Shown: in pieces, positions 1 through 64,000 of the stretch | Layout: each line of letters opens with the position of its first letter | Numbering within the stretch: position 1 is the first letter of the stretch | From: Paludibacter sp. | GTDB lineage: Bacteria > Bacteroidota > Bacteroidia > Bacteroidales > Paludibacteraceae | DNA length: 64,000 nucleotides | Assembly: GCA_034928085.1 (NCBI GenBank) | Contig: JAYFPG010000022.1 | Coordinates: 51,456 to 115,455 of the forward strand | Direction of reading: 5' to 3' | Position numbers and translations under genes: made by a program | Notes under the pieces: model-generated | Seen by the model: only the letters and a program-made list of their open reading frames with translations | The model's database searches: none | Told to the model about the DNA's origin: nothing

Positions 1-709
1 TTTTCAATTCATCATCGGAATATTGCCAGTATCTTGACCACCAATAGCCAAATGCGAATTTTGGAGGCATCGGGATTTTTCCGGCTATGTGCGTGAAATC
101 GAATAAAGCCTGTTTATAATCATGTCCATAACCGAAAAAGTACCAGTCGTATACATCCTTCCTCGTGTTTTCTTTTACCCAATGAGTCCATTGAGTGTCG
201 TCTACTAAGACCGGTGACTTTGAGTCGTCAACTAAAGCCCACCCATTTCGGGATATAATGCCTTCCTCGAGTTTATCCTCGTGCCATCCCTCAAGGCGAT
301 CGAGTGTTCGCATGGTTCCTTTCAGATTTTCTTCATCCAGCATTCCCGGTTTCCATATTTTCATTTTACCTTCTAACATAAAGCTTACAGACAGATTGTT
401 CGAATTGAATTTTTCGCCTTTTAGATAGGTTAATGTCAATTTCTCAGTTTGGATGATTAATTTCTTTTTCGAGTCAATCGCTCTGAATTTCGGTGTTTCC
501 AGATTTCTGTTGATGAATGCAAGCGTTGCTTCGTTCATAAAACTGCCATCAGCAGACCACTCCATTCTTATCAAAGAGGGAGTGAGAATCGTAAACCGGT
601 AGTTTTGACCGACAATTTGAGAGGCAGGATGTGCTGTGATAGAATTACCAGCCAATACTAAAACCGGACAAAAGCAAATGTATAAGATGAAAGAAAAAAT
701 GAATTTCAT
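1..709 (-). CDS. Glycoside hydrolase family 31 (alpha-glucosidase/xylosidase-like), 5' part only; runs off the window start; absent from the ORF track
   Basis: Manual translation from ATG at 709: MKFIFSFILYICFCPVLVLAGN (signal peptide)...YRFTILTPSLIRMEWSADGSF...WYFFGYGHDYKQALFDFTHIAGKIPMPPKFAFGYWWSRYWQYSDDELK. The P.PP..A.GYW.SR segment is the start of the GH31 barrel; the frame is open to the window edge. Confidence 0.85.
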   Translation of the reverse strand, partial: MKFIFSFILYICFCPVLVLAGNSITAHPASQIVGQNYRFTILTPSLIRMEWSADGSFMNEATLAFINRNLETPKFRAIDSKKKLIIQTEKLTLTYLKGEKFNSNNLSVSFMLEGKMKIWKPGMLDEENLKGTMRTLDRLEGWHEDKLEEGIISRNGWALVDDSKSPVLVDDTQWTHWVKENTRKDVYDWYFFGYGHDYKQALFDFTHIAGKIPMPPKFAFGYWWSRYWQYSDDELK

Positions 710-756
710 ATTGAAAAGGAAATCGAATATACAATTAGTAAATTTGATTCTTGAAA

Positions 757-2130
757 TTAGTTAACAACAAAGCTGAAGTTATTTGATGCGTTTTTTTGTT
801 TGAGAGACAGTATGTAGTTACCTTTTATAAGGTTGTTTTGTTCTATCAGATATTCAATGGTGTTGGGAACCGTTATTCCTGAATAAACAACTTTTCCAGA
901 TGAGTCAAAAATCTCAATAAGCTCATCATGCCTGAAACCCTGCTGATTTTTTACAACAAAAGAACCATTATTTGGATTAGGAAATAACTGAATGTTCGAT
1001 GCAGATACATTGTTTTTCACAGCAGAGGATTGTTCTGAAAGGATATGATTAATTTTGTCAGTGTAAACCGCTGCAAATTTATACATGCCTTTGTCGTTGG
1101 GATGGATATAATCAGCAATGTCTTCTGCAAAATTGAAATTAATTTCTTCTTTCGATAAATAATAGAGGTTTTTATATCCTTTGTCGATAAAATACTGATA
1201 CACTTTTCTGAGTTCGCTGTTGTCAAGTATAACCAGATCTTTTCTTGCTTTCCACATCTCCATATCGGCGTATCCAACATGTTCAGTGAGTAAAATTGCC
1301 GCATTAGGGTGGTATTTGGTAAGCGTGTCAACTGCACTTTTATATCTTGATTCAATATATTGAGGCATCGAACTGGTTGAATAATTAGGCAGACAATCAA
1401 TAATGAATATTTCTGCATCAATTCGGTTTATTACATCAATTACCTCTGGTTCAACTTTCCCTGCGCCACTGAAGCCAAGGTTGATTATCGGGCGATCAGA
1501 AAAGGTGCGTCCTATAATGCCGGTTATAGCATTCCCGGGACGAGAACAAGCCGCGCCATGTATTATCGAGGTACCATACATTACAATTGGTTTGATATTC
1601 TGAGGTACTTCAACAAATTCAAAATTTGCCCCGCTATTCACAGTTATTGATAAGGACGAGGTGATGGCAAATGTAGGAAAATACAACACGTATTCATATC
1701 CATTTGAATTGTAATATGAGTCATCTGGATTTAATTGACTATATGTAAAATAACTACCAACAATTCTAGTGTTGGGGTAACACCACTGCCATCCTTCTCC
1801 AGGTTTAAATGCATACATGTCAACACCATTTGCTCCAACAGCACTAAACCAGTTGTTACTTGTGTATTGGGAACTTAAATTATAATTAACCGTAATTGAA
1901 GTTGCATTCGATTTGAATCTAACATGTAATCCGCTTGAGCGAACCGCTTGATTCCAGGCATCACCGGGGATTTTATTTTGTGCATCTGCCGGAAATCTGT
2001 TGAAACTATTTTGTCCGTAACCATTTCCCCATACTACCTGTTTGCTCTGCTGTATCGGGTTGAAGGTGGTTTGTGAGTATATCAATTGTGATAATATAAT
2101 AATGAGATTTGTCAATAATATATTTTTCAT
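757..2130 (-). CDS. Secreted SGNH/GDSL esterase (GxDLY-type N-domain) with T9SS C-terminal sorting domain
   Basis: Signal peptide; GVDMY; YGTSIIHG (nucleophile block); INLGFSGAG; DYIHPN (DxxH); C-terminal LFPNP...EIFDSSGK...KGNYILSL...FSFVVN typical of a type-A CTD. Confidence 0.85.
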   Translation of the reverse strand: MKNILLTNLIIILSQLIYSQTTFNPIQQSKQVVWGNGYGQNSFNRFPADAQNKIPGDAWNQAVRSSGLHVRFKSNATSITVNYNLSSQYTSNNWFSAVGANGVDMYAFKPGEGWQWCYPNTRIVGSYFTYSQLNPDDSYYNSNGYEYVLYFPTFAITSSLSITVNSGANFEFVEVPQNIKPIVMYGTSIIHGAACSRPGNAITGIIGRTFSDRPIINLGFSGAGKVEPEVIDVINRIDAEIFIIDCLPNYSTSSMPQYIESRYKSAVDTLTKYHPNAAILLTEHVGYADMEMWKARKDLVILDNSELRKVYQYFIDKGYKNLYYLSKEEINFNFAEDIADYIHPNDKGMYKFAAVYTDKINHILSEQSSAVKNNVSASNIQLFPNPNNGSFVVKNQQGFRHDELIEIFDSSGKVVYSGITVPNTIEYLIEQNNLIKGNYILSLKQKNASNNFSFVVN

Positions 2131-2189
2131 GTATATATTTTTTTAACTAATGATTAAAAATAATTTAATAAGGGGTGTTTGGTGATTGC

Positions 2190-3131
2190 TTAATTTTGTT
2201 TTGCAATACACTTTTTTTTATGATTTGAGATATTCGATTTACTTTTCCAGTTCTTACTTTTCAGATAATCAATCAGAAGCTGAGGTCGATCAGTCTGAAT
2301 AACCCTGACTCCAAGCGTTTCTATCAAGAATCCATAAGCTTTATCCGGATCTTCAAGTGCCATGTCATCATCGTGACCTCCAACCATGGTATCCCACAAG
2401 GTATTATACCAGATCAGGCTTTTACCAACCAAAAGACTCTTCACTTCAACCGGCACAGGTGAGGTGTCTTTCGAAAAAATCAGTTCAAACATCTTTGGCT
2501 TGAGCGTGATATAAAAAGTGTTGATTTGTTCAATGGCATTTTTATTATCCAAATGAACGATAGGCATATAAATTACATCATCCAAAAACTCGCCGTATGT
2601 ACGGGCAACCTCTTCAGCCGGCTTTCCTCCTTTCATGATTATTTGATTCATTGTTCCTGTTTTCTTTAACAGAGCATATACTTCATCAAAAAACTTGTCA
2701 GCTCCATCCAGGTTGATCATTATTTTTCCTTTCGAGAAAAGTAAAGCTTCTTCCAGGGTGGGAATCAAATGTTTAGTCCTGATTCCACACCCATTTCTCA
2801 ATTTTAATGTTCTGATAGAATCCAGTGTCCAGTCTTCAACATTTCCTTTTCCGGTAGTAGTTCTGTTTAATGTTTGATCGTGCATAAGAATTAAATGTCC
2901 GTCTTTAGTTCTTTTAATATCTATTTCCACGATGTCTACTCCTCCCATTTTGATGCAACTTTCAATCGCGGCAATTGAGTTTTCAGGATAGTTTCTCCAG
3001 TCGCCCCTATGTGCCACTACCAATACCTCATCCAGGTATGGATTGTTAATTTTTGCAATGATCGAATCAACGCGGTTTTGTGCATTTAAGGACATAAATC
3101 CGCACAAGAATAATATAAATAATGCTCTCAT
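2190..3131 (-). CDS. Glycerophosphodiester phosphodiesterase (GDPD/GlpQ family), exported
   Basis: Signal peptide; VAHRG, VEIDI, LMHD, INLD and IQTDRP motifs. Confidence 0.92.
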   Translation of the reverse strand: MRALFILFLCGFMSLNAQNRVDSIIAKINNPYLDEVLVVAHRGDWRNYPENSIAAIESCIKMGGVDIVEIDIKRTKDGHLILMHDQTLNRTTTGKGNVEDWTLDSIRTLKLRNGCGIRTKHLIPTLEEALLFSKGKIMINLDGADKFFDEVYALLKKTGTMNQIIMKGGKPAEEVARTYGEFLDDVIYMPIVHLDNKNAIEQINTFYITLKPKMFELIFSKDTSPVPVEVKSLLVGKSLIWYNTLWDTMVGGHDDDMALEDPDKAYGFLIETLGVRVIQTDRPQLLIDYLKSKNWKSKSNISNHKKKCIAKQN

Positions 3132-3164
3132 GATAAATAGTAATTGAATGTGATATTATGAAGT

Positions 3165-5384
3165 TTATTTTACGTATTCAAATGAACCTGAACATCTTAT
3201 GTCGTCAGAAGCAGCTCCTGCAAATACCTTGAAATTTCCGTCCTCAACCTCCCATTGTTGACTTTTTTCGTTGTAGAATTGCAACGCTGTTTTATCTATA
3301 CTGAATGTTACGCTTTGTTCTTCTCCGGGATTCAAGTAGACCTTTTTAAACGATTTTAGTTCTTTTACGGGTCTGACAACAGTCGATTTCTCGTCGTTTA
3401 TGTATAGCTGAACGATTTCGGATCCAGCCCGGGTTCCGGTGTTTTTAATCTTCAGTGATATTTCAATGCTGTCGTTGTTCTGAATTTGTTTCCTGTTGAG
3501 GGCTAACTTGCTATACTCAAAAGAGGTATAGCTTAGTCCGTGACCAAATGCGAACAGGGGTTTTAATTTTTTATATTCAACCCAACGGTATCCTACGAAA
3601 ATATCTTCTTTATAATTTACCTCTTCTTTGGTTCCCGGGAATTCCCCCAGACAGTGTGCGCTGTTATCCTCCAAACGAACCGGGATTGTAAAGGGTAATT
3701 TCCCCGAGGGGTTAACATCACCAAAAAGAACCGAAGCCAAGGCGTTACCTGCCTCAGAGCCAGCATACCATCCATAAACGACAGCAGGTGCTTTGCTGAC
3801 CCAGGGCATCGTTACAGCGTTCCCACAGATTAGGATCACAACAGTATTGGGATTTACTCTTACCAATGCCTCAATAAGTTCGTTTTGACTATAAGGCAGA
3901 TCCATTGATTCGCGATCCTCACCTTCGGCATCTTGTTTTTTGTTTTTATTCAATCCACCAACGAAAATTACATAATCAGCTTGTTGGGCAACTTCAACAG
4001 CTTCTTTTAGGAGCTCATCCGCGGTTTTTCCTGTGGTGTTAATATTGATTTTACCCATGGGGTCATCTTTTCGTTCACCATAACTCTCATATCCCCGGGC
4101 ATATTGAATTTGGATGCTATCGCCAACACGTTTAAGTATGCCTTCTAAAGGAGTAACCTCATATTTAGCTTTCAAGGAAGAACTGCCACCTCCAATAGTC
4201 ATTTTTCTTGTTGCATTTTCTCCGATGACAACGATTTTATTGATTTTCTTTGTTTCAATTGGTAAGATTTGCCTCTCATTCTTTAACAAAACAATACCTT
4301 CCTGAGCAACTTTCTTTGCAACCATGGCATGCTCATTGGTTCCAAAAGTTCCAAAATAACGCTCTGAAGCCATATTTGTCCTGAAAATAAGTCGCAAAAT
4401 CCTTCTTACTTTATCATCGAGTTCTTTGGTTTCTATTTCACCATTTTGAATAAGTCTTAAATAAGGCTGTGCTAAGAAGTAGTTTTGATAGGCATTACTT
4501 GCACCCATTGTCAATCCATCTGTCCAGGTGCCAAATTCCATGTCAAGTCCGTTGCTGATGGCTAATTTTGTATCATAAACACCTCCCCAGTCAGAAACAA
4601 CGACCCCATCGAACTTCCAGTCTCGTTTAAGGATATCGTTTAATAAATATTGGTTATGACAACATTGCTCACCTTTATATTTGTTATATGCGCCCATAAT
4701 TGCCCATGCTCCTGCTACTTCCACAGCCGTTTTAAAAGCAGGTAGATATATTTCATGTAATGCCCTGTCGCTTACTTTCACATTTACCGAATGTCTGTAA
4801 GTTTCCTGATTATTAACAGCAAAATGTTTTACACAGGCTGCAACACCATTTTTTTGAACAGATTTGATATAAGGCACGACCATTTTTGAAGCCAGATATG
4901 GGTCTTCTCCCATGTATTCGAAATTCCTTCCATTGAGTGGAGACCTGTAGATATTAACACCAGGACCTAACAATACATTTTTATTGCGATACCTGGCTTC
5001 TTCGCCAATTGCATTTCCATAAATAGCCGACATTTCTGTATTCCAAGAGGCGGCCAGGCAAGTAAGCGCGGGGAAAGCAATACAGGAGTCATTTGTCCAA
5101 CCTGCTTGTTTCCATTCATCCCACAATACTTCTGCCCGAATACCATGAGGTCCGTCCGTCATCCAGTTTTCCGGAATACCCAACCGTGGTACACCTGCTG
5201 AACTGAATTTTGATTGCGCATGACAGATGGCAACTTTTTCTTCTAAGGTCATTCTCGATAAAGCATCTTCTATGCGCTCTTCAATATTTCTGTTTAAGTC
5301 GAGGTAAATTGGTTTTTGGGCAATTAAAACGATTGATATTATAGATAAAATGGTTATAAAAAAAAACTTTCTATATAGATTCAT
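3165..5384 (-). CDS. Glycoside hydrolase family 3 beta-glucosidase with C-terminal Fn3-like domain
   Basis: TDGPHG, GRNFEY.GEDP, KHF and VVSDW motifs. Start moved to MNLYRK (ATG at 5384), which gives a signal peptide; the ORF-track extension is Cys-rich and implausible. Confidence 0.93.
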   Translation of the reverse strand: MNLYRKFFFITILSIISIVLIAQKPIYLDLNRNIEERIEDALSRMTLEEKVAICHAQSKFSSAGVPRLGIPENWMTDGPHGIRAEVLWDEWKQAGWTNDSCIAFPALTCLAASWNTEMSAIYGNAIGEEARYRNKNVLLGPGVNIYRSPLNGRNFEYMGEDPYLASKMVVPYIKSVQKNGVAACVKHFAVNNQETYRHSVNVKVSDRALHEIYLPAFKTAVEVAGAWAIMGAYNKYKGEQCCHNQYLLNDILKRDWKFDGVVVSDWGGVYDTKLAISNGLDMEFGTWTDGLTMGASNAYQNYFLAQPYLRLIQNGEIETKELDDKVRRILRLIFRTNMASERYFGTFGTNEHAMVAKKVAQEGIVLLKNERQILPIETKKINKIVVIGENATRKMTIGGGSSSLKAKYEVTPLEGILKRVGDSIQIQYARGYESYGERKDDPMGKININTTGKTADELLKEAVEVAQQADYVIFVGGLNKNKKQDAEGEDRESMDLPYSQNELIEALVRVNPNTVVILICGNAVTMPWVSKAPAVVYGWYAGSEAGNALASVLFGDVNPSGKLPFTIPVRLEDNSAHCLGEFPGTKEEVNYKEDIFVGYRWVEYKKLKPLFAFGHGLSYTSFEYSKLALNRKQIQNNDSIEISLKIKNTGTRAGSEIVQLYINDEKSTVVRPVKELKSFKKVYLNPGEEQSVTFSIDKTALQFYNEKSQQWEVEDGNFKVFAGAASDDIRCSGSFEYVK

Positions 5385-5480
5385 TTTTATTTTTATAAAA
5401 AGATTAAATAAATTTCTTGTACAACAATGGCATGAGAATCTAATGCTTAATTGTTTCAAAAAGTAAAGCGGGATGTTCAA

Positions 5481-6611
5481 TTATCGATATCCTTTTATTC
5501 GAAGATAACTAATTACATTTTCACAGATGTCGGTTTGAATCATACGAACATCCCCGTTTATCAAGTTATCCATCTGAGAGAAATCTCCGGATATAAATGT
5601 GTTCTCAAAATCACTATCAAGAATGTTGACTGAAACAAGCATACCTCTTTTGGTTGCATCTATCATGCTGTTTTGTCCCACTTGTGAAAAGTCAAACTGT
5701 AAGAAAAATGGTCTGGGATAGTTTAATAATTGTTCGTAATTTGTGAGCGAACCTCCCCATGGGTATGCATGCGCATTCAAAGAAAGCTGAAACAATTCAT
5801 TTACATAGGCAGGTTTATTTCCGGTGTAAAAGAAGCACCTGTCAATCATTCCGCATTCATTCACAATGTTGAAAATACCGGTTGTTGAAGCATCGCGAGG
5901 CGAGTAATCAATGTTATATAAGATTCTTCCTCTTCCAGCTAAGAGTGCCTCCTTTAGTGTTGGCATTACTGCATTTGTCGGATTCCCATTCAGATCCCTG
6001 AGTTTAAATTGTCGAATTTCATTTAGCGTTAAATCTGCAATTTTTCCGGATCCTGTAGTTGTTCTGTTGATGGTGGGGTCATGACAAACCACAATTTGCC
6101 CGTCTTTTGTCACATAAGTATCAATTTCAACAACATCCACACCTGCTTTAAAACAGGCCTGAATTGCCGCAATTGAATTCTCTGGTATTGTTTTGTTTGC
6201 TGTTGTTCCCCTATGGGCCATGACCCATATTTTGTCGTTTTGTTTTAATTCTTTTAGTTTATTCGTCAACCCAAATCCTTCAACTTTCAACGAGCTTTCA
6301 CAGAAAACTTCTTTGCCTGTACTACTGATGAATGATGCCTTGATTATATATGTTCCATCTTTTTCGTAAGATTTGTAGTTTAATGCATCTGAGGATTCTG
6401 TTCCATCACCAAAGTCAAAGTGTAAATCCTTGATTTTTTTTGGCATATTGTGAAGTTTAATCGTAATTACTTCACCTTGTGCCGGAAAACTATTGCTCAA
6501 TGAGATAGAGACTTCACCTAATGTGATGTCATCCTCTTCATTGCAAGCATAAAAAACAAATACGGAAAAGAAGAATATAAAAATTAATGTTATCGATTTC
6601 TTATGAACCAT
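5481..6611 (-). CDS. Lipoprotein with PKD-like domain and GDPD domain
   Basis: Lipobox FYAC followed by acidic NEEDD; FDFGDG (PKD); MAHRG, VEID, CHD and IQTD (GDPD). Confidence 0.88.
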   Translation of the reverse strand: MVHKKSITLIFIFFFSVFVFYACNEEDDITLGEVSISLSNSFPAQGEVITIKLHNMPKKIKDLHFDFGDGTESSDALNYKSYEKDGTYIIKASFISSTGKEVFCESSLKVEGFGLTNKLKELKQNDKIWVMAHRGTTANKTIPENSIAAIQACFKAGVDVVEIDTYVTKDGQIVVCHDPTINRTTTGSGKIADLTLNEIRQFKLRDLNGNPTNAVMPTLKEALLAGRGRILYNIDYSPRDASTTGIFNIVNECGMIDRCFFYTGNKPAYVNELFQLSLNAHAYPWGGSLTNYEQLLNYPRPFFLQFDFSQVGQNSMIDATKRGMLVSVNILDSDFENTFISGDFSQMDNLINGDVRMIQTDICENVISYLRIKGYR

Positions 6612-6658
6612 ATTGACAAGCTTATTATTATGCAGATTTGAACAGAAGAGTTTAATCC

Positions 6659-6690
6659 CCGGCAGATTTCTTCATACATAAATCTGCCGG
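6659..6690. repeat. Intergenic stem-loop, copy 1 of the GGCAGATTT/AAATCTGCC family
   Basis: ccggcagattt-N10-aaatctgccgg, perfect 11-bp stem, no U-tract on the minus strand. Confidence 0.7.
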
Positions 6691-6701
6691 AGATGAGAGA
6701 A

Positions 6702-8276
6702 TTATTGTTTAATAATTCTTTTTGCAATATTATTAACTAAAACAACATATAACCCTTTGGGAAAATTTGTAACGTCAATACTTTCAATATTTTCAGCACA
6801 ATTAATTTGTTTGTATGTTTTTCCATTGATGTCGAATAACGATATCTTTGCTCCTTCTGCTCCCAGTACATTGAAATTGTTTGTTACAATGGTAGGATAC
6901 ACAACAAATGCTTCCATCTGTTTAGTTTCATTTGTTGTCGTTACACCTGTGTATTGGAATGCACCAACAGAAACGGGTTCAATAGTCGGACGAGCAGTTC
7001 CTCTACCATCTAATGCTAAGTCGGAAGTAGTGAAAATATTGTTAATTACACTATCAGTATAATTTTGAATCTTTGTCAGTGTTGAACCTGTTATGTTCTC
7101 TTTTAAAGCGATGGTTTGGGGGTAACCTGTATTGTTTGCTAAAACATTACTTCCAAAAACAGCACTATATTGTTTATTTAATGAATCAGTTGATTGAGAG
7201 ATTAAAGTGCCGGTACCGCCAACTTTACCGAACACGTTGTTGCCATTAGAGGTAAAGTTATATGCAGTGCCATTAATGAAAATGCTTGGGTTTGTCTCAT
7301 CACTATTTGTAATGATACTATTGTATGCGAAAACTTTGTTGGTAGATTCCATCCGGATATCAAGTCCAACCGTTAGATTTTTTGTACAGGTATTATTTGC
7401 AACGGTTGATGAAATTAAATATAACCATCCTGCTCCGTTCAAACCTCCACCTCCGGTTCCAACAGAATTGTTTGCAATTGTTGTGTTTATACAGAAAGTT
7501 TTACATTCCGCAGCACCGAACATGATGGCTCCTGACCAGTCACCGGTATTGATATTGCCTGATAACTGGCAGCGTTCAAGAACTAACCTGTCAGTATGAT
7601 CATATACCCGGATTGCGGCACCTCTGTTAGCAACGACATTATCTGTGAAAACAGTTGCATAACAGTAGACAATTGCTTTGTTTGTGAACAAACCTGCTCC
7701 TCCGGCGTTGATATGGTAAGTTATATCAGATTTGTTGTTTGTAATAACACAGTATAATATGTCACATTGTGAACCATTCAATACCTGAATTCCGGGTCTC
7801 AAGGTGGCTGTGCTGTTTGCATAGCCGTTTGTAAATGTTATCCCTTTAAGTGTTACTTTCTCCGGAGAGTTAATAGTGACCAATCTCGCATCTCCGGCAT
7901 TGGGTATTCCATCATTGTTCAAGTCTCCGCTGATGATAGTCGGCGTTAACGAAGGATAGCTAATTTCCGGCACGGTAGTTCCGCTCAGTGAAGGGTCAAA
8001 ACCTCCAATAATAGAAATTCCATTGATAATGTTCATAGTGACTGAAGATGACGCTGGTTTGTAGGTCCCACCAGTCATGTAAATTACGTCTCCTTCTTCA
8101 AAATCACTCGCAAGTTTTGTAATTAAATTATCAAACGACAGAGCGTCATCCCACGATAATCCTGTACCTGTACCATCAGTTTTTACAAAATAATTTGTTG
8201 CAGTTACCTGCATACTCAAAATAAAACAAAATGTGAAAATGCAAATTGCAATACTGGTGAAATTTAATTTTTTCAT
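6702..8276 (-). CDS. T9SS-secreted right-handed beta-helix (pectin-lyase-like fold) protein of unknown activity
   Basis: Signal peptide; N/T/I-rich coil repeats (ITNNKS, FTDNVV, LSGNIN, IANNSV; GAG/GAAI/GGG turns); C-terminal VYPT...LFDINGK...KGLYVV...KRIIKQ CTD. Confidence 0.75.
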   Translation of the reverse strand: MKKLNFTSIAICIFTFCFILSMQVTATNYFVKTDGTGTGLSWDDALSFDNLITKLASDFEEGDVIYMTGGTYKPASSSVTMNIINGISIIGGFDPSLSGTTVPEISYPSLTPTIISGDLNNDGIPNAGDARLVTINSPEKVTLKGITFTNGYANSTATLRPGIQVLNGSQCDILYCVITNNKSDITYHINAGGAGLFTNKAIVYCYATVFTDNVVANRGAAIRVYDHTDRLVLERCQLSGNINTGDWSGAIMFGAAECKTFCINTTIANNSVGTGGGGLNGAGWLYLISSTVANNTCTKNLTVGLDIRMESTNKVFAYNSIITNSDETNPSIFINGTAYNFTSNGNNVFGKVGGTGTLISQSTDSLNKQYSAVFGSNVLANNTGYPQTIALKENITGSTLTKIQNYTDSVINNIFTTSDLALDGRGTARPTIEPVSVGAFQYTGVTTTNETKQMEAFVVYPTIVTNNFNVLGAEGAKISLFDINGKTYKQINCAENIESIDVTNFPKGLYVVLVNNIAKRIIKQ

Positions 8277-8310
8277 AAGATTTTAATTTATAATTATTTT
8301 TTAATATTAG

Positions 8311-9717
8311 TTATTTAAATTCAAATGCTCCTATTGATGAAGGGTCAGCGCGTGTTTCTCCTCTTTGATCAACAGCAATATCGCCATAAGGAAACTGTGA
8401 CATCGCGAATGATAATAAAGTTGCAAGCGGAGCTCCCTGAAAGTTTTGTTTGAGAGCAATCGAGAATGGATATCCGTTATTGGCTTCTAAGGTGTTGATT
8501 CCAAATATATCATCCAGATATTTACCATAAATATCAGAAGTATGTGTTGTATATGATCCTGTTCCTCCATGATTGCCGATAATATTATATCCTCTGGAGA
8601 TTATACTTTTTGTAGCACCATTAATACAAATACTTGGATTGGTATTGTTTGTTTTTTCCGGATTTCCGGTAACAATTGAATTTATTATTACGAACTTGTT
8701 GGTCGATTCACAACGGATATCATGTCCCTGAGTACCATCATTACATGTGTTATTTACTACAGTTGAATTTATAAGATAAACATCAAACCCACTATTGATC
8801 CCAGCACCGCCGAGATTGGCCTTATTGTTGGTGATAGTTGTGTTTATACAATAGATTGGACAATTGCTGCCTGAAACCTGTATAGCTCCACCATAAGCCC
8901 CAGTTAGTACATTATCTTTGATTAAACAGGAATTTAAAATAAGCGTTGAACTACCACTGTTTGATTCAGCAAGACGTATTGCCCCACCTCTGTTATCGGA
9001 TCTGTTGTCCGATATTTCAGTCTTAAAACAATTAACAGTTCCGTTTTTAATGTAAATTGCAGCTCCTCCGGCATTGGCTGATGCAGTAATGGCCGATTTG
9101 TTGTTTGTGATTTTACAATACTCCAACTCTAAACGGGCACCATTATTAATTTGGATGCACGGTCTGTTTTCACCTTCATTTACAAACCCATTTGTAAGGG
9201 TTATCCCATTCAATTTAATGGTGCCGATGGTCGTGATTTCCATAATCCTGCAATCGCCAGCATCAGGAGTATTATTGTTGTTTAAATCGGCGCTGAATAT
9301 GGTTTCAAAAGCTGATGGGTATTGAATTTCAATGTTGTTTCCGGAGCTGTTTGGGTCAAATCCACCCACAATGTTCAACGCTTTTGATATCATCATGACG
9401 TCTGTTGCCTGTTTACCTGTATAATAAACACCACCAGCAATATAGATATTATCATCCGTTTCAAATCCATCATTGAGCCTACTGATAAAATCATCTGGAG
9501 ACATCGCATCATCCCATGAAGTTCCATCTCCGGTGCCATTGGTTTTGACAAAATAACCGTCTACTTCTGTTGAATCTTCATTGTTATTATTAGAAGGAGG
9601 ATCAATCATTGAAAATTGTTCCTGACATGAAAGAAATGGAAGAATTATTAACAGTAATAACGTATGCTTAAAGTTGAAATGTGTTTTTTCTATTTTTATA
9701 GTTGCTTTCATAGACAT
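8311..9717 (-). CDS. Lipoprotein beta-helix protein, paralogue of 6702-8276 without CTD
   Basis: Lipobox FLSC; shares YFVKT.GTG.G.SWDDA, GGFDP, DLNN...P.AGD.R, RG.AIR and DIR.ESTNK with the neighbouring gene. Confidence 0.75.
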   Translation of the reverse strand: MSMKATIKIEKTHFNFKHTLLLLIILPFLSCQEQFSMIDPPSNNNNEDSTEVDGYFVKTNGTGDGTSWDDAMSPDDFISRLNDGFETDDNIYIAGGVYYTGKQATDVMMISKALNIVGGFDPNSSGNNIEIQYPSAFETIFSADLNNNNTPDAGDCRIMEITTIGTIKLNGITLTNGFVNEGENRPCIQINNGARLELEYCKITNNKSAITASANAGGAAIYIKNGTVNCFKTEISDNRSDNRGGAIRLAESNSGSSTLILNSCLIKDNVLTGAYGGAIQVSGSNCPIYCINTTITNNKANLGGAGINSGFDVYLINSTVVNNTCNDGTQGHDIRCESTNKFVIINSIVTGNPEKTNNTNPSICINGATKSIISRGYNIIGNHGGTGSYTTHTSDIYGKYLDDIFGINTLEANNGYPFSIALKQNFQGAPLATLLSFAMSQFPYGDIAVDQRGETRADPSSIGAFEFK

Positions 9718-9738
9718 TTTTCTTTTAATCGTGTTGTT

Positions 9739-11493
9739 TTATCGTACATCTTCGTAACCTTCATTCTGAACAAGATACTTGTTCGCGTTTAAGGCGTTGC
9801 GTGATATCGGGTATATTTCCCAATGATTACTTTGGTCGGGTTGTTTATCCCACCATGCTTCTAAACAAAACTTGCCAAAACGAATCAAATCTGTGCGTCG
9901 ACGCCCTTCCACTAAAAATTCTCTTCCCCATTCGTCCAACAGTTCATCTAAATCCAACGATGCAGCTCCATCAGGTGCATAAAGGTATGTAGCATGAGTT
10001 GCCGTTGGATAATTACGTTTTCTGACTTCATTCAGCAATGAACCAGCACCGTTAACTTCACCATTGCGTAATTTACATTCGGCCCAGGAGTAATAAATTT
10101 CAGCCAGCCTGAGTTCAACAAAGTCAGATTCCAGACATCCTGCTTCACCAGATGGGTAAAAAGGGTATTTTACAGGATGCCAGCCAGAATTGTGATCTCC
10201 CATGGCAAGCGTTGAGGTTTTACTCTCCGGAATGCCTGCAAACGCGTTGTATCTAAATCTGCCGACCTGATCTCTGATGTATGTAGTATAACCAGTGGGT
10301 GAAACAGCATTTTTGCTTACACCACTTTCCGTGTAAGGCATATAGCCATACAGGAACATCCCTTCTCTGGTCGAATTTCCAAGGTTTCTGTATTTTTTCA
10401 ATCTTACATCCTGGGGATATTTGTTGAATTTTTGCGTTACCATCCCCAATTTATAATTATACAAGTTACCATCTAAATCATAGCTTGGAGAACAGGCAAA
10501 TTTTGGATTCATAACGCCTTCTTTTGATACACCATAGTATTTTTCAGCACCATAAGCATTACATCGCCAGTAAATTGTACGATAGTCGGTTCTGTAATGC
10601 CATCTTGTTCCACCGTATGTTCCCGGGAAAGCAAAAATTACTTCATTGCTATTTTCATTGTTCCAGTCAAAAGGAGTGTCCCATTTATTGTCAATTTTAT
10701 AATATCCAAATTCATTGTTAATGATTCTTTGACACATGTTTCCGCATTCATCCCATCGGGATTCACCTATCCATTTTTCTGCATTCAGGTATAAGCGCAC
10801 TAAAAAACCAGCTGCTGCCGCTTTTGTAAACTGACCCTGCATCAACCCATTTCCTTTATCACCCTGTTTTGAGGGTAGATTATCAATAGCCCACAACAAT
10901 TCACTTTCGATGAATTCAAATGCTTTCTTTGGGGAAACCTGTTTCCTGTTTTCGGGTTTAGAATTTATCGATTCATCAGAAGTAGTAGTAAGCACAATGT
11001 TACGATAGGCATTTAAAAGCCTGATATAGCAGTAAGCGCGCATTGTTCTTAGTTGAGCATTGAAAGAATCAAAGTCGCTACTTGTCATTTCAAAATCCTC
11101 AGGATTGAGCCTTTTCAGATCGTCGAGCACCAGATTGCATTGACCGATACCAACATACATCATATTCCACTCCTGAGGAATCCAGGAGTCTTCGTCAATA
11201 GTCCATGTATGATAATGATATCTTTCCCATTTTCCGGCATCATACCACCATGTGTCTCGGGTTGGTGTTATAATTTGATCGGCAGGGAGCTCTTCTGTCT
11301 CAAAGCGTATATATACGGATGTGAAACAGTGCTCAAACGGGCGAAAAACTGCCCTAATGATATCCATTCTGGTATTATAGTAATTTCGTGACATCACTGA
11401 ACTATATACCGTCTCATTTAAATCTGTACAAGAGGAAATAAAAACAAAACCCAATGGAATCAGGAAGTATTTAATTATTTTTTTAAACAACAT
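9739..11493 (-). CDS. susD: SusD/RagB glycan-binding lipoprotein (PUL1)
   Basis: Lipobox SSC; LRTMRAYCY; RLAEIYYSWAE; EWGREFLVEGRRRTDLIRFG; directly downstream of SusC. Confidence 0.93.
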   Translation of the reverse strand: MLFKKIIKYFLIPLGFVFISSCTDLNETVYSSVMSRNYYNTRMDIIRAVFRPFEHCFTSVYIRFETEELPADQIITPTRDTWWYDAGKWERYHYHTWTIDEDSWIPQEWNMMYVGIGQCNLVLDDLKRLNPEDFEMTSSDFDSFNAQLRTMRAYCYIRLLNAYRNIVLTTTSDESINSKPENRKQVSPKKAFEFIESELLWAIDNLPSKQGDKGNGLMQGQFTKAAAAGFLVRLYLNAEKWIGESRWDECGNMCQRIINNEFGYYKIDNKWDTPFDWNNENSNEVIFAFPGTYGGTRWHYRTDYRTIYWRCNAYGAEKYYGVSKEGVMNPKFACSPSYDLDGNLYNYKLGMVTQKFNKYPQDVRLKKYRNLGNSTREGMFLYGYMPYTESGVSKNAVSPTGYTTYIRDQVGRFRYNAFAGIPESKTSTLAMGDHNSGWHPVKYPFYPSGEAGCLESDFVELRLAEIYYSWAECKLRNGEVNGAGSLLNEVRKRNYPTATHATYLYAPDGAASLDLDELLDEWGREFLVEGRRRTDLIRFGKFCLEAWWDKQPDQSNHWEIYPISRNALNANKYLVQNEGYEDVR

Positions 11494-11510
11494 AATGATA
11501 ATTTTAAGTA

Positions 11511-14500
11511 TTATAAATCAACTGAAAGTCCCACGATAAATTGGAATGCTGAAGGGTAATATGAAATTGATCCTCCATAAGTCCCGGGTGTTAATCCGTT
11601 AACTTCATAAGTTGAAGGATCAACTCCTAAGAAACGTGTTAGAGTGAATAGATTGTTTGCCGTTCCATACATACGCAAACTGTTGATAAACTGATTTTTA
11701 AAATTAAAGCGATATCCGAGTGTTACCATATCTAATTTCAGGTAATCACCTTTCTCAATGAAATAGTCACTAATCACATTTTTTCCGGTTGTAATATGTG
11801 CATTTTTACTAAATGCATAATTTAACACATTACCTTCGCCACTTTTTAATCCCCAATAAAAATCATGTACGTTAAAAATATCGAAACCTAATGCAGTACG
11901 CAAAAAGACAGTAAGATCCCAGTTTTTATAACTAAAATTATTCGTCATTGAACCTGTAAACTGTGGGAGACCATTTCCGGTAATGCGTTTGTCATTGTTA
12001 GTACCCTCATTGATAGGGACTATGTCATTGTCGGCATTGTATATCAGCCAATTGCCATTAGAGTCTACTCCCGCATATTTAAATGTCACATAATTTCCAA
12101 TTCGTTCGTTAACTCTTATTTGTTGCAGATATCCCGGGTTATTAGGATTAGACATTGAACATGTCCAGTAGTAATCTTCTCCATCGTAAATCTCGTTAGA
12201 GAAGCTAACAAATTTATTATCGTTTGTTGCACCTACCAAGCTAACCTGATACTTGAAATCTTTTTTATTTATCACATCGAAATTAAGGTCAATTTCAACA
12301 CCCTGGTTTCGGAGTGTTCCAACATTGGCATAAATAGTCGAAAATAAATTCGGAGGAACCGGAACACTGTAACTACCTAATAAATCAACTTGTTTTCTGT
12401 GGTAGTAGTTAACTGATCCACTTACTTTGTTTTTCAAGATTGAAAAATCTAAACCGATATTTTTATTATAGCCTTTTTCCCACCTCAGGTCTGAATTGGT
12501 ATTTTTGCCCGGTCCCCAAACATTAAAATGTGTTCCGTTATAATTGTATTTTCCAAAGGAACTATAAGTGGCTAACGAATTATAGTTACCAATATTCTGA
12601 TTTCCTGTTATGCCAAAATCTCCTCTGATTTTTAGTTCGTTAATCCATTTAATGTTTTTCATGAAACTTTCTTCAGAGATACGCCAGCCAGCTGATACAG
12701 CAGGAAAATTACCCCATTTGTGGTTGTATCCAAAACGGGATGATCCCTCTCTTCTGTATGAAGCTGTAAGCAGGTATCTTTCTTTCCAGTCGTAATTAAC
12801 ACGTGCGAAAAAACCAATTAGTTTGGAATCATTTTTATATGACCCAACCCCTGTGCGTCCTGAGGCTGCAGACAAGTACTCACCTGACCCCAGGTTGTTG
12901 TATGCTAAAGCATCAGAAACGAAATCTTTATTTGAACCGGATAATCCCGAGTGTACCTCATACTGATAACTATAACCGGCCATCAAACGTAATTTGTGGC
13001 TGTCAATTTGTGTCACAAAGTTTGTAACCCATTCAAGTTTGTTTTCTATGCTGTTGTCGTATGCCCGGCTAGCTTCTCCACTATATCCGCTATTTATTGC
13101 TTCGTTTGAAATGGATGGTCTGAAAAAATAATCGAATTTATCAATATGTGACTGTGATACTGTGATTTGACTAGATAAAGCAGTGTGTTCATTCTCTGCT
13201 TTACTAAACATCGGTAAAATATTTATTTTGGCTGTTGCATCAATATCCAACAGTTTAATCTCTGTTCCACTTTGATCTAATGTCAGTCTTTCGACTGGAT
13301 TGTAGGATGCTGCTTCACCAATAAAATCTGAATATATCGTATTGCCATTCGAGTTGAAAACTGGTGTAGTAGGGTTTGCCCATAATGCTGCAGTAAAAGC
13401 TGACCAATCAGATTTTTCTCTGTTGATAACTCTTGGAGAGGCATTAAAAGTAAAATTGAGTAAGTTGTTTTTTGACGCGTGGTCAATGTGGATGCGTGCA
13501 CCATATTCTTTTCTGTTCGAGCGCAAATCAATACCTTTTGCATCTCTGTAATCGATGCTTGCGCGATAGTTGCTGTTTGGTTTACCACCGGAAATTGTCA
13601 GCGTATGTTTATGTGTGATACCTAGTCGGGTAATCTCATCCAACCAATCAGTATCTGATCCTTTATCCAGAAGTGTATTGTTGAATGTTCTGTAAGCCCT
13701 GTACTGTTCAGAGTTCAGAATATCAAGTTCTTTTTTTGCTTTGCTAATTGAAATAGATGAGTTGTATTTCACATAGAGATTGCCGTCTTTCGACCCTTTT
13801 TTTGTAGTAATCATGATTACCCCGTTACTGGCACGGGTTCCGTAAATAGCGGAAGCTGCACCATCTTTTAAAACATCTATTGATTCAATGTCTTCCGGGT
13901 TAATATTTGTCATGTTCCCTCCGGGAATACCATCGATGACGATGAGAGGTTCTAACCCAGCATTTCGTGATGATACACCCCTGATTTGAATACTGGCTTG
14001 TCTACTTGGATCTGCAGCTCCGATATTGCTGATTGAAACACCGGAAACTTTACCTTGTATCAACATAGAGGCGTCTAAACTGCTCGAACTTAGAAAGTCT
14101 TTCGAGCTGATATGTGATATTGCCGAAGTCATTTCTTTTTTTGTTATCGTTCCGTAGCCTATAACCACTACTTCGTTCAGACTCTTAATATCTTCCAGAA
14201 GTTGAATGGTGTATTCATTGCTATTGCTAACTTTGAATTCTTTTTTTATAAAACCGATGTAGCTGACCTGAACGACTGATTTATCAGTTACATCTAACGA
14301 AAAATTTCCTTTAAAATCCGTAATTGTTCCGTTTTTTGATTCAGCATCAACAACCGTTGCTCCTATGATTGGGTCTCCATGTGTGTCGACAACAACCCCT
14401 TTAATTATACGATTTCCAGGCGTGGTTTGATTGGTGCTTTTTTGTTTCTTTCTTAAAATAATATTTTTACCCTCAATTAGATAGGTCACATTCGTTCCGG

Positions 14501-14807
14501 ATAATAGACCGGATAGAAAGTCCTCAATTTTACTATTTGTAGCATTGACACTCACTTTTTGATTGATGTCGATGGCTTGTTCGTCGTACACAAACAGATA
14601 ATCTGTCTGTTTCTCAATTTGGGTTATAACAACTTTTAGCGTTGTGTTTCTTAAGTTTAGTGTAATCTTGTCTCCGTTCTCTGTTGTGGCAGAAAGCCTT
14701 GTTGAGAAGATAATAAAGAGAATAAAGATGCCGATTTTTTTGAATGATAACAGTAGTGTTTTGTTTCTTTTTGGATAAAACAATCTCATGCAAAGATATT
14801 TGTACAT
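11511..14807 (-). CDS. susC: SusC/RagA TonB-dependent transporter with N-terminal STN extension (PUL1)
   Basis: STN-like N-terminus, LNEVVVIGYG, plug motif LKDGAASAIYGTRASNGVIMITTK, beta-barrel C-terminus. Confidence 0.96.
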   Translation of the reverse strand: MYKYLCMRLFYPKRNKTLLLSFKKIGIFILFIIFSTRLSATTENGDKITLNLRNTTLKVVITQIEKQTDYLFVYDEQAIDINQKVSVNATNSKIEDFLSGLLSGTNVTYLIEGKNIILRKKQKSTNQTTPGNRIIKGVVVDTHGDPIIGATVVDAESKNGTITDFKGNFSLDVTDKSVVQVSYIGFIKKEFKVSNSNEYTIQLLEDIKSLNEVVVIGYGTITKKEMTSAISHISSKDFLSSSSLDASMLIQGKVSGVSISNIGAADPSRQASIQIRGVSSRNAGLEPLIVIDGIPGGNMTNINPEDIESIDVLKDGAASAIYGTRASNGVIMITTKKGSKDGNLYVKYNSSISISKAKKELDILNSEQYRAYRTFNNTLLDKGSDTDWLDEITRLGITHKHTLTISGGKPNSNYRASIDYRDAKGIDLRSNRKEYGARIHIDHASKNNLLNFTFNASPRVINREKSDWSAFTAALWANPTTPVFNSNGNTIYSDFIGEAASYNPVERLTLDQSGTEIKLLDIDATAKINILPMFSKAENEHTALSSQITVSQSHIDKFDYFFRPSISNEAINSGYSGEASRAYDNSIENKLEWVTNFVTQIDSHKLRLMAGYSYQYEVHSGLSGSNKDFVSDALAYNNLGSGEYLSAASGRTGVGSYKNDSKLIGFFARVNYDWKERYLLTASYRREGSSRFGYNHKWGNFPAVSAGWRISEESFMKNIKWINELKIRGDFGITGNQNIGNYNSLATYSSFGKYNYNGTHFNVWGPGKNTNSDLRWEKGYNKNIGLDFSILKNKVSGSVNYYHRKQVDLLGSYSVPVPPNLFSTIYANVGTLRNQGVEIDLNFDVINKKDFKYQVSLVGATNDNKFVSFSNEIYDGEDYYWTCSMSNPNNPGYLQQIRVNERIGNYVTFKYAGVDSNGNWLIYNADNDIVPINEGTNNDKRITGNGLPQFTGSMTNNFSYKNWDLTVFLRTALGFDIFNVHDFYWGLKSGEGNVLNYAFSKNAHITTGKNVISDYFIEKGDYLKLDMVTLGYRFNFKNQFINSLRMYGTANNLFTLTRFLGVDPSTYEVNGLTPGTYGGSISYYPSAFQFIVGLSVDL

Positions 14808-14950
14808 GTCTTTGTTGTAATTAGATTAATAAATGTTTTTTTTAAGGGGATTCTTAGCAAATCAGGTTGTTGCTAAAAATGTCAGGTTGTAATGACGTTA
14901 ATTTTCAAGTACTGTTGTGAGTTTTCATGCCAAGTGATGTTTTATGATTT

Positions 14951-15892
14951 CTAATGTATGATGATCAGGTTCTTGTCTTCGTCGCGTTGATATTCGAAAT
15001 TGTTAACTTTCTGCAATACTTTGATAATGTGTTCTATACCTTCTTTTTGTCGGAACTTGCCGGTACATTTATTTGTACTTAAACTCTTATTCTGAACTTC
15101 AATACGTGTCTGATAGTATTGTTCAAGTTTACGGAGGACTGTGGTAAGATCTTCGTTTCTAAATACATATACCCCTTCTCTCCATAAGAAATCATCTTCA
15201 GTATCGAAAGTTTGCGTGACAAACTTATTGCCCTCGATGCTCACTTTTTCCTGAGGTTTAAGCAAGGCAGTCTGATTGGATTGTTTTTCAGTAACCTTAA
15301 CCGAACCGTCTATCAACGAAGTTTCAAAAATATTTGAGTTGTTATAGGCAAGTACATTAAAGGTAGTTCCCAGAACTTCAATATCACATTTTTCTGTTAT
15401 GACCTGAAATGGTCGTTTTTTGTTGTGTGCTACCTCAAAGTAACCTTCTCCGTCGAGTATGACAGCCCTGTGATTTCCGCTGAACGAGGATGGAAAGTGT
15501 AGTTTTGAGTTGGAATTCAACGTGACGCGGGTGCCGTCAGAAAGCGTTAGATTAACCCGTTGTCCCTGTGGAACTTCGATTGTTTGTGTGAAAATTTGGT
15601 CTCTTGAATTGAAAATCTGTTGTTGAACGAAAATAGTGCCTGTGATGACAATCGCGATGATGGCAGCTATCTGCATCCATTTTCTGATGAAAGGAAGAGA
15701 CTTAGCGGCTTTCTTCTCTGAATTGCCGGATGATTGTACGGATTCATTCCATATTGTAGCATCATATAAACGCCTGAAATGGAGAAATTCTTTGCGGTTC
15801 TCAGCACTCGCCTCAATCCAGCTCATTATTTCCTGATTCTCTGATGAGGTTGTTTCACCTTTCAGGTATTTATGTATTAAATCTTGATTCAT
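14951..15892 (-). CDS. FecR-family anti-sigma factor (PUL1)
   Basis: TLSDGTRVTLNSNS, LDGEGYFEV, VLGTTFNV; single TM helix; start moved to MNQDLIHKYL (15892). Confidence 0.92.
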   Translation of the reverse strand: MNQDLIHKYLKGETTSSENQEIMSWIEASAENRKEFLHFRRLYDATIWNESVQSSGNSEKKAAKSLPFIRKWMQIAAIIAIVITGTIFVQQQIFNSRDQIFTQTIEVPQGQRVNLTLSDGTRVTLNSNSKLHFPSSFSGNHRAVILDGEGYFEVAHNKKRPFQVITEKCDIEVLGTTFNVLAYNNSNIFETSLIDGSVKVTEKQSNQTALLKPQEKVSIEGNKFVTQTFDTEDDFLWREGVYVFRNEDLTTVLRKLEQYYQTRIEVQNKSLSTNKCTGKFRQKEGIEHIIKVLQKVNNFEYQRDEDKNLIIIH

Positions 15893-15966
15893 TTGTTTAA
15901 CGATGAAAGTGTTTTTATTTTCTACGAACGATGCAGGTTCGCGTGAAACACCCTTCTGAATATATA

Positions 15967-15994
15967 GACAAACGGGCATGATGTTTCACTAGTA
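15967..15994 (-). promoter_or_regulatory. Putative ECF-sigma promoter motif TACTAGTGA-N12-GTTTGTC upstream of anti-sigma 1
   Basis: Same bipartite motif and spacing recurs at 16805-16832. Confidence 0.5.
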
Positions 15995-16120
15995 ACTCTG
16001 ATAAAAAGATTTCATGCACTACTAATGCAGGTTGAAAAAATTCTCTTAAAACAATAATATGCTATGCTTGATGAAATCCCAATGATTTAATAATCAGCTC
16101 CCTCATTGCATATAAATCCC

Positions 16121-16678
16121 TTAATAAAGTAAAAAGAGCAAAGCAGGCAGGTAGTCTTTTAGTGTAATCCGCAGTTCTTTTAGCGCTTTGGCAACATGAT
16201 AGTCGACTCCTTTAACTGAGATGCCGAATTTATCAGCGATTTCTTTATTTGATTTATCTTCTACTCGGCTCATCACAAATACTGTCCGTGTTTTTTCAGG
16301 TAAGGTAGCAAGGGTTTTTTCAAATATGGAGCGTACTTCTGCAGAAAATAGTATATCGGGATCGCAGGACTCTAAAGTGGATATTCTAAATTCTATTTCT
16401 TTCCGGGTATTATTCTGAATTGTTTCATGTGCCTGATATATCAACTGTTCCCGTCGTAAGTAATTAAGAGAAAGGTTTTTTACTACCGTGAGCAAAAATG
16501 CTTGTATATTGATGATGTCATCAGCATTCCCAAAGTTTTCCCATAGTTTCACCATGGCTTCAGAAGCGAAATCATCGGCTACTTCAATATTATGTACATA
16601 CGATTTCGCAAACAAAAAACATTTGCGGTAATACGTATTGTAAATATCATTGAATGCCTTTAGTTTGTCTTTTTCCAT
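16121..16678 (-). CDS. ECF RNA polymerase sigma-70 factor (PUL1)
   Basis: Region 2 (ADDFASEAMVKLW...FLLTVVKN) and region 4 (LPEKTRTVFVMSR...SNKEIADKFGISVKGV). Confidence 0.93.
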   Translation of the reverse strand: MEKDKLKAFNDIYNTYYRKCFLFAKSYVHNIEVADDFASEAMVKLWENFGNADDIINIQAFLLTVVKNLSLNYLRREQLIYQAHETIQNNTRKEIEFRISTLESCDPDILFSAEVRSIFEKTLATLPEKTRTVFVMSRVEDKSNKEIADKFGISVKGVDYHVAKALKELRITLKDYLPALLFLLY

Positions 16679-16719
16679 TCCGGAATGCTGAGTTTTTACT
16701 GTAGTATTACTTTGTTGTG

Positions 16720-16727
16720 CAAATATA
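16720..16727 (-). promoter_or_regulatory. Bacteroidetes housekeeping -7 element (TATATTTG) for ECF sigma 1
   Basis: Matches TAnnTTTG, 42 bp upstream of the start codon. Confidence 0.55.
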
Positions 16728-16804
16728 TAATAAAATCCGAAAAAAAACTAAAAATTCTGTTGGTGATTATTATTTATGAAATTCTTTTCTACGCAATATG
16801 AAAT

Positions 16805-16832
16805 GAAAAACTGAGCATTCTTATCACTAGTA
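16805..16832 (-). promoter_or_regulatory. Putative ECF autoregulatory promoter motif TACTAGTGA-N12-GTTTTTC
   Basis: Second copy of the 15967-15994 motif. Confidence 0.5.
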
Positions 16833-16879
16833 TATTCCCTTCTTTTTAAGAAAAATTTTGATACAAAGTTTTTAAATAG

Positions 16880-16915
16880 AAAAACGTCAGCAAATATTCT
16901 TCTGTTGACGTTTTT
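16880..16915 (-). terminator. Intrinsic terminator after the GH20-SGNH gene
   Basis: aaaaacgtcagca-N10-tgttgacgttttt hairpin with T-runs on both sides. Confidence 0.7.
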
Positions 16916-16949
16916 TGATTTTCTTGATGATATATACTAATGAGTTTTT

Positions 16950-19613
16950 TCAATTGTCTGGATTTTTATTCAATGCAGAATCTTTTTTATTCAGTATCGA
17001 CAAAATCGCCGGCTGTATCACCTTAATCATCCTGTCGAACCCAATGTCGTTTGGATGAACCCCATCAATGGTACCTTCGTTATCGGTTCCCAGAAAATTG
17101 TTTTCTTTAATCAGATAAAAATGTGGAATTTGTTCTTTCTGAAGGTCATTAAAAACGCGTTCGATGGCTTCATTTTGTTGTTTGCATTTTAACCTGACTT
17201 TTTCATCAAACAATCCTTTTTCCCTCACAACACTTTGTATAAAGATGATAGGTGTTTCAGGGTGCTTTTCTCTCAGATAACGAATGGCAAACGGCGCTCT
17301 TTCCATAATTTCTTCGGGACTCGGATTTGAAATACAATCCATGATGTAAGCATCGCAGTTAATGTCGCCCAGCATTTGTATGACAGGAGCTTCCATTTTG
17401 CCATTGCCGCTTAATCCCAGGTTGATGAAATTCAGACCGGTTGCCCTTGCCATGCGGGCAGGATAAGCCAGACCGGGTCTGGAGGCAGATGCACCCTGTG
17501 TGATACTTGAACCGTATATCACGTACTTGCCTTCAAAAGGTGTTGCTGATGGTTTTATAAAGGATGATTTATCCACCCCGATTTCGAGGGAAGTTATTTC
17601 ATCATAAGTTGGAAGGTATAACAGACATTCCTTTTTTAGTGTATCCATGTTGGTGGCAATTATTTGTTCTGAGTAAGAACCTTCCGGACGACCGATGCCG
17701 GCATATCGCCAGGTCCCGTCTTTTTTGATATACAAGTCCAATCCCATCGAATTAATATCTGCTACATTGGGAAGTCCTTTCCCGCTTTTAACCGACCACT
17801 TTGCAGCAATGGAACTGCTGTTTGTGGTGAAAGCAATGGCAATCCCGGCACTGTTGGTAAACAGTGATTTTACTTTCTGTGGCATCTTATGGTATGCTGC
17901 TGTATCGATTCTGTGGTAAATATTCTTTGTATCCGAAGCTTTGCCTACCCATGTAAGACTGTCTGCCTGAATGAATTTACCCTCAAGGTCAGTGAAGATA
18001 TGTTTGGCATAATGATAACCCAGTGCATCATAGCGCTTGGTAAATTGTTTCAGTCGTGGGATAAATTCATCTTCATTCTTCTCTCCGTAAGTCCAGCCCA
18101 ATTCAGCCAAAGCGGCCAAACGGGGAAGCGTCATATATTGAAGATGGTTGAAATCTTTGATGTATTCAGTCCATAAGTTAGCCTGAAGTCCGATTATATT
18201 TTTTCTTTCCTCCTGATTTAAACCCAATAAAGGGTCAAAATCATATACTTTAGAAACCGGGAGGTATCCACCTATGGCCAGTGGTTCAGCTGTTGTTTTT
18301 TTTGACTGGTATTTATCGAAGTAACAATGCGAATTAGGACTCATAATAACCTTGTTGCCTTTTTTAGCGGCTTCGATTCCTCCTTTGGTGCCGCGCCACG
18401 ACATGATGGTTGCGGTTTGAGAAACGCCACCTTCCAGCACTTCATCCCACCCGATCATTTCCCGGCCGTGCGCTTGCAAAAAATGCTCAATTCTGTGGTT
18501 AAAGTAGTTTTGCAAGTCAGATTCTTTTGTCAGGTTTTCTTTTTTCATGCGGGCCTGACAATGGGGACAGGTTTTCCAAAAGAAAGGACGACATTCATCA
18601 CCACCGATGTGAATGTATTTAGAGGGGAATAACTCCATCACTTCGAGTAGAACATTTTGCACGAAATCGAACGTGGTTTCCTTTCCAATACAAAGTACTT
18701 CATGAAATACACCCCATTTTTCTGCAACTTTATATTGTTTAGTTTCATCGCAGGCTAAATGCGGATAGGTTGCCAATGCTGCTACCATGTGACCCGGCAT
18801 GTCTATTTCGGGAATAACGGTAATAAAACGGTCAGTTGCGTGCTGAACCACGCTTTTAATTTCATCTTGCGTGTAGAACCCACCATGTGGTATGCCATCA
18901 TACAGTTTAATTTTGTCTTTTCCATGATTTACAAGCGTTTGTTGTCTTACTGAGCCAATTTGTGTTAATTCAGGATAACGTTTAATTTCAATCCGCCACC
19001 CCTGATCTTCTGTCAGATGCCAGTGAAAAGTGTTTATTTTATGTAATGCAAGTATGTCGATGAATTGTTTTACCTCTTCAACTGAATAAAAATGTCTGCC
19101 AACATCCAACATGGCACCTCTGTATTCTAAGCGTGGGTAATCGATGATTTTCACGCCCGGGACAATAATTTTACTTGCAGGTTCTTTGGTGAGATACTCG
19201 TTAGGTATTACTTGCAGCAAAGTTTGAATGCCGTAAAAAACACCTTTATGACTGCCTCCGGTAAGATTAATCTGTTTGTTTGTGACTTCCAATGAATATG
19301 CCTCTTCTCCCAGTTTTTTGTCAATGCTGATGTTAATCGTATTGTTAACCTTCCTTTTGCCAACTACTGTTTTTATATTCTTTTTGGAAAGAGCGTTAAC
19401 CTGTTCAGATAGGTAGTTCCCGTTCTGAAGCATCAGACGCGAGTTTTCCAGCAAATTGATTTGCGTATTGTTATCGATTATAAACTCAGTTTTTTGTTTG
19501 ATGACTGATACCGGTTTGGGAATGATAAAATCGACTTGTGCTTTACTTACAAAAGAGAAACAACTTATTAAGAGGGTTAATAGTAAGACAGTTGTCAGTT
19601 TAAATGCATTCAT
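16950..19613 (-). CDS. Fusion of GH20 beta-N-acetylhexosaminidase and SGNH/GDSL esterase
   Basis: GH20: MLDVGRHF, HWHLTEDQGWR, HIGGDE. C-terminal third: GLDLY, YGSSITQG, NLGLSGNG, DGVHPN. Start moved to MNAFKLTT (19613). Confidence 0.9.
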   Translation of the reverse strand: MNAFKLTTVLLLTLLISCFSFVSKAQVDFIIPKPVSVIKQKTEFIIDNNTQINLLENSRLMLQNGNYLSEQVNALSKKNIKTVVGKRKVNNTINISIDKKLGEEAYSLEVTNKQINLTGGSHKGVFYGIQTLLQVIPNEYLTKEPASKIIVPGVKIIDYPRLEYRGAMLDVGRHFYSVEEVKQFIDILALHKINTFHWHLTEDQGWRIEIKRYPELTQIGSVRQQTLVNHGKDKIKLYDGIPHGGFYTQDEIKSVVQHATDRFITVIPEIDMPGHMVAALATYPHLACDETKQYKVAEKWGVFHEVLCIGKETTFDFVQNVLLEVMELFPSKYIHIGGDECRPFFWKTCPHCQARMKKENLTKESDLQNYFNHRIEHFLQAHGREMIGWDEVLEGGVSQTATIMSWRGTKGGIEAAKKGNKVIMSPNSHCYFDKYQSKKTTAEPLAIGGYLPVSKVYDFDPLLGLNQEERKNIIGLQANLWTEYIKDFNHLQYMTLPRLAALAELGWTYGEKNEDEFIPRLKQFTKRYDALGYHYAKHIFTDLEGKFIQADSLTWVGKASDTKNIYHRIDTAAYHKMPQKVKSLFTNSAGIAIAFTTNSSSIAAKWSVKSGKGLPNVADINSMGLDLYIKKDGTWRYAGIGRPEGSYSEQIIATNMDTLKKECLLYLPTYDEITSLEIGVDKSSFIKPSATPFEGKYVIYGSSITQGASASRPGLAYPARMARATGLNFINLGLSGNGKMEAPVIQMLGDINCDAYIMDCISNPSPEEIMERAPFAIRYLREKHPETPIIFIQSVVREKGLFDEKVRLKCKQQNEAIERVFNDLQKEQIPHFYLIKENNFLGTDNEGTIDGVHPNDIGFDRMIKVIQPAILSILNKKDSALNKNPDN

Positions 19614-19732
19614 GATGAATAATTTTTTCGTTGGATTAAAATAAGATATTAAATGCAAAAATAGCTTTTATTACTCGGAAAACGATACCTGTTTTTGCCT
19701 TTTTTAAAGGTAATTCTATTTGTTCGAGTAAT

Positions 19733-19764
19733 AAAACGCCAAAACATTCCTGTTCTGGCGTTTT
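19733..19764 (-). terminator. Intrinsic terminator after the MFS gene
   Basis: aaaacgccaaaaca-ttcc-tgttctggcgtttt hairpin. Confidence 0.65.
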
Positions 19765-19860
19765 AGTTTTGATGTAACGCTGATGTAATTCCAATTGACA
19801 AATTTCAAATGATTTTACTTCTCTTACATCGCTTTCCTGGTTTATTTTATTGTCTTGTTT

Positions 19861-21243
19861 TCAATGGATTGTATGCTTCGGCTTCCAAACAAACAACGCC
19901 AGCACAAACGAAATAGTCGATGCGGCAATCCAGAAGGTGGCTGCCGGCATGAAGTTGTACTGAACATCGGCGCCCACAATCACTTTGTTACTCTCGATGA
20001 GCCATCCGCTGGCAATGTCCTGCAATCCGGCACCGATGTAACTGGCAATGCCCACGATGCCTAAGGCTGCTCCGCTGGCATTGCGCGGTACGAGGTCGAC
20101 AGCCATCAGTCCGCCAATGAAACAAATAAGTACCCCGATGGCAACGCCGAACAATACCATACTCAGTACATTTACCCAAACACTGTTACCCGAGAATACG
20201 AACAGACAAAGCGCGATGGTGTTGAGTACGCCGAAAATCAGCGCCGGGGCGTTGCGTTTGCCTTTGAAAAGCTTGTCGGAGAACCAGCCTGATAATACGG
20301 TTCCAAAAATACCCAGCAAAGCGTTGATGGAAATAATCTGTGTGGCAGAGGCTAAGGAGAAACCTTTGACTTCCTGCAAGTACAACACGCCCCAACCGTT
20401 AATCGCGTAACGGCTTACGTACATGAAGGCGCTTGAAAGGGCAATAATCCATACATAAGGGTTTTTCAATACTGCCTTTTGAGTTGCCGAAACCGATTTC
20501 TTCTCGACGGTTTTGGCTTCGCTGGACAAAATCTCAACGGGAGGTAAGCCCTTGCTTTGTGGAGTATCGTGCATGAGGAAAAGGATGATGACAACTCCGA
20601 GGATGCCGGCGAGTGATGAGCCGACGAACCCCCACTGCCATCCGGCGATACCCACCACAGCTCCCACGAAAATGAATGACAGGAACTCACCGATGTTGTG
20701 ACTGGCGCTGAAGAACCCGTAGAAAGTTCCGCGTTCTTTCAGCGGAAACCAGCGGGAGAGGGCAATGATGGCCGGTGCAGCGCCCATCGACTGTGACCAG
20801 CCGTTGATTCCCCACAGGATGGCGAAGGACAGAAAAAACACAAAGGAAGTGATGGCCATACCGTTACTGGAAGTGAAACCGAGTAGTCCCACTGCCAGGT
20901 TGGCAATTGCCGATACACCCAGACCGGCAGCCATAAAACGTTTTATATTGGAATGGTCGGCCAGAAACCCGTTTACGAACTTACCAATCGCGTAAGTAAA
21001 AAGAAGTGCAGAACCAATAATACCCAGTTGATGTGCGTCCAGCACGCCCGAATCGAGTATGGGCTTTTTAACCACATTCAGACTGGTACGGGCCACATAA
21101 TAAAGACTATACCCCAGCGTTCCCGCGATGAAACTTGAATAGCGAAGTTTATTGTAATACTTTTTTTGCGCCGCCGCATCGCCCTGAAAGGGCTGTTCGG
21201 CCGGAGCGCTCGTTTTGAAAAATGAGACGAACTGTTTGAGCAT
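19861..21243 (-). CDS. MFS organophosphate:phosphate antiporter (GlpT/UhpT/PgtP family)
   Basis: 12 TM pattern; YYVARTSLNV, GWSQSMG, RWFPLKERGT, SHNIG motifs of the OPA family; exact substrate not determinable. Confidence 0.88.
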   Translation of the reverse strand: MLKQFVSFFKTSAPAEQPFQGDAAAQKKYYNKLRYSSFIAGTLGYSLYYVARTSLNVVKKPILDSGVLDAHQLGIIGSALLFTYAIGKFVNGFLADHSNIKRFMAAGLGVSAIANLAVGLLGFTSSNGMAITSFVFFLSFAILWGINGWSQSMGAAPAIIALSRWFPLKERGTFYGFFSASHNIGEFLSFIFVGAVVGIAGWQWGFVGSSLAGILGVVIILFLMHDTPQSKGLPPVEILSSEAKTVEKKSVSATQKAVLKNPYVWIIALSSAFMYVSRYAINGWGVLYLQEVKGFSLASATQIISINALLGIFGTVLSGWFSDKLFKGKRNAPALIFGVLNTIALCLFVFSGNSVWVNVLSMVLFGVAIGVLICFIGGLMAVDLVPRNASGAALGIVGIASYIGAGLQDIASGWLIESNKVIVGADVQYNFMPAATFWIAASTISFVLALFVWKPKHTIH

Positions 21244-21329
21244 GATTCTATTTTAAAGTTAATGATGTAATTTGCCACTCCTTCAATACACGTTTGAAAG
21301 ACAAATTACCCAAGTGTTGGATAGTTTTT

Positions 21330-23162
21330 TTAGTTTAATTTAACAGTGTTTGTCCTGCCAGTTTGTACCTTACCAACAAATGCTGCGGTTTTGATAAGGT
21401 CCCCTTTATTTACCTCTAATGGTTTTTTATAAGGAGTCGATTGTCTGGTAGGATCAGTTCCGTCAGTTGTATAAAACAACTCAGCATTGGGCAGGTCAAT
21501 TTTTATTACCAGCTTTTTAGGGTATGAACTACTTCTGCGGTCGTAATAAAATATTGGTTCATAAAACGCCTGACTGTAATTCATGCCCCAATGACTCATT
21601 CTATTGAACATTTGTAATACACCAGTTTTGAATGTATCGTAGTTTTTGTTCGCTGATAACGTCCATCCAACTTCGGATAGAGCGAATGCACGTGGAAAAG
21701 TTTGTTCGGCCACACGTTCCGGTGTTTTCATATATTCCGTCCATACATTTCCTTGTACTCCAATGATAAATTGATGTTGTTCTTCCGTAAGTTTTTCGGT
21801 GTATGGCTCGTAATGATAAACAGTCTCAAGGGGTAAGAATCTTTTTCGTCCGAAATCATATTCGTCTAATTCTCCGCCAAGCTGTGAGTAATCGAAATAG
21901 CAATAGGTGTTTGGGCTCATAATAACCTGATGTTTTTGCGATGCAGCGGCTATTCCTCCTGCTTCTCCGCGCCACGACATTACTGTTGCATTGGGTGCCA
22001 CTCCTCCTTCTAAAATTTCATCCCAGCCGATAATTTGTTTCCCATGCTGATTCAGGTATTTCTCAATTTCAGTTATGAAATAACTTTGCAATTCATCTTC
22101 GTTTTTCAGACCTTTATCATTGATGAGTTGTTGGCAATGAGTACAGGATTTCCACGACTCTTTCGGACATTCATCACCTCCTATATGATAATACTCAGAA
22201 GGAAATATATCAAATAATTCATCAAAGACTCCTTTAAGAAATTCAAACGTAGCGGGTTTAGGACAAAACACTTCGCTAAAGACGCCCCAACGTTCACCTA
22301 CCTTGTATTCTTTTTCAGGTAAACAGGATAATTCAGGATATGAGGCTATGGCTGCCAATGCATGACCGGGAAGTTCAATTTCAGGAATAACAGTGATAAA
22401 GCGCTCAGCGGCATAACGTACAACTTCCCTGGCATCGTCCTGTGTATAGAATCCTTCGTGTGGAGTCTCATCATAGACACGGTCTTTCCAGTTTCCTATT
22501 GCAGTCCTGGCTCTTTTGCTGCCAATCTCAGTCAGAAAAGGGTATTTTTTTATTTCGATTCGCCAGCCCTGATCTTCAGTTAAATGCCAGTGAAATCGGT
22601 TTATCTTACACAATGCAAGTACGTCTAAGTACCTTTTAATGAAATCAACCGGCATAAAATGACGTCCTGTATCCAACATGATTCCCCTGTATGCAAAACG
22701 GGGAGAATCTTTGACTGTGATACACGGCAATTTCACAGTGCTGCGTTTAGTTACAATGCAGCCAAATACAGTCACGGGGAATAATTGCAACAGTGTTTGC
22801 GTGGCATAAAATGCACCCGCGGGAGAACCGTATGTAATCACAATTTCCTGAGTAGAGATTTTCATTTCGTATGCTTCTTCCGACAATGTTTTTTCATGTA
22901 CAAATCGAATCTGGTTTTTGCCGGGGATATTTTTTTGTGCAGATTTTATCCAGATATTTGTGCCGTTTTGTACGCGTTCCGAAAAAAGTGTTGCAATGGG
23001 GCCTATGACACTGTCTGTATATGAAATCAGGGTTTTATCATTGACTGTAAATTTTTTTGTTTCGAATTGTATGAATGCCGGTTCAGGTATAACCCTGGGT
23101 TGATTAGTTGATAATAAGGTCTGTTGAACAAAAAAAAGAAACGCGAACAAAATAATTCTCAT
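21330..23162 (-). CDS. GH20 beta-N-acetylhexosaminidase with C-terminal chitobiase/Fn3-like domain
   Basis: MLDTGRHF, HWHLTEDQGWR, HIGGDE, VQGNVWTEY; YTTDGTDP C-domain. Confidence 0.93.
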   Translation of the reverse strand: MRIILFAFLFFVQQTLLSTNQPRVIPEPAFIQFETKKFTVNDKTLISYTDSVIGPIATLFSERVQNGTNIWIKSAQKNIPGKNQIRFVHEKTLSEEAYEMKISTQEIVITYGSPAGAFYATQTLLQLFPVTVFGCIVTKRSTVKLPCITVKDSPRFAYRGIMLDTGRHFMPVDFIKRYLDVLALCKINRFHWHLTEDQGWRIEIKKYPFLTEIGSKRARTAIGNWKDRVYDETPHEGFYTQDDAREVVRYAAERFITVIPEIELPGHALAAIASYPELSCLPEKEYKVGERWGVFSEVFCPKPATFEFLKGVFDELFDIFPSEYYHIGGDECPKESWKSCTHCQQLINDKGLKNEDELQSYFITEIEKYLNQHGKQIIGWDEILEGGVAPNATVMSWRGEAGGIAAASQKHQVIMSPNTYCYFDYSQLGGELDEYDFGRKRFLPLETVYHYEPYTEKLTEEQHQFIIGVQGNVWTEYMKTPERVAEQTFPRAFALSEVGWTLSANKNYDTFKTGVLQMFNRMSHWGMNYSQAFYEPIFYYDRRSSSYPKKLVIKIDLPNAELFYTTDGTDPTRQSTPYKKPLEVNKGDLIKTAAFVGKVQTGRTNTVKLN

Positions 23163-23204
23163 CTCAATGTGTTTTTTGATGTTATGTAAACTGATTTTTA
23201 AAAT

Positions 23205-23236
23205 TTCGGGCAGATTTATTGCTAAACCTGCCCGAA
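23205..23236. repeat. Intergenic stem-loop, copy 2 of the GGCAGATTT family
   Basis: ttcgggcagattta-ttgc-taaacctgcccgaa. Confidence 0.65.
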
Positions 23237-23262
23237 TATACAGCGGTTATGCTATGTCAGGC

Positions 23263-24726
23263 TTATTTTATTAGTTTTCTTGTAATAACTTTACCTGATT
23301 GGCTTGTCATTTTAACCAGAAGCAATTTGTTATTATCTGATAAAACGATCGAGGCACCATCTACTGTTTGATTAAATGTCTTCAATAAAGCTCCTTTAGC
23401 ATCATAAACAGATACTTTTAATGCTTCAGTTACATCTTTAAAGATTATCAGATTTCCGTTTGCGATTACTGCTGGTTCCTGATGTTCTTTTTGAGGGTTA
23501 GTTCCTGTTGTAATGTCAGGGATATTGGTCAATCCGTCAATATCTTGAGCATCTGAACGGGAGGCCACCCATAATAACTGAGGATAAATGCTGCTTCTGA
23601 GTTGTTGTGACCATACAGCTGTTTCACCTGCCATCGGAAATCCCAATTCAACATAGTAATTTACTGCATTCGACAAGTAAGTAAGGTCTTTTAATGAACC
23701 ATCCACAGGAGAGATTGTTCCTGTTCCAGGAGTGTTGAAGTAGCCTGGAGTAACCCATTCTCCTCCTCTTCTCATTTTAACACCATCATATGACCAGCTA
23801 TTCAATACTTTACCAAATTTGCTGGTAGTTCCGGTGTTGTCACAGTAACCAACAATCATTCCCATTGAATTAGCTGTAGATCCTTCTTCTTCCAAATCAG
23901 CAAATGCGACACTATTTTCAATCGTATGTTCAGTTTCACCGACAATACCCCCGATTCTTCCTTTTCCTGTACGATAAAAACCTGTTGCATAACAATTCTG
24001 GATGGGAGAGATTGTGTTGTTGGCAGCAGTTGTATTGGCAAGCACTAATCCGGCAATACCTCCGGTACGAACAGTGGAAGAACTTCCGGCATATACATTG
24101 TGTAATTCTCCTGAGAAATAGCAGTTCTTTACGAATGAAGTAGTTCCGTTATTGGATGGTCTTCCGATACTACCGGCAATTCCACCAACGGTACCACCAC
24201 CTCCCAGTATATACCCAGTAGCGTAACAATTTTCTATGCTACCAGTTCTGTAATGATTGTTTGAGGGGGTGCCACTTCCTACGTAACCCACGAATGCTCC
24301 AATTCCACCTACTGCTGGACAGTTTATGTAAACATTTACTAATCCTAAATTTCTGATTGTACCCCAGATAAATCCTGCAAAACTTTGATAGTTTGCAGTC
24401 TTACCTTCGATATGCATATTTTTGATAACAAATCCATTGCCATCAAAGTCCATGTAAGCAGCTGATGATGATGCACCATCTTTGTAAGGCATCCAGTTAT
24501 TGGTTTCCGCGATGTCTTTTAAATCAATGTCATTCATTAATTTAAAGAACTTCATCTCAGTAGCACTCAGGTTATTCCTGACATTGTCTAACTGGACTGC
24601 CGTTCTGATTTGCCATGGATTTTCCTGTGTTCCATTTCCGCCTGAAAAATCGGCGTCACCCTGAGCTATCACATTACTGGTGAAGCTAAATAATGTAACT
24701 AATAAAGTAAAAATAATTTTCTTCAT
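23263..24726 (-). CDS. T9SS-secreted GLUG-repeat-like protein of unknown function (paralogue A)
   Basis: FSGGNGTQENPWQIRTAVQL N-motif; repeated GGIAG/GGIVG and ..NCYA.G units; C-terminal CTD (VSVYDAKG...ITRKLIK); start moved to MKKIIF (24726). Confidence 0.72.
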   Translation of the reverse strand: MKKIIFTLLVTLFSFTSNVIAQGDADFSGGNGTQENPWQIRTAVQLDNVRNNLSATEMKFFKLMNDIDLKDIAETNNWMPYKDGASSSAAYMDFDGNGFVIKNMHIEGKTANYQSFAGFIWGTIRNLGLVNVYINCPAVGGIGAFVGYVGSGTPSNNHYRTGSIENCYATGYILGGGGTVGGIAGSIGRPSNNGTTSFVKNCYFSGELHNVYAGSSSTVRTGGIAGLVLANTTAANNTISPIQNCYATGFYRTGKGRIGGIVGETEHTIENSVAFADLEEEGSTANSMGMIVGYCDNTGTTSKFGKVLNSWSYDGVKMRRGGEWVTPGYFNTPGTGTISPVDGSLKDLTYLSNAVNYYVELGFPMAGETAVWSQQLRSSIYPQLLWVASRSDAQDIDGLTNIPDITTGTNPQKEHQEPAVIANGNLIIFKDVTEALKVSVYDAKGALLKTFNQTVDGASIVLSDNNKLLLVKMTSQSGKVITRKLIK

Positions 24727-24801
24727 ACTTTTAAATTTTAAAATAAACAATTCTTAATTATCTTTGATTAATATATTCTTCTGATTAAAATCTGAAATTA
24801 T

Positions 24802-26196
24802 TTAAATCTTAACCACTTTCTTTTTTATTCTACTTTCTTCTGCCTTAAAGCCCATTACATGACTTTCGATAGAAACATCGATGGTGCTGGATAAATATTT
24901 TGCATCCTGGTTACTGACAGCTAATACAAAGTCTTTAAGAATTCCCCAGTCGCCTCCGCCATGGCTTGAATATCCCGGAAGTTTGGAGATATCCTCGTCC
25001 CAGACTGATTTATTATTTGTAAGGAAATCAGTAACTGTGAATTTATTCATATCACCGACAATATCTCCTTTAGTTCCCATGATTCTGGTATGCCGTCCGC
25101 CGTACGATGTGTGTCCTTCCATCGAGAAGGTCACGGTTGTTCCTCCGTCAAACTCCATATTCATAACATAGTGGTCGCATTGATCGTTATTGCAATGGAA
25201 AACACACTGTCCGTAATTGCTTGTTTCGAGCTGCTTCATGATGTAATCGTGATGTTTTGATTTATCAGCAGGCAAATCAAAAACATATAAGTGGCGTTTG
25301 TCACGGGTATATATTTTTATGGCTGAATACGGACATTCTTTTTCTATGCTACACGTTGTACATCTGGTGGAGGAGCCTTCCGGAGCATTTTCTTTTTTGA
25401 AGTATCTAAGGTCGCCAAAAGCTGAGACTTGTTTACAATCTTTATTAATAATCCATCTCATCAAATCAAGATCATGACAGGATTTTGCAATAATAATTGG
25501 GGTGGTCTTTTTTGAATCGTGCCAGTTACCTCTTACATAGGAGTGAGCCATGTGATGATGTCTGATCGCTTCAAAATGCTGTATGCTAACAATGTCTCCA
25601 ATAATGCCTTTATCAATTACATCCTTCAAAGCCACAAAATAGGGCGCATACCGCAATACATGACAAACTCCAACTATTCTGTTGTGTTTTTTAGCTTGAT
25701 TCTGAATCTTCTTACACTCGGCAACTGATTGCGCCACCGGTTTTTCGAGCAACACGTCATATCCCATCTCCAATGCTTTCATACAGGGGGCAAAGTGCAG
25801 ATTGTCGGGTGTCGAAATTATTACCACATCAGCAAACTTAGTTTTGCTGAACACTTCAGACCAGTCGCCAAATTGTTGACCCTCCGGAATCTGATGCTGC
25901 TCAGCCATGCGTCTTTTTCTTTCTTCATTGATATCCGAAACGCCCACAATTGTGAGTGAACCCGGATATTGTTTTGCATAACCGGCATAAGTTGTTCCTC
26001 TTGAACCGGCTCCAATTACGATGGCGGTAACGGGCTTGTCTACTTTTGCCTCCTGATTTGTCAGCCCGGTGGAAATGCGTTTGATGTTTTTATCTTCTTG
26101 TGAGCTTGCACCTTTTGCAATTGAAGGTAACCCTCCCAATATAGCAGTTGCAGTCCCGGCGCCAATAACCTTTAGAAATTCACTTCTTTTCATCAT
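24802..26196 (-). CDS. Gfo/Idh/MocA-family NAD-dependent oxidoreductase with Tat-like signal
   Basis: MMKRSEFLK Tat-like leader; VIGAGSRG Rossmann motif; LLEKPV; KSCHDLD; HGGGD. Confidence 0.88.
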   Translation of the reverse strand: MMKRSEFLKVIGAGTATAILGGLPSIAKGASSQEDKNIKRISTGLTNQEAKVDKPVTAIVIGAGSRGTTYAGYAKQYPGSLTIVGVSDINEERKRRMAEQHQIPEGQQFGDWSEVFSKTKFADVVIISTPDNLHFAPCMKALEMGYDVLLEKPVAQSVAECKKIQNQAKKHNRIVGVCHVLRYAPYFVALKDVIDKGIIGDIVSIQHFEAIRHHHMAHSYVRGNWHDSKKTTPIIIAKSCHDLDLMRWIINKDCKQVSAFGDLRYFKKENAPEGSSTRCTTCSIEKECPYSAIKIYTRDKRHLYVFDLPADKSKHHDYIMKQLETSNYGQCVFHCNNDQCDHYVMNMEFDGGTTVTFSMEGHTSYGGRHTRIMGTKGDIVGDMNKFTVTDFLTNNKSVWDEDISKLPGYSSHGGGDWGILKDFVLAVSNQDAKYLSSTIDVSIESHVMGFKAEESRIKKKVVKI

Positions 26197-26257
26197 TAAA
26201 ATTATATAATATCGTTTCCGGATAGAAATAATTTTATTCCATCCAATTGGTTTTTAA

Positions 26258-26286
26258 CCGGGCAGATTTATTGCAAATCTGCCCGG
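26258..26286. repeat. Intergenic stem-loop, copy 3 of the GGCAGATTT family
   Basis: ccgggcagattt-attgc-aaatctgcccgg, perfect 12-bp stem, no U-tract. Confidence 0.7.
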
Positions 26287-26307
26287 ATGAATTTGTTCTT
26301 TTAATAC

Positions 26308-27765
26308 CTATTTGATTATTTTTCTTGTATATGCTGCTCCGGATTTTGTAGTCATCTTCACGAGCAATATGTGGTCTCTGTCGGATAAAACAATAGAGGC
26401 GCCATCTTCAGCTTGATCAAATGATTTTAATAGCGCTCCATTTGAGTTGTATACAGAAACCTTGTAATGTTCTTTAATGTCTTTAAAAATTATCAAGTTA
26501 CCAGCAGAAAAAACAATTGGACCTTCATCTTCCATCATCGGTGATTTAACGGATGTAATGGATGGAATAGTTGTTAGACCGTCAATGTTTTGAGCGTCAG
26601 AACGGGAAGCAACCCATAACAACTGCGGATATTTACTGCTTCTGAGTTGTTGTGACCAAATTGCAGATTCTCCTGCCATCGGGAATCCCAATCCAATATA
26701 ATAATTAACAGCTGTCGACAGATATGCATTATCTTTCAAAATACCATCAACTGGTGATATACTTCCCACACCAGGAGTATCGAAGTTACTTGCCGTTACC
26801 CATTGACCGCCTCTTCTCATTTTTGATTCGTTAAATGACCAGCAATTCTGGACACTTCCAAATTTATTGGTGCCGTTGTTATCACACCGACCAACAATCA
26901 ATCCCATTGAAGTTTCAGTTTCCCCGATTTCTTCTAAATCAGCATAGGAAACAGAGTTCTCTATCGTTAGTTCTGTTTCGCCTGCAATTCCTCCGATTCT
27001 TCCTTTTGCTGTGCGGAAATATCCGGTTGCATAACAGTTTTGAATCGGAGATACCGTATTGTTCGCAGCAGTGGTATTTGCCCATACTATACCGGCAATA
27101 CCACCTGTACGAACTGTTGCAGATGAACCTGTGTACGTATTCTGTAAAGATCCTGAGAAATAGCAGTTTTTAACATAAGATGGAGTGCCATTATTTGAAG
27201 CCCTACCAATATTTGCCGTGATACCGGCAACATTACCACCACCACCGGAAACAAAACCTGTTGCATAACAATTCTCAATTACCCCGGTTCTGTGATGGTT
27301 CGTTCCGGGCGTAAGACTTCCGACGTAACCTGAAAATGGGGCTACAGCTCCTACTGTTGGACAGTTGATGTAAACATTCACCAGCCCCAGATTTCTGATT
27401 TTTCCCCAAAGATAACCGGCAAAACTTTGGTAATTGGCTGTTTTTTCTTCAATGTGCATGTTTTTGATAACAAAACCATTACCGTCAAAATCCATGTATG
27501 CACCTGCTGATGCAGCAGCATCTCTGTAAGGATTCCAATTGTTGGTTTCTGCAATGTCTTTTAAATCAATGTCATTCATCAATTTAAAATACTTCATCTC
27601 GGTTGCACTCAGATTATTTCTTACATTGTCTAACTGAACTGCTGTCCTGATTTGCCACGGATTTTCCTGTGTGCCGTTTCCTCCTGAAAAATCGGCATCA
27701 CCCTCTGCTGATACGCCAGTATAACAAAACAGAGCTACAAATAGTGTAAAAATAATTTTCTTCAT
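26308..27765 (-). CDS. T9SS-secreted GLUG-repeat-like protein (paralogue B)
   Basis: Colinear with 23263-24726, including long identical runs (ADFSGGNGTQENPWQIRTAVQLDNVRNNLSATEMK; YPQLLWVASRSDAQ); CTD. Confidence 0.72.
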   Translation of the reverse strand: MKKIIFTLFVALFCYTGVSAEGDADFSGGNGTQENPWQIRTAVQLDNVRNNLSATEMKYFKLMNDIDLKDIAETNNWNPYRDAAASAGAYMDFDGNGFVIKNMHIEEKTANYQSFAGYLWGKIRNLGLVNVYINCPTVGAVAPFSGYVGSLTPGTNHHRTGVIENCYATGFVSGGGGNVAGITANIGRASNNGTPSYVKNCYFSGSLQNTYTGSSATVRTGGIAGIVWANTTAANNTVSPIQNCYATGYFRTAKGRIGGIAGETELTIENSVSYADLEEIGETETSMGLIVGRCDNNGTNKFGSVQNCWSFNESKMRRGGQWVTASNFDTPGVGSISPVDGILKDNAYLSTAVNYYIGLGFPMAGESAIWSQQLRSSKYPQLLWVASRSDAQNIDGLTTIPSITSVKSPMMEDEGPIVFSAGNLIIFKDIKEHYKVSVYNSNGALLKSFDQAEDGASIVLSDRDHILLVKMTTKSGAAYTRKIIK

Positions 27766-27813
27766 ACTCTTTAAATTTAAAATTAGACTTATATAAGTTA
27801 TTTGAAAACGAAA

Positions 27814-29244
27814 CTATTTAACCACAACTTTTACCATGATTGGAAGATGGTCGGATTCAACCGACATATTACCGTGCGGTGAACTGCTAATGACTCTTGA
27901 ATCAATTATTTCATATTCGCGGCCTTTGTTGAGCATCAGGATATAATCGATGCATTTATCCGGAGCATTTGCCGGAAATGTATAGCCATAAGTTGATAAT
28001 TGAATCCAGTTTTTATGAAACTCCTGCATAGTGGCTGAATTGGGTAACACGTTGAAGTCACCGGCAATGAATACCGGTTTTGGCGAATTGCCATATTGTT
28101 CACGAACTTTAGCTGTGATTTCCTGCGCTTGTATTTTAGAAATATTCACGTCAAGATCCAGGTGGGTGCTAATCATTACATATTTCGGGAATTCTGCAAT
28201 CAGAAACACCCGCTGTTCTTTACCACTAGTTAATTTATACGATGAAGAACTGATGATATTGTCTGGAGAAGTTACACCTAAACCGTAACTGCCGCCTTTG
28301 TAGGGAATTGTCCTTGTGTAGCGGTAATTCCATCCGTTTAACCCGGAAAGATATTCCAGTTGATATACTTTATTAGTACGGGTGGTAGCACTGTCTAATT
28401 CCTGCATACAAACAACATTAGGATTTAAAGACTTCAGTATGTTTGCAACTGCCTGATAATTACCGTTCGTGAAAGTCGTGTTGTTGATGAAAACCCTGAC
28501 ATTATATGAAACAAGTGTCAATGTGTCGGGCATTGAAGGTCTGAGATTCTCATTTGCTTTAACGCCACCGGCAATACCTCCTGTGTAAACAGTTGACGAG
28601 TTACCTGTGTATGAATTGTAAAGTTCGCCGGAAAAATAACAATTTCTGATATAAGATGGAGTCCCATCATCAGCAGGGCGTCCAATAAAACCGGTTATGC
28701 CTCCTATAGCTCCTCCGCCGGAAGATACGAATCCCGAAGCAAAACTGTTTTCAATAGCCCCGGTTTTTATAGGAGTATCCGCAGGGAATGCAGCACCTAC
28801 ATATCCGGCAAATGACCCGACACTCCCGATTTTGGGAGCGTTAATATACACATTAGTGAGTCCGAGATTCATTATTTTGCCAAACAGAACGCCAACAAAA
28901 CTTTGATAGTTTGGGCTTGATGCTGAACCGGTTGAAATATGCATGTTTTTAATTAGATATCCGTTTCCATCAATTTCAACAAAAGCTCCGCTTGTGTTTA
29001 TTGGAGTCCAGTTGTTTGTCTCTCCGATGTCTCTTAAATCAATATCGTTGAGTAGTTTGAAGTATTTTAATCCAGATACAGATCCATTGTTGTCTCTGAT
29101 TTTATTTAACTGAGTAGCTGTTGCGATTAACCAGGGACTTTCTTTTGTGCCATTACCGCCTGAGAAATCAGCATTATCTGCTACAGTAACACTTTTAGAA
29201 AAGCCAAATAAAATAATCAGGATGAAAAAAAACAATTTCTTCAT
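27814..29244 (-). CDS. Fusion of N-terminal GLUG-repeat-like domain and EEP (endonuclease/exonuclease/phosphatase) domain
   Basis: First ~235 aa align with paralogues A/B; then SYNV, QELD, GDFN, IDYI and SDH (EEP motifs); no CTD. Confidence 0.8.
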   Translation of the reverse strand: MKKLFFFILIILFGFSKSVTVADNADFSGGNGTKESPWLIATATQLNKIRDNNGSVSGLKYFKLLNDIDLRDIGETNNWTPINTSGAFVEIDGNGYLIKNMHISTGSASSPNYQSFVGVLFGKIMNLGLTNVYINAPKIGSVGSFAGYVGAAFPADTPIKTGAIENSFASGFVSSGGGAIGGITGFIGRPADDGTPSYIRNCYFSGELYNSYTGNSSTVYTGGIAGGVKANENLRPSMPDTLTLVSYNVRVFINNTTFTNGNYQAVANILKSLNPNVVCMQELDSATTRTNKVYQLEYLSGLNGWNYRYTRTIPYKGGSYGLGVTSPDNIISSSSYKLTSGKEQRVFLIAEFPKYVMISTHLDLDVNISKIQAQEITAKVREQYGNSPKPVFIAGDFNVLPNSATMQEFHKNWIQLSTYGYTFPANAPDKCIDYILMLNKGREYEIIDSRVISSSPHGNMSVESDHLPIMVKVVVK

Positions 29245-29263
29245 AACTTTATGTCGGGAATAT

Positions 29264-30094
29264 TTAAGGGATAATTATAGTTACCATAACCGGATAGTGG
29301 TCCGACTCAATTTGCATGTTGCCAAAAGGAGAGGTTCCGATTACTTTTGATTCAAGCACTTTGTATTTATTCCCCTGATTTAACATCAGGATATAATCGA
29401 TACATTTGTTGCCACCAGGGATCGTGTTTTCCTGACCACTTATTAAAATCCAGCTTTTATAGAGTTCTTTCATGGTGTCAGAAACTGGTGTACTATTCAG
29501 GTCGCCACCTAAAAATATAGGCTTAGGTGTGCTTCCGAATAATTCTTTAATCTTCGCAGTCAGTTCTTGCGCTTGTAATTTTCGTGTTGCTTCATCACCT
29601 CCAAAGTGGGTGCAAACCACAATATATTTTGGGAACTCAGCAATAAGGAACCCTCTTTGCTCGTCGGTGCTAGTTAATTGATAATATGACGATTTGCTGA
29701 ACGAACGTGGTGTTACAACCCCGATGCCGTAACTTCCCTCCTGATAGGAAGGAATTGTTGATGCAAAACGGAAATTCCAGGAATTCAATTCAGCAAGTTG
29801 TTTGATTTGATATACACGATTTGTACGGGTTGTCATGCTATCAAGTTCCTGTAAACATACAACATCCGGTTTTAAATCCTTGAGTATATTCGCAATTACT
29901 CCATAATTGCCATTTGGATACTCAGGGTTTTTCCCAAAATGATATACGTTGTAAGATATAAAACGCAGTGTGTCTCCTGACAGGTTGTTCGTTGGTTCCG
30001 GTAAATACTCTTCAAGTTCATCACTTTTACAGGAAGGAAAAATGAACAATGAAAGCAGGATAATCAAACTTAAAAAATAAAATGGCTGTTTCAT
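29264..30094 (-). CDS. EEP-family phosphoesterase lipoprotein
   Basis: Lipobox PSC followed by KSDELEE; SYNV, QELD, GDLN, IDYI, SDH. Confidence 0.88.
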   Translation of the reverse strand: MKQPFYFLSLIILLSLFIFPSCKSDELEEYLPEPTNNLSGDTLRFISYNVYHFGKNPEYPNGNYGVIANILKDLKPDVVCLQELDSMTTRTNRVYQIKQLAELNSWNFRFASTIPSYQEGSYGIGVVTPRSFSKSSYYQLTSTDEQRGFLIAEFPKYIVVCTHFGGDEATRKLQAQELTAKIKELFGSTPKPIFLGGDLNSTPVSDTMKELYKSWILISGQENTIPGGNKCIDYILMLNQGNKYKVLESKVIGTSPFGNMQIESDHYPVMVTIIIP

Positions 30095-30128
30095 ATATTA
30101 TATGTGTTTTTTATTAGTCTTACATTCG

Positions 30129-31907
30129 TCAGAAATCCAACCCGTCATTCCAGTTTGGGTTTTGAGTTAACACACCGTTTGTGAGTAAACGGTCGTTGGT
30201 TGGAATAGGGAAGAAGTAGTCGCGGTCTTCTCTCCATATACGCGCCGTATTCTTGTGTGGGTCCATGTAGCCGTTATTCCCATTGGAAAGCAACATGTTA
30301 ACGCCGATTTCAAAAAATGCAGGTGCGAATGAAGGTGGTTGTGTGCCGATATAGAAGCAAACATCAACCATTCCATTGTTATCAAGATCGTAATCGCCTG
30401 GCCCCGGCACATACATCCCGTGCATAGGTTGCTCAAATGCTTTTCCTTCTTTCCACCGGATTAAGTCGTAATATCTGAAACCCTCCATGATTAGCTCTAT
30501 TGTACGTTCACGGCGAATTTCCAGGATAACGCCCTTATTTGATCCCTGATCTACATTTGGATAACCTGTTGTTGGTGATTCAAGATATGGGTCAGGGTTC
30601 GCGTTCGCGATTATCAGATTAAGATTTGGCATGCTTACCCGGTCTCTCAGTGGTTTTATCGATCGGTTGATGTCGTTTTGAGTTAATGTTCCCAATTCAG
30701 CTTTTGCTTCGGCAAAGTTCAGATAAACCTCGGCTGCACGAAATAAAATGATGTCATTGCAGGATTTGCTTACCTGGTCGTAGGTTGCATCCATCACCCA
30801 TTTGGTAGGTTGATAGCCGGTCATGGTTACCGACAAATTAGGAGCTAACTTTGCATTTGAACCAATACGGGTGTATCCCGGTGTGCGAATTGTTTGTGCC
30901 AAACGCGGGTCACGGTTGAGACATTCATCTTTAAAGCTTTTTGTCTCGTATCCCGGTGTCTCTGTATATCTCACTCCTGAAGTCATTAAATAGGAATTGA
31001 CAACTTTCTTTGTCAAACTTGGTCGCCCGCCTGTGAGCGCCAGCATAGCATTGTTAGCATCATGAAACAAACCGAGTGAGCTGTTATAGTCTCTTGCCAG
31101 AATAACTTCATCATTTTTGGCATTTAAACTTGAAAACAAATCACGGTACGCATTTGCTGCGGAAGAGGTGTACATTCTGTATCCGCTGTTCGTGATGAAA
31201 TCATCAGCGGCATCCGCTGCCAGTTGAAGATAATAATTGTGATCATGCCCGGGATAAGATACTCCGTGATATTTGCGGAAGGTTCCTTCAAAAAGACATA
31301 CACGTGATTTCATTGCCAGTGCTGTCCACTTGCTTATTTTATACAAGTTCCTGTCGCGACCTAAATGCTCAATTGCGAAATCCAGGTCCTCGATTATTTT
31401 TGTCATAACCAGTTCGCGAGTGTCACGTGGTTTGTATAAATCTGCATCAGCAGAACCAAGTGGACGGTCGTACCAGGGTACATCACCAAAACGTCTTACT
31501 TTATCAAAGTAGAAGTATGCCCTGAAAAAACGGGTAATTGCCTCATACTTATTTCGTAGATTCTCATCGGGACAGTTAGGCAGACCTGCCATACACTCGT
31601 TGATTGTTCTCAGTTGAGTCCATGACCAACCACCCCCGGTACCGGGGATTTCCCTTGTTCCGCGAATCGCTTCTGAAAGAGTCTGGTTTACCACTACATC
31701 TGACTCTTCATTATAAACTGCCGCTGCACTTGGAAGAAATGTATAGAATTGATTCGTGTACAATTCAAGTTCTGTCTCTGTACGGAAGAAAAATTCAGGG
31801 TATGTCCTGTCTTTCGGAAATTTATCAAGCGCATCTTCGCAGGCAATCAAAAAAGGGAAAAAAGTGAGGATTGCCACTGTATATTTTATAAAATTCATAT
31901 TTTTCAT
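30129..31907 (-). CDS. susD: SusD/RagB lipoprotein (PUL2)
   Basis: Lipobox IAC; RFFRAYFYF...FGDVPW; FRAAEVYLNFAEA; EIRRERTIEL..EG.RYYDL.RW. Confidence 0.94.
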   Translation of the reverse strand: MKNMNFIKYTVAILTFFPFLIACEDALDKFPKDRTYPEFFFRTETELELYTNQFYTFLPSAAAVYNEESDVVVNQTLSEAIRGTREIPGTGGGWSWTQLRTINECMAGLPNCPDENLRNKYEAITRFFRAYFYFDKVRRFGDVPWYDRPLGSADADLYKPRDTRELVMTKIIEDLDFAIEHLGRDRNLYKISKWTALAMKSRVCLFEGTFRKYHGVSYPGHDHNYYLQLAADAADDFITNSGYRMYTSSAANAYRDLFSSLNAKNDEVILARDYNSSLGLFHDANNAMLALTGGRPSLTKKVVNSYLMTSGVRYTETPGYETKSFKDECLNRDPRLAQTIRTPGYTRIGSNAKLAPNLSVTMTGYQPTKWVMDATYDQVSKSCNDIILFRAAEVYLNFAEAKAELGTLTQNDINRSIKPLRDRVSMPNLNLIIANANPDPYLESPTTGYPNVDQGSNKGVILEIRRERTIELIMEGFRYYDLIRWKEGKAFEQPMHGMYVPGPGDYDLDNNGMVDVCFYIGTQPPSFAPAFFEIGVNMLLSNGNNGYMDPHKNTARIWREDRDYFFPIPTNDRLLTNGVLTQNPNWNDGLDF

Positions 31908-31918
31908 ATTTTGCTCAA

Positions 31919-34900
31919 TTAGAATGTTATGTCAATATTTACCGAAAAGATTTTCTGGAACGGATAGATATTTGCCTTGCTTGAGGCTTCTCCTTCTGCC
32001 GATGCCTGTTCCGGGTCTACGACCTTCGAATGTATTTTGCTGAATGTTAGCAGGTTTTCTCCGCTGAAATAAAAGCGTAATTTTTCTAAAGCTACTTTGT
32101 TAACTAATTTAGTAGGGAGTGTATAGCCTACGGTAAGGTTCTTTAACCTCAAATATGCAAGATCCTGTAAATATCGGTCTGTTGGAGCACGTAATGAACG
32201 ATTGCTTGCTGATCCTGAAGCAGCATAACCCCTGTGGCGTGGAAAATATGCATCAGGATTATCTTCTGTCCACACATCTTTCATGAAGTTTTTGTGTATG
32301 AAAGTAGCGTATGGACGATTATATGGTCCCCAAAACATATATGCATCGTTGCTTGGCCACCAGTTCTGTTTGCCAATTCCCTGTAAGAATACAGAAATGT
32401 CAATCCCATTCCAGGAGGCATTTGCAGAAATACCATATCGGTATCGAGCCTGAGAATTCCCAATTACAACCTGATCGCCGCTGTTTCCTACCCTGTTTTC
32501 TCCTTGTGTTATTTTGTTGTCATTGTTGAGATCAACAAATTTAATATCTCCGGCTCTAAGTTTTCCTTCGGCTCCGGCAGCAATTAAAATTTCCTGGTTT
32601 ACCAGGGTCTGATCAATTGACCAGTTAGCAGCTTCTTCGTCACTGGCAAATAATCCGTCAGTTTTGTATCCCCAGATTTCCCCCCAGGTTTGTCCTTCGT
32701 AATAATCGTTTAACATCTTGTTGGGGTTGTCAAATCTGGTTATTTTGGCAGTGTTATCTCCGAGTGATAAGGTTGCGCCATACCTGAAAGGTTTATTTGC
32801 CAGAATGAACTTATCATTCCATGATAAAACCAATTCATATCCCTTGGTTCTGAGATCAGCTGCGTTTTCTCTGGGAGGCGTTGTTCCATAAACTGATGGA
32901 AGTGTTTTTCCTTTAACCAGCATGCCTTCTGTATCACGAATATAAAAATCGCCATTGAAATTTAATTTTGAATCGAAGAAACTCAAATCAAAGCCAAGGT
33001 TACTCGTTGTAACGACTTCCCAACTAATATTCGATGCAACAGGAGCAGAGAAGGATGCATATTTACCTTTGGCATCTGTACCAAAAACATAATCTAAAGT
33101 CGATGTTGATACCGTTCGTATATATGGATAATACCCGCTTACATTTTGATTGCCTAAACTACCGTACGATACTCTAAATTTTAAGTTGTCGATAATGTCT
33201 GAAAGTGGGTTGAAAAATTTCTCTTCACTCATTCGCCAACCTGCAGAAAATGAAGGGAAAAATACATATCTCAAACCACGCATGAATTTCGACGAACCAT
33301 CATTACGTCCGCTGATCTCCAATAAATATTTTCCCTGATAATCATAGTTGAAACGTCCAAATCCACCCATAATAGCATACTCGTTTTGGCCACCTGTTCC
33401 TTCAAATCTGGCCATGCCTGTAGTTTCGTCAATAGCCGTAAGACCCATATCGTTTAAATCCTCAGATAATAGGTTCCATCCAACAATCCCAATGTCTTTG
33501 TAGCTACGGGTCTCGTAGTTGAAACCTCCCAACAGTGATAAATTATGATCGCGAATGCCTTTCTTGTATGTAGCAAAAATATTGGTTGCATAATATTCAT
33601 TTCTGTTGAATTTCTCGTTGAGCTTATTGTCCCCTCGCCCGGAAGTAACATAAGACAATTCTCCCGGATACATAGAATATGGTATATTCACACTTCTGTT
33701 CATGGCAGTATAGCCATTAAACGCATAGCTGAAGTTACCTTTAATTTCGAGTCCTTTAAATGGTCTGATTGTTAACTCGGCAATGTTAGTCAGGTTTACA
33801 TAAGTATCTTCATTAGCGTGTTTCCCGTGTGTGATAAGGGCACTCCATCCATCCATAACGCCCGCACTGTTGAAAATTGTCATGTAAACAGGAGTGCCGT
33901 CAGGGTTAACCGGAACGTAACTGGCTAAGCCATGCACGTTTTGATAAACAAATGAGTTGTTCACCGCACCTGATCCCGGGAAAGTATAGCTGTTTCGATA
34001 GAAACTGGTATTGTTGCTGATTGAAATGTATTTGTTTATATCTGCTGTAACTTTTGACCGAAGATTGGCTTTCTTGTATTTATCTGTGTTGATACGCATA
34101 ATACCGTCTTCAGCATGAAAACCTCCTGAAACAAGAAATTTAACTTTATCGTTTCCGCCGCTTAATGATATGTTGTGTTTTTGCATCGGCCGATTTTCAT
34201 TGTACAGATAGTGATACCAATCAGTATTTGCATAATATATATATGACTCTTTTCCTGCCCGGTTTTGGGTTACAACCCAGGGACGAGTGGGATCTTCAGT
34301 TTTATCATTCCTTCTTGCCCATAATTCAAGCATATCCGCTTCGGTATACCTTGAATAATTTACACCCTGAGTGGTACGGTAGAATAAATCGTTGATATAT
34401 ACCGAATAGTATCCACGTGTTTCAAAATCAGTTGAGGTTGTTGATTGACCAATACCATAGCTTCCATTATAACTCACCTTAATTTTATCCGAATCACGAT
34501 CTTTTGAAATTGTTGTAACTAATATTACCCCATACGCAGCTCGTGCTCCATAGATGGCCGAAGCTGAAGCATCTTTAAGTACTGTAACTGATGCGATGTC
34601 ATTCGGATTCAGGTGCTCCAAACTGGCTTCAATACCATCTATAAGCACCAATGGTGAACCTCCGTTAATAGAGGTTGCTCCACGGATATTGAGCGTACCA
34701 CTACCTCCCGGGCGTCCCGATGTCATGTTCACATTTAAGTTAGGAACAGCTCCCTGAAGTAAGCTGACAACTGAACCGCTGGGTCTGTTTTGTATCTGAT
34801 CTGCCGATACAACACTAACCGCCCCGGTCAGGTTGACCTTTTTCTGAGTGCCGTATCCCACAATGACAACTTCTTCCAGGTTTGCAATGTCTTCTTTCAG

Positions 34901-35476
34901 AATTACATTGAAAGAGGACTTGCCGGATGTGTTTATTGTTTCACTTTTGTATCCTACATAAGAAATTTGTATGTTTTCCCCCTTACTTAACGAAAGTGTA
35001 AACCTTCCGTCAAAATCTGTGATTGTACCTTCTGTGGAATTTACGTCCATCACCGTTGCTCCGATGATGGGCTCTCCGGATGCATCGGTAACTACACCGC
35101 TGATTGTTTTTGAGGCAGGCTTTGCAACTTCTTTTTTCTTGGTCAGCACAATTGTATTATTGTTGTAGCTGGCTTCAAGTCCTTTCTGATCAAGCACTGT
35201 CTTTACAACTTCAACCAGCGGTTTGTTGCTGACCTGAATGGAAACATCTTTTTTTGTGTCCATTAAGATGTCTCGATAAATAAACGTGAAGTTAGTCCTG
35301 GACTCGATTTGTTTCATGAACTCCTGAATACTCACATTCCGGAGATTTAGTGTGATTGTTTGTGAGGTGTTCTGGGCGTTCATCTGGATTACCCCTCCCA
35401 ACATTGCCAACACCATAATTAGTTTTTTAAAGATACCCTTTAAATTTGATTTTTGTGGATTGTGTTTTCTCAACAT
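31919..35476 (-). CDS. susC: SusC/RagA TonB-dependent transporter with STN extension (PUL2)
   Basis: LEEVVIVGYGTQKK; LKDASASAIYGARAAYGVILVTT; barrel C-terminus. Confidence 0.96.
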   Translation of the reverse strand: MLRKHNPQKSNLKGIFKKLIMVLAMLGGVIQMNAQNTSQTITLNLRNVSIQEFMKQIESRTNFTFIYRDILMDTKKDVSIQVSNKPLVEVVKTVLDQKGLEASYNNNTIVLTKKKEVAKPASKTISGVVTDASGEPIIGATVMDVNSTEGTITDFDGRFTLSLSKGENIQISYVGYKSETINTSGKSSFNVILKEDIANLEEVVIVGYGTQKKVNLTGAVSVVSADQIQNRPSGSVVSLLQGAVPNLNVNMTSGRPGGSGTLNIRGATSINGGSPLVLIDGIEASLEHLNPNDIASVTVLKDASASAIYGARAAYGVILVTTISKDRDSDKIKVSYNGSYGIGQSTTSTDFETRGYYSVYINDLFYRTTQGVNYSRYTEADMLELWARRNDKTEDPTRPWVVTQNRAGKESYIYYANTDWYHYLYNENRPMQKHNISLSGGNDKVKFLVSGGFHAEDGIMRINTDKYKKANLRSKVTADINKYISISNNTSFYRNSYTFPGSGAVNNSFVYQNVHGLASYVPVNPDGTPVYMTIFNSAGVMDGWSALITHGKHANEDTYVNLTNIAELTIRPFKGLEIKGNFSYAFNGYTAMNRSVNIPYSMYPGELSYVTSGRGDNKLNEKFNRNEYYATNIFATYKKGIRDHNLSLLGGFNYETRSYKDIGIVGWNLLSEDLNDMGLTAIDETTGMARFEGTGGQNEYAIMGGFGRFNYDYQGKYLLEISGRNDGSSKFMRGLRYVFFPSFSAGWRMSEEKFFNPLSDIIDNLKFRVSYGSLGNQNVSGYYPYIRTVSTSTLDYVFGTDAKGKYASFSAPVASNISWEVVTTSNLGFDLSFFDSKLNFNGDFYIRDTEGMLVKGKTLPSVYGTTPPRENAADLRTKGYELVLSWNDKFILANKPFRYGATLSLGDNTAKITRFDNPNKMLNDYYEGQTWGEIWGYKTDGLFASDEEAANWSIDQTLVNQEILIAAGAEGKLRAGDIKFVDLNNDNKITQGENRVGNSGDQVVIGNSQARYRYGISANASWNGIDISVFLQGIGKQNWWPSNDAYMFWGPYNRPYATFIHKNFMKDVWTEDNPDAYFPRHRGYAASGSASNRSLRAPTDRYLQDLAYLRLKNLTVGYTLPTKLVNKVALEKLRFYFSGENLLTFSKIHSKVVDPEQASAEGEASSKANIYPFQKIFSVNIDITF

Positions 35477-35503
35477 ATAGATATTATTATGATATGATAG
35501 TTA

Positions 35504-36484
35504 TTAATTCCTGAATATTACGATTGTATCTTTGTGTCTTCTGAATTGAATGTGCTGATACTGAATTTTAAAAGCTTCTAATGCAGTCTCAATTTTTTCT
35601 TCTTTGAAAGTTCCTGATATCAGGTCGTTAGCTATATCGGGACAGTTGTTGATGATTTTTACTCCATACCATTCCTCCAAACGGGTCAGCACATCGGTAA
35701 ATTTCTCAGAGCTGAACTTCAGCCTGTTGTACATCCATGCTGTTTCGAGATCATTATCGGTATGCATAATCTGCATCATGTTGGTTTGTTTGTTGAAAAT
35801 AGCTTTTTGGTTCGGTTTCAGATAGTAGTCCTGAGATAAGTCGTTACTCCTCAGTTTTACATGACCTTCTACCAAAGAAGTTTCAATTATATCTGAATAA
35901 TCTCTTGCTTTCGCGTTAAATGAGGTGCCCAGCACTTCAACTTCCAGTCCATTCATGTTTACAATAAATGGTTTTGTCTTGTCCTCGGCGACCTTGAAAA
36001 AAGCTTCTCCGGTTAGTGTTACTTGTCGAAGTTTTTTGTCAGCCTGCGAATATTCAATTGTGCTGTTAGCATTAATCCATACCTTGGTTTGATCAGGCAA
36101 GGTAATCATGGCTTTATTGCCTCTTTCCACACTTACAGCCATGTTGCCCGGATCATCCTGCCTGTTAAGCGTGTACATCAACACAGTACCAACCACAATC
36201 AATGGGACTAATACGGCAGCAACCCGCAACAAACGGGAACGTCTGATTTGTTTTTTATCACACTCGATATAGAAGTTCAGCTTATTCCGGATGTCATCTT
36301 TTGTACTTGTATCCATGTTACCGGAAAGGATATTCTCATTCCATTCATCATGCATTGTTTCCGACAGTTCCTCATTCGAAATGTCATTCAGGTAATGCCG
36401 CATCTCCATGAATTCATCCCGTCTGATGTTGCCATAGAGAAATTTCTTATATAAGTTCTTAATATGTTTGTTCATTTTTGTCAT
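35504..36484 (-). CDS. FecR-family anti-sigma factor (PUL2)
   Basis: TLPDQTKVWINANS, LTGEAFFKV, VLGTSFN; ATG at 36484 (or 36475) preferred over the TTG at 36505. Confidence 0.92.
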   Translation of the reverse strand: MTKMNKHIKNLYKKFLYGNIRRDEFMEMRHYLNDISNEELSETMHDEWNENILSGNMDTSTKDDIRNKLNFYIECDKKQIRRSRLLRVAAVLVPLIVVGTVLMYTLNRQDDPGNMAVSVERGNKAMITLPDQTKVWINANSTIEYSQADKKLRQVTLTGEAFFKVAEDKTKPFIVNMNGLEVEVLGTSFNAKARDYSDIIETSLVEGHVKLRSNDLSQDYYLKPNQKAIFNKQTNMMQIMHTDNDLETAWMYNRLKFSSEKFTDVLTRLEEWYGVKIINNCPDIANDLISGTFKEEKIETALEAFKIQYQHIQFRRHKDTIVIFRN

Positions 36485-36520
36485 CTGTTGTGTTACACGT
36501 TTCAAATTTGTGTTGGTACC
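36481..36520 (-). promoter_or_regulatory. Putative ECF promoter GGTAC-N13-AAACGTGTAACACAACAGATGA, copy 1
   Basis: 22-bp identity plus identically spaced GGTAC with 37169-37208. Confidence 0.6.
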
Positions 36521-36529
36521 GTTTCTTTT

Positions 36530-37123
36530 TTATGCTATAAAACATAATTCGAAAACAAGCAGGTACAGAATATTGGTTTTCAACAGACCTCCTCTGATTT
36601 TTTTCAGGGCGGTGGTGAGCTGATTCTTAACGGTTTGTTCAGAAAGATTGAGGGTTTCCGAAATCTCCTCGATTGTTTTGCCTTTTTCCCGGCTTAGTTC
36701 GTAAATTTCCAATTGTCGACCGGTAAGGAGTTTTTTGCACAGCTTGAGTGTCTTTACAAAATCATCGTATAACAACTTTGTCTCGGCTTCTGTGTTTTCT
36801 TCCTGACCGGCTTCTTCTTTATAGCCGATGTAGAGTTCCATTTCTGTTTTGTTGATTTGTTTACGGAACAGGTCAATCAGCCGATGATTGGCTATTGTAA
36901 ATAAAAGTGACTGAAGCGATCCGTCAACACTCAGTGATTCCCTCATTGTCCATAAACGGAGGAATGTCTCCTGTACGATGTCTCCGGCAGTCTCCTGCGA
37001 TTTGGTGTGTGCCAGTGCAAAGCTGTAGAGTTTGTCGGCATACATGTCATAAATCGCGTTGAAGGCTTTGTGTGAGCCTCCCCGCAATTCTTTGATGTAG
37101 GATTTCAGGATGTTGTTTTCCAT
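36530..37123 (-). CDS. ECF RNA polymerase sigma-70 factor (PUL2)
   Basis: AFNAIYDMY...DIVQETFLRLW...LFTIA; LTGRQLEIYELSR...EEISETLNLSEQTVKNQL; start moved to MENNIL (37123). Confidence 0.93.
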   Translation of the reverse strand: MENNILKSYIKELRGGSHKAFNAIYDMYADKLYSFALAHTKSQETAGDIVQETFLRLWTMRESLSVDGSLQSLLFTIANHRLIDLFRKQINKTEMELYIGYKEEAGQEENTEAETKLLYDDFVKTLKLCKKLLTGRQLEIYELSREKGKTIEEISETLNLSEQTVKNQLTTALKKIRGGLLKTNILYLLVFELCFIA

Positions 37124-37168
37124 CTTATTTGTATTGATAATGAAGCGATGGCGATACACAATATCACT

Positions 37169-37208
37169 TCATCTGTTGTGTTACACGTTTTGTAATGAGG
37201 TTAGTACC
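37169..37208 (-). promoter_or_regulatory. Putative ECF autoregulatory promoter, copy 2
   Basis: GGTAC-taacctcattaca-AAACGTGTAACACAACAGATGA. Confidence 0.6.
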
Positions 37209-37311
37209 AGTCGTAATTTATGTTATAAAACATATTACCCGGCAAAGATGAGATAAAAAACGGACATATCTGTATGTGCTATGTGTTTTAATGCAGATAT
37301 AGCAGCTTTTT

Positions 37312-37354
37312 AAAATAAAAATCGCCGCTACTGAAAAACTCAATAGCGGCGATT
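37312..37354 (-). terminator. Intrinsic terminator after fabI
   Basis: aatcgccgcta-N13-tagcggcgatt stem followed by TTTATTTT on the minus strand. Confidence 0.75.
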
Positions 37355-37405
37355 CTATAAAAATATTTACTTATATCTGAAATTTAGAAATGAAATATTT
37401 GAATT

Positions 37406-38263
37406 TTATCCTAAAATGATATTTCCTTCTTCATCTTTCAGCCCTTCGAAACTCTTGATGTATTGTTCCATCGCGCGGTAACTCATACCCATGCTGGAGT
37501 ATCCACCGTCATGGAAAAGGTTTTGCATAGTAACTTTTTTAGTAAGATCGCTGAACATGACCACGCAATAATCGGCACACTCTTCAGCTGTTGCATTACC
37601 CAGCGGTGACATGCGATCTGAGAAGTCAACCAAACTATCGAAGCCTTTAATCCCACTACCTGCTGTTGTTATGGTCGGAGATTGTGAGATAGTGTTGATA
37701 CGTACATTGTGTGCGCGGCCATAGATATAGCCAAAACTTCGGGCTATTGACTCCAGCATCGCCTTGGCGTCCGCCATGTCGTTGTAGCCATACATGGTAC
37801 GCTGTGCTGCTCCATATGACAGTGCAAGCACTGAACCCCAATCGTTGATGGCATTCTTTTTATAAGCTATCTGCAATATTTTATGGAAGGAAATAGCGGA
37901 TATATCCAGTGTCTGATTTAATAAGTTGTAATCTAAATCATCATAAGTGCGCTTCTTACGAACGTTGGGCGACATACCAATGGAATGCAAAATGAAATCG
38001 ATTTTTCCACCTAATGCTTCCATTGATTGATCAATAACCTGTTCCAAATCTTCCACGCTGGTTGCATCGGCCGGGATGAGTTTAGCATTTAGTTTTGCTG
38101 CTAATTCTTCAGTTGTACCCATTCTGATAGCCAGGGGCGTGTTCGATAGAGTGATTGTCGCTCCTTCTTCCACACAGCGCTCTGCTACTTTCCAGGCGAT
38201 GGACATGTCGTTTAATGCCCCGAAAATAATACCTTTTTTACCTTTTAATAAATTATTACCCAT
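37406..38263 (-). CDS. fabI: Enoyl-ACP reductase FabI
   Basis: GIIFGALN..SIAW; HSIG; Y..M..AKA.LES; RINTISQSP; GENL-like MQNLFHDGG. Confidence 0.92.
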   Translation of the reverse strand: MGNNLLKGKKGIIFGALNDMSIAWKVAERCVEEGATITLSNTPLAIRMGTTEELAAKLNAKLIPADATSVEDLEQVIDQSMEALGGKIDFILHSIGMSPNVRKKRTYDDLDYNLLNQTLDISAISFHKILQIAYKKNAINDWGSVLALSYGAAQRTMYGYNDMADAKAMLESIARSFGYIYGRAHNVRINTISQSPTITTAGSGIKGFDSLVDFSDRMSPLGNATAEECADYCVVMFSDLTKKVTMQNLFHDGGYSSMGMSYRAMEQYIKSFEGLKDEEGNIILG

Positions 38264-38371
38264 GTTATTCGTTTTAGTTAATCCTTTCTAAGTAACCAAT
38301 TAATACCTGAAATTGTTTAGGAAGGATGAAAATTCGGCACAAAATTACATAAAATGTGCAATATTCGCAAC

Positions 38372-39433
38372 TTATGCCTTCATTATTTCCATTTGGTGAC
38401 GTACCGATTCTTCGTGAATGGCGACTAAAACGGCTTTCATAAACTCCGAATGCATGCCCATCTTTTCAGCCTGAGAGATGCGTTTCTGCAGAATCTCATC
38501 ATATCGTTGTTCCTGTAAAATCGGCATGTTGTGCTCCTTCTTATATTGACCTATTTCTTCTGAAATGCGCATGCGTTTGGCTAATAACTCAAGTAAATCA
38601 TTGTCACATTCGTCAATCTGCCGACGCAATGCCGATAGGTTTTCAGTTGTTTGATGAGCATCCCGAATAACCAGGGTACTTAATATGAAGTCCAATACGG
38701 CAGGGGTAACCTGTTGAGTAGCATCGCTCCATGCTTTCTCCGGATTTACATGGGTTTCAACAATTAATCCGTCGAAATTTAAGTCCATTGCCTGCTGGCA
38801 AAGTGGCGCCACCAATTCTCTTTTTCCACCGATATGACTCGGATCACAAATGATGGGAACTTCCGGCATTTGCCGGTGTAACTCAATGGGGATATGCCAT
38901 TGCGGCAGATTCCGGTAAATCTTTTTGTCGTAGCTGCTGAAACCGCGGTGAATAGCCGCGATTTTTCGTACACCAGCATTATACACGCGTTCGATAGCGC
39001 CAATCCACAGATCTAAGTCCGGATTCACCGGGTTCTTGATTAATACCGGAATGTCTGTTCCTTCGAGTGCGTCAGCAATTTCCTGTACAGCAAAAGGATT
39101 GGCAGTGGTACGGGCTCCAATCCAGATCATGTCCACATCGGCAGCAAGGGCTTCGCGTACGTGCTTGGCGGTAGCAACCTCTGTGGCGACATACATGCCC
39201 AGCTCTTCTTTTACTCTTTTCAACCAGGGGAGTCCCTCGGCTCCGATGCCTTCGAATCCTCCGGGTTTAGTGCGGGGTTTCCAGATGCCTGCTCTGTAAA
39301 TCTTGATGCCTAATGCATTCAACTGTCGGGCGGTTTCCATGACTTGTTCTTCTGTTTCTGCCGAGCAAGGACCGGCAATAACCAGCGGACGCTTTGCGTC
39401 GATGCCGGGAAGTAAAATTGATTGTAATTCCAT
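38372..39433 (-). CDS. aroF: Bifunctional DAHP synthase (class I-beta) / chorismate mutase
   Basis: IAGPCSAE, KPRT, IGART, DPSH (DAHP synthase); C-terminal LRRQIDECDNDLLELLAKRM...R (AroQ chorismate mutase). Confidence 0.9.
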   Translation of the reverse strand: MELQSILLPGIDAKRPLVIAGPCSAETEEQVMETARQLNALGIKIYRAGIWKPRTKPGGFEGIGAEGLPWLKRVKEELGMYVATEVATAKHVREALAADVDMIWIGARTTANPFAVQEIADALEGTDIPVLIKNPVNPDLDLWIGAIERVYNAGVRKIAAIHRGFSSYDKKIYRNLPQWHIPIELHRQMPEVPIICDPSHIGGKRELVAPLCQQAMDLNFDGLIVETHVNPEKAWSDATQQVTPAVLDFILSTLVIRDAHQTTENLSALRRQIDECDNDLLELLAKRMRISEEIGQYKKEHNMPILQEQRYDEILQKRISQAEKMGMHSEFMKAVLVAIHEESVRHQMEIMKA

Positions 39434-39451
39434 TTTTTAATTTTTATAACC

Positions 39452-39641
39452 ACAAAAGGCACAAAAGGAAGACTAAGGAAACACAAAAGACAATTATTTT
39501 AATCGATTTTGCTGTTTATTTACTCATTCCATTTTATCCATATGTGATATTAGTTTTTAGTCTTTATTATTGATTCAGTTTTTATTAAATTATTACAGAA
39601 AAACTTTTGTGTTTCATTAGTCTTCCTTTTGTGCCTTTTGT
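39452..39641. mobile_element. MITE-like element with 38-bp terminal inverted repeats
   Basis: 39452-39489 acaaaaggcacaaaaggaagactaaggaaacacaaaag is the reverse complement of 39604-39641 with one mismatch; AT-rich 114-bp interior. Confidence 0.7.
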
Positions 39642-40798
39642 TGTTCATGAAGAATTCTTTGTAATGCCTCCGCCAACATTCCCTCCGGACAACACAGCGA
39701 TATGCGCACATACCGTTTACCCTTGTCACCAAAAATGAACCCGGGGGTGATAAAAACATTTTTTCCGTACAGTATTTCATCTGCCAGTTCTCCTGAATCT
39801 TTGTATTTCTCAGGAATTTTAGCCCAGATGAACAAGCCTACCTGTTTGGTGTCGTACGCACAACCCAGTGTATCCATGATTTGTAAAGCCAATATGCGTC
39901 TTTTGGCGTAGACAGCATTCATTTCATCGTGCCATGCTTTCGTGTTTTGCAGGGCTTTAGTTGCAGCCACCATCATAGGCTTGTACATCCCTGAGTCAAC
40001 ATTCGACTTTACTTTCAGTATCCACTGTATAAATTCGGCATTGGTTGCCAGCATTGCCATACGCCATCCGGCCATGTTATGCGATTTGCTCATGGAGTTC
40101 AGTTCGATGCAGATATCTTTAGCGCCGGGAACTGAAAGGATGCTCAATTTATCATCATTGAGAATGAAACTGTAAGGATTGTCGTTACAGATAACTATGC
40201 TGTGCTTTTGTCCGAATGCGACCAATTTTTCAAACAGCTCCATGCTGCCATTGGCGCCGGTCGGCATATTCGGGTAATTCACCCACATGAGTTTAACGTT
40301 TGACAAATCCATTTGTTCGAGCGCCTCGAAATCGGGTTGCCAGTTGTTTTTTTCATCCAAATCATAACTGATGATATTTGCTTCGCAGATGCGACTGGCT
40401 GATGTGTAAGTCGGGTAACCCGGGTTGGGTACCAATACGCTTTCCCCGGGGTTTACAAATGCTAAGGTGATGTGCAGGATACCTTCCTTGGAACCGATAA
40501 GCGGTTGTATTTCGGTCGCGGGATTTAATTCTACACCGTACCATTGTTTGTACCAGGCAGCAAAACCGTTGCGTAACTCCGGTATGCCTACATAACTCTG
40601 GTAACCATGTGTATCTGGTTTTTGAGCTTCGGCACAGAGTGCTGCTATTGTCTCTGCGGATGGCGGCAGATCCGGATTTCCTATCCCCAGGTTAATAACC
40701 TTTTTTCCTGCTGCATTCATTTCAGCCACTTCCCGCAACTTTTGCGAGAAATAATATTCTGAAACAGTATTTAATCTATTGGCGGGTTTGATGTTCAT
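39617..40798 (-). CDS. PLP-dependent class I/II aminotransferase (probably aromatic/prephenate, from context)
   Basis: NLGIGNPD, NPGYPTY, NYPNMPTG, DNPY, SMSKSHNMAGWR, GFIFG...YVRISL; lies between pheA and aroF. Confidence 0.88.
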   Translation of the reverse strand: MNIKPANRLNTVSEYYFSQKLREVAEMNAAGKKVINLGIGNPDLPPSAETIAALCAEAQKPDTHGYQSYVGIPELRNGFAAWYKQWYGVELNPATEIQPLIGSKEGILHITLAFVNPGESVLVPNPGYPTYTSASRICEANIISYDLDEKNNWQPDFEALEQMDLSNVKLMWVNYPNMPTGANGSMELFEKLVAFGQKHSIVICNDNPYSFILNDDKLSILSVPGAKDICIELNSMSKSHNMAGWRMAMLATNAEFIQWILKVKSNVDSGMYKPMMVAATKALQNTKAWHDEMNAVYAKRRILALQIMDTLGCAYDTKQVGLFIWAKIPEKYKDSGELADEILYGKNVFITPGFIFGDKGKRYVRISLCCPEGMLAEALQRILHEQQKAQKED

Positions 40799-40859
40799 TT
40801 GTTATTATGTCTTTTTTCCTTTTATGATGAATGCTATAATTATTTGGAAAAAACATTGT

Positions 40860-40906
40860 GCGCAAGCATTGCGCCCCTACAGTTATTCACTATTCGCTAT
40901 TCGCTA
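40860..40906 (-). repeat. GTAG-type REP-like palindrome plus heptamer tandem repeat
   Basis: Minus strand reads TAGCGAA-TAGCGAA-TAGTGAA-TA (40884-40906), then GTAG-GGGCGCAA-TGC-TTGCGC (40860-40880). Confidence 0.55.
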
Positions 40907-41746
40907 CTCCGGCGTCTTTCCTTCCTGATACTCGCCCAACAATTGAAAATCCTTCAATAACGGCCTGACAGCATCCAACGATTGACGGTAACGTTCGTAA
41001 TTGTCAAAAGTCAGGCTGATGTAAAACTGGTATTCCCATTCTCTTCCAACAATGGGCAGGGATTGAATCTTGGTCAGGTTTACGCGGTAAAACGACAAGA
41101 TCGAAAGCACTTTGGCCAGACTTCCTTCTTCGTGTGGAAGTGTGAATACCATTGATGATTTGTTTAGTTTGATATGCTGAATCATTTTTTCAGCCAGTTC
41201 TGGTGCAGCTACAATCAGAAAACGGGTAAAATTCCGTTTGTTTGTCTCAATTTCATCCGCGATGATTTCAAGCCCGTATTTCTCAGCGGCAAACCTGCTA
41301 CAAATGGCTGCTCTTCCCATGATGTTGTTTTCTGCAATTTCTTTAGCTGAAAGGGCGGTGTCATCACTTTCCACTGCCCTCAGGTGATGATGCTTATCAA
41401 TAAATTCCTCACATTGCATCAGGGCAATGGGATGGGAGTGTACCTCCTTTATATCATTGATACTTTGTCCGGGCATCGCGGCAAGTGTATGGGAAATCCG
41501 GAGTTTATGCTCCCCGATAATTACATTTCCGCTTTCTTTTAAAAGATTGTGGTTCTGCAGTAAGCTTCCGGCTATGGTGTTCTCTATGGCAACAATCCCG
41601 AGAAGTTCAGGGTCTTCAGCCATTTTGCTGAAAACATCTCTGAATGTTACACAGGGTTCAATCTCAATCGCTTCAGCTTTGAAGAATTCCCGCGCTGCAA
41701 TTTCATGAAATGCACCACTTACACCTTGTATTGCTATTCTTTTCAT
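40904..41746 (-). CDS. pheA: Prephenate dehydratase (PDT + ACT domain)
   Basis: IAIQGVSGAFH, IENTIAG, SHPIALMQC, NFTRFL, LTKIQSLP. Confidence 0.93.
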   Translation of the reverse strand: MKRIAIQGVSGAFHEIAAREFFKAEAIEIEPCVTFRDVFSKMAEDPELLGIVAIENTIAGSLLQNHNLLKESGNVIIGEHKLRISHTLAAMPGQSINDIKEVHSHPIALMQCEEFIDKHHHLRAVESDDTALSAKEIAENNIMGRAAICSRFAAEKYGLEIIADEIETNKRNFTRFLIVAAPELAEKMIQHIKLNKSSMVFTLPHEEGSLAKVLSILSFYRVNLTKIQSLPIVGREWEYQFYISLTFDNYERYRQSLDAVRPLLKDFQLLGEYQEGKTPE

Positions 41747-41759
41747 ACTTGTTGATATT

Positions 41760-41793
41760 AAAAAAAATCCTGCTCATTTTGTTGAGCAGGATT
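41760..41793 (-). terminator. Attenuator terminator in the pheA leader
   Basis: Minus strand AATCCTGCTCA-ACAAAA-TGAGCAGGATT-TTTTTT, perfect 11-bp stem, ending 14 nt before the pheA start. Confidence 0.85.
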
Positions 41794-41842
41794 CTATTCG
41801 TGTATCTTTTTATTATTAATAGTACATACAATTATCCTGCTC

Positions 41843-41893
41843 TCACCTTTTAAAGTAAAAGTAAAAATAAAAGTATGTAAAAAATCGTGTCAT
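41843..41893 (-). CDS. pheL: Phe/Tyr-rich leader peptide MTRFFTYFYFYFYFKR
   Basis: Manual translation ATG(41893)...TGA(41843): 6 Phe and 4 Tyr in 16 codons; antiterminator arm GAGCAGGAT (41834-41842) directly after the stop. Confidence 0.85.
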   Translation of the reverse strand: MTRFFTYFYFYFYFKR

Positions 41894-41912
41894 TTTCGTT
41901 TTGTTTTCGATG

Positions 41913-41920
41913 CAAAAGTA
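41913..41920 (-). promoter_or_regulatory. -7 element (TACTTTTG) of the phe leader promoter
   Basis: TAnnTTTG consensus, 20 bp upstream of the leader ATG. Confidence 0.65.
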
Positions 41921-42092
41921 ATACTTTTTCAATAAACTGCAATTTTTTCTGAAAATATTTTTTCTATTGTGGGTTCATACGGTGAATTATGCAATTTATC
42001 TATGCCTGAAATTTCAGAAAAAAGTACTTTTGGACTCAAAACACCTCAAAAGCCCTCTGTTTAAAAGGCTTTCAGTAGATTTTATTAAAAAT

Positions 42093-42136
42093 CTAACAAA
42101 GTTTTATCAAAGTTCTAACAAAGTTCTAACAAAAAA
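42093..42136. repeat. Four 11-bp tandem direct repeats (ctaacaaagtt consensus)
   Basis: ctaacaaagtt ttatcaaagtt ctaacaaagtt ctaacaaaaaa. Confidence 0.75.
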
Positions 42137-42176
42137 TGATGAAATATTAACAAAACATTACACCGTTTGACATTAT

Positions 42177-42692
42177 TTAACGCGAAAAAAGTGATAATTT
42201 TTTTATCGGAGCAAAAATTCTTTCAATTAATCTCCGGTTTTCGGTGATAATTTCTGCAGTTGCCGACAAATTTCCACTCATTTGCAGCTCCTTTTTGCTA
42301 CTTGTCACTAATTTCTCACCAATTTGTACCTCCACGAGGTAGCTTCCACGTTCCTGTGTCGGTGAAATTTGTCGGGTAATACCATTGATATGTCCAAACT
42401 CCAGGTAGGGATAAGCAGTCATTTTCAGGATTACCTGTTGACCTGACTGAATCTTACCCGCTCCGCTTGCAGGGACTTCTACGAGTGCAATCCATTCATT
42501 GTTAGTGTTTTGTATAGATGCTTCACCGCTTATAATGTCAGGGTAATTGAAAAAGAAACTGCCGGCAATGAGGATGGCCAGAATGGCACAGATAACGGAT
42601 GTTCCGTATCGGATGAGCGCCTTCGGTGGCCTGGCTAAGATTTCCTGTACCTCCCGACTCCTGAGTTCTATATTATTGCCTTCCGGATTCAT
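42177..42692 (-). CDS. Short HlyD-like adaptor lacking the central coiled-coil
   Basis: ELRSREVQEIL.RPP..LIR.G + TM + YPDIISGE N-terminus, joined directly to the GKIQSGQ.V...PYLEFG...AEIITE.RRLIERI C-terminal barrel; only 171 aa. Confidence 0.78.
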   Translation of the reverse strand: MNPEGNNIELRSREVQEILARPPKALIRYGTSVICAILAILIAGSFFFNYPDIISGEASIQNTNNEWIALVEVPASGAGKIQSGQQVILKMTAYPYLEFGHINGITRQISPTQERGSYLVEVQIGEKLVTSSKKELQMSGNLSATAEIITENRRLIERIFAPIKKLSLFSR

Positions 42693-42708
42693 GTCTTTTT
42701 ATATTCTC

Positions 42709-44928
42709 TTACAGTTCAAGTTGGTTCTTAACTAAATGATAATAAGCGCCTTTCTTCTTTGTGAGACTTTCATGGGTTCCTGTTTCAACAATTTCCCCAT
42801 TGTCAAGCACCACGATTTGATCTGCATTTTTCACGGTGCTGAGCCTATGTGCAATTACGACGGATGTCCTGCCTTCGAAGAATCTGCCTAAGTTGTCCAT
42901 GATGATTTTCTCATTGTTCGTGTCCAATGCGTTGGTTGCTTCATCTAAAAACACGAACTCCGGATTCTTGTAAATTGCTCTGGCAATGAGGATTCTCTGC
43001 TTCTGACCCTGACTGAGCGCATGTCCTTCAGATCCAATTTTAGTATCGTATTTTGATGATAAAGTTTCGATGAAGGGTCTGATATTGGCCGTATTAACTG
43101 CGTTCAACAGCCTGTCTTTGTCTATTTCTTCGTCACCTGGTGCAATATTCCTTGCTATACTGTCGGTAAAGATGTATCCTTCCTGCATCACTACACCACA
43201 ATTTTTTCTCCATTCACGCATGTTGTAGTGTGATAAACTGTTGCTGCCCAGGAATATATGTCCCTGTTGTGGTTTGTAAAACCCCAGCAGGAGTTTCATC
43301 ATGGTAGTTTTACCACTTCCACTCATTCCCACAATGGCAGTCTGTTTCCCGGAGGGAATATGAAGGTTTATGTTTTTTAAAACGGGTTTTCCTGCTGAGG
43401 TTGTATCGTAAGCAAATGTCAGATTGTGGATTATAATGTCCTGTTTATCAGGGATGTTGTGGATCTGATCCGGATTATCTTCATCTTCATTGTCTTTGGT
43501 ATAAACCTCGCTGAGCCTTTCGATGCTAAGGCGTGCATCCTGTGACTCCCGGTAGAAGTGGATCAACTGATCAATTGGGCTATTTAGCTGGCCCAGAATG
43601 TATTGTACAGAGAGCATCATCCCCAAACTCATGTTTCCGTCAATCACAAACTTGGCAACTAAGGCAGTAATGATGATGTTTTTGGTTTGATTGATAAAAA
43701 TCGCTCCGGAATCCTGATACTGACTTAAAGCCAAACCTTTGATCCTCAGCTTGAAGAGTTTGGCCTGTATTCTTTCCCATTCCCATCTTTTCTGTTGTTC
43801 GCAGGCGTTCAGTTTGATTTCCTGCATGCCGGTAATAAGCTGAATTACATTGCTTTGATTAGCTGCTTGTTGTGCGAAGTTTTTGTGGTCGAGTGTTTCT
43901 CTTTTCTTCATAAACAGACTTACCCAAAAGAAATACAGGAGACTCCCCACTAAGAAAATCAGGAAAATTGTTACATTGTAAAACAAGAGTATTAAGGTGA
44001 ATATCACAATGTTAAACAGCCCAAACAGGATGTTCAGGGTAGAGTTTGTTAGGTAATTCTGAATGCGGGTATGGTCACCCATGCGTTGTAACAGATCACC
44101 GGTCATTTTGGTGTCGAAATAGCCCATGGGCAACCGCATCAGCTTAGCCAGAAAATCGGAAATCACCGAAATGTTGACGCGGGTTCCTATGTGCAATAGT
44201 ATCCAACCCCTGATGAATTCAACGGTTGAGGCGCTAAACACCAGAACTAACTGAGCAATCAGGACAAGATATATATAGCCTATGTTTTGTGCTGAGATTC
44301 CGAAATCTACTATAGACTGGGTGAGGAAGGGGAGTAAAAGTTGCAGCAGACTGCCAAAAAACAGTCCGAGAAACAACTGGAATATCAGTTTTTTGTAGGG
44401 TTTCAGGTAAGAAAAAAGAAATGAAAATCCTTTACTGGTATTGGTTTTGTCACTTTCTTTATTGAAAAACCCGGGAGTAGTTTCCAGCAGTAGGGCAATG
44501 CCTACATCTTCTCCGTCACTACGGGTGCTCAACCAGCAACGACAAAATTCTTCTTTGGTGTATTTCAGTTTTCCGGCTCCCGGATCTGCCACATAAATAA
44601 TATCTTTCCCGTTTTTTTCGCGGATGTCATAAACTACGACGAAATGTTGTTGGTTCCAGTGTACAATGCAGGGGAGGGGGGCTTCTTTCTTTAATTCTTC
44701 GAAGTTTACATAGACACCTACTGTACGGAAACCCAGTTTCTCAGCGGCTTCGCTGATGCCTAACAAGGAAACGCCTTCACGACTGAAGTGGGATTTTTCA
44801 CGGAGTCCTTCAAGGGAGTATTGCCTTCCATAGTGCGCTGCAATCATACGCAGGCAGGTCGGACCGCAATCCATGGCATCGTGTTGGTGGTAGAAGGGAA
44901 ATTTAGACATAGAGTTCATAATATTCAA
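42709..44928 (-). CDS. C39 peptidase-containing ABC transporter (PCAT; double-glycine peptide exporter)
   Basis: QHDAMDCGPTCL (catalytic Cys), HWNQQHFVV (His), VADP; TM domain; GMSGSGKT, LSQGQ, FLDEAT, IAHR. Confidence 0.95.
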   Translation of the reverse strand: MNIMNSMSKFPFYHQHDAMDCGPTCLRMIAAHYGRQYSLEGLREKSHFSREGVSLLGISEAAEKLGFRTVGVYVNFEELKKEAPLPCIVHWNQQHFVVVYDIREKNGKDIIYVADPGAGKLKYTKEEFCRCWLSTRSDGEDVGIALLLETTPGFFNKESDKTNTSKGFSFLFSYLKPYKKLIFQLFLGLFFGSLLQLLLPFLTQSIVDFGISAQNIGYIYLVLIAQLVLVFSASTVEFIRGWILLHIGTRVNISVISDFLAKLMRLPMGYFDTKMTGDLLQRMGDHTRIQNYLTNSTLNILFGLFNIVIFTLILLFYNVTIFLIFLVGSLLYFFWVSLFMKKRETLDHKNFAQQAANQSNVIQLITGMQEIKLNACEQQKRWEWERIQAKLFKLRIKGLALSQYQDSGAIFINQTKNIIITALVAKFVIDGNMSLGMMLSVQYILGQLNSPIDQLIHFYRESQDARLSIERLSEVYTKDNEDEDNPDQIHNIPDKQDIIIHNLTFAYDTTSAGKPVLKNINLHIPSGKQTAIVGMSGSGKTTMMKLLLGFYKPQQGHIFLGSNSLSHYNMREWRKNCGVVMQEGYIFTDSIARNIAPGDEEIDKDRLLNAVNTANIRPFIETLSSKYDTKIGSEGHALSQGQKQRILIARAIYKNPEFVFLDEATNALDTNNEKIIMDNLGRFFEGRTSVVIAHRLSTVKNADQIVVLDNGEIVETGTHESLTKKKGAYYHLVKNQLEL

Positions 44929-45032
44929 AGCGGCATAGCATAAAATCTCTTGATAATCAGTTGATTTCAGGAGGTTCTTGCAATAATGAATTATTGCTCG
45001 CTAAACCGCTTTAAAATTAGAGAATATTTTTG

Positions 45033-45143
45033 TTATACCCTAATTCTAATTCTTCTTCCGTCAGGTAATATGATATTTACATAATAACCACCTATGGTCT
45101 CATTTAATTGCTCAGGAGACATTTTTTTTAAATTTGTTTTCAT
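45033..45143 (-). CDS. Double-glycine-leader precursor peptide 3: MKTNLKKMSPEQLNETIGG-YYVNIILPDGRRIRIRV
   Basis: Manual translation; GG-leader pattern; homologous to peptides 1 and 2; immediately upstream of the PCAT. Confidence 0.85.
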   Translation of the reverse strand: MKTNLKKMSPEQLNETIGGYYVNIILPDGRRIRIRV

Positions 45144-45193
45144 CTTGTGTGTGTTTATTAGATAGATTGAAATAAAATCGTAGATTCATGAGT

Positions 45194-45304
45194 TTACACT
45201 CTAACTCTTACTACAGTACCATCAGGTAAAATGATATTTACATAATAACCACCTTTTGTCTCATTTAATTGTTCGGGAGACATATTTCTAAGATTTGTTT
45301 TCAT
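45194..45304 (-). CDS. Double-glycine-leader precursor peptide 2: MKTNLRNMSPEQLNETKGG-YYVNIILPDGTVVRVRV
   Basis: Manual translation; core identical in protein to peptide 1, with 4 synonymous codon differences. Confidence 0.87.
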   Translation of the reverse strand: MKTNLRNMSPEQLNETKGGYYVNIILPDGTVVRVRV

Positions 45305-45364
45305 TGTGTTTAATTTTTGTGTGTGTTAATGGATAAGTTTCTAATATGAAAGGGCTTTATGAGT

Positions 45365-45487
45365 TTATACCCTAACTCTTACTACAGTACCATCAGGTAA
45401 AATAATGTTTACATAATAGCCACCTTTAGAATCATTCAGTTGCTCAGTACTAAGTTTTCTGAATTTGTTTTCGTTAATTGTTTTCAT
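45365..45487 (-). CDS. Double-glycine-leader precursor peptide 1: MKTINENKFRKLSTEQLNDSKGG-YYVNIILPDGTVVRVRV
   Basis: Manual translation; LSTEQL...GG fits the LSxxELxxxxGG leader consensus. Confidence 0.87.
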   Translation of the reverse strand: MKTINENKFRKLSTEQLNDSKGGYYVNIILPDGTVVRVRV

Positions 45488-45537
45488 TGTTTTTATTATT
45501 AATTGGTTTGACATTCATATTGTTTTGTTTGACAATG

Positions 45538-45649
45538 CAATGTTAATACATTTATCTTTAATAAAAATGCTCAAAGTTTAACCAACTCTTCACTAAAGTT
45601 CTAAATAAAAGTCATTTGTTAGAAGTTTGATAAAAAAATTTTATCTTTG
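45538..45649. promoter_or_regulatory. Divergent promoter region between peptide operon and two-component system
   Basis: Imperfect -7 TAACATTG (minus, 45538-45545); aaagtt boxes 22 bp apart (45573, 45595); ttgttagaagtttgataaaa (45616-45635); -7 TATCTTTG (plus, 45642-45649). Confidence 0.55.
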
Positions 45650-45693
45650 TTGCGAATTATAATTCAGATTGTATTTATATTCATAACAATATC

Positions 45694-47040
45694 ATGTCAA
45701 CAAAAAACATCTCATATATTGCAATCATATCAATCATATTTATTCTGCTAACACAGAGTTATTTGGTTTATGATTACTTTCAAACAGTTCGTTTTGCGTT
45801 GATAAGGGAGTCTGATGCTATTTTGAAAGAAGCATTTAGAGGCGATTTGAATCAACGAAACCTGAAATATGTTAGTTTTACACAAATAAAAGAGGGCTCA
45901 GAATCAACGGTTGTCAATACAGAAAAAAATGAAATTGATTTTGACATGCGTGAAAATTCAATGGATAAAGAAAGTATATTGAACAAGTTTGACATTGTGA
46001 TGCATGTTTTTATTAGTAAAGTAATACCGCTTGATTTACATAGAATTGATAGCATAACGGGTCAGATTCTTCGTTCACGAAATATCAATTCAGATTATTC
46101 AATCCAACTGATAAACCCTAAAACCCAAGAAGTATTAGCAAGTTCAAAAGATTATGCCAGCAGTTCTTTTCTTGTGATACCTTCACAATTATATCCGCTT
46201 GATTTTGAGGAAAAGGAAGCATTACAGTTGGTTCTGATTAATCCTTTTTCAGAGATTATGAAGCGAATGGCGCTCATGTTACTGGGTTCGATTGTGTTTT
46301 CAGTAATTTCGTTGCTGGCTTTCAGGTTCCTGATTATAACATTAGCCAAACAAAAGAAGTTGGTGAAGTTTAAAAATGAGTTTTTAAGTAATATTGCCCA
46401 CGAATTAAAACGTCCTGTTTCGAGCCTGATTGTGAATTTAGATTGCCTAAAAGAGCCCGAAATGTTCGAAAATGTTGGTATGCGCGATATGATGTTGAAT
46501 AATTCGGTGAACTCCCTGACAGAGCTGAATGGAACCATCAGTATGATTGTAGGTTTGGCAAAGGTGGAAGAAGGCTTGCTGGTGCTGAACAAGCTGCCTG
46601 TTAACCTCGTTAAACTCATAGATGATCTGAAGACGAGGTTCATCAGTTCTCTTACCAAGAAAATAACAATAACTACTCATTACGAAGCGGATGAGATTAT
46701 CGTGACCGGAGATGGGTTGATGTTGACACAATGTTTTGCCAATTTAATTGATAATTCAATCAAATATTCAAAACAACAGGTTAGTGTTGATATTAGTGTG
46801 TCGGTGCACGCGAATGCAGTAGAATTGAATTTTAAAGATAATGGTATTGGTATACCAGCAGAAAAGATAAACAATATTTTTGAAAAGTACTCGCGGGTTG
46901 ATAACAATGTTAAAGTCAATGGTTTCGGAATCGGACTCAATTATGTGAAAACAATTATTGAGAAACATGGAGGAAGCATTGGGGTAACCAGTGAATTGGG
47001 TGTGGGTTCTAACTTTAAAATAATTTTGCCAAATAAATAA
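45694..47040 (+). CDS. Membrane sensor histidine kinase (2 TM, periplasmic sensor, HisKA-HATPase)
   Basis: NIAHELKRP (H box), NLIDNSIKYS (N), KDNGIGI (G1), GFGIGL (G2). Confidence 0.94.
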   Translation: MSTKNISYIAIISIIFILLTQSYLVYDYFQTVRFALIRESDAILKEAFRGDLNQRNLKYVSFTQIKEGSESTVVNTEKNEIDFDMRENSMDKESILNKFDIVMHVFISKVIPLDLHRIDSITGQILRSRNINSDYSIQLINPKTQEVLASSKDYASSSFLVIPSQLYPLDFEEKEALQLVLINPFSEIMKRMALMLLGSIVFSVISLLAFRFLIITLAKQKKLVKFKNEFLSNIAHELKRPVSSLIVNLDCLKEPEMFENVGMRDMMLNNSVNSLTELNGTISMIVGLAKVEEGLLVLNKLPVNLVKLIDDLKTRFISSLTKKITITTHYEADEIIVTGDGLMLTQCFANLIDNSIKYSKQQVSVDISVSVHANAVELNFKDNGIGIPAEKINNIFEKYSRVDNNVKVNGFGIGLNYVKTIIEKHGGSIGVTSELGVGSNFKIILPNK

Positions 47041-47047
47041 GACACAA

Positions 47048-47755
47048 ATGAAAAAGATCTTGGTTGTAGAAGATGATCTAAATCTGGGAACCGCTTTAGT
47101 CGGATTCTTAGAAATGCAAAAGTATGAGGTTTACTATGTAAGCAATGGGGATGAAGCCATTGCTGAATTTCAGCAGTTTTCTCCCGATCTGGTTACACTG
47201 GACGTAATGCTGAATTGTAGTGTTGATGGTTTTGAAATTGCGCGTAAAATCAGAAAATTCAGTGATGTGCCCATTATTTTCACGACCTCACGTGATGGTA
47301 ATGAGGATTATGAAATCGGATTCGGTATTGAGAACAGTGATTACGTCCGGAAGCCATACCGCTTGGTTGAGTTAATGCTCCGGATAAATAAAATGGTAGA
47401 AGCCGAAATGACTTCTTCTTCGGCTGCCAATGATAACCAGTTTAGGATAGGCAGGTTCAAATTCTTCCCTGATGAGCAGTCACTTAAGTTCGATAAGGGT
47501 GATATTCATTTGAATCACTTAGATTCCGTGGTGTTGGCTTTACTATGCCGGAACAAGGGTAACTTTATGTCTCGTGAAGAAATTATCAAGATTGTCTGGC
47601 AGGTTGAGGAGACCAGTTCCAAGGAAGCCGCACTGTATAATTCTATTTCCAGACTGAAGAAATATCTTTACAATGACGATCAGGTTGTAATTGAGAATAA
47701 GATTCGTTTGGGTATCCGTCTCCGGGATTATGAAGAAGGAGAAAAGCGGGAATAA
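47048..47755 (+). CDS. OmpR/PhoB-family response regulator
   Basis: ILVVEDD, LDVML (phospho-Asp), DYVRKP; winged-helix C-terminus (SREEIIKIVW...SISRLKKYL...IRLGIRL). Confidence 0.92.
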   Translation: MKKILVVEDDLNLGTALVGFLEMQKYEVYYVSNGDEAIAEFQQFSPDLVTLDVMLNCSVDGFEIARKIRKFSDVPIIFTTSRDGNEDYEIGFGIENSDYVRKPYRLVELMLRINKMVEAEMTSSSAANDNQFRIGRFKFFPDEQSLKFDKGDIHLNHLDSVVLALLCRNKGNFMSREEIIKIVWQVEETSSKEAALYNSISRLKKYLYNDDQVVIENKIRLGIRLRDYEEGEKRE

Positions 47756-47774
47756 ATTGATTATGATTAAATAT

Positions 47775-47808
47775 AAACGCCCTACTGCATCAAAACAGTA
47801 GGGCGTTT
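47775..47808. terminator. Bidirectional terminator between the response regulator and aspC
   Basis: aaacgccctactg-catcaaaa-cagtagggcgttt, perfect 13-bp stem between convergent genes. Confidence 0.8.
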
Positions 47809-47833
47809 TCATTATTGCAAACTAATACACTTA

Positions 47834-49027
47834 TTATTGAAGTTTGGCAAGTGCGTCTTTGATTCTGCCAAATGCTTTAACCAGATTTTCATCGGATGTT
47901 GCATAAGAAAGCCGGATGCAGTTTGGAGCACCGAAAGCGCCACCACCTACACAGGCAACGTGTCCTACTTCAAGCAGGTATAACGCGAGGTCACCTGAAT
48001 TCTCGATTTTTTTGCCTTCATAAGATTTGCCGATGTAAACTCCGGCATCCGGGAAGATATAAAAAGCACCCTGAGGCTCGCTTAATTTTAAACCGGGAAT
48101 CTGAGAAGCAAGCTCAACAACTAATTTTTTACGACGTTCGAAAGCCACCCGCATTTCTTTCACGCAAGTTTGATCGCCGGTATAAGCAGCCTGTGCAGCT
48201 ACCTGAGCCACAGAGCAGGGTCCGGATGTGTATTGTCCCTGCAAAGTGTTGCAAGCCGATGCAATCCATTTCGGAGCCGCAATCCAGCCAATACGCCAGC
48301 CGGTCATGGCATAACCTTTGGAAACGCCGTTGATAATCACCACGCGATCACGGATATTCTCAAACTGGGCAATGCTTTCGTGTGCGCCTAAGTAGTTGAT
48401 GTGTTCGTATATTTCGTCTGATAAAATATAGATATTCGGATACTTGGCCAATACGTCAGCCAAGCCCTTTAATTCTTCTTTGGTGTAAACGCTTCCTGTT
48501 GGATTTGAAGGAGAACAAAGGATAAGAGCCTTTGTCTTGGGGGTGATAGCTGCTTCCAGCTGGGCAGGAGTCATTTTAAAATCCTGTTCTATTCCCGCTG
48601 AAACAATCACGGATGTTCCATCAGCCAAAGTTACCATCTCCGGATAACTTACCCAGTAAGGTGCAGGGATAATCACTTCATCGCCTTTGCTAATGATAGC
48701 CAGAATCACGTTACAAACTGATTGTTTAGCCCCGTTGGAACAAACGATTTGTTCGGGTTTGTAATCTAATCCGTTTTCATTTTTCAGTTTTGCACAAATG
48801 GCATTACGCAAAGCAGGATAGCCGGGGACCGGTGAATAGAAGGAAAAGTTATCGTCTACTGCTTTCTTTGCAGCTTCTTTTACATGGTCGGGGGTGAAAA
48901 AATCAGTTTCACCCACGCTTAAGTTAATCACATCGATACCCTGAGCTTTCAGCTCATTACTTTTCTGGGACATGGCCAGCGTTTCTGAAGGAGAAAGGGC
49001 AGCCAAACGGTCTGATACTGGAAACAT
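47834..49027 (-). CDS. aspC: Aspartate aminotransferase (class I/II PLP)
   Basis: INLSVGETDF, SNGAKQ, SPSNPTG, SDEIYE, NGVSKGYAMTGWRIG, IRLSYA; -7 element TATCTTTG at 49072-49079. Confidence 0.9.
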   Translation of the reverse strand: MFPVSDRLAALSPSETLAMSQKSNELKAQGIDVINLSVGETDFFTPDHVKEAAKKAVDDNFSFYSPVPGYPALRNAICAKLKNENGLDYKPEQIVCSNGAKQSVCNVILAIISKGDEVIIPAPYWVSYPEMVTLADGTSVIVSAGIEQDFKMTPAQLEAAITPKTKALILCSPSNPTGSVYTKEELKGLADVLAKYPNIYILSDEIYEHINYLGAHESIAQFENIRDRVVIINGVSKGYAMTGWRIGWIAAPKWIASACNTLQGQYTSGPCSVAQVAAQAAYTGDQTCVKEMRVAFERRKKLVVELASQIPGLKLSEPQGAFYIFPDAGVYIGKSYEGKKIENSGDLALYLLEVGHVACVGGGAFGAPNCIRLSYATSDENLVKAFGRIKDALAKLQ

Positions 49028-49172
49028 AATTTAACGGTGTTTTTGTTTATTTGTTTTTGTTATTCAGGTCACAAAGATAAACAAAAAAAGCATTCATTCA
49101 TTACGTTGTGCAAATCAGTGGATTAAAGTAAACGATTTTTAAGAAATTGTGACAAAATAACATCAGGAGAGC

Positions 49173-49793
49173 TTATTTGATAAGTTTTAATCCTGTGGTT
49201 GCCGATTCATCATTGGGTCTGAGTGTCATAGCGTGATTGAAAAGAATGCCGGCCTCCGCCTGTTTACCAAGATTCAGCTTTGTCCACGCCAGCATAATGA
49301 CTGAATCGTAATCAAGTGGATACAGATTTACAACTTTCTCAAACAGTTTTACCGCGTTCTGGTAGTCTTTTTTGTTGTAGTAAATGACACCGAGCCAGTA
49401 GTTCGCAACCGTGTTTTGTGGGTCAATTTTCAGAATCTGATGATATTGTTGCTTGACTTTTTCCCATTGTTCAGTTGCGCTATAGGGTTTCACAATACCG
49501 AATCGTGCTTCAATTGAATAGGGCTTTAGTCTGATGGCATTGAGGTAGAATTTTTCAGCTTCAGCATGTTGTCTGGATAAATAATGAAGCCAACCCATGC
49601 GGATATTAGCAAAATAATCTTCAGATTTATAGACTTTTTTTAATTCTGAGATGGCTTGTGCATATTTACCTGTCTTTTCAGCTTCATAGCTTTTGTAAAA
49701 GGCCTGTTGCCAAACTGTCTGATTCTGTGCTCCTGTAGTCATTGCTATAAAAAGCAGGCACGCGGTAACTGTTTTTCGAATTATATTTTCCAT
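49173..49793 (-). CDS. Exported tetratricopeptide-repeat protein
   Basis: Signal peptide; TPR-like helices (AEKFYLNAIRLKP, ILKIDPQNTVANYWLG, FEKVVNLYP). Confidence 0.8.
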   Translation of the reverse strand: MENIIRKTVTACLLFIAMTTGAQNQTVWQQAFYKSYEAEKTGKYAQAISELKKVYKSEDYFANIRMGWLHYLSRQHAEAEKFYLNAIRLKPYSIEARFGIVKPYSATEQWEKVKQQYHQILKIDPQNTVANYWLGVIYYNKKDYQNAVKLFEKVVNLYPLDYDSVIMLAWTKLNLGKQAEAGILFNHAMTLRPNDESATTGLKLIK

Positions 49794-50950
49794 ATCAAAC
49801 CTCCTGTAATTGAATGTTGGTTGTAGAATAAATTATCCGTGAATATTTTTTTTGTATCGTAGTTGTAATTCAAATAAATCGTCAGGGGCTTGCACAGATA
49901 CCAAAATCCTGAAATGCCCGTCCTGAACGTGGTCGGATCAAGCGAGTTGTAAAAGTATAAGCCATTATTGTCAATGAATTGATTGAGATTGCCCACGTTT
50001 ACATAAGCTTCTGTCCACATTCTATTGAAGAGCATAATTCCGGCCGTTTGTTTAAAAACATTTCGTCCATAACTGTAATCCAAACCTGTTTCGACAATTC
50101 TGTAGTAAGAGCTTGTCAGGTTTATGTTGTTACTTCCGGCAAAATTAACACCCAGATGTACCCCCAGTTGTTTAGAGTCGAGCCATTCATTTTTAAAAGA
50201 TGCGCCCGACAACGCCAGATCGAAACGGTTCAGTTGTTGTGTTATTTTCCCGTAAAAGATATTTCCGGGATAGTTGAAAGTGTCGGCGCCATAGACCACC
50301 TTTGAACCAACATAGTGATAGCCGATGCTGATGTTGGTTTTTGCGGCCGGATTCCATCCCAATAAAACAAAATACTCATTCTGACGGGTTTGTGTTGTAT
50401 CCGTACTTTGGTTGAAATTGGAGAAACTCTGATATAAGTTTAATTTGTATCCAAGCTGACTGTTCAGTCCGAGACGTTTGTAATGACCCTGATGGGTGGA
50501 AGGATTATCAGGCATTTTATAGCTATACTCCAGATCAACTGCATCGGTTAAACGGTATTGTTTTTCCCTGACTTCTGTCAGCGTAATTTCAGAAAGCTGC
50601 GATGCCTGGAATCTGGCAAAGGCTGTTCTGCCCGTATATACGCCATTGTAATAAAGATATAACCGGGATATTTCATCATCATCATAATCTAATGCTTTCT
50701 CGTAATGTCGCATACTTTTGTAATACTGTTTTTTTACAAAATATGCATATCCCACCCGTTGCTGAAGCCATTTAAAGTCAATATTATTCTTTTTAGCCAG
50801 CTCAGCTGTTTCAATCAGTCCATCCCAATCACCGGCGTTGAACTGAACGTAGCTCAGACTGTCAATAGAGACAATCGAAACCTGATTGTTTGCATAACTA
50901 AGTAAACTGTAAAAAAACAGCAAAAGCACAATTATCCTGACTGATTTCAT
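49781..50950 (-). CDS. Exported protein with N-terminal TPR and probable outer-membrane beta-barrel
   Basis: Signal peptide; TPR-like GYAYFVKKQYYKSMRHYEKAL; alternating amphipathic strands ending ...ITGGLIWKI; overlaps the TPR gene. Confidence 0.6.
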   Translation of the reverse strand: MKSVRIIVLLLFFYSLLSYANNQVSIVSIDSLSYVQFNAGDWDGLIETAELAKKNNIDFKWLQQRVGYAYFVKKQYYKSMRHYEKALDYDDDEISRLYLYYNGVYTGRTAFARFQASQLSEITLTEVREKQYRLTDAVDLEYSYKMPDNPSTHQGHYKRLGLNSQLGYKLNLYQSFSNFNQSTDTTQTRQNEYFVLLGWNPAAKTNISIGYHYVGSKVVYGADTFNYPGNIFYGKITQQLNRFDLALSGASFKNEWLDSKQLGVHLGVNFAGSNNINLTSSYYRIVETGLDYSYGRNVFKQTAGIMLFNRMWTEAYVNVGNLNQFIDNNGLYFYNSLDPTTFRTGISGFWYLCKPLTIYLNYNYDTKKIFTDNLFYNQHSITGGLIWKI

Positions 50951-50956
50951 CTGTTC

Positions 50957-53149
50957 TTATATGAGTCTTTTTGCCTGAATTACTTTCTTGCCCGAAATAT
51001 ACTCAAAAGAATCGAGACCCTGTTGGTTTATTTTGATTTTACTTTTAGCCAGAATTGATTTTCTTCCAAAGGTTGTAATGGTAATCTCAGTTCTAATCTC
51101 AATTTCAGAGGTATCAAGCATATGATCAATTTTTTCAACTTTCTCACAATAACCCGCCTTCAGGAAATTAAAAAATGGTGCAGTGAAGTCGTTTAGACTG
51201 CTTATCAGCTTCTTATTCTCCAGTAAATGAATCGGGATATTATCATTTATCGGTATATTGCTGTCTGATAATAGTATTTTATAAGCAGATAAGAAAAAAT
51301 AATAAAGCAACGATTTGCGGTTTCCGTAGAACGCTGTAAAATAGAACATCATGTTGTCGCAGGTATAGTAAGCAACTGCATCTGTTTCCCGGCTGTGGAG
51401 GTATTTGTAGTTCAATGCATCTGTATATGCATCCCAATGTTCTGTCTTTTCGTTACCCTTCTCATCCCGGGTATATATTTTCAGACCGGTATCTGGTAAT
51501 AGGTTGAACGCGTTAAACAGGAAGGGTTGCTGACGCAGGTTGGCAACTAAGGTTTTTTCCACTGGTATTGAGAATTGTTCCAGACGTTTATGCTGTAAGT
51601 TGATAAAATAAGAGATGGGGTAATCAACCGTTTTTGAACCGATGACCGGATAATGTTGCAGTTGAAAATGCAGGTGTGGATAAGGTGAGCGTCCTGAGTT
51701 TCCACATTGCGCCACTGCATCTCCACATTTTACGAAATCCCCCTTTTTTACCTTAACTGAACCCTTTTTAAGATGTGAGAGTTGTGAATATAAACCGGTT
51801 ATGTGTTGAATGACAAGGCTGTTCCCCCAGTTATTAGTCGTGTTGACTTCACCAATAGCATTGTCTTCGATATGATCGACAATATCCACGATGAACCCAT
51901 CAGCTGGAGCCGTAACCGGTTTTCCGTAGCAATAATAATCCTCACATGTCAGACCGGCTGATTTGTAGGATTTTCCTTCTTCATTCAGGATCATGAAATC
52001 AAATGCTTTGCCCCATTCATCTTTATGGGTAAATGCGCCATCATGTCCCTGAGTTACTGTCCATTCTCCCCAGAATGGCAGTTGCACCGGATGGTACAAA
52101 AACCGGTTCAGCCGTTCTTTGTTGTTCAAATATGCATATAAATTCGTTTCAGGCGAATAATGCTGAATGGGTGTGAGAATCAATTTCTTCTGATTGTTCC
52201 GCTGTTGCAGGAAATGTACAAACAGGATTGTGATGATGGAGTAGGGCAGCGAAAAAACCGGAAGTTGTATCAAACTAAAGAGTTTTGTGAAAAAAACCAG
52301 CACGATGGATGTCAGCGGAACCAACAGGATGGTCCAGAAATAGGATGATTTTGATGGTATGACAAAGAATCCACCCATGGCAATGGCAACCATCATGAAA
52401 TTCGCCCCAATATTATAATAGGTAATGCTGGCAGCTTCCGATCCGGAGAATTGAGCAAAGATATAGGCTGATATAAAGCCGATTACTGATAATGAAAAAA
52501 ATATGCGAGAACTGATGAGTAAGGCAATGGCAATGACAATGCCGGTTATCAGGTTGTTCTGGAAGAAAATAGAACTCAGTGAACGCAAATAAATTTCGAG
52601 TAAGCTGTTTAATTCCCAGGATTCGATGTATTGGTAAATAGAGAGCAGTGAGTTTCCGCCTACTGAATACAATTCGTTAATCCAGAATATGTTACGTTGG
52701 GTCAGACCAAGATTCTCATACAGGGAGGATGGAAGCACGACAAACCAGAAAGCCAAAATAAACGGGATACTCAGATAGGGTAGACCATATTTAAACAACC
52801 ACCCACCCAATGCAACCGATAATATCAGCGTAAGCACCGACGAAAGCGCGAGCAGGGTAAAAAAAACGATACCCGGGTCGAAGAAAGTCCCCAGGCCGAT
52901 ACCGGTTATCAATGCATTAAAGCTTAATACGCCATTGCGTAGCTGAACCTTATCAAAACCTAAGGAGTTTGCCAGCAAAACAGCTATAAGTACCGCAATC
53001 AATCCACTCAATCCTGCATAGAAATTGAGGAAAGTAGCCACCATGACTGCTATTGCCATGAAACGGTTATTCAGAAAAAAGATGATGGAATAACTGTTTA
53101 AGATGGCCGGGAGAATTGTTTCACGGGTGTTTTTGAATGTATCTTTCAA
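50957..53149 (-). CDS. Urea-transporter-like membrane domain fused to an M23 peptidase-like domain
   Basis: Hydrophobic N-half (NSYSIIFF, SSIFFQNN..TG, LPVFSLP); soluble HKDEWGKAFDF, GKPVTAPADG, WGNSLVIQH, YSQLSHL, GNSGRS..PHLHFQLQ; TTG start. Confidence 0.78.
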   Translation of the reverse strand: MKDTFKNTRETILPAILNSYSIIFFLNNRFMAIAVMVATFLNFYAGLSGLIAVLIAVLLANSLGFDKVQLRNGVLSFNALITGIGLGTFFDPGIVFFTLLALSSVLTLILSVALGGWLFKYGLPYLSIPFILAFWFVVLPSSLYENLGLTQRNIFWINELYSVGGNSLLSIYQYIESWELNSLLEIYLRSLSSIFFQNNLITGIVIAIALLISSRIFFSLSVIGFISAYIFAQFSGSEAASITYYNIGANFMMVAIAMGGFFVIPSKSSYFWTILLVPLTSIVLVFFTKLFSLIQLPVFSLPYSIITILFVHFLQQRNNQKKLILTPIQHYSPETNLYAYLNNKERLNRFLYHPVQLPFWGEWTVTQGHDGAFTHKDEWGKAFDFMILNEEGKSYKSAGLTCEDYYCYGKPVTAPADGFIVDIVDHIEDNAIGEVNTTNNWGNSLVIQHITGLYSQLSHLKKGSVKVKKGDFVKCGDAVAQCGNSGRSPYPHLHFQLQHYPVIGSKTVDYPISYFINLQHKRLEQFSIPVEKTLVANLRQQPFLFNAFNLLPDTGLKIYTRDEKGNEKTEHWDAYTDALNYKYLHSRETDAVAYYTCDNMMFYFTAFYGNRKSLLYYFFLSAYKILLSDSNIPINDNIPIHLLENKKLISSLNDFTAPFFNFLKAGYCEKVEKIDHMLDTSEIEIRTEITITTFGRKSILAKSKIKINQQGLDSFEYISGKKVIQAKRLI

Positions 53150-53167
53150 GTTTTAATTTTTTTAGAT

Positions 53168-53204
53168 CTGTCAGGTTCTTTTGTTATTTAAACCTGACAG
53201 GTTT
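53168..53204. repeat. REP-like palindrome (AAACCTGACAGGTTT type)
   Basis: ctgtcaggtt-N13-aacctgacag stem; aaacctg-a-caggttt self-palindrome at 53190-53204. Confidence 0.55.
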
Positions 53205-53220
53205 GTAAGCTCGTTTGTAT

Positions 53221-54567
53221 TTATTTCAAATGTCCCGGAACTTCTTCCAGAGAATCAATGTACTCCATGGTTTCTGCTTTTCTTATGATATGTGTATTAT
53301 TATCAGCGTCAATCAGCACAATATTTGGTCTTAGTGTGATGAACTGCATCCACTGGGTCATGTTGTAGGCACCGACCTGGTGTACAACCAGTTGATTCCC
53401 TTTTTCGAGTAAGGGCATCACGATACTTTCGCGTACGATGTCGATATTCATACACAAAGGACCGTATAACACCATCTCTTCCGTTTGCTGGCCCATGGGT
53501 TGAGCCGGACTGACCTTGTGCTCATACCAAAGTGATGTAAACAAAGTGTTGAGGCCGAAGTCAAGAATGGTGGCCCGGCGTCCGTCGGATAAACGTTTGG
53601 TTGCCAATACAGTTCCAAGCAGGTAACCCGCATCGTCAATCAGGGCGCGACCACTTTCCAGAATCAACAAAGGCAGTTCGTCCTGACTGAATCCATATCC
53701 TAAAATGACATCGGTTATAGCATCCGCAAACTGGTCCAGCGAAGGTACCGTGTCTGTCCCCGGAAGATAAGCACCTTTCAGGGTGTTGGTTGAAGGGAAA
53801 CCGCCTCCCAGATCAAGGTATTGCAACATTTTGCCATATCGTTCTTTTACACTCCAGGCCAACTCGCAAAGATTTCTGGCAGCTGTTGCGTAGGCATTGG
53901 GTGATAACATGAAAGTGCCGATGTGGCAATGCAGTCCCACCAAATCAAGGTTCGGGGAGTTGAGAATCCGGGTAAGTGCATTCCAGGCCTGACCATTTTC
54001 AAAATTAAAACCAAACCGGTCCCATTTAGGGTAAATTCCGGTATCCATATTGATGCGAATGGCAACTCGGGGCCTGAGTTTATGCTCATCACTCAAACGA
54101 AGCAGCGTATAAAGTTCATCGTAATGGTCGATGTGAATGAGTGAGTTGTTTTTAGCTGCTACTAACAGTTGCTCATCACTTTTATCCGGGCCGTTGAAAA
54201 TAATTTGGTTACCCGGTACCCCGTTCTGCAGGGCTTTGTCGTATTCAAATCCGGATACGACTTCCGCCCATGAGCCTTCCTGATGAAATATCTGACAAAC
54301 TGCGTCTAAATAGTTAGTTTTATACGACCAGGCAAATTGAACTTTAGGGTACCGGGTTTTAAAAATTCTGGAGGCATTCTGAAAGTTTCTTCTGATTTGT
54401 TTCTCTGAAATAACAAATAACGGAGAACCATATTCTTTTAATAGTCCCTTTACTGAAACACTTTCGATGTGTGTAACCGGTTCATTCTCTGTTTTAGTGC
54501 CGAATTTATTCATCAACCCTGTGTTCATTTTTCGCAAGGTCGGTCTTTCGTATCTTTTCTTTTCCAT
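53221..54567 (-). CDS. Fold-type III PLP decarboxylase (LysA/Orn-DAP-Arg family) with N-terminal extension
   Basis: YGSPLFV, WSYKTN (PLP Lys), IIFNGP.K, GLHCHIG, LDLGGGF, ESGR, GPLC, VGAY. Confidence 0.85.
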   Translation of the reverse strand: MEKKRYERPTLRKMNTGLMNKFGTKTENEPVTHIESVSVKGLLKEYGSPLFVISEKQIRRNFQNASRIFKTRYPKVQFAWSYKTNYLDAVCQIFHQEGSWAEVVSGFEYDKALQNGVPGNQIIFNGPDKSDEQLLVAAKNNSLIHIDHYDELYTLLRLSDEHKLRPRVAIRINMDTGIYPKWDRFGFNFENGQAWNALTRILNSPNLDLVGLHCHIGTFMLSPNAYATAARNLCELAWSVKERYGKMLQYLDLGGGFPSTNTLKGAYLPGTDTVPSLDQFADAITDVILGYGFSQDELPLLILESGRALIDDAGYLLGTVLATKRLSDGRRATILDFGLNTLFTSLWYEHKVSPAQPMGQQTEEMVLYGPLCMNIDIVRESIVMPLLEKGNQLVVHQVGAYNMTQWMQFITLRPNIVLIDADNNTHIIRKAETMEYIDSLEEVPGHLK

Positions 54568-54612
54568 GACAAATGCCTCCAGAATTTTAAAGTTATCTCT
54601 TTATTGTTGACA

Positions 54613-55419
54613 TCATTCTACAGCAGGCAATTCTAATTCGCCTAAATTAACATCAACCCCACCGATTACATCGAGATCTTCTATCAGGGTATTGGTTATT
54701 CCTGTTTGCAGATTCTCGCTCATAATATCATATGTTCCACTATAAAGTCCGTGCAATACAAATAAATTGTTTAGCAAGGTATCAGAGACAGTTGCGATTG
54801 TGTCTCCTGCTGTATTGGTGGTGAAAATTCTTGTGGCTACATCAGCAGGTAATAATGTTCCGTATATTTTGGAAGAATTTGCTGTGATGTATGCCCTAAT
54901 CACTGGTTTAAGCAGGTATTCACCGTTGCCCTTGAAGACAATTGAGCGTGATGCATCAAAATCAATGACGACTTTATAACCACTTGTGACTTCAGCATTT
55001 GATTGTACATTCAGCTTTAATCCCGACTGTTGTGCACTTGGAGTCTGTATTGGCAGTATAGAACTGTCACTTAACATAATTGTGTTATTGTCACCTAATA
55101 TAAGTCTCACCTGATGAATCTTCATTCCTGTTTCGAGTTCAATATTAGATAATAATGTGTCTTTGCCGTTAGAGAAATCTAATAAATTTATCACAGCCGG
55201 ACTGATAGGGAGATCCACCCAGGATCCTTCACCTTCTTCTTCGGCATTAACAGAATACCTGATGGCCTGTACATCTACATTAACGGCCAGAATGCCTTGG
55301 TCGGCAGGTGCGTCGGTAAGATAAAAACCCACTGTTTGTTTGTCAGTTGTATTACATGCAACGAATAATACAGCTATAAGTGATGCGAATACTAATTTTG
55401 TTGTTTTCATTGTTTTCAT
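54613..55419 (-). CDS. DUF4382-like lipoprotein
   Basis: Lipobox VAC; LTDAP, INLLDFSNG, RLILG.NN, TPSAQQSGLKL, DFDASRSIV..G...LKPVIR. Confidence 0.75.
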   Translation of the reverse strand: MKTMKTTKLVFASLIAVLFVACNTTDKQTVGFYLTDAPADQGILAVNVDVQAIRYSVNAEEEGEGSWVDLPISPAVINLLDFSNGKDTLLSNIELETGMKIHQVRLILGDNNTIMLSDSSILPIQTPSAQQSGLKLNVQSNAEVTSGYKVVIDFDASRSIVFKGNGEYLLKPVIRAYITANSSKIYGTLLPADVATRIFTTNTAGDTIATVSDTLLNNLFVLHGLYSGTYDIMSENLQTGITNTLIEDLDVIGGVDVNLGELELPAVE

Positions 55420-55543
55420 TTTTTTAGTTAAACAATTAATAAAGTAATTTTTTAGTTTTGGTTTACGTTCAGCTGAAAGTAAAATCTGGTTGTTTTTGTT
55501 AGTTAACTATCTTTTTATGTACTTTTCTATAATTATAACTCTC

Positions 55544-56587
55544 CTATAACTCTCCGTTTCCGGAAATCATTTGAAACTCCTTGATGTCAGTAATTAAATC
55601 CCAGGCATAACGGATGAAAATTTTCCCTACTTCATACGTTTTAAACGGTTCAACTTTCTCACCCATCGCCATCTTAACCAAACTGGCCGGTTGGTTTTGT
55701 CCAGCTCCGGCTGTAAGGTAAATCCAGGCCGGGAATCTCGGATTTACTTCCATGATGTAGGGTTTACCGTCATCGGTGAGCATTACTTCCAGTTCGCACC
55801 CCCCCCGCCATTTGGTTGTTTCAATGAATTTTCGGGCAAGTTCCACCAGTTTATCATCTTCTAACGTAATGCCAGCCCATGCTTTGCCTTTGTCGGTGAT
55901 GTAAAGTTTACGCATGGGGATGATGCTGATGGCATTGCCATCGCCATCACCCAGTGCCGCGATGTTTATCTCTGTTCCTTTTATAAACTCCTGCATGATG
56001 ATGGGTAATCCCCATTTAGCCATGATTTTGAGAAATGCTTTTTCCGCCTGATCGTAACTGCGGGCAATTACAGCATCATAAAATTTACCTTTTACAACGA
56101 TAGGATACTCCAAATCATCCTCCATTTTCTTCAACTCGCGAAGCTCATGTAATATCTTATCTTCAGGTACCAGAAATCCATGTTTCTGTCCGAATTCGAA
56201 TAATTTCATTTTATCTCTGGCCTCAAACTGATTTAATTCGGGCAGGAAAGTGCGTATTCCAAGTCCCTTTAACTTGTCTCTCAGCTTAATGAAATTATAG
56301 AGTTCTGCATCGAAATTTGGAATAATCAAATCCAGTTTTTCCTGTTCATGGATATACATCAGTCTGGCATACAAACTATCGGTACCGCCCGATGGATAAG
56401 GAATCTGATAAGTTTTGTCGACCAGATCGTGCATGTACAGTCCCGGCTCTAACGCTTCATAGGAAAGTCCGATAATTTTAACATCGAAGTCCGTACATTC
56501 CCGGATGGCTCGAATCACGGCGACACCTGGTCCCGGACTGTCGATGGCATTTAATGCAGTAACGGCTATGACGATTTGTTTTCTCAT
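55544..56587 (-). CDS. ATP-grasp carboxylate-amine ligase of unknown substrate
   Basis: LIIPNFDAEL, YPIVVKG, IMQEFIKGTE, ELEVM...YIMEVNPRFPAW. Confidence 0.85.
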   Translation of the reverse strand: MRKQIVIAVTALNAIDSPGPGVAVIRAIRECTDFDVKIIGLSYEALEPGLYMHDLVDKTYQIPYPSGGTDSLYARLMYIHEQEKLDLIIPNFDAELYNFIKLRDKLKGLGIRTFLPELNQFEARDKMKLFEFGQKHGFLVPEDKILHELRELKKMEDDLEYPIVVKGKFYDAVIARSYDQAEKAFLKIMAKWGLPIIMQEFIKGTEINIAALGDGDGNAISIIPMRKLYITDKGKAWAGITLEDDKLVELARKFIETTKWRGGCELEVMLTDDGKPYIMEVNPRFPAWIYLTAGAGQNQPASLVKMAMGEKVEPFKTYEVGKIFIRYAWDLITDIKEFQMISGNGEL

Positions 56588-56593
56588 GTTCGG

Positions 56594-56833
56594 TTATTCG
56601 AGTATGCTGTAATCTTTTAATAATCCTGTAAACTCATCGAGGTCACGTTCAAGTAACAAACGGTCGACATCGTAATTTTCACTGATCTCTTCAATAATTT
56701 CAGATGTTGACTTATCCTGTTTCAATAAGCTGATAATTTCCGAACCGATTCCATTTGTTGAAAATGAATCTCCGGTCGCAGGATTAAACAGAAATCCCTC
56801 GTCGCTTACGGCTATGTTTTTACGTATTCTCAT
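56594..56833 (-). CDS. PqqD-family / RiPP recognition element (RRE) protein
   Basis: 79 aa; beta-strands (IAVSDEGFLFNPATGDSFSTN) followed by three helices (GSEIISLL, EIIEEISENYDV, LERDLDEFTGLLK); start moved to MRIRKN (56833). Confidence 0.82.
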   Translation of the reverse strand: MRIRKNIAVSDEGFLFNPATGDSFSTNGIGSEIISLLKQDKSTSEIIEEISENYDVDRLLLERDLDEFTGLLKDYSILE

Positions 56834-56856
56834 AACGGTGTTAGTTTTGTTTGATG

Positions 56857-56920
56857 CAAATGTAAAACTACTGAAAAATGCTTCCAAATTTTTTCAGTGC
56901 AACGCGGACAATTTTCAGTG
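56857..56920 (-). promoter_or_regulatory. Promoter of the PqqD/ATP-grasp operon with LytTR-type direct repeats
   Basis: -7 TACATTTG (56857-56864); CACTGAAAA-N12-CACTGAAAA (56912-56920 and 56891-56899). Confidence 0.6.
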
Positions 56921-56929
56921 AAATTAAAT

Positions 56930-59005
56930 TCAAAGTATAATTTTTTCAGTAAACTCCCCGATTTTTACCACGAAGATTCCCCTGACGGGAAGATAAATGT
57001 TCATTGTTTCAGTGCTTGCTTTTTGTTTGGTGATTGATAGACCATGCAAACTGTAAATTTCAATCCAATCGCCCGGAGTCAGGTTTCTAATGGATAGCCC
57101 ATCGCGGGTTCTAAAGCATCGGCAGGATTGTTGGGAGGGCATATGAGCCGAAGTGTTGAAATCGACTTCTGTTATAGTAAGAAATTCTCCCCAATAGGGT
57201 GCGTCGGCGTATAAAGTACGGGAAGCTGTTGGTACCATTAACGTACAGCTTGTTTTGTTGATTAAATCTAAGGTGTAATAATCAACAACAGGTGGAAGCG
57301 ATTTAGCAACTCCTATATTAGTTAAATTTGAACAGGCATAAAAAGCGCCTGCCCCTATTGAATCTGTGCTTTGCGGTATTGTTAAACTGGTGAGTCCTGT
57401 ACAATATTCAAAAGCATATGCCCCAATTTTCTGAATATTCTGTGTTAGATTTATCTCTGTTAGTTTATTGCAACCGTCAAATGCAGCATACTCAATTTGT
57501 TTTACTGATGACGGAATGGAGTATTCACCCGCTTTACTTAATGGGCACAAATAAAGCTGTTCCTGATTTTTGCTGAATAAAACGCCATCTGTGGCGCTAT
57601 AATATTGATTGGCGCCGTCGACGGTGAATCCGCTGATGGCAGTGCAATTATAAAAAGCATATTCACCAAGATAATTCAGGGAAGCGGGAAAATGAATGTT
57701 GCCAGTAATACCTGTGCAATTATTAAAGGCTCCCGGGTCGATAGTAACCGTATTCCCGGGTATGGTGATGTTACCGGTTTTAGTTGTTGGGCAAATGATG
57801 ATTCTGTCCTTAGATTTTGAATGCAAAATGCCATTTTCAGCCGTAAAATAAGGGTTGAGCGCATTCGCTGCATAAGCCCCGATCTGACTGCAACCGTAAA
57901 ATGCATAATATCCAATATAATCGGTTAGCTGTGGGATGGTGATGGTGCCGGTCAGTTTGGAACATTTATAAAAAGCGTGACTTCCTATCAACTTAACAGA
58001 ATTAGGGATGGTAAATGTACCTGTTTTAGCGCCGGGACAAATAAACAAAGTATCAAGATTTTTGCTGTACAAGACGTCATTGGAGGCTGTATAATCGGGG
58101 TTTGCGGCATTTACGGTAAAGGATTTCAGGTTATTACATTCTAAAAAGCAATACATGCCAAGATTTGTCAGGCTTGCCGGTATGGTTACGGTACCGGTTA
58201 AGTTGTAACAGCCGTAGAAGCTGCCATCACCCAGTGATGTAACTCCGTTTGGGATTGTGAGGTTCCCGGAAATGCCCGAACAGTAGGCAAATGCGTATGT
58301 GCCTGTTGAAATTAATGAACTTGGTAATGTTACAGTTGTAAGATTATAGCAGTTCTCGAAAGCTGAATTGGCAATATGTTTTACTGTGGCCGGGATGGCG
58401 TAATTTCCGGTTTTAGCATTCGGGCATACGAACAGCGTGTCTTGCATTTTGTTGAATAGAATACCGTTTGAGCTGCTGTATCTGGTGTTTGAGCTGTTTA
58501 CTGAAAATGAATTTAATGCATAACATCCGTAAAAAGCATAGTCCCCAATTGATTTCACTTTAGCCGGAATACTTATTGAGGTCATATTCCAGCAATAATA
58601 AAATGCAAGTTCACCAATCGATGTGATAGTTGGAGGAAGCGTGACCATTGTCAACGACGGTTTGTATGATAGTAATGCAGGATTGTAAAAGGCGTAGGCC
58701 GGAAACTCATTTGCAGGATAGTTTATCTGTGTACCGGTGTTGGTTCCATCGGTTCCACTATAAGAATTTATAACGGCATCGGTAAAATTCAGTGAGGATA
58801 CTTTCTTTACCTCATCCCGGATGAAAGCGATGTCCCTGGCGTCAATATTTCCGGCAACCGACAGATTTATAAGATTAGTCCGGTCACTTTCATTTAAATA
58901 AGCAGAAAGAGTTCCGGCGGTTGTTACATACACCGATTTGGAAATTTGAGCTTGTAATGTAAGGAAAGATAATACGCAAAACGTCAATAAGAGTGATTTT
59001 TTCAT
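56930..59005 (-). CDS. BspA-like leucine-rich-repeat surface protein with probable T9SS CTD
   Basis: Many LT.ITIP.SV..IG..AF..C repeats; four V...N..Y....GVL.SK....L..CP inserts; C-terminal EIYSLHG...GIFVVKI...KIIL. Confidence 0.9.
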   Translation of the reverse strand: MKKSLLLTFCVLSFLTLQAQISKSVYVTTAGTLSAYLNESDRTNLINLSVAGNIDARDIAFIRDEVKKVSSLNFTDAVINSYSGTDGTNTGTQINYPANEFPAYAFYNPALLSYKPSLTMVTLPPTITSIGELAFYYCWNMTSISIPAKVKSIGDYAFYGCYALNSFSVNSSNTRYSSSNGILFNKMQDTLFVCPNAKTGNYAIPATVKHIANSAFENCYNLTTVTLPSSLISTGTYAFAYCSGISGNLTIPNGVTSLGDGSFYGCYNLTGTVTIPASLTNLGMYCFLECNNLKSFTVNAANPDYTASNDVLYSKNLDTLFICPGAKTGTFTIPNSVKLIGSHAFYKCSKLTGTITIPQLTDYIGYYAFYGCSQIGAYAANALNPYFTAENGILHSKSKDRIIICPTTKTGNITIPGNTVTIDPGAFNNCTGITGNIHFPASLNYLGEYAFYNCTAISGFTVDGANQYYSATDGVLFSKNQEQLYLCPLSKAGEYSIPSSVKQIEYAAFDGCNKLTEINLTQNIQKIGAYAFEYCTGLTSLTIPQSTDSIGAGAFYACSNLTNIGVAKSLPPVVDYYTLDLINKTSCTLMVPTASRTLYADAPYWGEFLTITEVDFNTSAHMPSQQSCRCFRTRDGLSIRNLTPGDWIEIYSLHGLSITKQKASTETMNIYLPVRGIFVVKIGEFTEKIIL

Positions 59006-59020
59006 TTTTTGCTGATATGC

Positions 59021-59923
59021 TTATTTAATAAAGTTCCTGCCGAGATATTGTTGAAAACTTTCTTTGTATTGTTCTCCAATAGGAATGAATTTCTTTTGTT
59101 CAATAAATATCCTGTTTTTCTCTACTGCCTGAATTTTATCGAGGTTGACAATAAAGGATCGTTGCACCCGCATAAAACGGTCAGTGGGCAGTTTGGTTTC
59201 TATGTTTTTCAAACGCATGAAAGTCGTGATGCTCTCCCCTTCATTCAGGTATATTTTAATGTACTCGTTGGCGCTTTCAATATATAAGATGTCCGAAATA
59301 AGTATTTTTACCATCTTTAAATCAGATTTCACATAGATGTATTCGTCAATGTGCTGATTTTCTTGCTGTACCTGTTTCTGTAGTTCTTTTTTTTGTTTTT
59401 CTTCTTCTATCCAGAAAAGGATAACTTTGTAGGCTGTACCTGTTCCAATCACCAATAAAGCAATGATGAGACTTTGTAAAAACTGCATTTCAGCAGTTCT
59501 TTCTGCTGATTGGTTTTGCATCCTGAATCCGGCTGGTGGAGGCATTCTTTCCGACAACTCCATAGGAGGCATGCCGGGACCGAGTTCCATGGGAGGCATG
59601 CCGGTTACCGACCGTGTTGTGTAGTTGTTTTCGACACGGAGACTGAAACATATTATCAGGGGAGTAATTGCCAGAATCAATAAAATGTATCTTTCATATT
59701 GCTTCTTTTTAAGATAGAGAGGAATTAAAACATAAATGTTGAGTACGAATACGAGTAAAAAAGAAGCGATTTTGATCCAGGATTCCATTATCCGACCCCA
59801 GAGTAATTTGTCCTCCGTCTGGTTAACTCCTATTGGTATAAGGAAAATTATCAGCCATATCAGAACAAAAATGGCTGATTCGATGAGCGTAAAATTGACT
59901 GATTTCTTTTTTGTGTTCTGCAT
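59021..59923 (-). CDS. Membrane-anchored LytTR-domain regulator (LytS-like TM region joined to LytTR)
   Basis: 4 TM helices, Pro/Met-rich loop, short charged coil, then YIYVKSD...ILYIES..EYIKI...FMRVQRSFIVN. Start moved to 59923 because a -7 element (TATATTTG, 59946-59953) lies in the ORF-track extension. Confidence 0.8.
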   Translation of the reverse strand: MQNTKKKSVNFTLIESAIFVLIWLIIFLIPIGVNQTEDKLLWGRIMESWIKIASFLLVFVLNIYVLIPLYLKKKQYERYILLILAITPLIICFSLRVENNYTTRSVTGMPPMELGPGMPPMELSERMPPPAGFRMQNQSAERTAEMQFLQSLIIALLVIGTGTAYKVILFWIEEEKQKKELQKQVQQENQHIDEYIYVKSDLKMVKILISDILYIESANEYIKIYLNEGESITTFMRLKNIETKLPTDRFMRVQRSFIVNLDKIQAVEKNRIFIEQKKFIPIGEQYKESFQQYLGRNFIK

Positions 59924-60003
59924 GAAAAGCATAAAAAGTTTGATGCAAATATAACCTTCATCACGTAACAACACAAATTATATCAGTATAAGCGCTGATT
60001 TTT

Positions 60004-60762
60004 TCAGTGAAATCCTTTCGCTTTTAATACTTCCATTGCCTTCTGATATCCCAGATCGAAGATCTCCATCACCTTGTCGGTTTCAAACAGATCAAAGTCG
60101 TAGATATTTTCGGGTTCGATGAGGATATCGCATAATGCTTTGTCGGCAAGTGTGTTGGCCCTGAACATGAAGTGGTAGGTTCGAAAAGCCACATCCATGA
60201 TGTTGACCTTGTACTTTTGGGCTACGAGCGGACCAACGTTAATTCCAATCAATAAATCGCATTCCTTGCGAATTGTTGAAACGGGGAAGTTTTTCAGCAG
60301 TCCTCCGTCGACATAATAATTGTTGTTTATTTTCTGGGGCGTAAAAAGTACCGGAATGCTACTTGACGCCATCACGGGTTTCAATAAATTACCTTCAGAA
60401 AAAGTTTCGGGAACACCGGTGTCAAAATTGGTGGCTACAATTCTAAGCGGGACGTTCAGTTCTTCAAATGTCTTGGCTTTCAGTTTCCGGCCAAGAAATC
60501 GGGCAAATGGAGCAATGCTGAAAAAACCGCCATCGGGAACATCTAATTTCGTCATTTTCTTGAAACTGATGTCTTCAAACATTTGTGCAATTTCGATGGG
60601 TTTGTGCCCATCGGCATACAGAGCCCCCACAATGGAACCTGCACTTACACCGGAAATGATTTCCGGCTTGATGTTCAGTTCTTCCATTGCCATCAATACA
60701 CCAGCGTGTGATATTCCCCGGATACCTCCGCCGCTCAATGCCAAACCAATTTTGTAAGCCAT
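60004..60762 (-). CDS. Patatin-like phospholipase
   Basis: LSGGGIRG, GVSAGS, DGG motifs. Confidence 0.92.
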   Translation of the reverse strand: MAYKIGLALSGGGIRGISHAGVLMAMEELNIKPEIISGVSAGSIVGALYADGHKPIEIAQMFEDISFKKMTKLDVPDGGFFSIAPFARFLGRKLKAKTFEELNVPLRIVATNFDTGVPETFSEGNLLKPVMASSSIPVLFTPQKINNNYYVDGGLLKNFPVSTIRKECDLLIGINVGPLVAQKYKVNIMDVAFRTYHFMFRANTLADKALCDILIEPENIYDFDLFETDKVMEIFDLGYQKAMEVLKAKGFH

Positions 60763-60788
60763 GTTTTTTAGTGGTTAGTTGATAGTGG

Positions 60789-61649
60789 TTATATCGAGTA
60801 CTGCGAAAATTTCTCCATCACCTTGTCGTAATATGTTTTTGTGACCGGAATGTCGGGTGCGTTCGGGGCGTCAAGTTCCAAAAAAATACCTGCTTTGGTT
60901 TTTCTGAGTACCTTCACCTTATCTAAGTTGATAATATAGGAACGGTGACAACGAACCAACGGGGTTTCTTTTGTCAGGTTTTCCTCCATCCATTTCAATG
61001 AATTACGAATCAGGAAATTGGCGATTTTTTCTTTGTTGATATAATGAATGGTCGCATAATTGTCGGCAGAATCAATGTAGATTAAATTATCCAGCATAAT
61101 AGAGATTTTTAGCTCTCCTTTTTCATCGGTAAATCCAATCAGGCCTTTTTTAGGAATCTCAGTTAATGTTCTCTGGGTAACTCTTTCATTTAATAACCGG
61201 TTCTTATCCTTCCATGAAAAATACAAAAATGACATGGTGTAAGGAATTAAGAGTACCAGACTGGTATTGACGGCTGAGTTTTTCAACAGAATGAAAAAAT
61301 CTCTTTCTTCTGCTCCTTTCGGAACAAATTTCGAGAAAAGAGCGTAGAACATCGACATGGCAATGATTTCAGCAAATACCCAAACGGCATATTGCAGGTA
61401 ATTGACTTCATTTTTTCTTGTATACAACCCGAGAAATAAACGGCTTATTACTACCACCAGCATGCCAGTCAATATAATTAAACTGGAAAAAAAGAAGTAA
61501 TTAAAGTCTGATACGCCCTTATACCAGTCTCTGGAACCGAAAGGCTGGAAGATATTAATAAAAAGCAAAGCAAAAAATGCCGTGAACAATATCATGTGTG
61601 TGGTATTGCGCTTTTCAAGCAGGTAAAAAGGAATTTTTTGATCCACCAT
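60789..61649 (-). CDS. Membrane-bound one-component LytTR regulator
   Basis: 4 TM helices; IYIDSADNY, RCHRSYIINL; -7 TACCTTTG at 61676-61683. Confidence 0.87.
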   Translation of the reverse strand: MVDQKIPFYLLEKRNTTHMILFTAFFALLFINIFQPFGSRDWYKGVSDFNYFFFSSLIILTGMLVVVISRLFLGLYTRKNEVNYLQYAVWVFAEIIAMSMFYALFSKFVPKGAEERDFFILLKNSAVNTSLVLLIPYTMSFLYFSWKDKNRLLNERVTQRTLTEIPKKGLIGFTDEKGELKISIMLDNLIYIDSADNYATIHYINKEKIANFLIRNSLKWMEENLTKETPLVRCHRSYIINLDKVKVLRKTKAGIFLELDAPNAPDIPVTKTYYDKVMEKFSQYSI

Positions 61650-61710
61650 TTTTAGTTTAATTATTTTGAACCTCGCAAAGGTAAATTTTTATATTCATTA
61701 ATGCAATAAG

Positions 61711-61779
61711 TTAATCCCTGGATGATGTTTTTTAGTCCCTGTATGTTTTTTTTAGTCCCGCATTGGCCTTTTTAATCCC
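61711..61779. promoter_or_regulatory. Four TTA(A/G)TCCC direct repeats at 20-21 bp period (putative LytTR operator)
   Basis: Copies start at 61711, 61732, 61752 and 61772. Confidence 0.65.
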
Positions 61780-61853
61780 TTGTTATGTCTGGATTTCTCA
61801 GAAAGTTGTCCTGATATTTACTATGTAGTTTATTTGCAAATAAAAAAATCACC

Positions 61854-62981
61854 ATGTCATACTCGACTCGCTTTCAGGAACTTTCATTGCAGTTTAAAAT
61901 CGGCAGAAATACAGAAATAGAAAACGCAGGCGTTTCGGTTGTTTTCTTCCCGTTTAAAAGTCACCGCTCATTTACCGGTGTATCGGGTGAAATAAATTCT
62001 TTCATCATTTCCGACTCTGTTGAAGAAAACGAGGTGTTTGAATATCCCGTTTTTGTGCCGTCGAATGCAAGAAAACATAGCGAAGTTATTCTGTTGTTGC
62101 ATGGGTTAAACGAGCGGAACTGGTCGAAGTATTTACCCTGGGCAGAATATCTCTGTAAACAAACAGGTAAAGCTGTATTGTTGTTCCCGATTGCCTATCA
62201 CGTGAACAGATCTCCGCACAGTTGGTCGAATCCCCGGTTTCTGCAAAAGATTCTGGATTTAAGAAGAACAGTACATGGCAACGATCGTTCGCTGAGTTTT
62301 GCCAATGTGGCGCTTAGCGAACGATTGAGTCATAATCCGCAGCGGTTTTACAGTTCGGGGCGACAAAGTTTCGACGATATTGTAAAATTAATTGGAGATA
62401 TAAAAGCCGGAAAACATCCTTTATTTGATAAGAAGACAAAAATTGATGTGTTTGCCTATTCAATCGGAGCTTTCTTGTCGCAGGTACTTTTCTTAAATAA
62501 TCCGAATGATTACTTTTCAGAGTCGAAACTTTTTATGTTTTGCGGAGGAAGTATCTTCAATTCGATGTGTGGTGAGTCGCGGAGCATCATGGATAAAAAG
62601 AGTTATGAGCAATTGTTTGAATATTACCAGACTGGCTTCTGGGCAGAGAAAATTGCGGTGAATACCGGCGATGCAGTCATGGCATCATTTTATAGTATGC
62701 TCACACCCGACAATGAAAAGTTGAAGCGGACTTCAATATTCCGTCAGATGAAAGACCGAATCGGAGGTGTTTCTCTGGCATTAGATAAAGTGATTCCTTA
62801 CCATGGAGTGGTACAAGCGCTGGGACATGATTGCGCTTCCAAAACAATTACACTGCTTGATTTACCCTATGAATATACACATGAAGCTCCGTTCCCAGTG
62901 TCCAAACAAGTAGATCAACAGGAGGTTGATGCTTCTTTTTTGCAGATTTTCAGGCAGGCAGCTGGATTTTTGGGGAACTAA
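61854..62981 (+). CDS. Alpha/beta-hydrolase-fold protein (DUF6051-like)
   Basis: LLLHGLNER, AYSIGA nucleophile-elbow-like motif, DKVIP, YTHEAPFP. Confidence 0.65.
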   Translation: MSYSTRFQELSLQFKIGRNTEIENAGVSVVFFPFKSHRSFTGVSGEINSFIISDSVEENEVFEYPVFVPSNARKHSEVILLLHGLNERNWSKYLPWAEYLCKQTGKAVLLFPIAYHVNRSPHSWSNPRFLQKILDLRRTVHGNDRSLSFANVALSERLSHNPQRFYSSGRQSFDDIVKLIGDIKAGKHPLFDKKTKIDVFAYSIGAFLSQVLFLNNPNDYFSESKLFMFCGGSIFNSMCGESRSIMDKKSYEQLFEYYQTGFWAEKIAVNTGDAVMASFYSMLTPDNEKLKRTSIFRQMKDRIGGVSLALDKVIPYHGVVQALGHDCASKTITLLDLPYEYTHEAPFPVSKQVDQQEVDASFLQIFRQAAGFLGN

Positions 62982-63156
62982 GATTATTATTGTTCGGTAA
63001 AAAATTCATTTTAAGTTTTTCCTTCTCTGCAACATATTTGATATTTTTTTCATCTTAGAATTGTTTGTGAATAGTTTCCCTTTTTTCGAAACCGTTTTGT
63101 GTTTTGATTAGTGAGAAAATAATTCAATATAAATCAATAAGTTTAGTTAATATCAA

Positions 63157-63921
63157 ATGTTTATGAAAAGAATTTTTTATCAAATCTCAGTGTTTCTGTT
63201 TGCCGGATTTATTTTTGCCGGTTGTGCAGATGACGATTATACCCAGGAAAATTATTGGGTGGATATCGCGACAGTTGAAAATCCGGATCAAAAATCAAAG
63301 TTCTTTTTGCATCTGGATGATAGCTCCAGTTTATGGACAGAACAAACAAACTTCCCAAGTTATAAACCTGAAGACGGACAGCGCGTGATTGCCTATTATT
63401 CAGTACTTTCAGATAAGCGTGCAACCGGCTTGTACGATTACGATGTGAAATTGCATGATGTGTATGAAGTCCTTACAAAAGGGATTTTTGAGATGACGCC
63501 TGAAAAACAGGACAGCATCGGCAATGATTCGATTTATGTCTCCGATATGTGGGTGGGTAGTAAATACCTGAATGTAGAGTTTTATTACTACGGATGGAAT
63601 AAAACGCACTTTATTAACCTGGTGTCGGATACTGCCAAAACTTATACCGACGGTAAAGTACACCTGGAATTCAGGCATAATGCCAATAATGATGAACCGT
63701 ATCATCGTCGCTGGGGTATCGTTTCGTTTGACATCAGTTCATTGCAGTCGAATACTGCCGATTCTGTGGAACTCGTTATCCATGTTAATATGCCCAACCA
63801 GGTTGAAGATGAATTATTTGAACTGACCTATCGCTACAATAACAACGGAAGTGCGGGTGTTATAAAGAAGTCCCGTATTCAAAAGGCTGATGCCTATGTG
63901 CGTGATAATGAAGTGAGATAA
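63157..63921 (+). CDS. NigD-like lipoprotein
   Basis: Lipobox AGC followed by ADDD; DGQRVIAYY; GNDSI...W....YLNV.F; H.INLV; LEFRHNAN.D. Confidence 0.75.
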   Translation: MFMKRIFYQISVFLFAGFIFAGCADDDYTQENYWVDIATVENPDQKSKFFLHLDDSSSLWTEQTNFPSYKPEDGQRVIAYYSVLSDKRATGLYDYDVKLHDVYEVLTKGIFEMTPEKQDSIGNDSIYVSDMWVGSKYLNVEFYYYGWNKTHFINLVSDTAKTYTDGKVHLEFRHNANNDEPYHRRWGIVSFDISSLQSNTADSVELVIHVNMPNQVEDELFELTYRYNNNGSAGVIKKSRIQKADAYVRDNEVR

Positions 63922-63944
63922 ATTTGTTTTTTAATTTTGCAAAG

Positions 63945-63977
63945 AAGCCTGCGTCCTGATGGATTGCAGGTTTTTTT
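63945..63977 (+). terminator. Intrinsic terminator after the NigD-like gene
   Basis: aagcctgc-gtcc-tgat-ggat-t-gcaggttt followed by a T-run. Confidence 0.7.
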
Positions 63978-64000
63978 GTTTTCGACTTTTTCTGTCCTGA

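Follow-up and report, generated by a model that had tools for sequence, protein, structure and literature searches.

In Escherichia coli, glpT and glpQ encode a glycerol-3-phosphate:phosphate antiporter and a periplasmic glycerophosphodiesterase, respectively. The GlpQ teichoicase of Bacillus subtilis cuts poly(glycerol phosphate), and substituents on this polymer hinder it (PMC7086022; PDB 5t91), which would make glycosidase and esterase partners for such an enzyme logical. In Flavobacterium johnsoniae, the phosphate utilisation systems PusCD1 and PusCD2 were described (Lidbury et al. 2020, PMC8115612; Connolly et al. 2026 preprint, 10.64898/2026.09.03.749221). These were experimentally shown in 2026 to import glycerophosphoinositol (GroPI; bioRxiv 10.64898/2026.09.03.749221), and to support growth on GroPI and on phosphatidylinositol, and they carry ECF/anti-sigma pairs; glycosyl-inositol-phosphoceramides (GIPC) are discussed as a Pus target and, according to the authors, Bacteroidota of the gut and of plants have pusCD-like pairs beside glpQ-like genes (10.64898/2026.09.03.749221). 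Classical ECF/anti-sigma glycan polysaccharide utilisation loci (PULs), e.g. the Bacteroides N- and O-glycan loci with a GH20 such as the 6q63 protein, complete the comparison. Our literature searches agree with a preliminary description of the DNA studied here that there is no characterised SusC/D system for teichoic acid.

The window, i.e. the whole stretch of 64,000 nucleotides analysed (Paludibacter sp., contig JAYFPG010000022.1), contains two adjacent ECF-sigma/anti-sigma/SusC/SusD units, with every listed gene on the minus strand. Locus A, the upstream unit, runs from an ECF sigma factor gene through a GH20 gene fused to a GxDLY-SGNH esterase:

36530-37159, minus: ECF sigma factor (Pfam Sigma70_r2/r4_2/ECF)
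35504-36505, minus: FecR-type anti-sigma factor (Pfam FecR and FecR_C)
31919-35476, minus: SusC_A, TonB-dependent transporter with STN signalling domain (TIGR04056 E 2e-264; STN, Plug)
30129-31907, minus: SusD_A lipoprotein (Pfam SusD_RagB E 3e-41)
29264-30094, minus: short EEP phosphoesterase, probable surface lipoprotein (PF03372; Cys22 followed by KSDELEE)
27814-29244, minus: GLUG module (residues 1-235) fused to an EEP domain (PF03372 at residues 245-436)
26308-27765, minus: hyp_A1, GLUG-domain T9SS cargo protein, probably non-catalytic (AF2 and Foldseek)
24802-26196, minus: Tat-signal Gfo/Idh/MocA oxidoreductase, periplasmic polyol/sugar dehydrogenase-like (Pfam)
23263-24750, minus: hyp_A2, GLUG-domain paralogue of hyp_A1 (74% identical; weak Glug motif)
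21330-23162, minus: GH20 beta-N-acetylhexosaminidase (PF00728 E 4e-119; best PDB match 6q63, E 4e-154)
19861-21243, minus: OPA-family MFS, by family an organophosphate:phosphate antiporter (TIGR00881 E 7e-72)
16950-19658, minus: GH20 fused to GxDLY-SGNH esterase (PF00728 E 2e-121, PF14606/PF14607)

Locus B, the downstream unit, extends from its own ECF gene through a GxDLY-SGNH esterase with T9SS tail, followed by GH31 at the window edge:

16121-16678, minus: ECF sigma factor (Pfam)
14951-15979, minus: FecR-type anti-sigma factor (Pfam)
11511-14807, minus: SusC_B with STN domain (TIGR04056 E 7e-203)
9739-11493, minus: SusD_B lipoprotein (Pfam SusD_RagB, SusD-like_3)
8311-9717, minus: hyp_B1, right-handed beta-helix lipoprotein (AF2 and Foldseek; outside every Pfam family)
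6702-8276, minus: hyp_B2, beta-helix paralogue with T9SS C-terminal sorting domain (44% identical to hyp_B1; Por_Secre_tail)
5481-6611, minus: PKD and GDPD phosphodiesterase, probable surface lipoprotein (PF03009 E 4e-23; Cys23 followed by NEEDD)
3165-5480, minus: GH3 beta-glucosidase (Pfam GH3 N, C, Fn3-like)
2190-3131, minus: GDPD and DUF4996 phosphodiesterase, plain signal peptide, predicted periplasmic (PF03009, PF16387)
757-2130, minus: GxDLY-SGNH esterase with T9SS sorting domain, secreted/surface (PF14606, PF14607, PF18962)
2-709, minus: GH31 alpha-glucosidase, N-terminal 236 codons, running off the window (translation)

Together, the loci hold two GDPDs, two EEP phosphoesterases and one OPA-family MFS besides two GH20, a GH3, the edge-cut GH31 and two SGNH esterases. 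All genes named in the preliminary description were recovered, and five in the same span had gone unlisted (the Tat Gfo/Idh/MocA oxidoreductase, two GLUG-type T9SS cargo proteins and two beta-helix proteins). Its term 'twin' PULs holds for architecture but not for sequence: SusC_A and SusC_B are 27% identical (BLAST between loci) and SusD_A and SusD_B gave no BLAST match, so that A and B are not duplicates. They still adjoin in a relative, and the single MFS is common to both. A and B are thus two neighbouring, separately regulated SusCD loci in an uncultured Paludibacter-like environmental bacterium, known from metagenomes of wastewater, groundwater and sediment; no RNA runs containing the locus were found among those searched.

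With the classical glycan PULs the window shares the STN-SusC/SusD/ECF/FecR architecture, periplasmic exo-glycosidases and a GH20 closest to 6q63. It differs in that no endo-glycanase is recognisable, the probable surface enzymes are phosphodiesterases, and import across the inner membrane falls to an organophosphate antiporter instead of a sugar permease. GH3, whose true start likely lies at 5384 and which is called as a 739-aa gene on contig L085, matches PDB 8va7 (CapGH3a, which prefers beta-1,6 glucosides; E 6e-272). The GH31 of the preliminary description is real, but the part inside the window is hit only weakly by Pfam (E 0.015); on the identical overlapping contig L085 it extends to 599 aa (PF01055 E 3e-59), and the fragment matches PDB 7wj9 (the nigerose-specific alpha-1,3-glucosidase LlGH31_u1; E 5e-32). 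The GH20-SGNH gene is strain-variable, being missing from a 91%-identical relative contig.

Both GDPDs retain the HR, EN, ExD and HD motifs, with EN extended to ENS in PKD-GDPD. They share family and N-terminal catalytic motifs with B. subtilis GlpQ, from which they differ in that similarity is limited to roughly the first 80 domain residues (E 8e-15 and 6e-12), in the DUF4996-type C-terminal half and in the Gram-negative host, which would act on a foreign polymer. GDPD-DUF4996 matches PDB 3i10 (E 2e-103), and 96 of its 107 homologues lack a lipobox and have plain signal peptides, whereas the homologues of PKD-GDPD are lipoproteins whose Cys is followed by acidic residues. Judged by these post-Cys residues, a two-tier layout is probable, with PKD-GDPD and the short EEP at the surface and GDPD-DUF4996 in the periplasm. 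That the likely surface lipoproteins are phosphodiesterases suggests a substrate backbone cut at phosphodiester bonds. In the EEP family alignment N49, E83, D198, N200, D265 and H266 are invariant, which we take to be the standard catalytic residues of EEPs; no characterised subfamily closely matching the short EEP was found, and the EEPs may act as diesterase, monoesterase or nuclease. In the GLUG-EEP fusion, the N-terminal part is 57% identical to the GLUG proteins and the C-terminal part 54% to the short EEP. The hyp_A1 model (pLDDT 89) matches 3n6z (E 6e-19) in Foldseek and its C-terminus matches T9SS CTDs; it is probably non-catalytic, and homologues carry its type of GLUG module joined to EEP or the phosphodiester glycosidase NAGPA. 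The oxidoreductase has a twin-arginine-like N-terminus and comes nearest to, without reaching the cut-offs of, inositol 2-dehydrogenase and glycoside 3-dehydrogenase families.

To place these genes, 79 related loci around the nearest GDPD-DUF4996 genes were compared, with family counts taken over the 80 nearest loci. The same OPA MFS is the next gene after GDPD-DUF4996 in 42/79 loci and lies within two genes in 48/79, at 49-71% identity to the MFS of the window; SusC lies upstream in 45/79, the common order being ECF-FecR-SusC-SusD-GDPD (one or two)-MFS. Counterparts of SusC_A (40-48% identity) and SusD_A (44-48%, in GDPD/MFS loci) directly precede GDPD-DUF4996 genes in Bacteroides, Segatella and others. 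In the window and close relatives the EEPs fill this slot behind SusC_A/SusD_A, which suggests that they do the same kind of job. The GDPD-DUF4996/MFS/SusC set is a Bacteroidota outer-membrane version of glpTQ, coupling a secreted GDPD genetically to an OPA-family MFS. It differs in its added SusCD step, surface enzymes and glycosidases, and in the window GDPD and MFS lie ~17 kb apart in different loci and score below the GlpQ and GlpT equivalog cut-offs. While membership of the OPA family is confirmed, the MFS therefore does not qualify as GlpT (212 vs 632 bits), falling below the UhpC, PgtP and UhpT cut-offs as well. By arrangement, and apart from any orthology of SusD with PusD1/2, these loci belong with the PusCD systems: both co-localise a SusC/SusD-like pair, an ECF sigma/anti-sigma regulator and PLC/GDPD-superfamily phosphodiesterases, and the likeness probably extends to the ligand, a glycerophosphodiester or its phosphomonoester. 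Pus loci, however, are described as CAZyme-poor and induced by phosphate depletion, whereas the window contains two GH20, GH3, GH31, two SGNH esterases, EEPs, T9SS cargo and an OPA antiporter, and its phosphodiesterases are of other subfamilies (DUF4996-type GDPD, EEP).

The adjacency of GDPD, MFS and SusC, the intact GDPD and EEP motifs and the PusCD1/2 precedent uphold the earlier proposal that the substrate bears phosphodiesters and that the MFS imports the resulting organophosphate. We estimate at about 0.5 the probability that A and B deal with a phosphodiester-linked glycopolymer. Teichoic acid, proposed in the preliminary description, fits, but nothing singles it out over other phosphodiester glycoconjugates, and as the specific substrate we consider it less likely than not. 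Co-occurrence of the GDPD with the other enzymes, suggested there as a check, proved weak: EEP is present in 2, GH20 in 3, GH3 in 3 and GxDLY-SGNH (fetched flanks) in 8 of the 80 nearest loci. Since most related loci are without any glycosidase, those of the window could serve another glycan, as neighbours by accretion. Additional genes in related loci comprise NAGPA, GH20, EEP, NPP, PHP, SASA/GDSL esterases, NanE and phosphohexomutase. The NAGPA, NanE and mutase fusions and neighbours point to HexNAc-phosphodiester glycans; they suggest sugar-1-phosphate linkages, and possibly import of sugar phosphate, as much as glycerol-3-phosphate.

The preliminary reading is thus partly supported; possible alternatives are simple glycerophosphodiesters, capsules and phospho-glycolipids from fungi or plants. 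PusCD1 handles a small molecule (glycerophosphoinositol, calculated mass ~334 Da), so that SusCD does not imply a polymer, and A and B might perform Pus-like scavenging, the SusCD pairs importing small glycerophosphodiesters, phospholipid head groups (GroPI, GroPG, GroPE) or lysolipids. SGNH would then deacylate, GDPD/EEP would free glycerol-3-phosphate or inositol phosphate, the MFS would import the phosphate ester and the Tat-exported enzyme would oxidise inositol, the glycosidases being unrelated or meant for another glycan. Besides growth of F. johnsoniae on GroPI and phosphatidylinositol through ECF-associated PusCD1/2, this is favoured by the glycosidase-free SusCD, GDPD and MFS sets of most related loci, by minimal SGNH-GDPD-MFS cassettes in Muribaculaceae (L058, L066) and by the inositol dehydrogenases among the closest characterised relatives of the oxidoreductase. 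We consider it unlikely, as six glycosidase/esterase genes are interleaved, at close spacing and on the same strand, with those for phosphoesterases, the GLUG-NAGPA fusions and NAGPA/GH20/NanE neighbours tie the gene set to sugar-phosphodiesters, and a substrate with one diester bond gives little reason for having GDPDs both at the surface and in the periplasm.

Rather improbable, too, is a non-teichoic phosphoglycan, such as glycosyl-1-phosphate capsules or exopolysaccharides, phosphomannan or GPI-remnant-linked beta-1,6/alpha-1,3 glucan and chitin fragments of fungal walls, or plant/fungal GIPC, with the EEPs acting like sphingomyelinase/ISC1-type phospholipases C and the oxidoreductase on inositol. 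The nearest relatives of GH3 and GH31 are a beta-1,6-preferring and an alpha-1,3-specific glucosidase and chitooligosaccharides suit GH20; all three linkages are found in fungal walls. The HexNAc-1-phosphate chemistry indicated by NAGPA, NanE and mutase, and the discussion of GIPC as a Pus target, likewise agree with such a substrate. Yet Pfam recognises no mannosidase, chitinase, endo-glucanase or glucuronidase family in either locus, the motifs of the GDPDs resemble those of GlpQ and not of PI-PLC, and the EEP profile matches sphingomyelinases C weakly, no better than AP endonucleases. Pfam likewise recognises no backbone enzyme, as previously stated, but the beta-helix proteins are candidates. 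They could be conventional polysaccharide depolymerases, locus B being an ordinary PUL with a phosphoglycerol-trimming accessory and locus A functionally independent; a glucan or acidic glycan with phosphoglycerol and acyl substituents, e.g. osmoregulated periplasmic or cyclic beta-glucans, would be the target, with GDPDs and SGNH trimming side groups only. In fold class, hyp_B1/B2 agree with polysaccharide lyases, tailspike depolymerases and epimerases; L010 has a homologous module joined to a SASA carbohydrate esterase; and SusC/D of A and B are unrelated beyond family level. We find this reading very doubtful given the persisting adjacency of A and B in a relative, their one shared MFS, the lack of beta-helix homologues in the other 79 loci by phmmer and the poor hyp_B1 model (pLDDT 54, short repeated strands), for which Foldseek returned beta-helix lyases, tailspikes and epimerases exclusively, at TM 0.2-0.3; hyp_B1 is a candidate binding protein or depolymerase.

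For the phosphodiester-linked glycopolymer we propose a mechanism of which each step is drawn from sequence and synteny. A sugar-decorated, O-acylated, phosphodiester-containing glycopolymer would be bound at the cell surface, possibly by the two SusDs, by the GLUG proteins displayed through T9SS and by the beta-helix pair, and fragmented by the short EEP (locus A) and PKD-GDPD (locus B), while the secreted SGNH esterase would take off acyl groups. Fragments would enter via SusC, and their entry would also induce each locus by a signal passed from the STN domain to FecR and the ECF sigma factor. Once in the periplasm, they may lose beta-HexNAc to GH20, beta-glucose (probably 1,6-linked) to GH3 and alpha-glucose (probably 1,3-linked) to GH31, the GH20-SGNH fusion may remove esters, and GDPD-DUF4996 and the GLUG-EEP enzyme would hydrolyse the remaining phosphodiesters. 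Released polyol or sugar would be oxidised by the Tat-exported dehydrogenase, and the OPA antiporter would import the released organophosphate, glycerol-3-phosphate by analogy with glpTQ or possibly a sugar phosphate.

A and B are best explained as a rare, glycosidase-rich form of the organophosphorus (Pus-like) utilisation systems of Bacteroidota. Their food is probably a sugar-decorated, phosphate-linked polymer, e.g. bacterial teichoic acid, and a teichoic-acid-type cell-wall polymer of bacterial necromass is the best-fitting known substrate class.

Two units that each open with ECF sigma factor, FecR, SusC and SusD genes, an upstream locus A and a downstream locus B, occupy positions 1-37159, where an ORF scan placed all ORFs of at least 100 codons taken as genes, separated by short gaps, on the minus strand. 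Judged from their sequences, these loci are best read as a hybrid of a phosphate-utilisation (Pus) system and a PUL. Pfam and NCBIfam scans gave the following features.

About 16950-37159, minus strand: locus A, in the order ECF sigma factor, FecR, STN-SusC (SusC_A), SusD (SusD_A), 276-aa EEP protein, 476-aa protein with a C-terminal EEP domain, GH20, OPA-family MFS transporter, GH20 plus GxDLY-SGNH esterase
26308-27765 and 23263-24750, minus strand: two GLUG proteins
21330-23162, minus strand: the 610-aa GH20
19861-21243, minus strand: the MFS transporter
16950-19658, minus strand: the GH20-SGNH fusion
About 2-16678, minus strand: locus B, in the order ECF sigma factor, FecR, STN-SusC (SusC_B), SusD (SusD_B), PKD plus GDPD, GH3, GDPD plus DUF4996, GxDLY-SGNH esterase with a T9SS sorting domain
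8311-9717 and 6702-8276, minus strand: two proteins without a Pfam match
5481-6611 and 2190-3131, minus strand: the two GDPDs
Left edge, minus strand: N-terminal fragment (236 codons) of a GH31 gene that runs off the window

These scans bore out the gene list of the preliminary description with some corrections; five genes within the span had been missing from it: a Tat-signal Gfo/Idh/MocA oxidoreductase, the two GLUG proteins and the two Pfam-less proteins, the members of the latter pairs being, by protein comparison, 74% and 44% identical to each other, respectively. On the identical overlapping contig L085, which extends the region to the left by only about 1.1 kb, the GH31 protein counts 599 aa (PF01055, E 3e-59). 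The two loci had been called twins, which holds for their architecture and not for their sequence, since SusC_A and SusC_B are 27% identical and the SusD pair gives no BLAST alignment. As in a PUL, adjacent susC and susD genes (TIGR04056 and SusD_RagB, each twice) are accompanied by CAZyme genes on the same strand (GH20 twice, GH3 and GH31). As in a Pus system, a SusCD-like pair is co-localised, in conserved synteny, with phosphodiesterases (two GDPD, two EEP) and an organophosphate transporter (the OPA MFS).

The closest known system is PusCD. Flavobacterium phosphate-utilisation systems combine PusCD with phosphodiesterases and organophosphate transporters (Lidbury et al. 2020, PMC8115612), and the PusCD1/2 loci, like the loci studied here, also carry ECF/anti-sigma pairs (10.64898/2026.09.03.749221). 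In Bacteroidota of plants and the gut, pusCD-like pairs, still uncharacterised, adjoin glpQ-like genes (10.64898/2026.09.03.749221). The difference lies in the carbohydrate-active genes: the PusD1/2 loci have few or no CAZymes nearby, whereas the loci of the window contain four GH genes and two SGNH esterase domains. The statement that no SusC/D system for teichoic acid has been characterised agrees with our literature search, which found none.

Both GDPDs keep the canonical motifs HR, EN, ExD and HD (H41-R42, E50-N51, E69/D71 and H84-D85 in the 2190-3131 protein, and the same set in the 5481-6611 protein), the Pfam match (PF03009) being limited to the first 100 or so positions in both. For the 2190-3131 protein, the best structure match in the PDB is 3i10, an uncharacterised Bacteroides thetaiotaomicron protein (E 2e-103); a guess that 3i10 corresponds to locus tags around BT3158-BT3163 was dropped, a literature search for these tags having returned only an unrelated SusE-like paper. 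A literature search for DUF4996 found no paper naming it. The 2190-3131 protein is no GlpQ/UgpQ equivalog, with 63 bits against a cut-off of 264 bits (NF006989). In the EEP domain (PF03372), N49, E83, D198, N200, D265 and H266 are invariant among 20 homologues, and we read these residues as the probable metal-binding and catalytic set usual for EEP enzymes. Sequence and profile searches of the PDB for an EEP subfamily returned superfamily-level matches alone (AP endonucleases, sphingomyelinases, TDP2 and BT3783-type proteins). Assignment as a BT3783-type mannose-6-phosphatase, a sphingomyelinase C or an AP endonuclease was rejected, as there was no close full-length similarity and the profile E-values were 5e-10 (APE1), 1.5e-6 (beta-hemolysin) and 6e-4 (4c1r). 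The EEP proteins are putative diesterases, monoesterases or nucleases. More distant homologues (about 30-35% identical) occur in non-PUL contexts.

Acidic residues placed directly after the lipidated cysteine are read as a mark of surface location on the basis of the known lipoprotein export signal of Bacteroidota. Such residues are found in the homologues of the PKD-GDPD, which are lipoproteins, and the short EEP protein carries Cys-KSDELEE at its N-terminus, while 96 of 107 GDPD-DUF4996 proteins have an ordinary signal peptide. We infer one phosphodiesterase at the surface and one in the periplasm, two predicted tiers that parallel the surface endo-glycanase and periplasmic exo-glycosidase of PULs.

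The transporter cannot be assigned to GlpT, its score lying far below the GlpT cut-off (212 versus 632 bits; TIGR00712/NF008433). It reaches 242 bits on the NCBIfam OPA subfamily model, and since its scores on UhpC (199 bits), PgtP (173 bits) and UhpT (162 bits), all far under the cut-offs, are as low as that on GlpT, it can be assigned to the OPA family only. The 2-kb block holding its gene has a GC content of 0.46 against 0.37-0.40 on either side, which could mean membrane-protein composition or separate acquisition.

We compared the window proteins with the ORFs of 80 loci around the GDPD-DUF4996 genes nearest to that of the window. The window's own genome is not a GTDB representative, and the best GDPD-DUF4996 match came from Paludibacter MAGs at 72% protein identity; near-identical DNA is present in metagenomes from wastewater, groundwater, sediment and the subsurface. 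The same OPA transporter (49-71% identical) directly follows GDPD-DUF4996 in 42 of 79 loci and lies at most two genes away in 48 of 79, and SusC is found upstream in 45 of 79. The commonest layout, ECF-FecR-SusC-SusD-GDPD (one or two)-(AP-superfamily protein)-MFS, is seen, among others, in Bacteroides cellulosilyticus, B. intestinalis, B. xylanisolvens, Segatella copri and Dysgonomonas. Many of its SusC/SusD pairs share 40-48% identity with SusC_A/SusD_A, a high value for these families. Following SusD_A, the window and its close relatives have two EEP genes instead of GDPD-DUF4996, as though one type of phosphodiesterase had taken the place of the other.

Several variants of this layout were seen. 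The AP-superfamily protein that stands between the GDPDs and the MFS in gut Bacteroides (10973-12478 in locus L004, 9165-10670 in L014, 10972-12474 in L018, and similar) bears a Ser-type sulfatase signature (SSPTR...TG) that fits both a sulfatase and a formylglycine-dependent phosphodiesterase, and it could be either. Two Muribaculaceae loci (L058, L066) show a minimal cassette of GxDLY-SGNH esterase, GDPD-DUF4996 and MFS, with no SusC/D within the fetched flank, and a third (L067) has the esterase and GDPD-DUF4996, with neither MFS nor SusC/D found in the fetched flank. In the Paludibacter loci L001 and L007, fn3/PQQ-like beta-propeller proteins, a metallo-beta-lactamase-like protein and a PHP plus DUF5001 phosphoesterase lie between SusD and GDPD-DUF4996, another uncharacterised variant of the module.

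The preliminary description had proposed a test of co-occurrence of GDPD, EEP and glycosidases. HMM searches of the 80 loci found EEP in 2, NAGPA (phosphodiester glycosidase domain), GH20 and GH3 in 3 each and GxDLY-SGNH in 8, and these low counts show no general association. SusCD, GDPD and MFS make up the core, which is only rarely elaborated into the glycosidase-rich form. Among the few rich relatives, L010 (a Paludibacter-like MAG) encodes MFS, EEP, NanE, phosphohexomutase, EEP, a fusion of beta-helix module and SASA esterase, GDSL esterase, GDPD-DUF4996 and GH3; L057 (Pseudopedobacter) encodes SusC, SusD, NAGPA, an NHL protein, EEP, GH20, an NHL-T9SS protein, GDPD-DUF4996 and MFS; and L022 combines DUF4988 and NAGPA in one protein. 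The NAGPA, NanE and mutase genes point to HexNAc-1-phosphodiester chemistry, and possibly to import of sugar phosphates. A collinear and otherwise 91%-identical contig, L091 (compare 20342-20547), lacks the GH20-SGNH fusion gene, and in it the ECF gene of locus B directly follows the MFS gene with a gap of about 200 bp. The two loci are therefore stably adjacent while their accessory content varies, and the fusion gene is a strain-variable accessory between them.

Metatranscriptomes were searched for the locus, and none containing it was found. Between 14500 and 24000, a scan for sigma-70 promoters and terminators, whose model does not cover Bacteroidota promoters, gave fewer sites than shuffled sequence and is uninformative. 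Next to the loci lies a PDT/aminotransferase/DAHP-synthase-chorismate-mutase gene set (37406-41746), and the same set is directly adjoined by a distant EEP and a GH31 in a Mediterranea locus (L089, 10001-17431), a likeness that may be a remnant of shared ancestry. Further along the window we observed a bacteriocin-export-type C39-peptidase ABC exporter beside a 171-aa ORF without a Pfam match (42177-44928, minus strand), followed by a divergent histidine kinase/response regulator pair (45694-47755); an odd fusion of a urea-transporter domain (PF03253, E 7e-47) and an M23 peptidase domain in a 730-aa ORF (50957-53149, minus strand); and genes for a BspA-type leucine-rich-repeat protein, a LytTR-domain regulator and a patatin-like phospholipase grouped together downstream of the loci (56930-60762, minus strand).

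Among the glycosidases, GH3 is very close to CapGH3a (PDB 8va7, E 6e-272), which prefers beta-1,6-glucosides, and the N-terminal 236 aa of GH31 are nearest to the nigerose-specific alpha-1,3-glucosidase LlGH31_u1 (7wj9; E 5e-32 over these residues only). The PDB matches of the 610-aa GH20 mark it as a generic beta-hexosaminidase; the GH20 domain in the fusion protein was assigned with Pfam only. The nearest relatives of the oxidoreductase are inositol dehydrogenases and glycoside 3-dehydrogenases; GH109 was discarded for it, no alpha-N-acetylgalactosaminidase being among the structure matches listed. The GLUG protein model is confident (pLDDT 89) and shows a domain resembling the uncharacterised BACOVA_03286 (3n6z) with a T9SS C-terminal domain after it. 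The GLUG module also forms the N-terminus of the long EEP protein and is elsewhere fused to EEP or NAGPA. The Pfam-less pair was modelled as right-handed beta-helices (pLDDT 54), a prediction built on two sequences and usable for fold class alone; its Foldseek matches, all of low TM-score, are lyases, tailspikes and epimerases. Locus B could also be a conventional PUL with a beta-helix protein as its backbone enzyme.

As a hybrid of Pus system and PUL, the loci would act on a phosphodiester-containing, glycosylated and acylated substrate: surface phosphodiesterases and secreted esterases would attack it, SusC would take up the fragments, periplasmic glycosidases, esterases and phosphodiesterases would complete the breakdown and the OPA transporter would import the organophosphate product. 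We put the probability that the substrate is a phosphodiester-linked glycopolymer of any kind at roughly one half. The original interpretation is supported in part, for its phosphodiester side, by the two GDPDs, the two EEP domains, the OPA transporter and the conserved synteny. Teichoic acid specifically, which overlaps with the broader reading, is a tentative candidate. Teichoic acids have glycerol-phosphate repeats, beta-GlcNAc side groups, glucose substituents of both alpha and beta type, glycolipid anchors that are gentiobiosyl or alpha-1,3-linked, and D-alanyl or acetyl esters, structures that fit the predicted activities. Fungal wall material matches these activities too, and the computed results do not separate it from teichoic acid. 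Other phosphoglycans or glycosyl-inositol-phospholipids, again overlapping with the broader reading, are rather doubtful as the substrate. That the loci serve small glycerophosphodiesters, with the glycosidases incidental, seems unlikely. Growth on glycerophosphoinositol and phosphatidylinositol requires PusCD1/2 (Sept 2026 preprint, 10.64898/2026.09.03.749221), so a SusCD pair is no argument for a large polymer.

A wider and quite speculative proposal is that the window loci, together with the widespread SusCD-GDPD(DUF4996)-MFS loci of gut Bacteroides and Segatella, would be the first outer-membrane SusCD machines dedicated to the teichoic acids of Gram-positive neighbours, with surface phosphodiesterases rather than glycanases as depolymerases and a new OPA subfamily importing glycerol-3-phosphate. 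Teichoic acids rank among the most abundant polymers of bacterial biomass that contain phosphorus and carbon. If such polymers were degraded, the loci would define a path by which necromass is recycled in sediments, wastewater and guts, and the PUL paradigm would extend to backbones cut at phosphodiester bonds. Independently of teichoic acid, SusCD, a DUF4996-type GDPD and a distinct OPA transporter form a very widespread module in Bacteroides, Segatella, Dysgonomonas, Muribaculaceae and Sphingobacteriales, and the window shows this module enlarged by glycosidases, esterases, EEP enzymes and T9SS cargo. The loci represent a new glycosidase-rich form of a recently recognised system type, and their enzymes offer concrete material for probing which substrates the newly recognised Pus family accepts.

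Follow-up and report, generated by a model that had tools for sequence, protein, structure and literature searches.

Leader peptides that sense several amino acids, such as those of thr and ilv, are textbook cases of attenuation. Among described systems, the nearest to the element considered here is the 'leader peptide attenuation element' THC0290_N_0195 of pheA-aspC3 in F. psychrophilum, a member of the same class, for which a start site has been mapped and read-through in some conditions recorded in the pheA 5' region, with operon expression highest in minimal medium (Guérin et al. 2021, PMC9723704, Table S7 and SI D9). That element is a supplement listing with transcript-level support, with neither covariation analysis nor a mechanism test. 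The Paludibacter operon begins with the same genes (pheA, then an aminotransferase), and the two loci have a similar layout: a short ORF of mixed aromatic codons (MNTNNTFYSNNSFYFYWNIGRDCYMVI in F. psychrophilum) and an antiterminator-terminator (GGGATTGT / ACAATCCC) with a U run. With its aromatic-codon leader, GGGAT-type antiterminator and ATCCC-type terminator arm upstream of pheA, the Paludibacter element fits the THC0290_N_0195 type. The F. psychrophilum leader is, however, longer, includes Trp and has its stop beyond the antiterminator, whereas the Paludibacter stop abuts the antiterminator, and the Paludibacter operon differs in being without tyrA.

The pheL-pheA attenuator of E. coli, as outlined in PMC3082878, controls the same gene by the same four-region logic, with the codon run in region 1 and the stop near region 2, but shares no homology of sequence or structure with the Paludibacter element. 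Its leader is Phe-only rather than a mixture of Phe and Tyr, and E. coli pheA is a chorismate mutase-prephenate dehydratase fusion that is regulated alone, while the Paludibacter operon adds an aminotransferase and a DAHP synthase/chorismate mutase. Within the phylum, the Bacteroid-trp leader (RF01692; Weinberg et al. 2010, PMC2864571) is likewise a leader-peptide attenuator, distinguished by Trp codons, another operon and unrelated sequence. A mixed Phe-Tyr-Phe leader precedes the aroR-aroF aromatic operon of C. glutamicum, which includes DAHP synthase (Neshat et al. 2014, as summarised in PMC11802643); this leader is actinobacterial, its sequence is unrelated, and its regulatory codons number only three. 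Here, we describe a locus in Paludibacter sp. that is, with high confidence, a classical ribosome-mediated transcription attenuator of the pheA-aminotransferase-DAHP synthase/chorismate mutase operon, very probably switching the operon on when Phe or Tyr runs short. It is a real element of a known switch type and reveals no new mechanism.

All features of the attenuator were read directly from the sequence and lie on the minus strand (Table 1). In 73 of 80 related loci, the leader start codon is preceded at 14–52 nt by the -7 consensus TAnnTTTG, and about 19–21 nt before that stands TTG or TTTG. The 5' untranslated region is without a Shine-Dalgarno sequence. Absence of GGAGG is as expected for translation initiation in Bacteroidota. 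Phe or Tyr accounts for 10 of the 16 leader codons upstream of the operon; the regulatory codons 4–14 (41884-41852) contain six Phe (all TTT) and four Tyr (three TAC and one TAT, at positions 7, 9, 11 and 13). This leader is the sole short ORF in the 3.66-Mb genome with 10 Phe/Tyr within 11 consecutive residues, the runner-up having 8, and the long ORFs of the genome average 4.9% Phe and 4.5% Tyr. The pheA ATG (41746) lies 13 nt past the U run of the terminator, and relatives keep the gene order pheA, aminotransferase, DAHP synthase/chorismate mutase. A few assembled metatranscriptome contigs, which carry neither strand nor end information, span the leader and the terminator and continue into pheA; they were the only RNA data found for the organism, and a search for RNA-seq from pure cultures of a relative with a complete genome returned none.

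Table 1. Features of the pheA attenuator and its operon, numbered from the first nucleotide of the window (the whole stretch of 64,000 nt that was analysed).
Feature	Position	Strand	Basis or remark
Predicted Bacteroidota-type promoter	41913..41942	-	TTG, 19-nt spacer, -7 box
-33-like TTG of the promoter	41942-41940	-	Sequence read
-7 box TACTTTTG	41920-41913	-	Fits TAnnTTTG
5' untranslated region CATCGAAAACAAAACGAAA, short, A-rich	41894..41912	-	Sequence read
Leader ORF MTRFFTYFYFYFYFKR with TGA stop	41843..41893	-	16 codons, ATG at 41893
Leader stop TGA	41845-41843	-	Sequence read
Region 1 (leader codons 5–14), pairing with region 2	41853..41879	-	Minimum-energy folds
Region 2 (AGG TGA GAGCAGGAT AATTGTATGTA)	41823..41848	-	Sequence, complement count, cross-locus comparison
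Antiterminator arm GAGCAGGAT, core of region 2	41842-41834	-	Begins at first base past the stop
Region 3 (ATCCTGCTC), 5' arm of terminator	41784..41792	-	Complementary to region 2 or region 4
Intrinsic terminator, regions 3:4 and U run	41760..41795	-	13-pair stem, 6-nt loop, -18.7 kcal/mol
pheA, prephenate dehydratase, first regulated gene	40904..41746	-	Pfam PF00800, E 8e-53
Class I/II aminotransferase, operon gene 2	39617..40798	-	Pfam PF00155, E 1e-53
DAHP synthase-chorismate mutase fusion, operon gene 3	38372..39433	-	Pfam PF00793 and PF01817

The leader RNA can adopt mutually exclusive helices. The terminator stem-loop AGAATCCTGCTCA / ACAAAA / TGAGCAGGATTTT (41795-41764) is followed by a run of eight T, eight U in the RNA, at 41767-41760. 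Its 5' arm can alternatively pair with region 2, giving a 2:3 antiterminator of 9 pairs. The window holds four occurrences of GAGCAGGAT or its complement where 0.29 are expected, three of them inside these 80 nt. The original prediction, made from the sequence of the locus, had pointed to the -7 promoter, the leader with Phe/Tyr codons, GAGCAGGAT immediately after its stop and complementary to the terminator, a perfect 11-bp terminator with U-tract, and pheA beyond it. Each of these was recovered on inspection, the stem growing to 13 pairs through G-U and A-U extensions and pheA carrying a prephenate dehydratase domain. Folding adds to that description a 1:2 hairpin of 25 pairs (-18.8 kcal/mol) in which the Phe/Tyr codons pair with a segment made up of the stop codon, GAGCAGGAT and subsequent bases. 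With this pairing, the locus has the full set of alternative helices (1:2 / 2:3 / 3:4) that defines a classical attenuator. The 181-nt leader as a whole folds at -42.8 kcal/mol, compared with -20.4 ± 3.2 for shuffled sequences (z = -7.0).

When the leader RNA was folded with a modelled ribosome footprint, the A-site being stepped along the codons, 8 or 9 of the 9 antiterminator pairs formed with the A-site at codons 4–13 and none with the A-site at codon 15, codon 16 or the stop. None formed either with no ribosome, in which case the antiterminator stays sequestered. At equilibrium the terminator was favoured in every case for the full leader, and the attenuation model therefore relies on kinetic coupling. 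In this model, transcription would start just downstream of the -7 box and a ribosome would translate the 16-codon leader, translation without a Shine-Dalgarno sequence being assumed, as RNA polymerase advances. With charged Phe-tRNA and Tyr-tRNA in ample supply, the ribosome would get to Lys15, Arg16 or the stop and cover GAGCAGGAT, whereupon region 3 would pair with region 4 and the terminator would free the transcript 13 nt before pheA. With charged tRNA scarce, a ribosome stalled at a Phe or Tyr codon among positions 4–13 would melt the 1:2 hairpin and expose region 2, which would pair with region 3 before region 4 exists, so that no terminator would form and the operon would be transcribed. 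If the leader were not translated at all, region 2 would be held in the 1:2 hairpin and termination would be the default. Leader translation, coupling of ribosome and polymerase and a response to Phe are deduced from the sequence, and a response to Tyr with less certainty.

Each of the 80 related loci fetched has the same design upstream of pheA; these loci belong to Paludibacteraceae, Dysgonomonadaceae, Tannerellaceae, Prevotellaceae and others. The initial detectors missed four bulged terminators and four leaders with GTG starts, and inspection revealed the element in all; the leader count of 80 out of 80 includes these four GTG starts and one leader cut by a contig end. The antiterminator segment begins at most 2 nt from the leader stop in about 70 of the 80 loci and lies inside a longer leader ORF in a few. 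Its two arms vary in a compensatory manner, as ATCCTGCTC / GAGCAGGAT, CCCGTTC / GAACGGG, ATCCCGCC / GGCGGGAT, GAGTCTCGC / GCGAGATTC and CCCACC / GGTGGG. Across the loci, the antiterminator is 82% paired, against 35–47% when the partner is slid, and 9 of its 13 pairs have changed on both sides; none of 500 shuffles came as high. Regions 2, 3 and 4 show three-way covariation (columns 43:127, AU 32 and GC 21; 44:126, GC 36 and AU 11; 46:124, AU 42 and GC 15), the terminator having changes that match those between regions 2 and 3. The terminator itself is paired in 90% of cells in 60 sequences, with 9 of 16 pairs changed on both sides. The 1:2 hairpin and the terminator are 84% paired, against 47–54% when slid, and some covariation is seen also in the 1:2 hairpin (columns 18:46, UA 40 and CG 11; 21:44, CG 45 and UA 9).

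A sample across Bacteroidales comprised 151 genomes, 63 of them with pheA, and about 55 of these 63 carry the element. In this sample, 28 genomes matched the covariance model at E ≤ 1e-5, almost all of them adjoining pheA, and of the 37 other pheA upstream regions fetched 29 had a short ORF in which Phe, Tyr or Trp fill 7 or more of 11 residues, nearly all of these 29 with a terminator downstream. This model, derived from the Bacteroidales copies, gave 108 bits at the Paludibacter locus and, outside Bacteroidales, had matches upstream of pheA in further orders of the class. Conserved short ORFs rich in Phe and Tyr and compensatory stem changes ahead of Bacteroidales pheA, which the original prediction had proposed to look for, were both found, and its appeal to the logic of pheL/trpL attenuation gains support from anatomy, conservation and covariation alike. 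These data also bear on an alternative reading, namely that the hairpin serves only to terminate transcription or to stabilise the RNA and that the Phe/Tyr ORF arose by chance from T-rich intergenic DNA. The intergenic DNA is indeed AT-rich, which makes TTT and TAY codons common, and the upstream gene ends 280 nt away. That gene, however, has a terminator-like site of its own at 42074-42047, with the predicted promoter located between this site and the leader, and an ORF unique in 3.66 Mb is conserved across the order together with three covarying helices. The conservation data effectively refute a chance origin, to which we assign a negligible probability.

A different possibility is that the switch is real but set by a trans-acting factor, be it an RNA-binding protein, a tRNA or a small molecule, with translation of the ORF absent or irrelevant. 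Support for leader translation and for increased read-through when charged tRNA is limiting is indirect, coming from the contigs that span leader and pheA and from the published expression data on the F. psychrophilum counterpart, and the region has a weak likeness to the PyrR and PyrG leaders in Rfam, which at 27 bits falls below gathering scores of 54–65. At permissive thresholds, the Rfam search returned only sub-threshold, terminator-driven matches (ncr1575, PyrR, PyrG, Phe_leader and Thr_leader), and no family reached its gathering score. Regions 2 and 3 are separated by a variable stretch rich in A that lacks any conserved core resembling an aptamer. Conserved instead are an in-frame start, a run of Phe/Tyr codons and a stop within 2 nt of the antiterminator, all needless for a switch operated by a protein or ligand, and leader composition follows the pathway product in the split-operon genome described below. 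A trans-acting switch is accordingly very improbable. Membership in the Rfam family Phe_leader (RF01859) was rejected at 25.8 bits (E 0.048) against a gathering score of 55.

Which amino acids the attenuator responds to is a separate matter. Sensing of Tyr besides Phe is plausible, the 'dual-sensing' of the original prediction being read from codon content only. The alternative is that only Phe is sensed and that Tyr codons either do no harm or are retained for the sake of RNA pairing, since within the 1:2 hairpin UAC pairs with the G-U of AGG-UGA. The final three regulatory codons, TTT TAC TTT, are nearly invariant in nucleotides, and 57 of 60 sequences have TAC as the 3' Tyr codon, indicative of a constraint at the RNA level; this conservation could stem from RNA pairing instead of codon identity. 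In C. glutamicum, the F-Y-F leader of AroR raised transcription experimentally upon limitation of Phe only and not of Tyr, in the account given in PMC11802643. Furthermore, tyrA is outside the regulated operon, elsewhere in the Paludibacter genome, and all-Phe leaders occur in two relatives (L028 and L030) whose operons contain the same genes. By analogy with C. glutamicum, and given the position of tyrA and these all-Phe relatives, Tyr sensing is doubtful.

On the other side, each of the Tyr positions 7, 9, 11 and 13 frees the antiterminator in the footprint model. Upstream leader positions vary by Phe/Tyr swaps and by synonymous TAC/TAT and TTT/TTC changes, and Tyr codons are kept across many families in differing arrangements. 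The chorismate mutase, aminotransferase and DAHP synthase of the operon also serve Tyr synthesis, as established for the pathway. One genome, G326, has a stand-alone pheA with an all-Phe leader run (MRRNSFRFFFFFAFFF...) and a separate aminotransferase-DAHPS/CM-tyrA operon with a mixed leader (MIKNISVFAYFYYYFYFSKK), such that Tyr is lost from the regulatory run where pheA is alone and kept before the operon that contains tyrA. A Phe-only attenuator is possible but rather unlikely. Across the 80 loci, no clear relation was seen between Tyr content of the leader and presence of tyrA in the operon, and only rare split-operon genomes are informative in this regard.

A wider proposal, for which we see about even chances, is that the element represents a large RNA family across the class Bacteroidia, not in Rfam, which senses Phe and Tyr via interleaved codons with the codon mix tuned to the products of the regulated genes. 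The leader would then be all-Phe where pheA stands alone, as in G326, and mixed where it governs genes of the shared pathway or of the Tyr branch. Under such dual sensing, the Tyr codons of Paludibacter would persist in an operon without tyrA owing to its DAHP synthase, chorismate mutase and aminotransferase, all of which continue to supply Tyr synthesis. Genomes with split operons, G326 among them, amount to natural experiments on whether mixed leaders do sense two amino acids.

Among the papers searched, none describes a Bacteroidales pheA attenuator. The abstract of Vitreschak et al. from 2004 reportedly mentions attenuators in 'Bacteroidetes/Chlorobi', and an earlier in-silico prediction of the Bacteroidales element may exist. 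Bacteroidetes are not mentioned by Naville & Gautheret 2010, and the leader-like short ORFs in B. thetaiotaomicron of Ryan et al. 2020 do not include a pheA leader of the Paludibacter type. The element had been put forward as unannotated, which holds in that it falls in no Rfam family and fails in that the F. psychrophilum pheA-aspC3 counterpart was already listed (PMC9723704). It had also been held notable for a phylum poor in Shine-Dalgarno sequences, where Bacteroid-trp already documents leader-peptide attenuation; the locus provides a well-covarying case in which transcription-translation coupling would have to work in a largely Shine-Dalgarno-less phylum. The aromatic operon of Paludibacter and of most pheA-bearing Bacteroidales, gut taxa included, can now be given a confident regulatory annotation, and the alignment and structure could form the basis for an Rfam family.

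Bacteroid-trp (RF01692) had no match in 41600-42200. A strict genome-wide scan for other single-amino-acid leaders yielded none that was convincing, a result that does not imply their absence, as the scan missed a leader before trpB. The only Bacteroid-trp match of the genome is this near-threshold copy (45.1 bits against 49) upstream of trpB on another contig, which has the leader MKMKHNLINTAWWWRLQNFGS and a terminator.

The element ahead of pheA is a real and strongly conserved regulatory device, uncatalogued but of a well-known class. Promoter, leader, 9-mer, terminator and pheA were each found on the minus strand where the original prediction had placed them (see the table). The claimed complementarity between the post-stop 9-mer and the terminator 5′ arm is exact (41842–41834 against ATCCTGCTC at 41792–41784), and the hairpin with its U-tract was borne out, the 11 perfect pairs proposed being extended by a G-U and an A-U pair to 13. 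Absent from that description is the pairing of the Phe/Tyr codons (41879–41853) with AGG-TGA-GAGCAGGAT-AATTGTATGTA (41848–41823), which folds as a 25-pair 1:2 hairpin. All four classical attenuator regions are therefore present: the Phe/Tyr codons (1), the antiterminator arm (2) and the terminator 5′ (3) and 3′ (4) arms, with folding energies of −18.8, −16.0 and −18.7 kcal/mol for helices 1:2, 2:3 and 3:4, respectively. The geometry is very clean, the leader stop codon abutting the antiterminator. Since the gene upstream is followed by its own terminator-like hairpin (42074–42047), the leader constitutes a separate transcription unit.

Features of the pheA leader and its operon (positions within the window)
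Feature	Position	Strand	Basis
ORF, 171 aa, upstream of leader, without Pfam match	42177–42692
Promoter, Bacteroidota type: −33-like TTG	41942–41940	minus	sequence read
Promoter, Bacteroidota type: −7 box TACTTTTG	41920–41913	minus	sequence read
A-rich stretch, 19 nt, without Shine-Dalgarno sequence	between −7 box and leader ORF	minus	sequence read
Leader ORF, 16 codons, MTRFFTYFYFYFYFKR	41893–41846; TGA stop 41845–41843	minus	sequence read
9-mer GAGCAGGAT, antiterminator arm, from first base after leader stop	41842–41834	minus	sequence read
A-rich spacer, 38 nt	between 9-mer and terminator hairpin	minus	sequence read
Terminator hairpin, 13 pairs, AGAATCCTGCTCA-ACAAAA-TGAGCAGGATTTT	41795–41764	minus	hairpin analysis
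Run of eight T, overlapping 3′ end of terminator stem	41767–41760	minus	sequence read
pheA ATG, 13 nt past T run	41746	minus	gene call
pheA (prephenate dehydratase), operon gene 1	40904–41746	minus	gene call
Class I/II aminotransferase, operon gene 2	39617–40798	minus	gene call
DAHP synthase/chorismate mutase fusion (DAHPS/CM), operon gene 3	38372–39433	minus	gene call

Chance would give 0.29 copies of the 9-mer or its complement in the 64-kb window; there are four, three of them inside the element. The leader's fold is 7 standard deviations more stable than that of shuffled sequences. With 10 Phe/Tyr per 11-residue window, the leader is the sole such short ORF in the 3.66-Mb genome (the runner-up has 8), in whose long ORFs Phe and Tyr make up about 9% of residues.

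Conserved F/Y-rich ORFs and compensatory stem changes, the check proposed with the original prediction, were both found. Among 80 related loci fetched by pheA protein, every one carries a Phe/Tyr-rich short ORF 145–300 nt ahead of pheA (four with a GTG start, one truncated by a contig end). About 70 of these loci yielded, with a simple detector, both the terminator and a complement of its 5′ arm; this segment begins at most 2 nt from the leader stop in most of them and lies inside a longer leader ORF in a few. The arms are compensated in lineage variants (ATCCTGCTC/GAGCAGGAT, CCCGTTC/GAACGGG, ATCCCGCC/GGCGGGAT, GAGTCTCGC/GCGAGATTC and CCCACC/GGTGGG). In an alignment of 60 sequences the antiterminator was paired at 82%, versus 35–47% with the partner slid, and both sides had changed in 9 of 13 pairs; none of 500 shuffles came as high. 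The 1:2 hairpin and terminator were 84% paired versus 47–54% when slid. The identical three alignment positions covary across regions 2, 3 and 4, which is the signature of a switch and not of a lone terminator. A −7 box, TAnnTTTG, stands 14–52 nt ahead of the leader start in 73 of the 80 loci, and its position marks the long N-terminal extensions of some ORF calls as artefacts.

Footprint folding, in which a ribosome masks 15 nt 5′ and 10–13 nt 3′ of the A-site codon and only RNA present before synthesis of region 4 is folded, left 0 of 9 antiterminator pairs without a ribosome, when the 1:2 hairpin forms. With the A-site on any of codons 4–13, of which five encode Phe, four Tyr and one Thr, 8 or 9 of the 9 pairs formed, and with it on Lys15, Arg16 or the stop, none. 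A ribosome stalled on a hungry codon would thus permit read-through, while a completed leader peptide, or a leader that is not translated, would lead to termination. By this model the element most likely follows trp/phe attenuation logic. When the full leader was folded at equilibrium the terminator was favoured in every case, so that the decision must be kinetic, as in classical attenuators; we infer this kinetic step together with translation of the leader. The pheL/trpL-type reading originally offered is accordingly supported by the four regions, conservation, covariation and footprint folding, and the observation behind it is confirmed.

The predicted mode of action is that of E. coli pheL-pheA, but the element does not belong to Rfam Phe_leader, reaching 25.8 bits where the gathering score is 55; none of the remaining Rfam families reached threshold. 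Tryptophan leader-peptide attenuation is already catalogued in the phylum as Bacteroid-trp (RF01692; PMC2864571). A Bacteroid-trp-like leader (C56:8353–8481, plus strand; 45.1 bits, just short of the gathering score of 49) lies in the window's genome ahead of trpB, the tryptophan synthase beta gene; it carries a −7 box TATCTTTG, the short ORF MKMKHNLINTAWWWRLQNFGS and a terminator. The Flavobacterium psychrophilum pheA-aspC3 leader, labelled leader-peptide attenuation by Guérin et al. 2021, is a published precedent for pheA from within the class to which Paludibacter belongs: it has a mapped start site and condition-dependent read-through (PMC9723704, main text and Table S7), expression is highest in minimal medium (PMC9723704), and its GGGAT/ATCCC arm design is that of the Paludibacter element. 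The latter may already have been predicted in earlier comparative-genomics papers. Leaders that respond to more than one amino acid are familiar from thr and ilv.

Given that the attenuator is real, we consider it reasonably probable that both Phe and Tyr are sensed, and not Phe only. In favour of Tyr sensing, DAHP synthase, chorismate mutase and the aminotransferase feed the synthesis of both amino acids. The four Tyr codons all lie where a stall is effective in the footprint model, and TAC/TAT and TTT/TTC changes with Phe/Tyr swaps at the upstream codon positions point to selection at the codon-family level; the 3′-most three regulatory codons, where region 2 pairs, are however nearly invariant in nucleotides. 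In the sampled Bacteroidales genome G326 the operon is split: the regulatory run in the leader of stand-alone pheA is all Phe (MRRNSFRFFFFFAFFF...), that of the aminotransferase-DAHPS/CM-tyrA operon is mixed and Tyr-rich (MIKNISVFAYFYYYFYFSKK), and both have terminator/antiterminator pairs. In G430 the tyrA-containing operon is preceded by MATQLFVYSYYFYFSWTS and pheA lacks a leader, while G320, without pheA, has a Phe/Tyr leader (MKVTNNNSVFYFYFFYTQIKRD) ahead of DAHPS/CM. Against Tyr sensing, two loci with the same gene content (pheA-aminotransferase-DAHPS/CM) have all-Phe leaders (MKHFFFTSFCFFFFFFFME...), Paludibacter tyrA lies outside the control of the pheA leader, and in C. glutamicum the AroR leader, which contains F-Y-F, answered to Phe, not Tyr (PMC11802643). 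One of the all-Phe loci belongs to Candidatus Gallipaludibacter and the other to a relative, whereas the leaders of neighbouring Paludibacteraceae of identical gene content are mixed.

The nearest relatives are Paludibacter MAGs. In Dysgonomonadaceae, Enterocola, Tannerellaceae and others tyrA (prephenate dehydrogenase) is operon gene 4, a place taken in the Paludibacter group by an enoyl-ACP reductase gene. The tyrA ortholog of the window's genome is on another contig (C74, L119:10173–10976), about 70–78% identical to operon-encoded tyrA, without a leader of its own, behind tsaD, an exosortase-like gene and an MFS transporter gene that ends 12 nt before it. In the Paludibacter group tyrA has thus relocated away from the aromatic operon. 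The interleaved Phe/Tyr codons, and the retention of Tyr codons after tyrA left, make the element of interest, and split-operon genomes could test dual sensing.

A covariance model from the 60-sequence alignment gave one strong match in the window's genome, the element itself (108 bits). Of 151 evenly sampled Bacteroidales genomes, 63 had pheA; the model matched 28 at E ≤ 1e-5, and nearly all of these matches lie immediately ahead of pheA. Among pheA upstream regions fetched from the other 37, 29 had a short ORF with at least 7/11 Phe/Tyr/Trp, in nearly every case followed by a terminator, and there were several further borderline cases. A phylum-wide sample showed that matches ahead of pheA extend to further orders of the class, e.g. 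MKLFNTYYFGYFYYFSKSRG and MNNLFTYFNNFFFYFWYKMRDCYCVNLS.

Some minor observations concern the surroundings. No obvious terminator was seen 3′ of DAHPS/CM (38264–38371), which leaves co-transcription of the enoyl-ACP reductase gene (37406–38263) conceivable; a TAATTTTG box matching the −7 consensus precedes this gene and may serve it as a separate promoter. About four tandem 11-nt units (TTTGTTAGAAC/TTTGATAAAAC/TTTGTTAGATT; 42092–42133), reading as repeated TTTGTTAGAAC on the minus strand, with a period near one helical turn, stand between the stop codon of the 171-aa ORF and the terminator-like hairpin that follows it. Directly upstream of this ORF lies a gene for an ABC exporter of the bacteriocin or peptide exporter type (42709–44928, minus strand), which carries a C39 peptidase domain at its N-terminus. 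Genome G402 has two covariance-model matches in series directly upstream of pheA (C51:12228–12509, minus strand; E 2e-10 and 5e-6), which looks like a tandem attenuator pair.

Follow-up and report, generated by a model that had tools for sequence, protein, structure and literature searches.

Does a locus in a Gram-negative (diderm) bacterium, Paludibacter sp. (Bacteroidales), encode a peptide signal together with the receptor that reads it? Quorum sensing through a peptide pheromone and a two-component system is textbook Gram-positive communication. Communication among Gram-negative bacteria has been attributed to small diffusible molecules (PMC8895600). GG-leader peptides have been predicted in Gram-negative bacteria since 2004 (Dirix et al. 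2004, as cited in PMC8939145), and no cognate receptor for them has been identified. The author of a previous sequence-only reading of the locus knew of no characterised equivalent in Bacteroidota. Our literature searches also found none, and one paper offered the general speculation that GG peptides encoded close to signalling genes might have a signalling role. The locus was located in a 64,000-nucleotide stretch of DNA, which is referred to here as the window.

All seven genes described previously (three peptide genes, the PCAT, the adaptor, the kinase and the regulator) were found at their reported positions. Specifically, the minus strand carried three GG-leader peptide genes with 17-aa cores, followed by a C39-peptidase ABC exporter (PCAT) and an adaptor of 171 aa. 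The plus strand carried an OmpR-type two-component system that was divergent from the peptide operon, and the shared intergenic region was 206 bp. This arrangement matched the divergent layout over about 200 bp that had been proposed. The locus was flanked by pheA and aspC. No modification enzyme was found between pheA and aspC, and no radical-SAM maturase gene was found at the locus.

Peptide 1 (45365..45487, minus strand) was 40 aa when read from the ATG used by its homologues; its longest possible ORF was 49 aa, with a start at 45514. Peptide 2 (45194..45304, minus strand; 36 aa) had the same core as peptide 1, YYVNIILPDGTVVRVRV, and peptide 3 (45033..45143, minus strand; 36 aa) had the variant core YYVNIILPDGRRIRIRV. 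In all three cases, the leader ended in GG and was followed by the 17-aa core, with Leu at position -7, Leu or Met at -12, and S or T rather than a hydrophobic residue at -4. A PCAT-proximal variant copy was also found in other allele groups, and the major-plus-variant pair was present in at least five of them. The core family was tiny and distinct, with only 10 clusters among 5.8 billion proteins. Peptide 1 aligned with the Bacteroidetes GG-leader model TIGR04149 in the leader region only and below the cut-off (E 0.005, 16.8 bits versus 25), and no rSAM gene was adjacent; the peptides were not assigned to the rSAM-modified GG peptides. Based on homology, the peptides are predicted to be cleaved after GG and their cores exported by the PCAT. 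The mature product is probably an unmodified 17-residue peptide that forms a β-hairpin, as two 7-residue strands appear to flank a PDG/PNG turn.

The sensor histidine kinase (448 aa; 45694..47040, plus strand) was identified via Pfam and a family alignment. The order of its parts was TM1, a periplasmic α/β domain of about 160 aa, TM2, HisKA (PF00512) and HATPase_c; there was no HAMP domain and no room for one. One periplasmic segment (codons 49 to 160; 45838..46173, plus strand) was hypervariable, with 41 to 69% identity between loci whose kinase cytoplasmic domains were 95 to 100% identical, and this segment is presumed to be the ligand-specificity region. The second gene of the operon (47048..47755, plus strand) coded for an OmpR/PhoB-family response regulator of 235 aa (Response_reg, E 1e-18; Trans_reg_C, E 5e-8).

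The two divergent operons differed in their promoters. The kinase-regulator operon had a consensus Bacteroidetes-type -7 element (TATCTTTG; 45642..45649, plus strand) 52 nt upstream of the kinase ATG, and this element was invariant in all window-clade loci. The -7 element of the peptide operon (TAACATTG; 45538..45545, minus strand) was an imperfect match to the consensus TAnnTTTG, and the sequence TAAYATTGC was conserved at this promoter in almost all of 32 aligned loci. Four 11-bp-phased boxes (TTAGAACTTTA GTGAAGAGTTG GTTAAACTTTG AGCATTTTTAT; 45561..45604, minus strand) were located upstream, at -59, -48, -37 and -26 relative to the -7 element. The four positions were occupied in all clades, and distant relatives carried four copies of TGAGAAnnTTG. 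Phylogenetic footprinting confirmed the previous description of this promoter as a weak -7 element with activator-type repeats, and the architecture was consistent with a peptide that induces its own operon via the kinase.

Boxes were also found at two other positions. Two 11-bp boxes, TTTGTTAGAAG and TTTGATAAAAA (45615..45636, plus strand), which matched the box dimer, were located directly upstream of the kinase -7 element. A second, near-perfect array of four to five boxes (TTTGTTAGAAC TTTGTTAGAAC TTTGATAAAAC TTTGTTAGATT and onward; 42079..42133, minus strand) began 44 nt past the adaptor stop codon and was conserved in every window-clade locus. In this clade, the boxes at the peptide promoter were degenerate and the best boxes were those at the operon 3' end, where no promoter was recognised. 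The tighter box dimer had five matches in the window versus 0.22 expected, all of them at this locus, and the TTTGTTAGAAG/TTTGATAAAAA pair was the only other box-dimer match in the 64 kb. Arrays of at least three boxes occurred only at the operon 3' end and at peptide promoters in the 612 kb of sequence that was scanned; over this sequence, the boxes were specific to the module. A terminator-like hairpin read from the sequence (AAAGCC..GGCTTTT; 42048..42072, minus strand) closed the operon, and analogous hairpins followed the box array in loci L025 and L026.

The sequence-only reading had suggested a test of whether core and sensor sequences co-vary across genomes. Co-variation was observed, and the core and the periplasmic sensor segregated together on near-identical backbones. 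An allelic cassette of about 1.2 kb (45030..46250) contained the peptide array and the intergenic promoters and took in the 5' third of the kinase gene. Nucleotide identity to L005 and L001 was 96 to 100% outside the cassette and dropped at sharp edges to values as low as 5% per 100 nt inside it; dS was about 1 to 3 inside versus 0.007 to 0.03 outside. Loci L010, L021 and L001 each had a different core, and their sensors were only 41 to 64% identical, but their kinase cytoplasmic domains were 100% identical (dS 0.007 to 0.028). The core of L010 was also that of the window, and the sensors of these two were 98% identical, on differing backbones (cytoplasmic dS 0.43). Throughout the backbones of the compared alleles, which carried different peptides, the regulator was 97 to 99.6% identical and the PCAT about 98% identical. 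Metatranscriptome and metagenome contigs broke at the cassette edges.

For the nine closest alleles, the partial Mantel correlation between core and sensor, given the cytoplasmic domain, was 0.64 (p 0.001). Peptide and sensor alleles changed together, as in pherotypes, and both were located in one linkage block. Recombination moves core and sensor as one block, so linkage by itself accounts for part of their co-variation. What carries the argument is instead where the amino-acid changes are concentrated, together with the existence of the ancient cassette; the correlation alone does not. In this regard, dN/dS within the cassette was 0.17 to 0.32 in the sensor versus 0.02 or less in the TM1-proximal region, where dS was equally saturated. 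The cassette is an ancient allele that is swapped between near-identical backbones, and in this respect it resembles agr or comCD pherotypes.

The sequence-only reading counted it as refuting evidence if the kinase and regulator did not accompany the peptides in other genomes. They were in fact syntenic with the peptides, in several contexts: in 58 of 63 loci with a kinase homologue (kinase identity 38 to 100%), one or more GG-leader peptide genes were located upstream of the kinase in divergent orientation. The gap between the peptide and kinase ORFs had a median of 165 nt (range, 23 to 586). About 37 distinct cores were found in the family, and nearly all were 17 aa with a central D/N-G. The triad loci occupied at least six chromosomal contexts, and their flanks were aspC/pheA, SusC/D-DUF4302, rpoA/rplQ, fabI, purL, DUF6261/TonB-type receptor, and ABC/DUF5687. 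In distant relatives, the peptide-kinase-regulator triad was kept without an adjacent PCAT.

We think it probable, from these comparisons, that the locus is an autoinducing Paludibacter peptide-signalling module with allelic specificity groups (pherotypes). The consensus promoter of the kinase-regulator operon would provide a basal level of receptor. The three precursors would be cut and exported through the PCAT, and the mature hairpin would bind the periplasmic α/β domain of its cognate kinase, as linkage and co-diversification suggest. The phosphorylated OmpR-type regulator would then bind the four phased boxes, which occupy the site of the expected -33 element, and switch on the weak peptide-PCAT-adaptor promoter, so that a positive feedback loop is formed. 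The core and the sensor domain are co-inherited in a cassette that recombines between near-identical genomes, and its exchange would place strains in mutually private signalling groups.

The strongest alternative, although we consider it unlikely, is an autoinduced bacteriocin. The 17-mers would be mainly antimicrobial β-hairpins used against competitors, and the two-component system would control their production, possibly with the peptide as its own inducer, as with nisin via NisRK. The PCAT and adaptor, the multiple structural genes, the amphipathic and net positive window-clade cores, and the more cationic (+3) variant copy would all suit such a locus. In addition, a HisKA kinase with an extracytoplasmic domain and an OmpR-type regulator form the class of two-component system that is typical of lantibiotic autoinduction, and bacteriocin loci are typically allelically diverse as well. 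However, no immunity-like gene was found within or adjoining the peptide operon, and a DUF5652 membrane protein was present in one allele group only. Across the family, the cores contained no Cys and their net charge ranged from +3 to -1, and the cores of the distant clade were net negative; this spread of charge argues against a generic cationic antimicrobial. The linkage of the peptides also stays with the kinase and not with the exporter, and diversification is centred on the periplasmic domain of the receptor, a pattern that would not be expected if the peptides were purely toxins.

The locus was also compared with NisRK and SpaRK. As in those systems, the kinase was EnvZ-like, had two TM helices plus a loop outside the cytoplasm, and would sense a secreted ribosomal peptide; an OmpR-family regulator would activate the structural-gene promoter. 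The ligand differed in that it was short and apparently unmodified, and there were no Lan enzymes or immunity genes. A lanthipeptide ligand was rejected since LanB, LanC or LanM was not found between pheA and aspC and the cores contained no Cys.

A second alternative concerns the export route. The PCAT (733 aa; 42709..44910, minus strand) contained Peptidase_C39, ABC_membrane and ABC_tran domains (TIGR01193, E 2e-127). Its N-terminal C39 cysteine peptidase domain (Peptidase_C39, E 4e-35, profile positions 2 to 121 of 133) had the DCGPTC motif, and the protein aligned over its full length to PCAT1 (4ry2, E 1e-112) and ComA (8hf4, E 6e-97). The adaptor gene that had been proposed was present (42177..42692, minus strand), but its product was a truncated mini-HlyD of 171 aa that lacked the hairpin that reaches toward the outer membrane. 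It consisted of an N-terminal TM helix and a C-terminal β-barrel, and the lipoyl and α-hairpin domains were absent. Residues 2 to 61 and 58 to 171 aligned to residues 5 to 64 and 322 to 435 of the 435-aa HlyD of sister locus L027. The adaptor corresponded to an HlyD with residues ~65 to 321 (L027 numbering) deleted, covered only positions 315 to 413 of TIGR01843, and was not a full-length HlyD/MFP accessory protein that bridges to an outer-membrane factor. The short form was kept across the window clade and recurred in the database.

One argument against the signalling module is that a 2-kDa peptide has no obvious way to cross the outer membrane, whether outward or inward, and that the adaptor has no channel-docking domain. 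The degenerate boxes at the peptide promoter of the window clade, the absence of an output gene beyond the module and the losses in some relatives described below also weigh against it. If the mini-adaptor is unable to make contact with an outer-membrane channel, the PCAT might release the peptide into the cell's own periplasm, where the kinase would read a private signal or a gauge of secretion load, not a cell-to-cell signal. The periplasmic location of the sensor and the absence of an outer-membrane factor gene at the locus fit this idea, which we nevertheless regard as improbable. It gives no obvious reason to keep many ancient, mutually divergent peptide/sensor alleles, nor does it explain several alleles together in one sample. 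Such a sample was a groundwater metagenome in which cassette alleles had depths of about 10, 6 and 3.5 and the flanks had a depth of about 22 to 24. In addition, L027 combined a full-length HlyD with the same circuit.

An AlphaFold model of kinase residues 1 to 232 (pLDDT 76) had no significant structural neighbour in Foldseek (best E 0.07), so peptide binding could not be argued from the fold. That the kinase senses another periplasmic cue and merely turns on production of a peptide that is not its ligand is very improbable, for although no peptide-binding fold was identified and boxes at the peptide promoter show regulation and not ligand identity, a common environmental cue would keep the sensor conserved, whereas no part of the locus varied more than the sensor, which changed whenever the core did on otherwise identical backbones.

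For the signalling module, the likeness to ComABCDE and Blp that had been suggested held as an analogous circuit but not as homology, and the two-component architecture was nearer to NisRK. As in ComC/ComAB/ComDE and BlpC/BlpAB/BlpHR of Streptococcus, a GG-leader peptide that is processed and exported by a PCAT is encoded next to its kinase and regulator, tandem direct repeats are found at a promoter that would be activator dependent and subject to positive feedback, and the peptide and receptor change together in allelic pherotypes. The kinase was not a polytopic (5 to 7 TM) HPK10 protein like theirs but a two-TM HisKA kinase with a periplasmic domain of about 160 aa, and the regulator had an OmpR/PhoB winged-helix output domain (Trans_reg_C) where theirs is LytTR. 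The 11-bp box period, the diderm host, the truncated HlyD adaptor and the second box array at the operon 3' end were further differences. There were also no linked competence or bacteriocin output genes, and no output genes besides the module itself were found. The agr locus of Staphylococcus (agrB-agrD-agrC) likewise has ancient alleles and a contiguous hypervariable block, which takes in the gene for the signal and the sensor portion of the kinase, between highly conserved flanks. It differs in that our locus has no AgrB-type processing, has no thiolactone because the cores lack Cys, uses other kinase and regulator families, and has divergent genes in place of a single operon.

Among Gram-negative peptides, RaxX of Xanthomonas (RaxX/RaxSTAB) is reportedly a GG-leader peptide exported by a PCAT and a membrane fusion protein, and it is said to be sulfated and perceived by a plant receptor. 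To our knowledge, it is not a self-signal with a cognate bacterial kinase. The bacteroidetocins and other GG-leader peptides of Bacteroidota share the leader type and PCAT export (PMC6671954, PMC10352776; PMC8939145), but they serve as toxins or RiPP precursors, and no dedicated two-component system diversifies along with them. The comparison of about 60 related loci shows the hallmarks of signalling by a self-inducing peptide with strain-specific variants, which has so far been characterised only in Gram-positive bacteria.

A bolder version of this interpretation is possible, and we hold it only tentatively. The locus would encode a true cell-to-cell ribosomal-peptide pheromone in a diderm, the first for Bacteroidota, in which an unmodified 17-residue β-hairpin passes through the outer membrane and is recognised by a periplasmic sensor domain of a kind not described before. 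The pherotype cassettes would be under balancing selection and shuffled by recombination. The hairpin-stripped exporter adaptor and the 3' array of high-affinity regulator boxes, perhaps a decoy or threshold device, would be new. If the signalling module is real, it would bring Bacteroidota, which are dominant in guts, digesters and sediments, within the range of peptide quorum sensing and pherotype biology. It would also establish a new sensor domain that binds peptides, pose the problem of how a 2-kDa peptide gets through the outer membrane, and offer orthogonal signal-receptor pairs for Bacteroidales engineering. The locus and its roughly 60 relatives are a compact test case, with a single kinase, a single regulator and a peptide that, at about 17 residues, can be synthesised, and the natural specificity variants provide a ready-made set for ligand-receptor swaps.

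Three further observations were made. The spacer that separates the PCAT gene from the peptide array (44925..45032, minus strand) was a structured RNA (MFE -32.1 kcal/mol, z -4.6), possibly an attenuator or a site of processing through which the ratio of peptide to exporter is set. The peptide was lost in L030, L052 and L061, a decayed copy was present in L031, and in L050 the exporter survived only as a fossil; degeneration may be under way in parts of the family. The locus was transcribed in sludge metatranscriptomes.

On comparative evidence, the locus at 42177-47755 was most economically read as an autoinducing peptide loop with pherotypes, a reading that we consider moderately probable. 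All of the genes listed in the sequence-only reading were present, exactly as listed. Three GG-leader precursors were encoded on the minus strand: peptide 1 at 45487-45365 (MKTINENKFRKLSTEQLNDSKGG followed by YYVNIILPDGTVVRVRV), peptide 2 at 45304-45194 (MKTNLRNMSPEQLNETKGG followed by YYVNIILPDGTVVRVRV), and peptide 3 at 45143-45033 (MKTNLKKMSPEQLNETIGG followed by YYVNIILPDGRRIRIRV). The same strand carried the genes for an ABC transporter of 733 aa that begins with a C39 peptidase domain (44910-42709) and was alignable over its full length to the solved PCAT1 and ComA, and for a 171-aa adaptor (42692-42177). Peptide 1 was separated by 206 bp from the divergent gene for a 448-aa histidine kinase (45694-47040, plus strand), and an OmpR-family response regulator gene followed (47048-47755, plus strand).

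The peptide family was very small, with 10 clusters among 5.8 billion proteins. The names given to cluster members and related contigs placed the window in Paludibacter (Bacteroidales) of digester, wastewater, and groundwater communities. About 37 distinct cores (the part of the peptide after GG) were found, including VWVDVKNSDGTTTQIWV, QWIEITNSDGTITRVWV, and ETITVIGPDGKPITIII. They were nearly always 17 residues long, had a central (P/S)(D/N)G between alternating hydrophobic residues, lacked Cys, and had net charges of +3 to -1. The residue pattern is probably that of a short autonomous beta-hairpin. In the groups of the window and L010, L005, L001, L022, and L027 (L numbers denote related loci), the PCAT-proximal peptide copy was a variant that differed from the repeated major copy at 1 to 4 core positions, and the peptides of single-copy loci resembled this variant type. 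Copy number ranged from 1 to 4 inside one allele group. Outside the cores, the copies had diverged too far for Tandem Repeats Finder to recognize the array. A modified-peptide (RiPP) reading was rejected because maturase genes were absent. A spacer of 108 nt (44925-45032, minus strand) separated the PCAT start from the last peptide gene. It had a stable predicted fold (-32 kcal/mol, z -4.6) in which sequence around the PCAT start region was paired, and its RNA may be an attenuator or a processing site.

Species-representative genomes and metagenomes were scanned for related loci with an alignment of the kinase. The scans yielded 63 loci with kinases 38 to 100% identical to that of the window. 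Word-indexed protein searches with the sensor (the periplasmic domain of the kinase) returned 7 and 12 hits, mostly fragments, and missed known full-length orthologues; therefore, family size was taken from the DNA-level scans. These scans relied on two short kinase motifs, so relatives beyond Paludibacteraceae were possibly missed. The divergent kinase and regulator genes were present on every sufficiently long contig with a gene for such a peptide. The synteny of kinase and regulator with the peptides, on which the sequence-only reading depended, was kept in 58 of the 63 loci, where the kinase gene was closely preceded by at least one GG-leader peptide gene on the other strand (median ORF-to-ORF gap, 165 nt). 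The five exceptions were a truncated contig (L028), a decayed locus (L031), and three loci with the promoter and no peptide ORF (L030, L052, and L061). In the decayed locus (L031:6480-6680 and 8788-9249), the peptide gene had in-frame stops and the kinase and regulator genes were separated by an inserted IS200-like gene. The last three loci retained a box-bearing promoter and were classed as orphan receptors.

The flanks of these loci varied (aspC/pheA, SusC/D-DUF4302, rpoA/rplQ, fabI, purL, DUF6261 with a TonB-type receptor, and ABC/DUF5687), and no exporter adjoined the loci in the half of the family more distant from the window. Therefore, the conserved unit was peptide, kinase, and regulator. 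At L050:1696-2298, a fossil ORF joined the tail end of a C39 domain to that of an adaptor. Members of the distant clade encoded a DUF6261 protein of about 235 aa on the strand of the peptide gene, 0.5 to 0.7 kb downstream of it (L031, L033, L034, L047, L048, and L053), and an outer membrane protein resembling CarboxypepD_reg/TonB-dependent receptors was often nearby (L033:2306-4756, L035:1816-4602, and L061:5678-8161). It is possible that these neighbors provide an output or an outer membrane route for the peptide. Other loci had an ABC ATPase and DUF5687 after the regulator.

The linkage of the peptide to its receptor rather than to an exporter also speaks against the idea that the locus makes an autoinduced bacteriocin. 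The presence of a PCAT, the multiple copies of the peptide gene, and the cationic cores of the window clade would all suit a bacteriocin, but a search of the locus found no immunity gene, and cores elsewhere in the family were anionic. We regard this explanation as doubtful.

We aligned 32 loci anchored on a -7-like element, TAAYATTGC; the consensus -7 element of Bacteroidetes is TAnnTTTG. In every clade, four 11-bp-phased boxes (regulator-type repeats) were located at -59, -48, -37, and -26, where the -33 element belongs, and the four boxes of the distant clade read TGAGAAnnTTG. In the window, the -7-like element of the peptide operon was TAACATTG (45545-45538, minus strand), and its boxes were TTAGAACTTTA, GTGAAGAGTTG, GTTAAACTTTG, and AGCATTTTTAT (45604-45561, minus strand). 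OmpR/PhoB-type regulators bind direct repeats with a spacing of about 11 bp, and this box layout is classical for activation. The imperfect -7 element and the activator-like position of the repeats, originally described from the window, were thus seen across the alignment. The kinase-regulator operon had a perfect -7 element, TATCTTTG (45642-45649), preceded by the boxes TTTGTTAGAAG and TTTGATAAAAA; its counterpart in the distant clade was a perfect TACTTTTG, with three boxes after it in the 5' leader. As predicted from these elements, the receptor would be constitutive and the signal operon activator dependent, which is the wiring expected of an autoinducing loop.

Of the box arrays in the locus, the best was at the 3' end of the peptide operon, in operon orientation (TTTGTTAGAAC TTTGTTAGAAC TTTGATAAAAC TTTGTTAGATT; 42133-42079, minus strand). 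This near-perfect array of 4 to 5 boxes began 44 nt past the adaptor stop codon, was followed by a terminator-like hairpin, and was conserved throughout the window clade (L027, L013, L029, and L025 included). In the 612 kb scanned, arrays of at least three boxes occurred only at the operon 3' end and at peptide promoters, and within the window of 64 kb, matches to the box dimer were confined to the 3' array and the kinase promoter (5 versus 0.22 expected). Neither a -7 element at peptide-promoter spacing nor a small gene was found downstream of the 3' array in the window or L027. Possible roles of the array are to set a threshold by titration of the regulator, to form a roadblock or insulator on the side of the pheA operon, and to make a loop with the 5' sites. 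In L013 (11403-11627), L014, and L015, which formed one allele group and had a 187-aa adaptor, pheA was separated from the 3' box array by a gene for a 74-aa two-TM DUF5652 protein. This gene was confined to these three loci, with no remnant in the window, and its product could be immunity-like or accessory.

Comparison of close relatives indicated that the peptides and the sensor were exchanged as an allelic cassette, consisting of the peptide array, the promoters, and the 5' third of the kinase gene. The regulator was 97 to 99.6% identical, PCAT about 98%, and the adaptor about 95%, but the kinase was only 73 to 97% identical, with the differences located in the periplasmic domain. The kinases of L010, L021, and L001 had identical cytoplasmic domains (residues 219-448; dS 0.007-0.028), were only 41 to 64% identical over residues 49-160, and were each paired with a different core. 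The window and L010 had a common core and 98% identical sensors on different backbones (cytoplasmic dS 0.43), and L013 and L024, with different cores, were 97.8% identical in the cytoplasmic part versus 52% in the sensor. Outside approximately 45,030-46,250, nucleotide identity to L005 or L001 was 96 to 100%; inside this sharply bounded block, it was 57 to 84% relative to L005 and as low as 5% per 100-nt window relative to L001. Synonymous divergence in the block was saturated (dS of about 1 to 3), even in the TM1 region, where the protein was frozen (dN/dS of at most 0.02; sensor dN/dS, 0.17-0.32). Therefore, the cassette sequences point to old alleles spread by recombination, not to recent fast evolution, with protein divergence centered on the periplasmic domain and the core.

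Core and sensor covaried across genomes, as the sequence-only reading had anticipated, with a partial Mantel r(core, sensor | cytoplasmic) of 0.64 (p 0.001; nine closest alleles) and a nonsignificant reverse partial correlation, but the two lie within one linkage block, so their correlation is expected from linkage alone. The weight of the cassette argument is in the constraint pattern and the existence of the cassette, not in the correlation. Contigs assembled from public metatranscriptome runs matched the conserved flanks and diverged exactly at the cassette; one had a YYVIITLPN core in the peptide 3 position. In a groundwater metagenome, rough contig depths were about 22 to 24 for the flanks, about 10 for the window-type cassette, and about 6 and 3.5 for contigs with alternative cassettes, which suggests that several alleles occurred in one community. 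This allelic structure is familiar from agr, with its hypervariable region, and from the pherotypes of comCD/blpCH. Synteny and the cassette led us to reject the possibility that the genes were coincidental neighbors.

The adaptor was a mini-HlyD: it matched only the last quarter of the HlyD model. When it was aligned with the 435-aa HlyD of L027, residues 2-61 corresponded to 5-64 and residues 58-171 to 322-435; therefore, the lipoyl and alpha-helical hairpin domains were cleanly missing. In tripartite exporters, these domains of the membrane fusion protein (MFP) extend to the outer membrane channel. The short form was kept clade-wide (95% identity in close relatives and 50 to 60% in distant ones) and recurred in the database, and a sequencing artifact or fresh pseudogene was rejected as its origin. 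Because approximately 25 of the best 150 database representatives (about one-sixth) were HlyD-family adaptors of 165 to 197 aa with a TM helix and beta-barrel only, the mini-HlyD may be a widespread, overlooked form. The mini-adaptor would fit a cell that privately senses its own peptide in the periplasm, but ancient coexisting alleles are hard to reconcile with such self-sensing, and we judge it improbable. Bacteroidales PCAT clusters without a detectable MFP have been noted (PMC10352776).

A single-sequence AlphaFold model of the whole kinase was unusable (pLDDT 35). Modeling of residues 1-232 with an 11-sequence alignment (10 homologues) gave a pLDDT of 76 and a pTM of 0.61. The model consisted of a long TM1-plus-stalk helix to about residue 68, a low-confidence loop (67-91) that was the most variable stretch, two helices, a four-stranded sheet (134-182), and TM2. 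A Foldseek search of the PDB with the sensor model found nothing significant (best E value, 0.07), and the weak matches to CzcS and other kinase sensor domains were suggestive only. In the model, the sensor looks like a small mixed alpha/beta periplasmic domain of no assigned family. That an unrelated cue regulates peptide production is highly improbable, being contradicted by the sensor itself being the variable part.

An autoinducing loop of this kind would work like ComCDE/BlpCHR and agr, but the locus does not belong to those families. The ComABCDE/Blp-like layout proposed earlier held for the GG peptides, PCAT, and two-component genes and did not extend to the protein families, as the kinase is a 2-TM HisKA protein rather than HPK10, and an OmpR-type regulator stands in place of a LytTR one. 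NisRK/SpaRK are nearer by two-component class, but the peptide here has no modification enzymes and no Cys. The logic of GG-leader/PCAT export is common to the locus and to bacteroidetocins and other Bacteroidota GG peptides. Gram-negatives have been stated in general to use small molecules (PMC8895600), it has been remarked of Bacteroidales RiPP clusters that the signaling genes close to their GG precursors "could indicate" signaling (PMC10352776), and a 2004 in silico screen for GG peptides in Gram-negatives is cited in PMC8939145. Our searches of the available literature found no described peptide-kinase signaling pair in Bacteroidota, in agreement with the earlier statement that no equivalent had been characterized.

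Three other features of the window were recorded. Just upstream of pheA (40904-41746), the region at 41760-41920 (minus strand) resembled a classical leader-peptide attenuator, which would serve the pheA-aminotransferase-DAHP synthase/chorismate mutase operon. This putative attenuator contained a perfect -7 element (TACTTTTG), a 16-codon ORF (MTRFFTYFYFYFYFKR; 41893-41843), GAGCAGGAT segments that can pair in alternative ways, and, at 41793-41760, a 13-bp hairpin and its T8 terminator. Its predicted fold had a z of -8.0, and it was kept in L001, L005, L010, and L029. A scan of the whole window at Rfam gathering thresholds found no RNA family, including at this element. The gene at 50957-53149 (minus strand) encoded an unusual 730-aa fusion of a urea-transporter-like membrane domain (PF03253) with Peptidase_M23; it lay in the conserved flank and was also present in L001, L010, and L013. 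Finally, the GC content of 20001-22000 was 0.46, compared to about 0.38 to 0.40 elsewhere.
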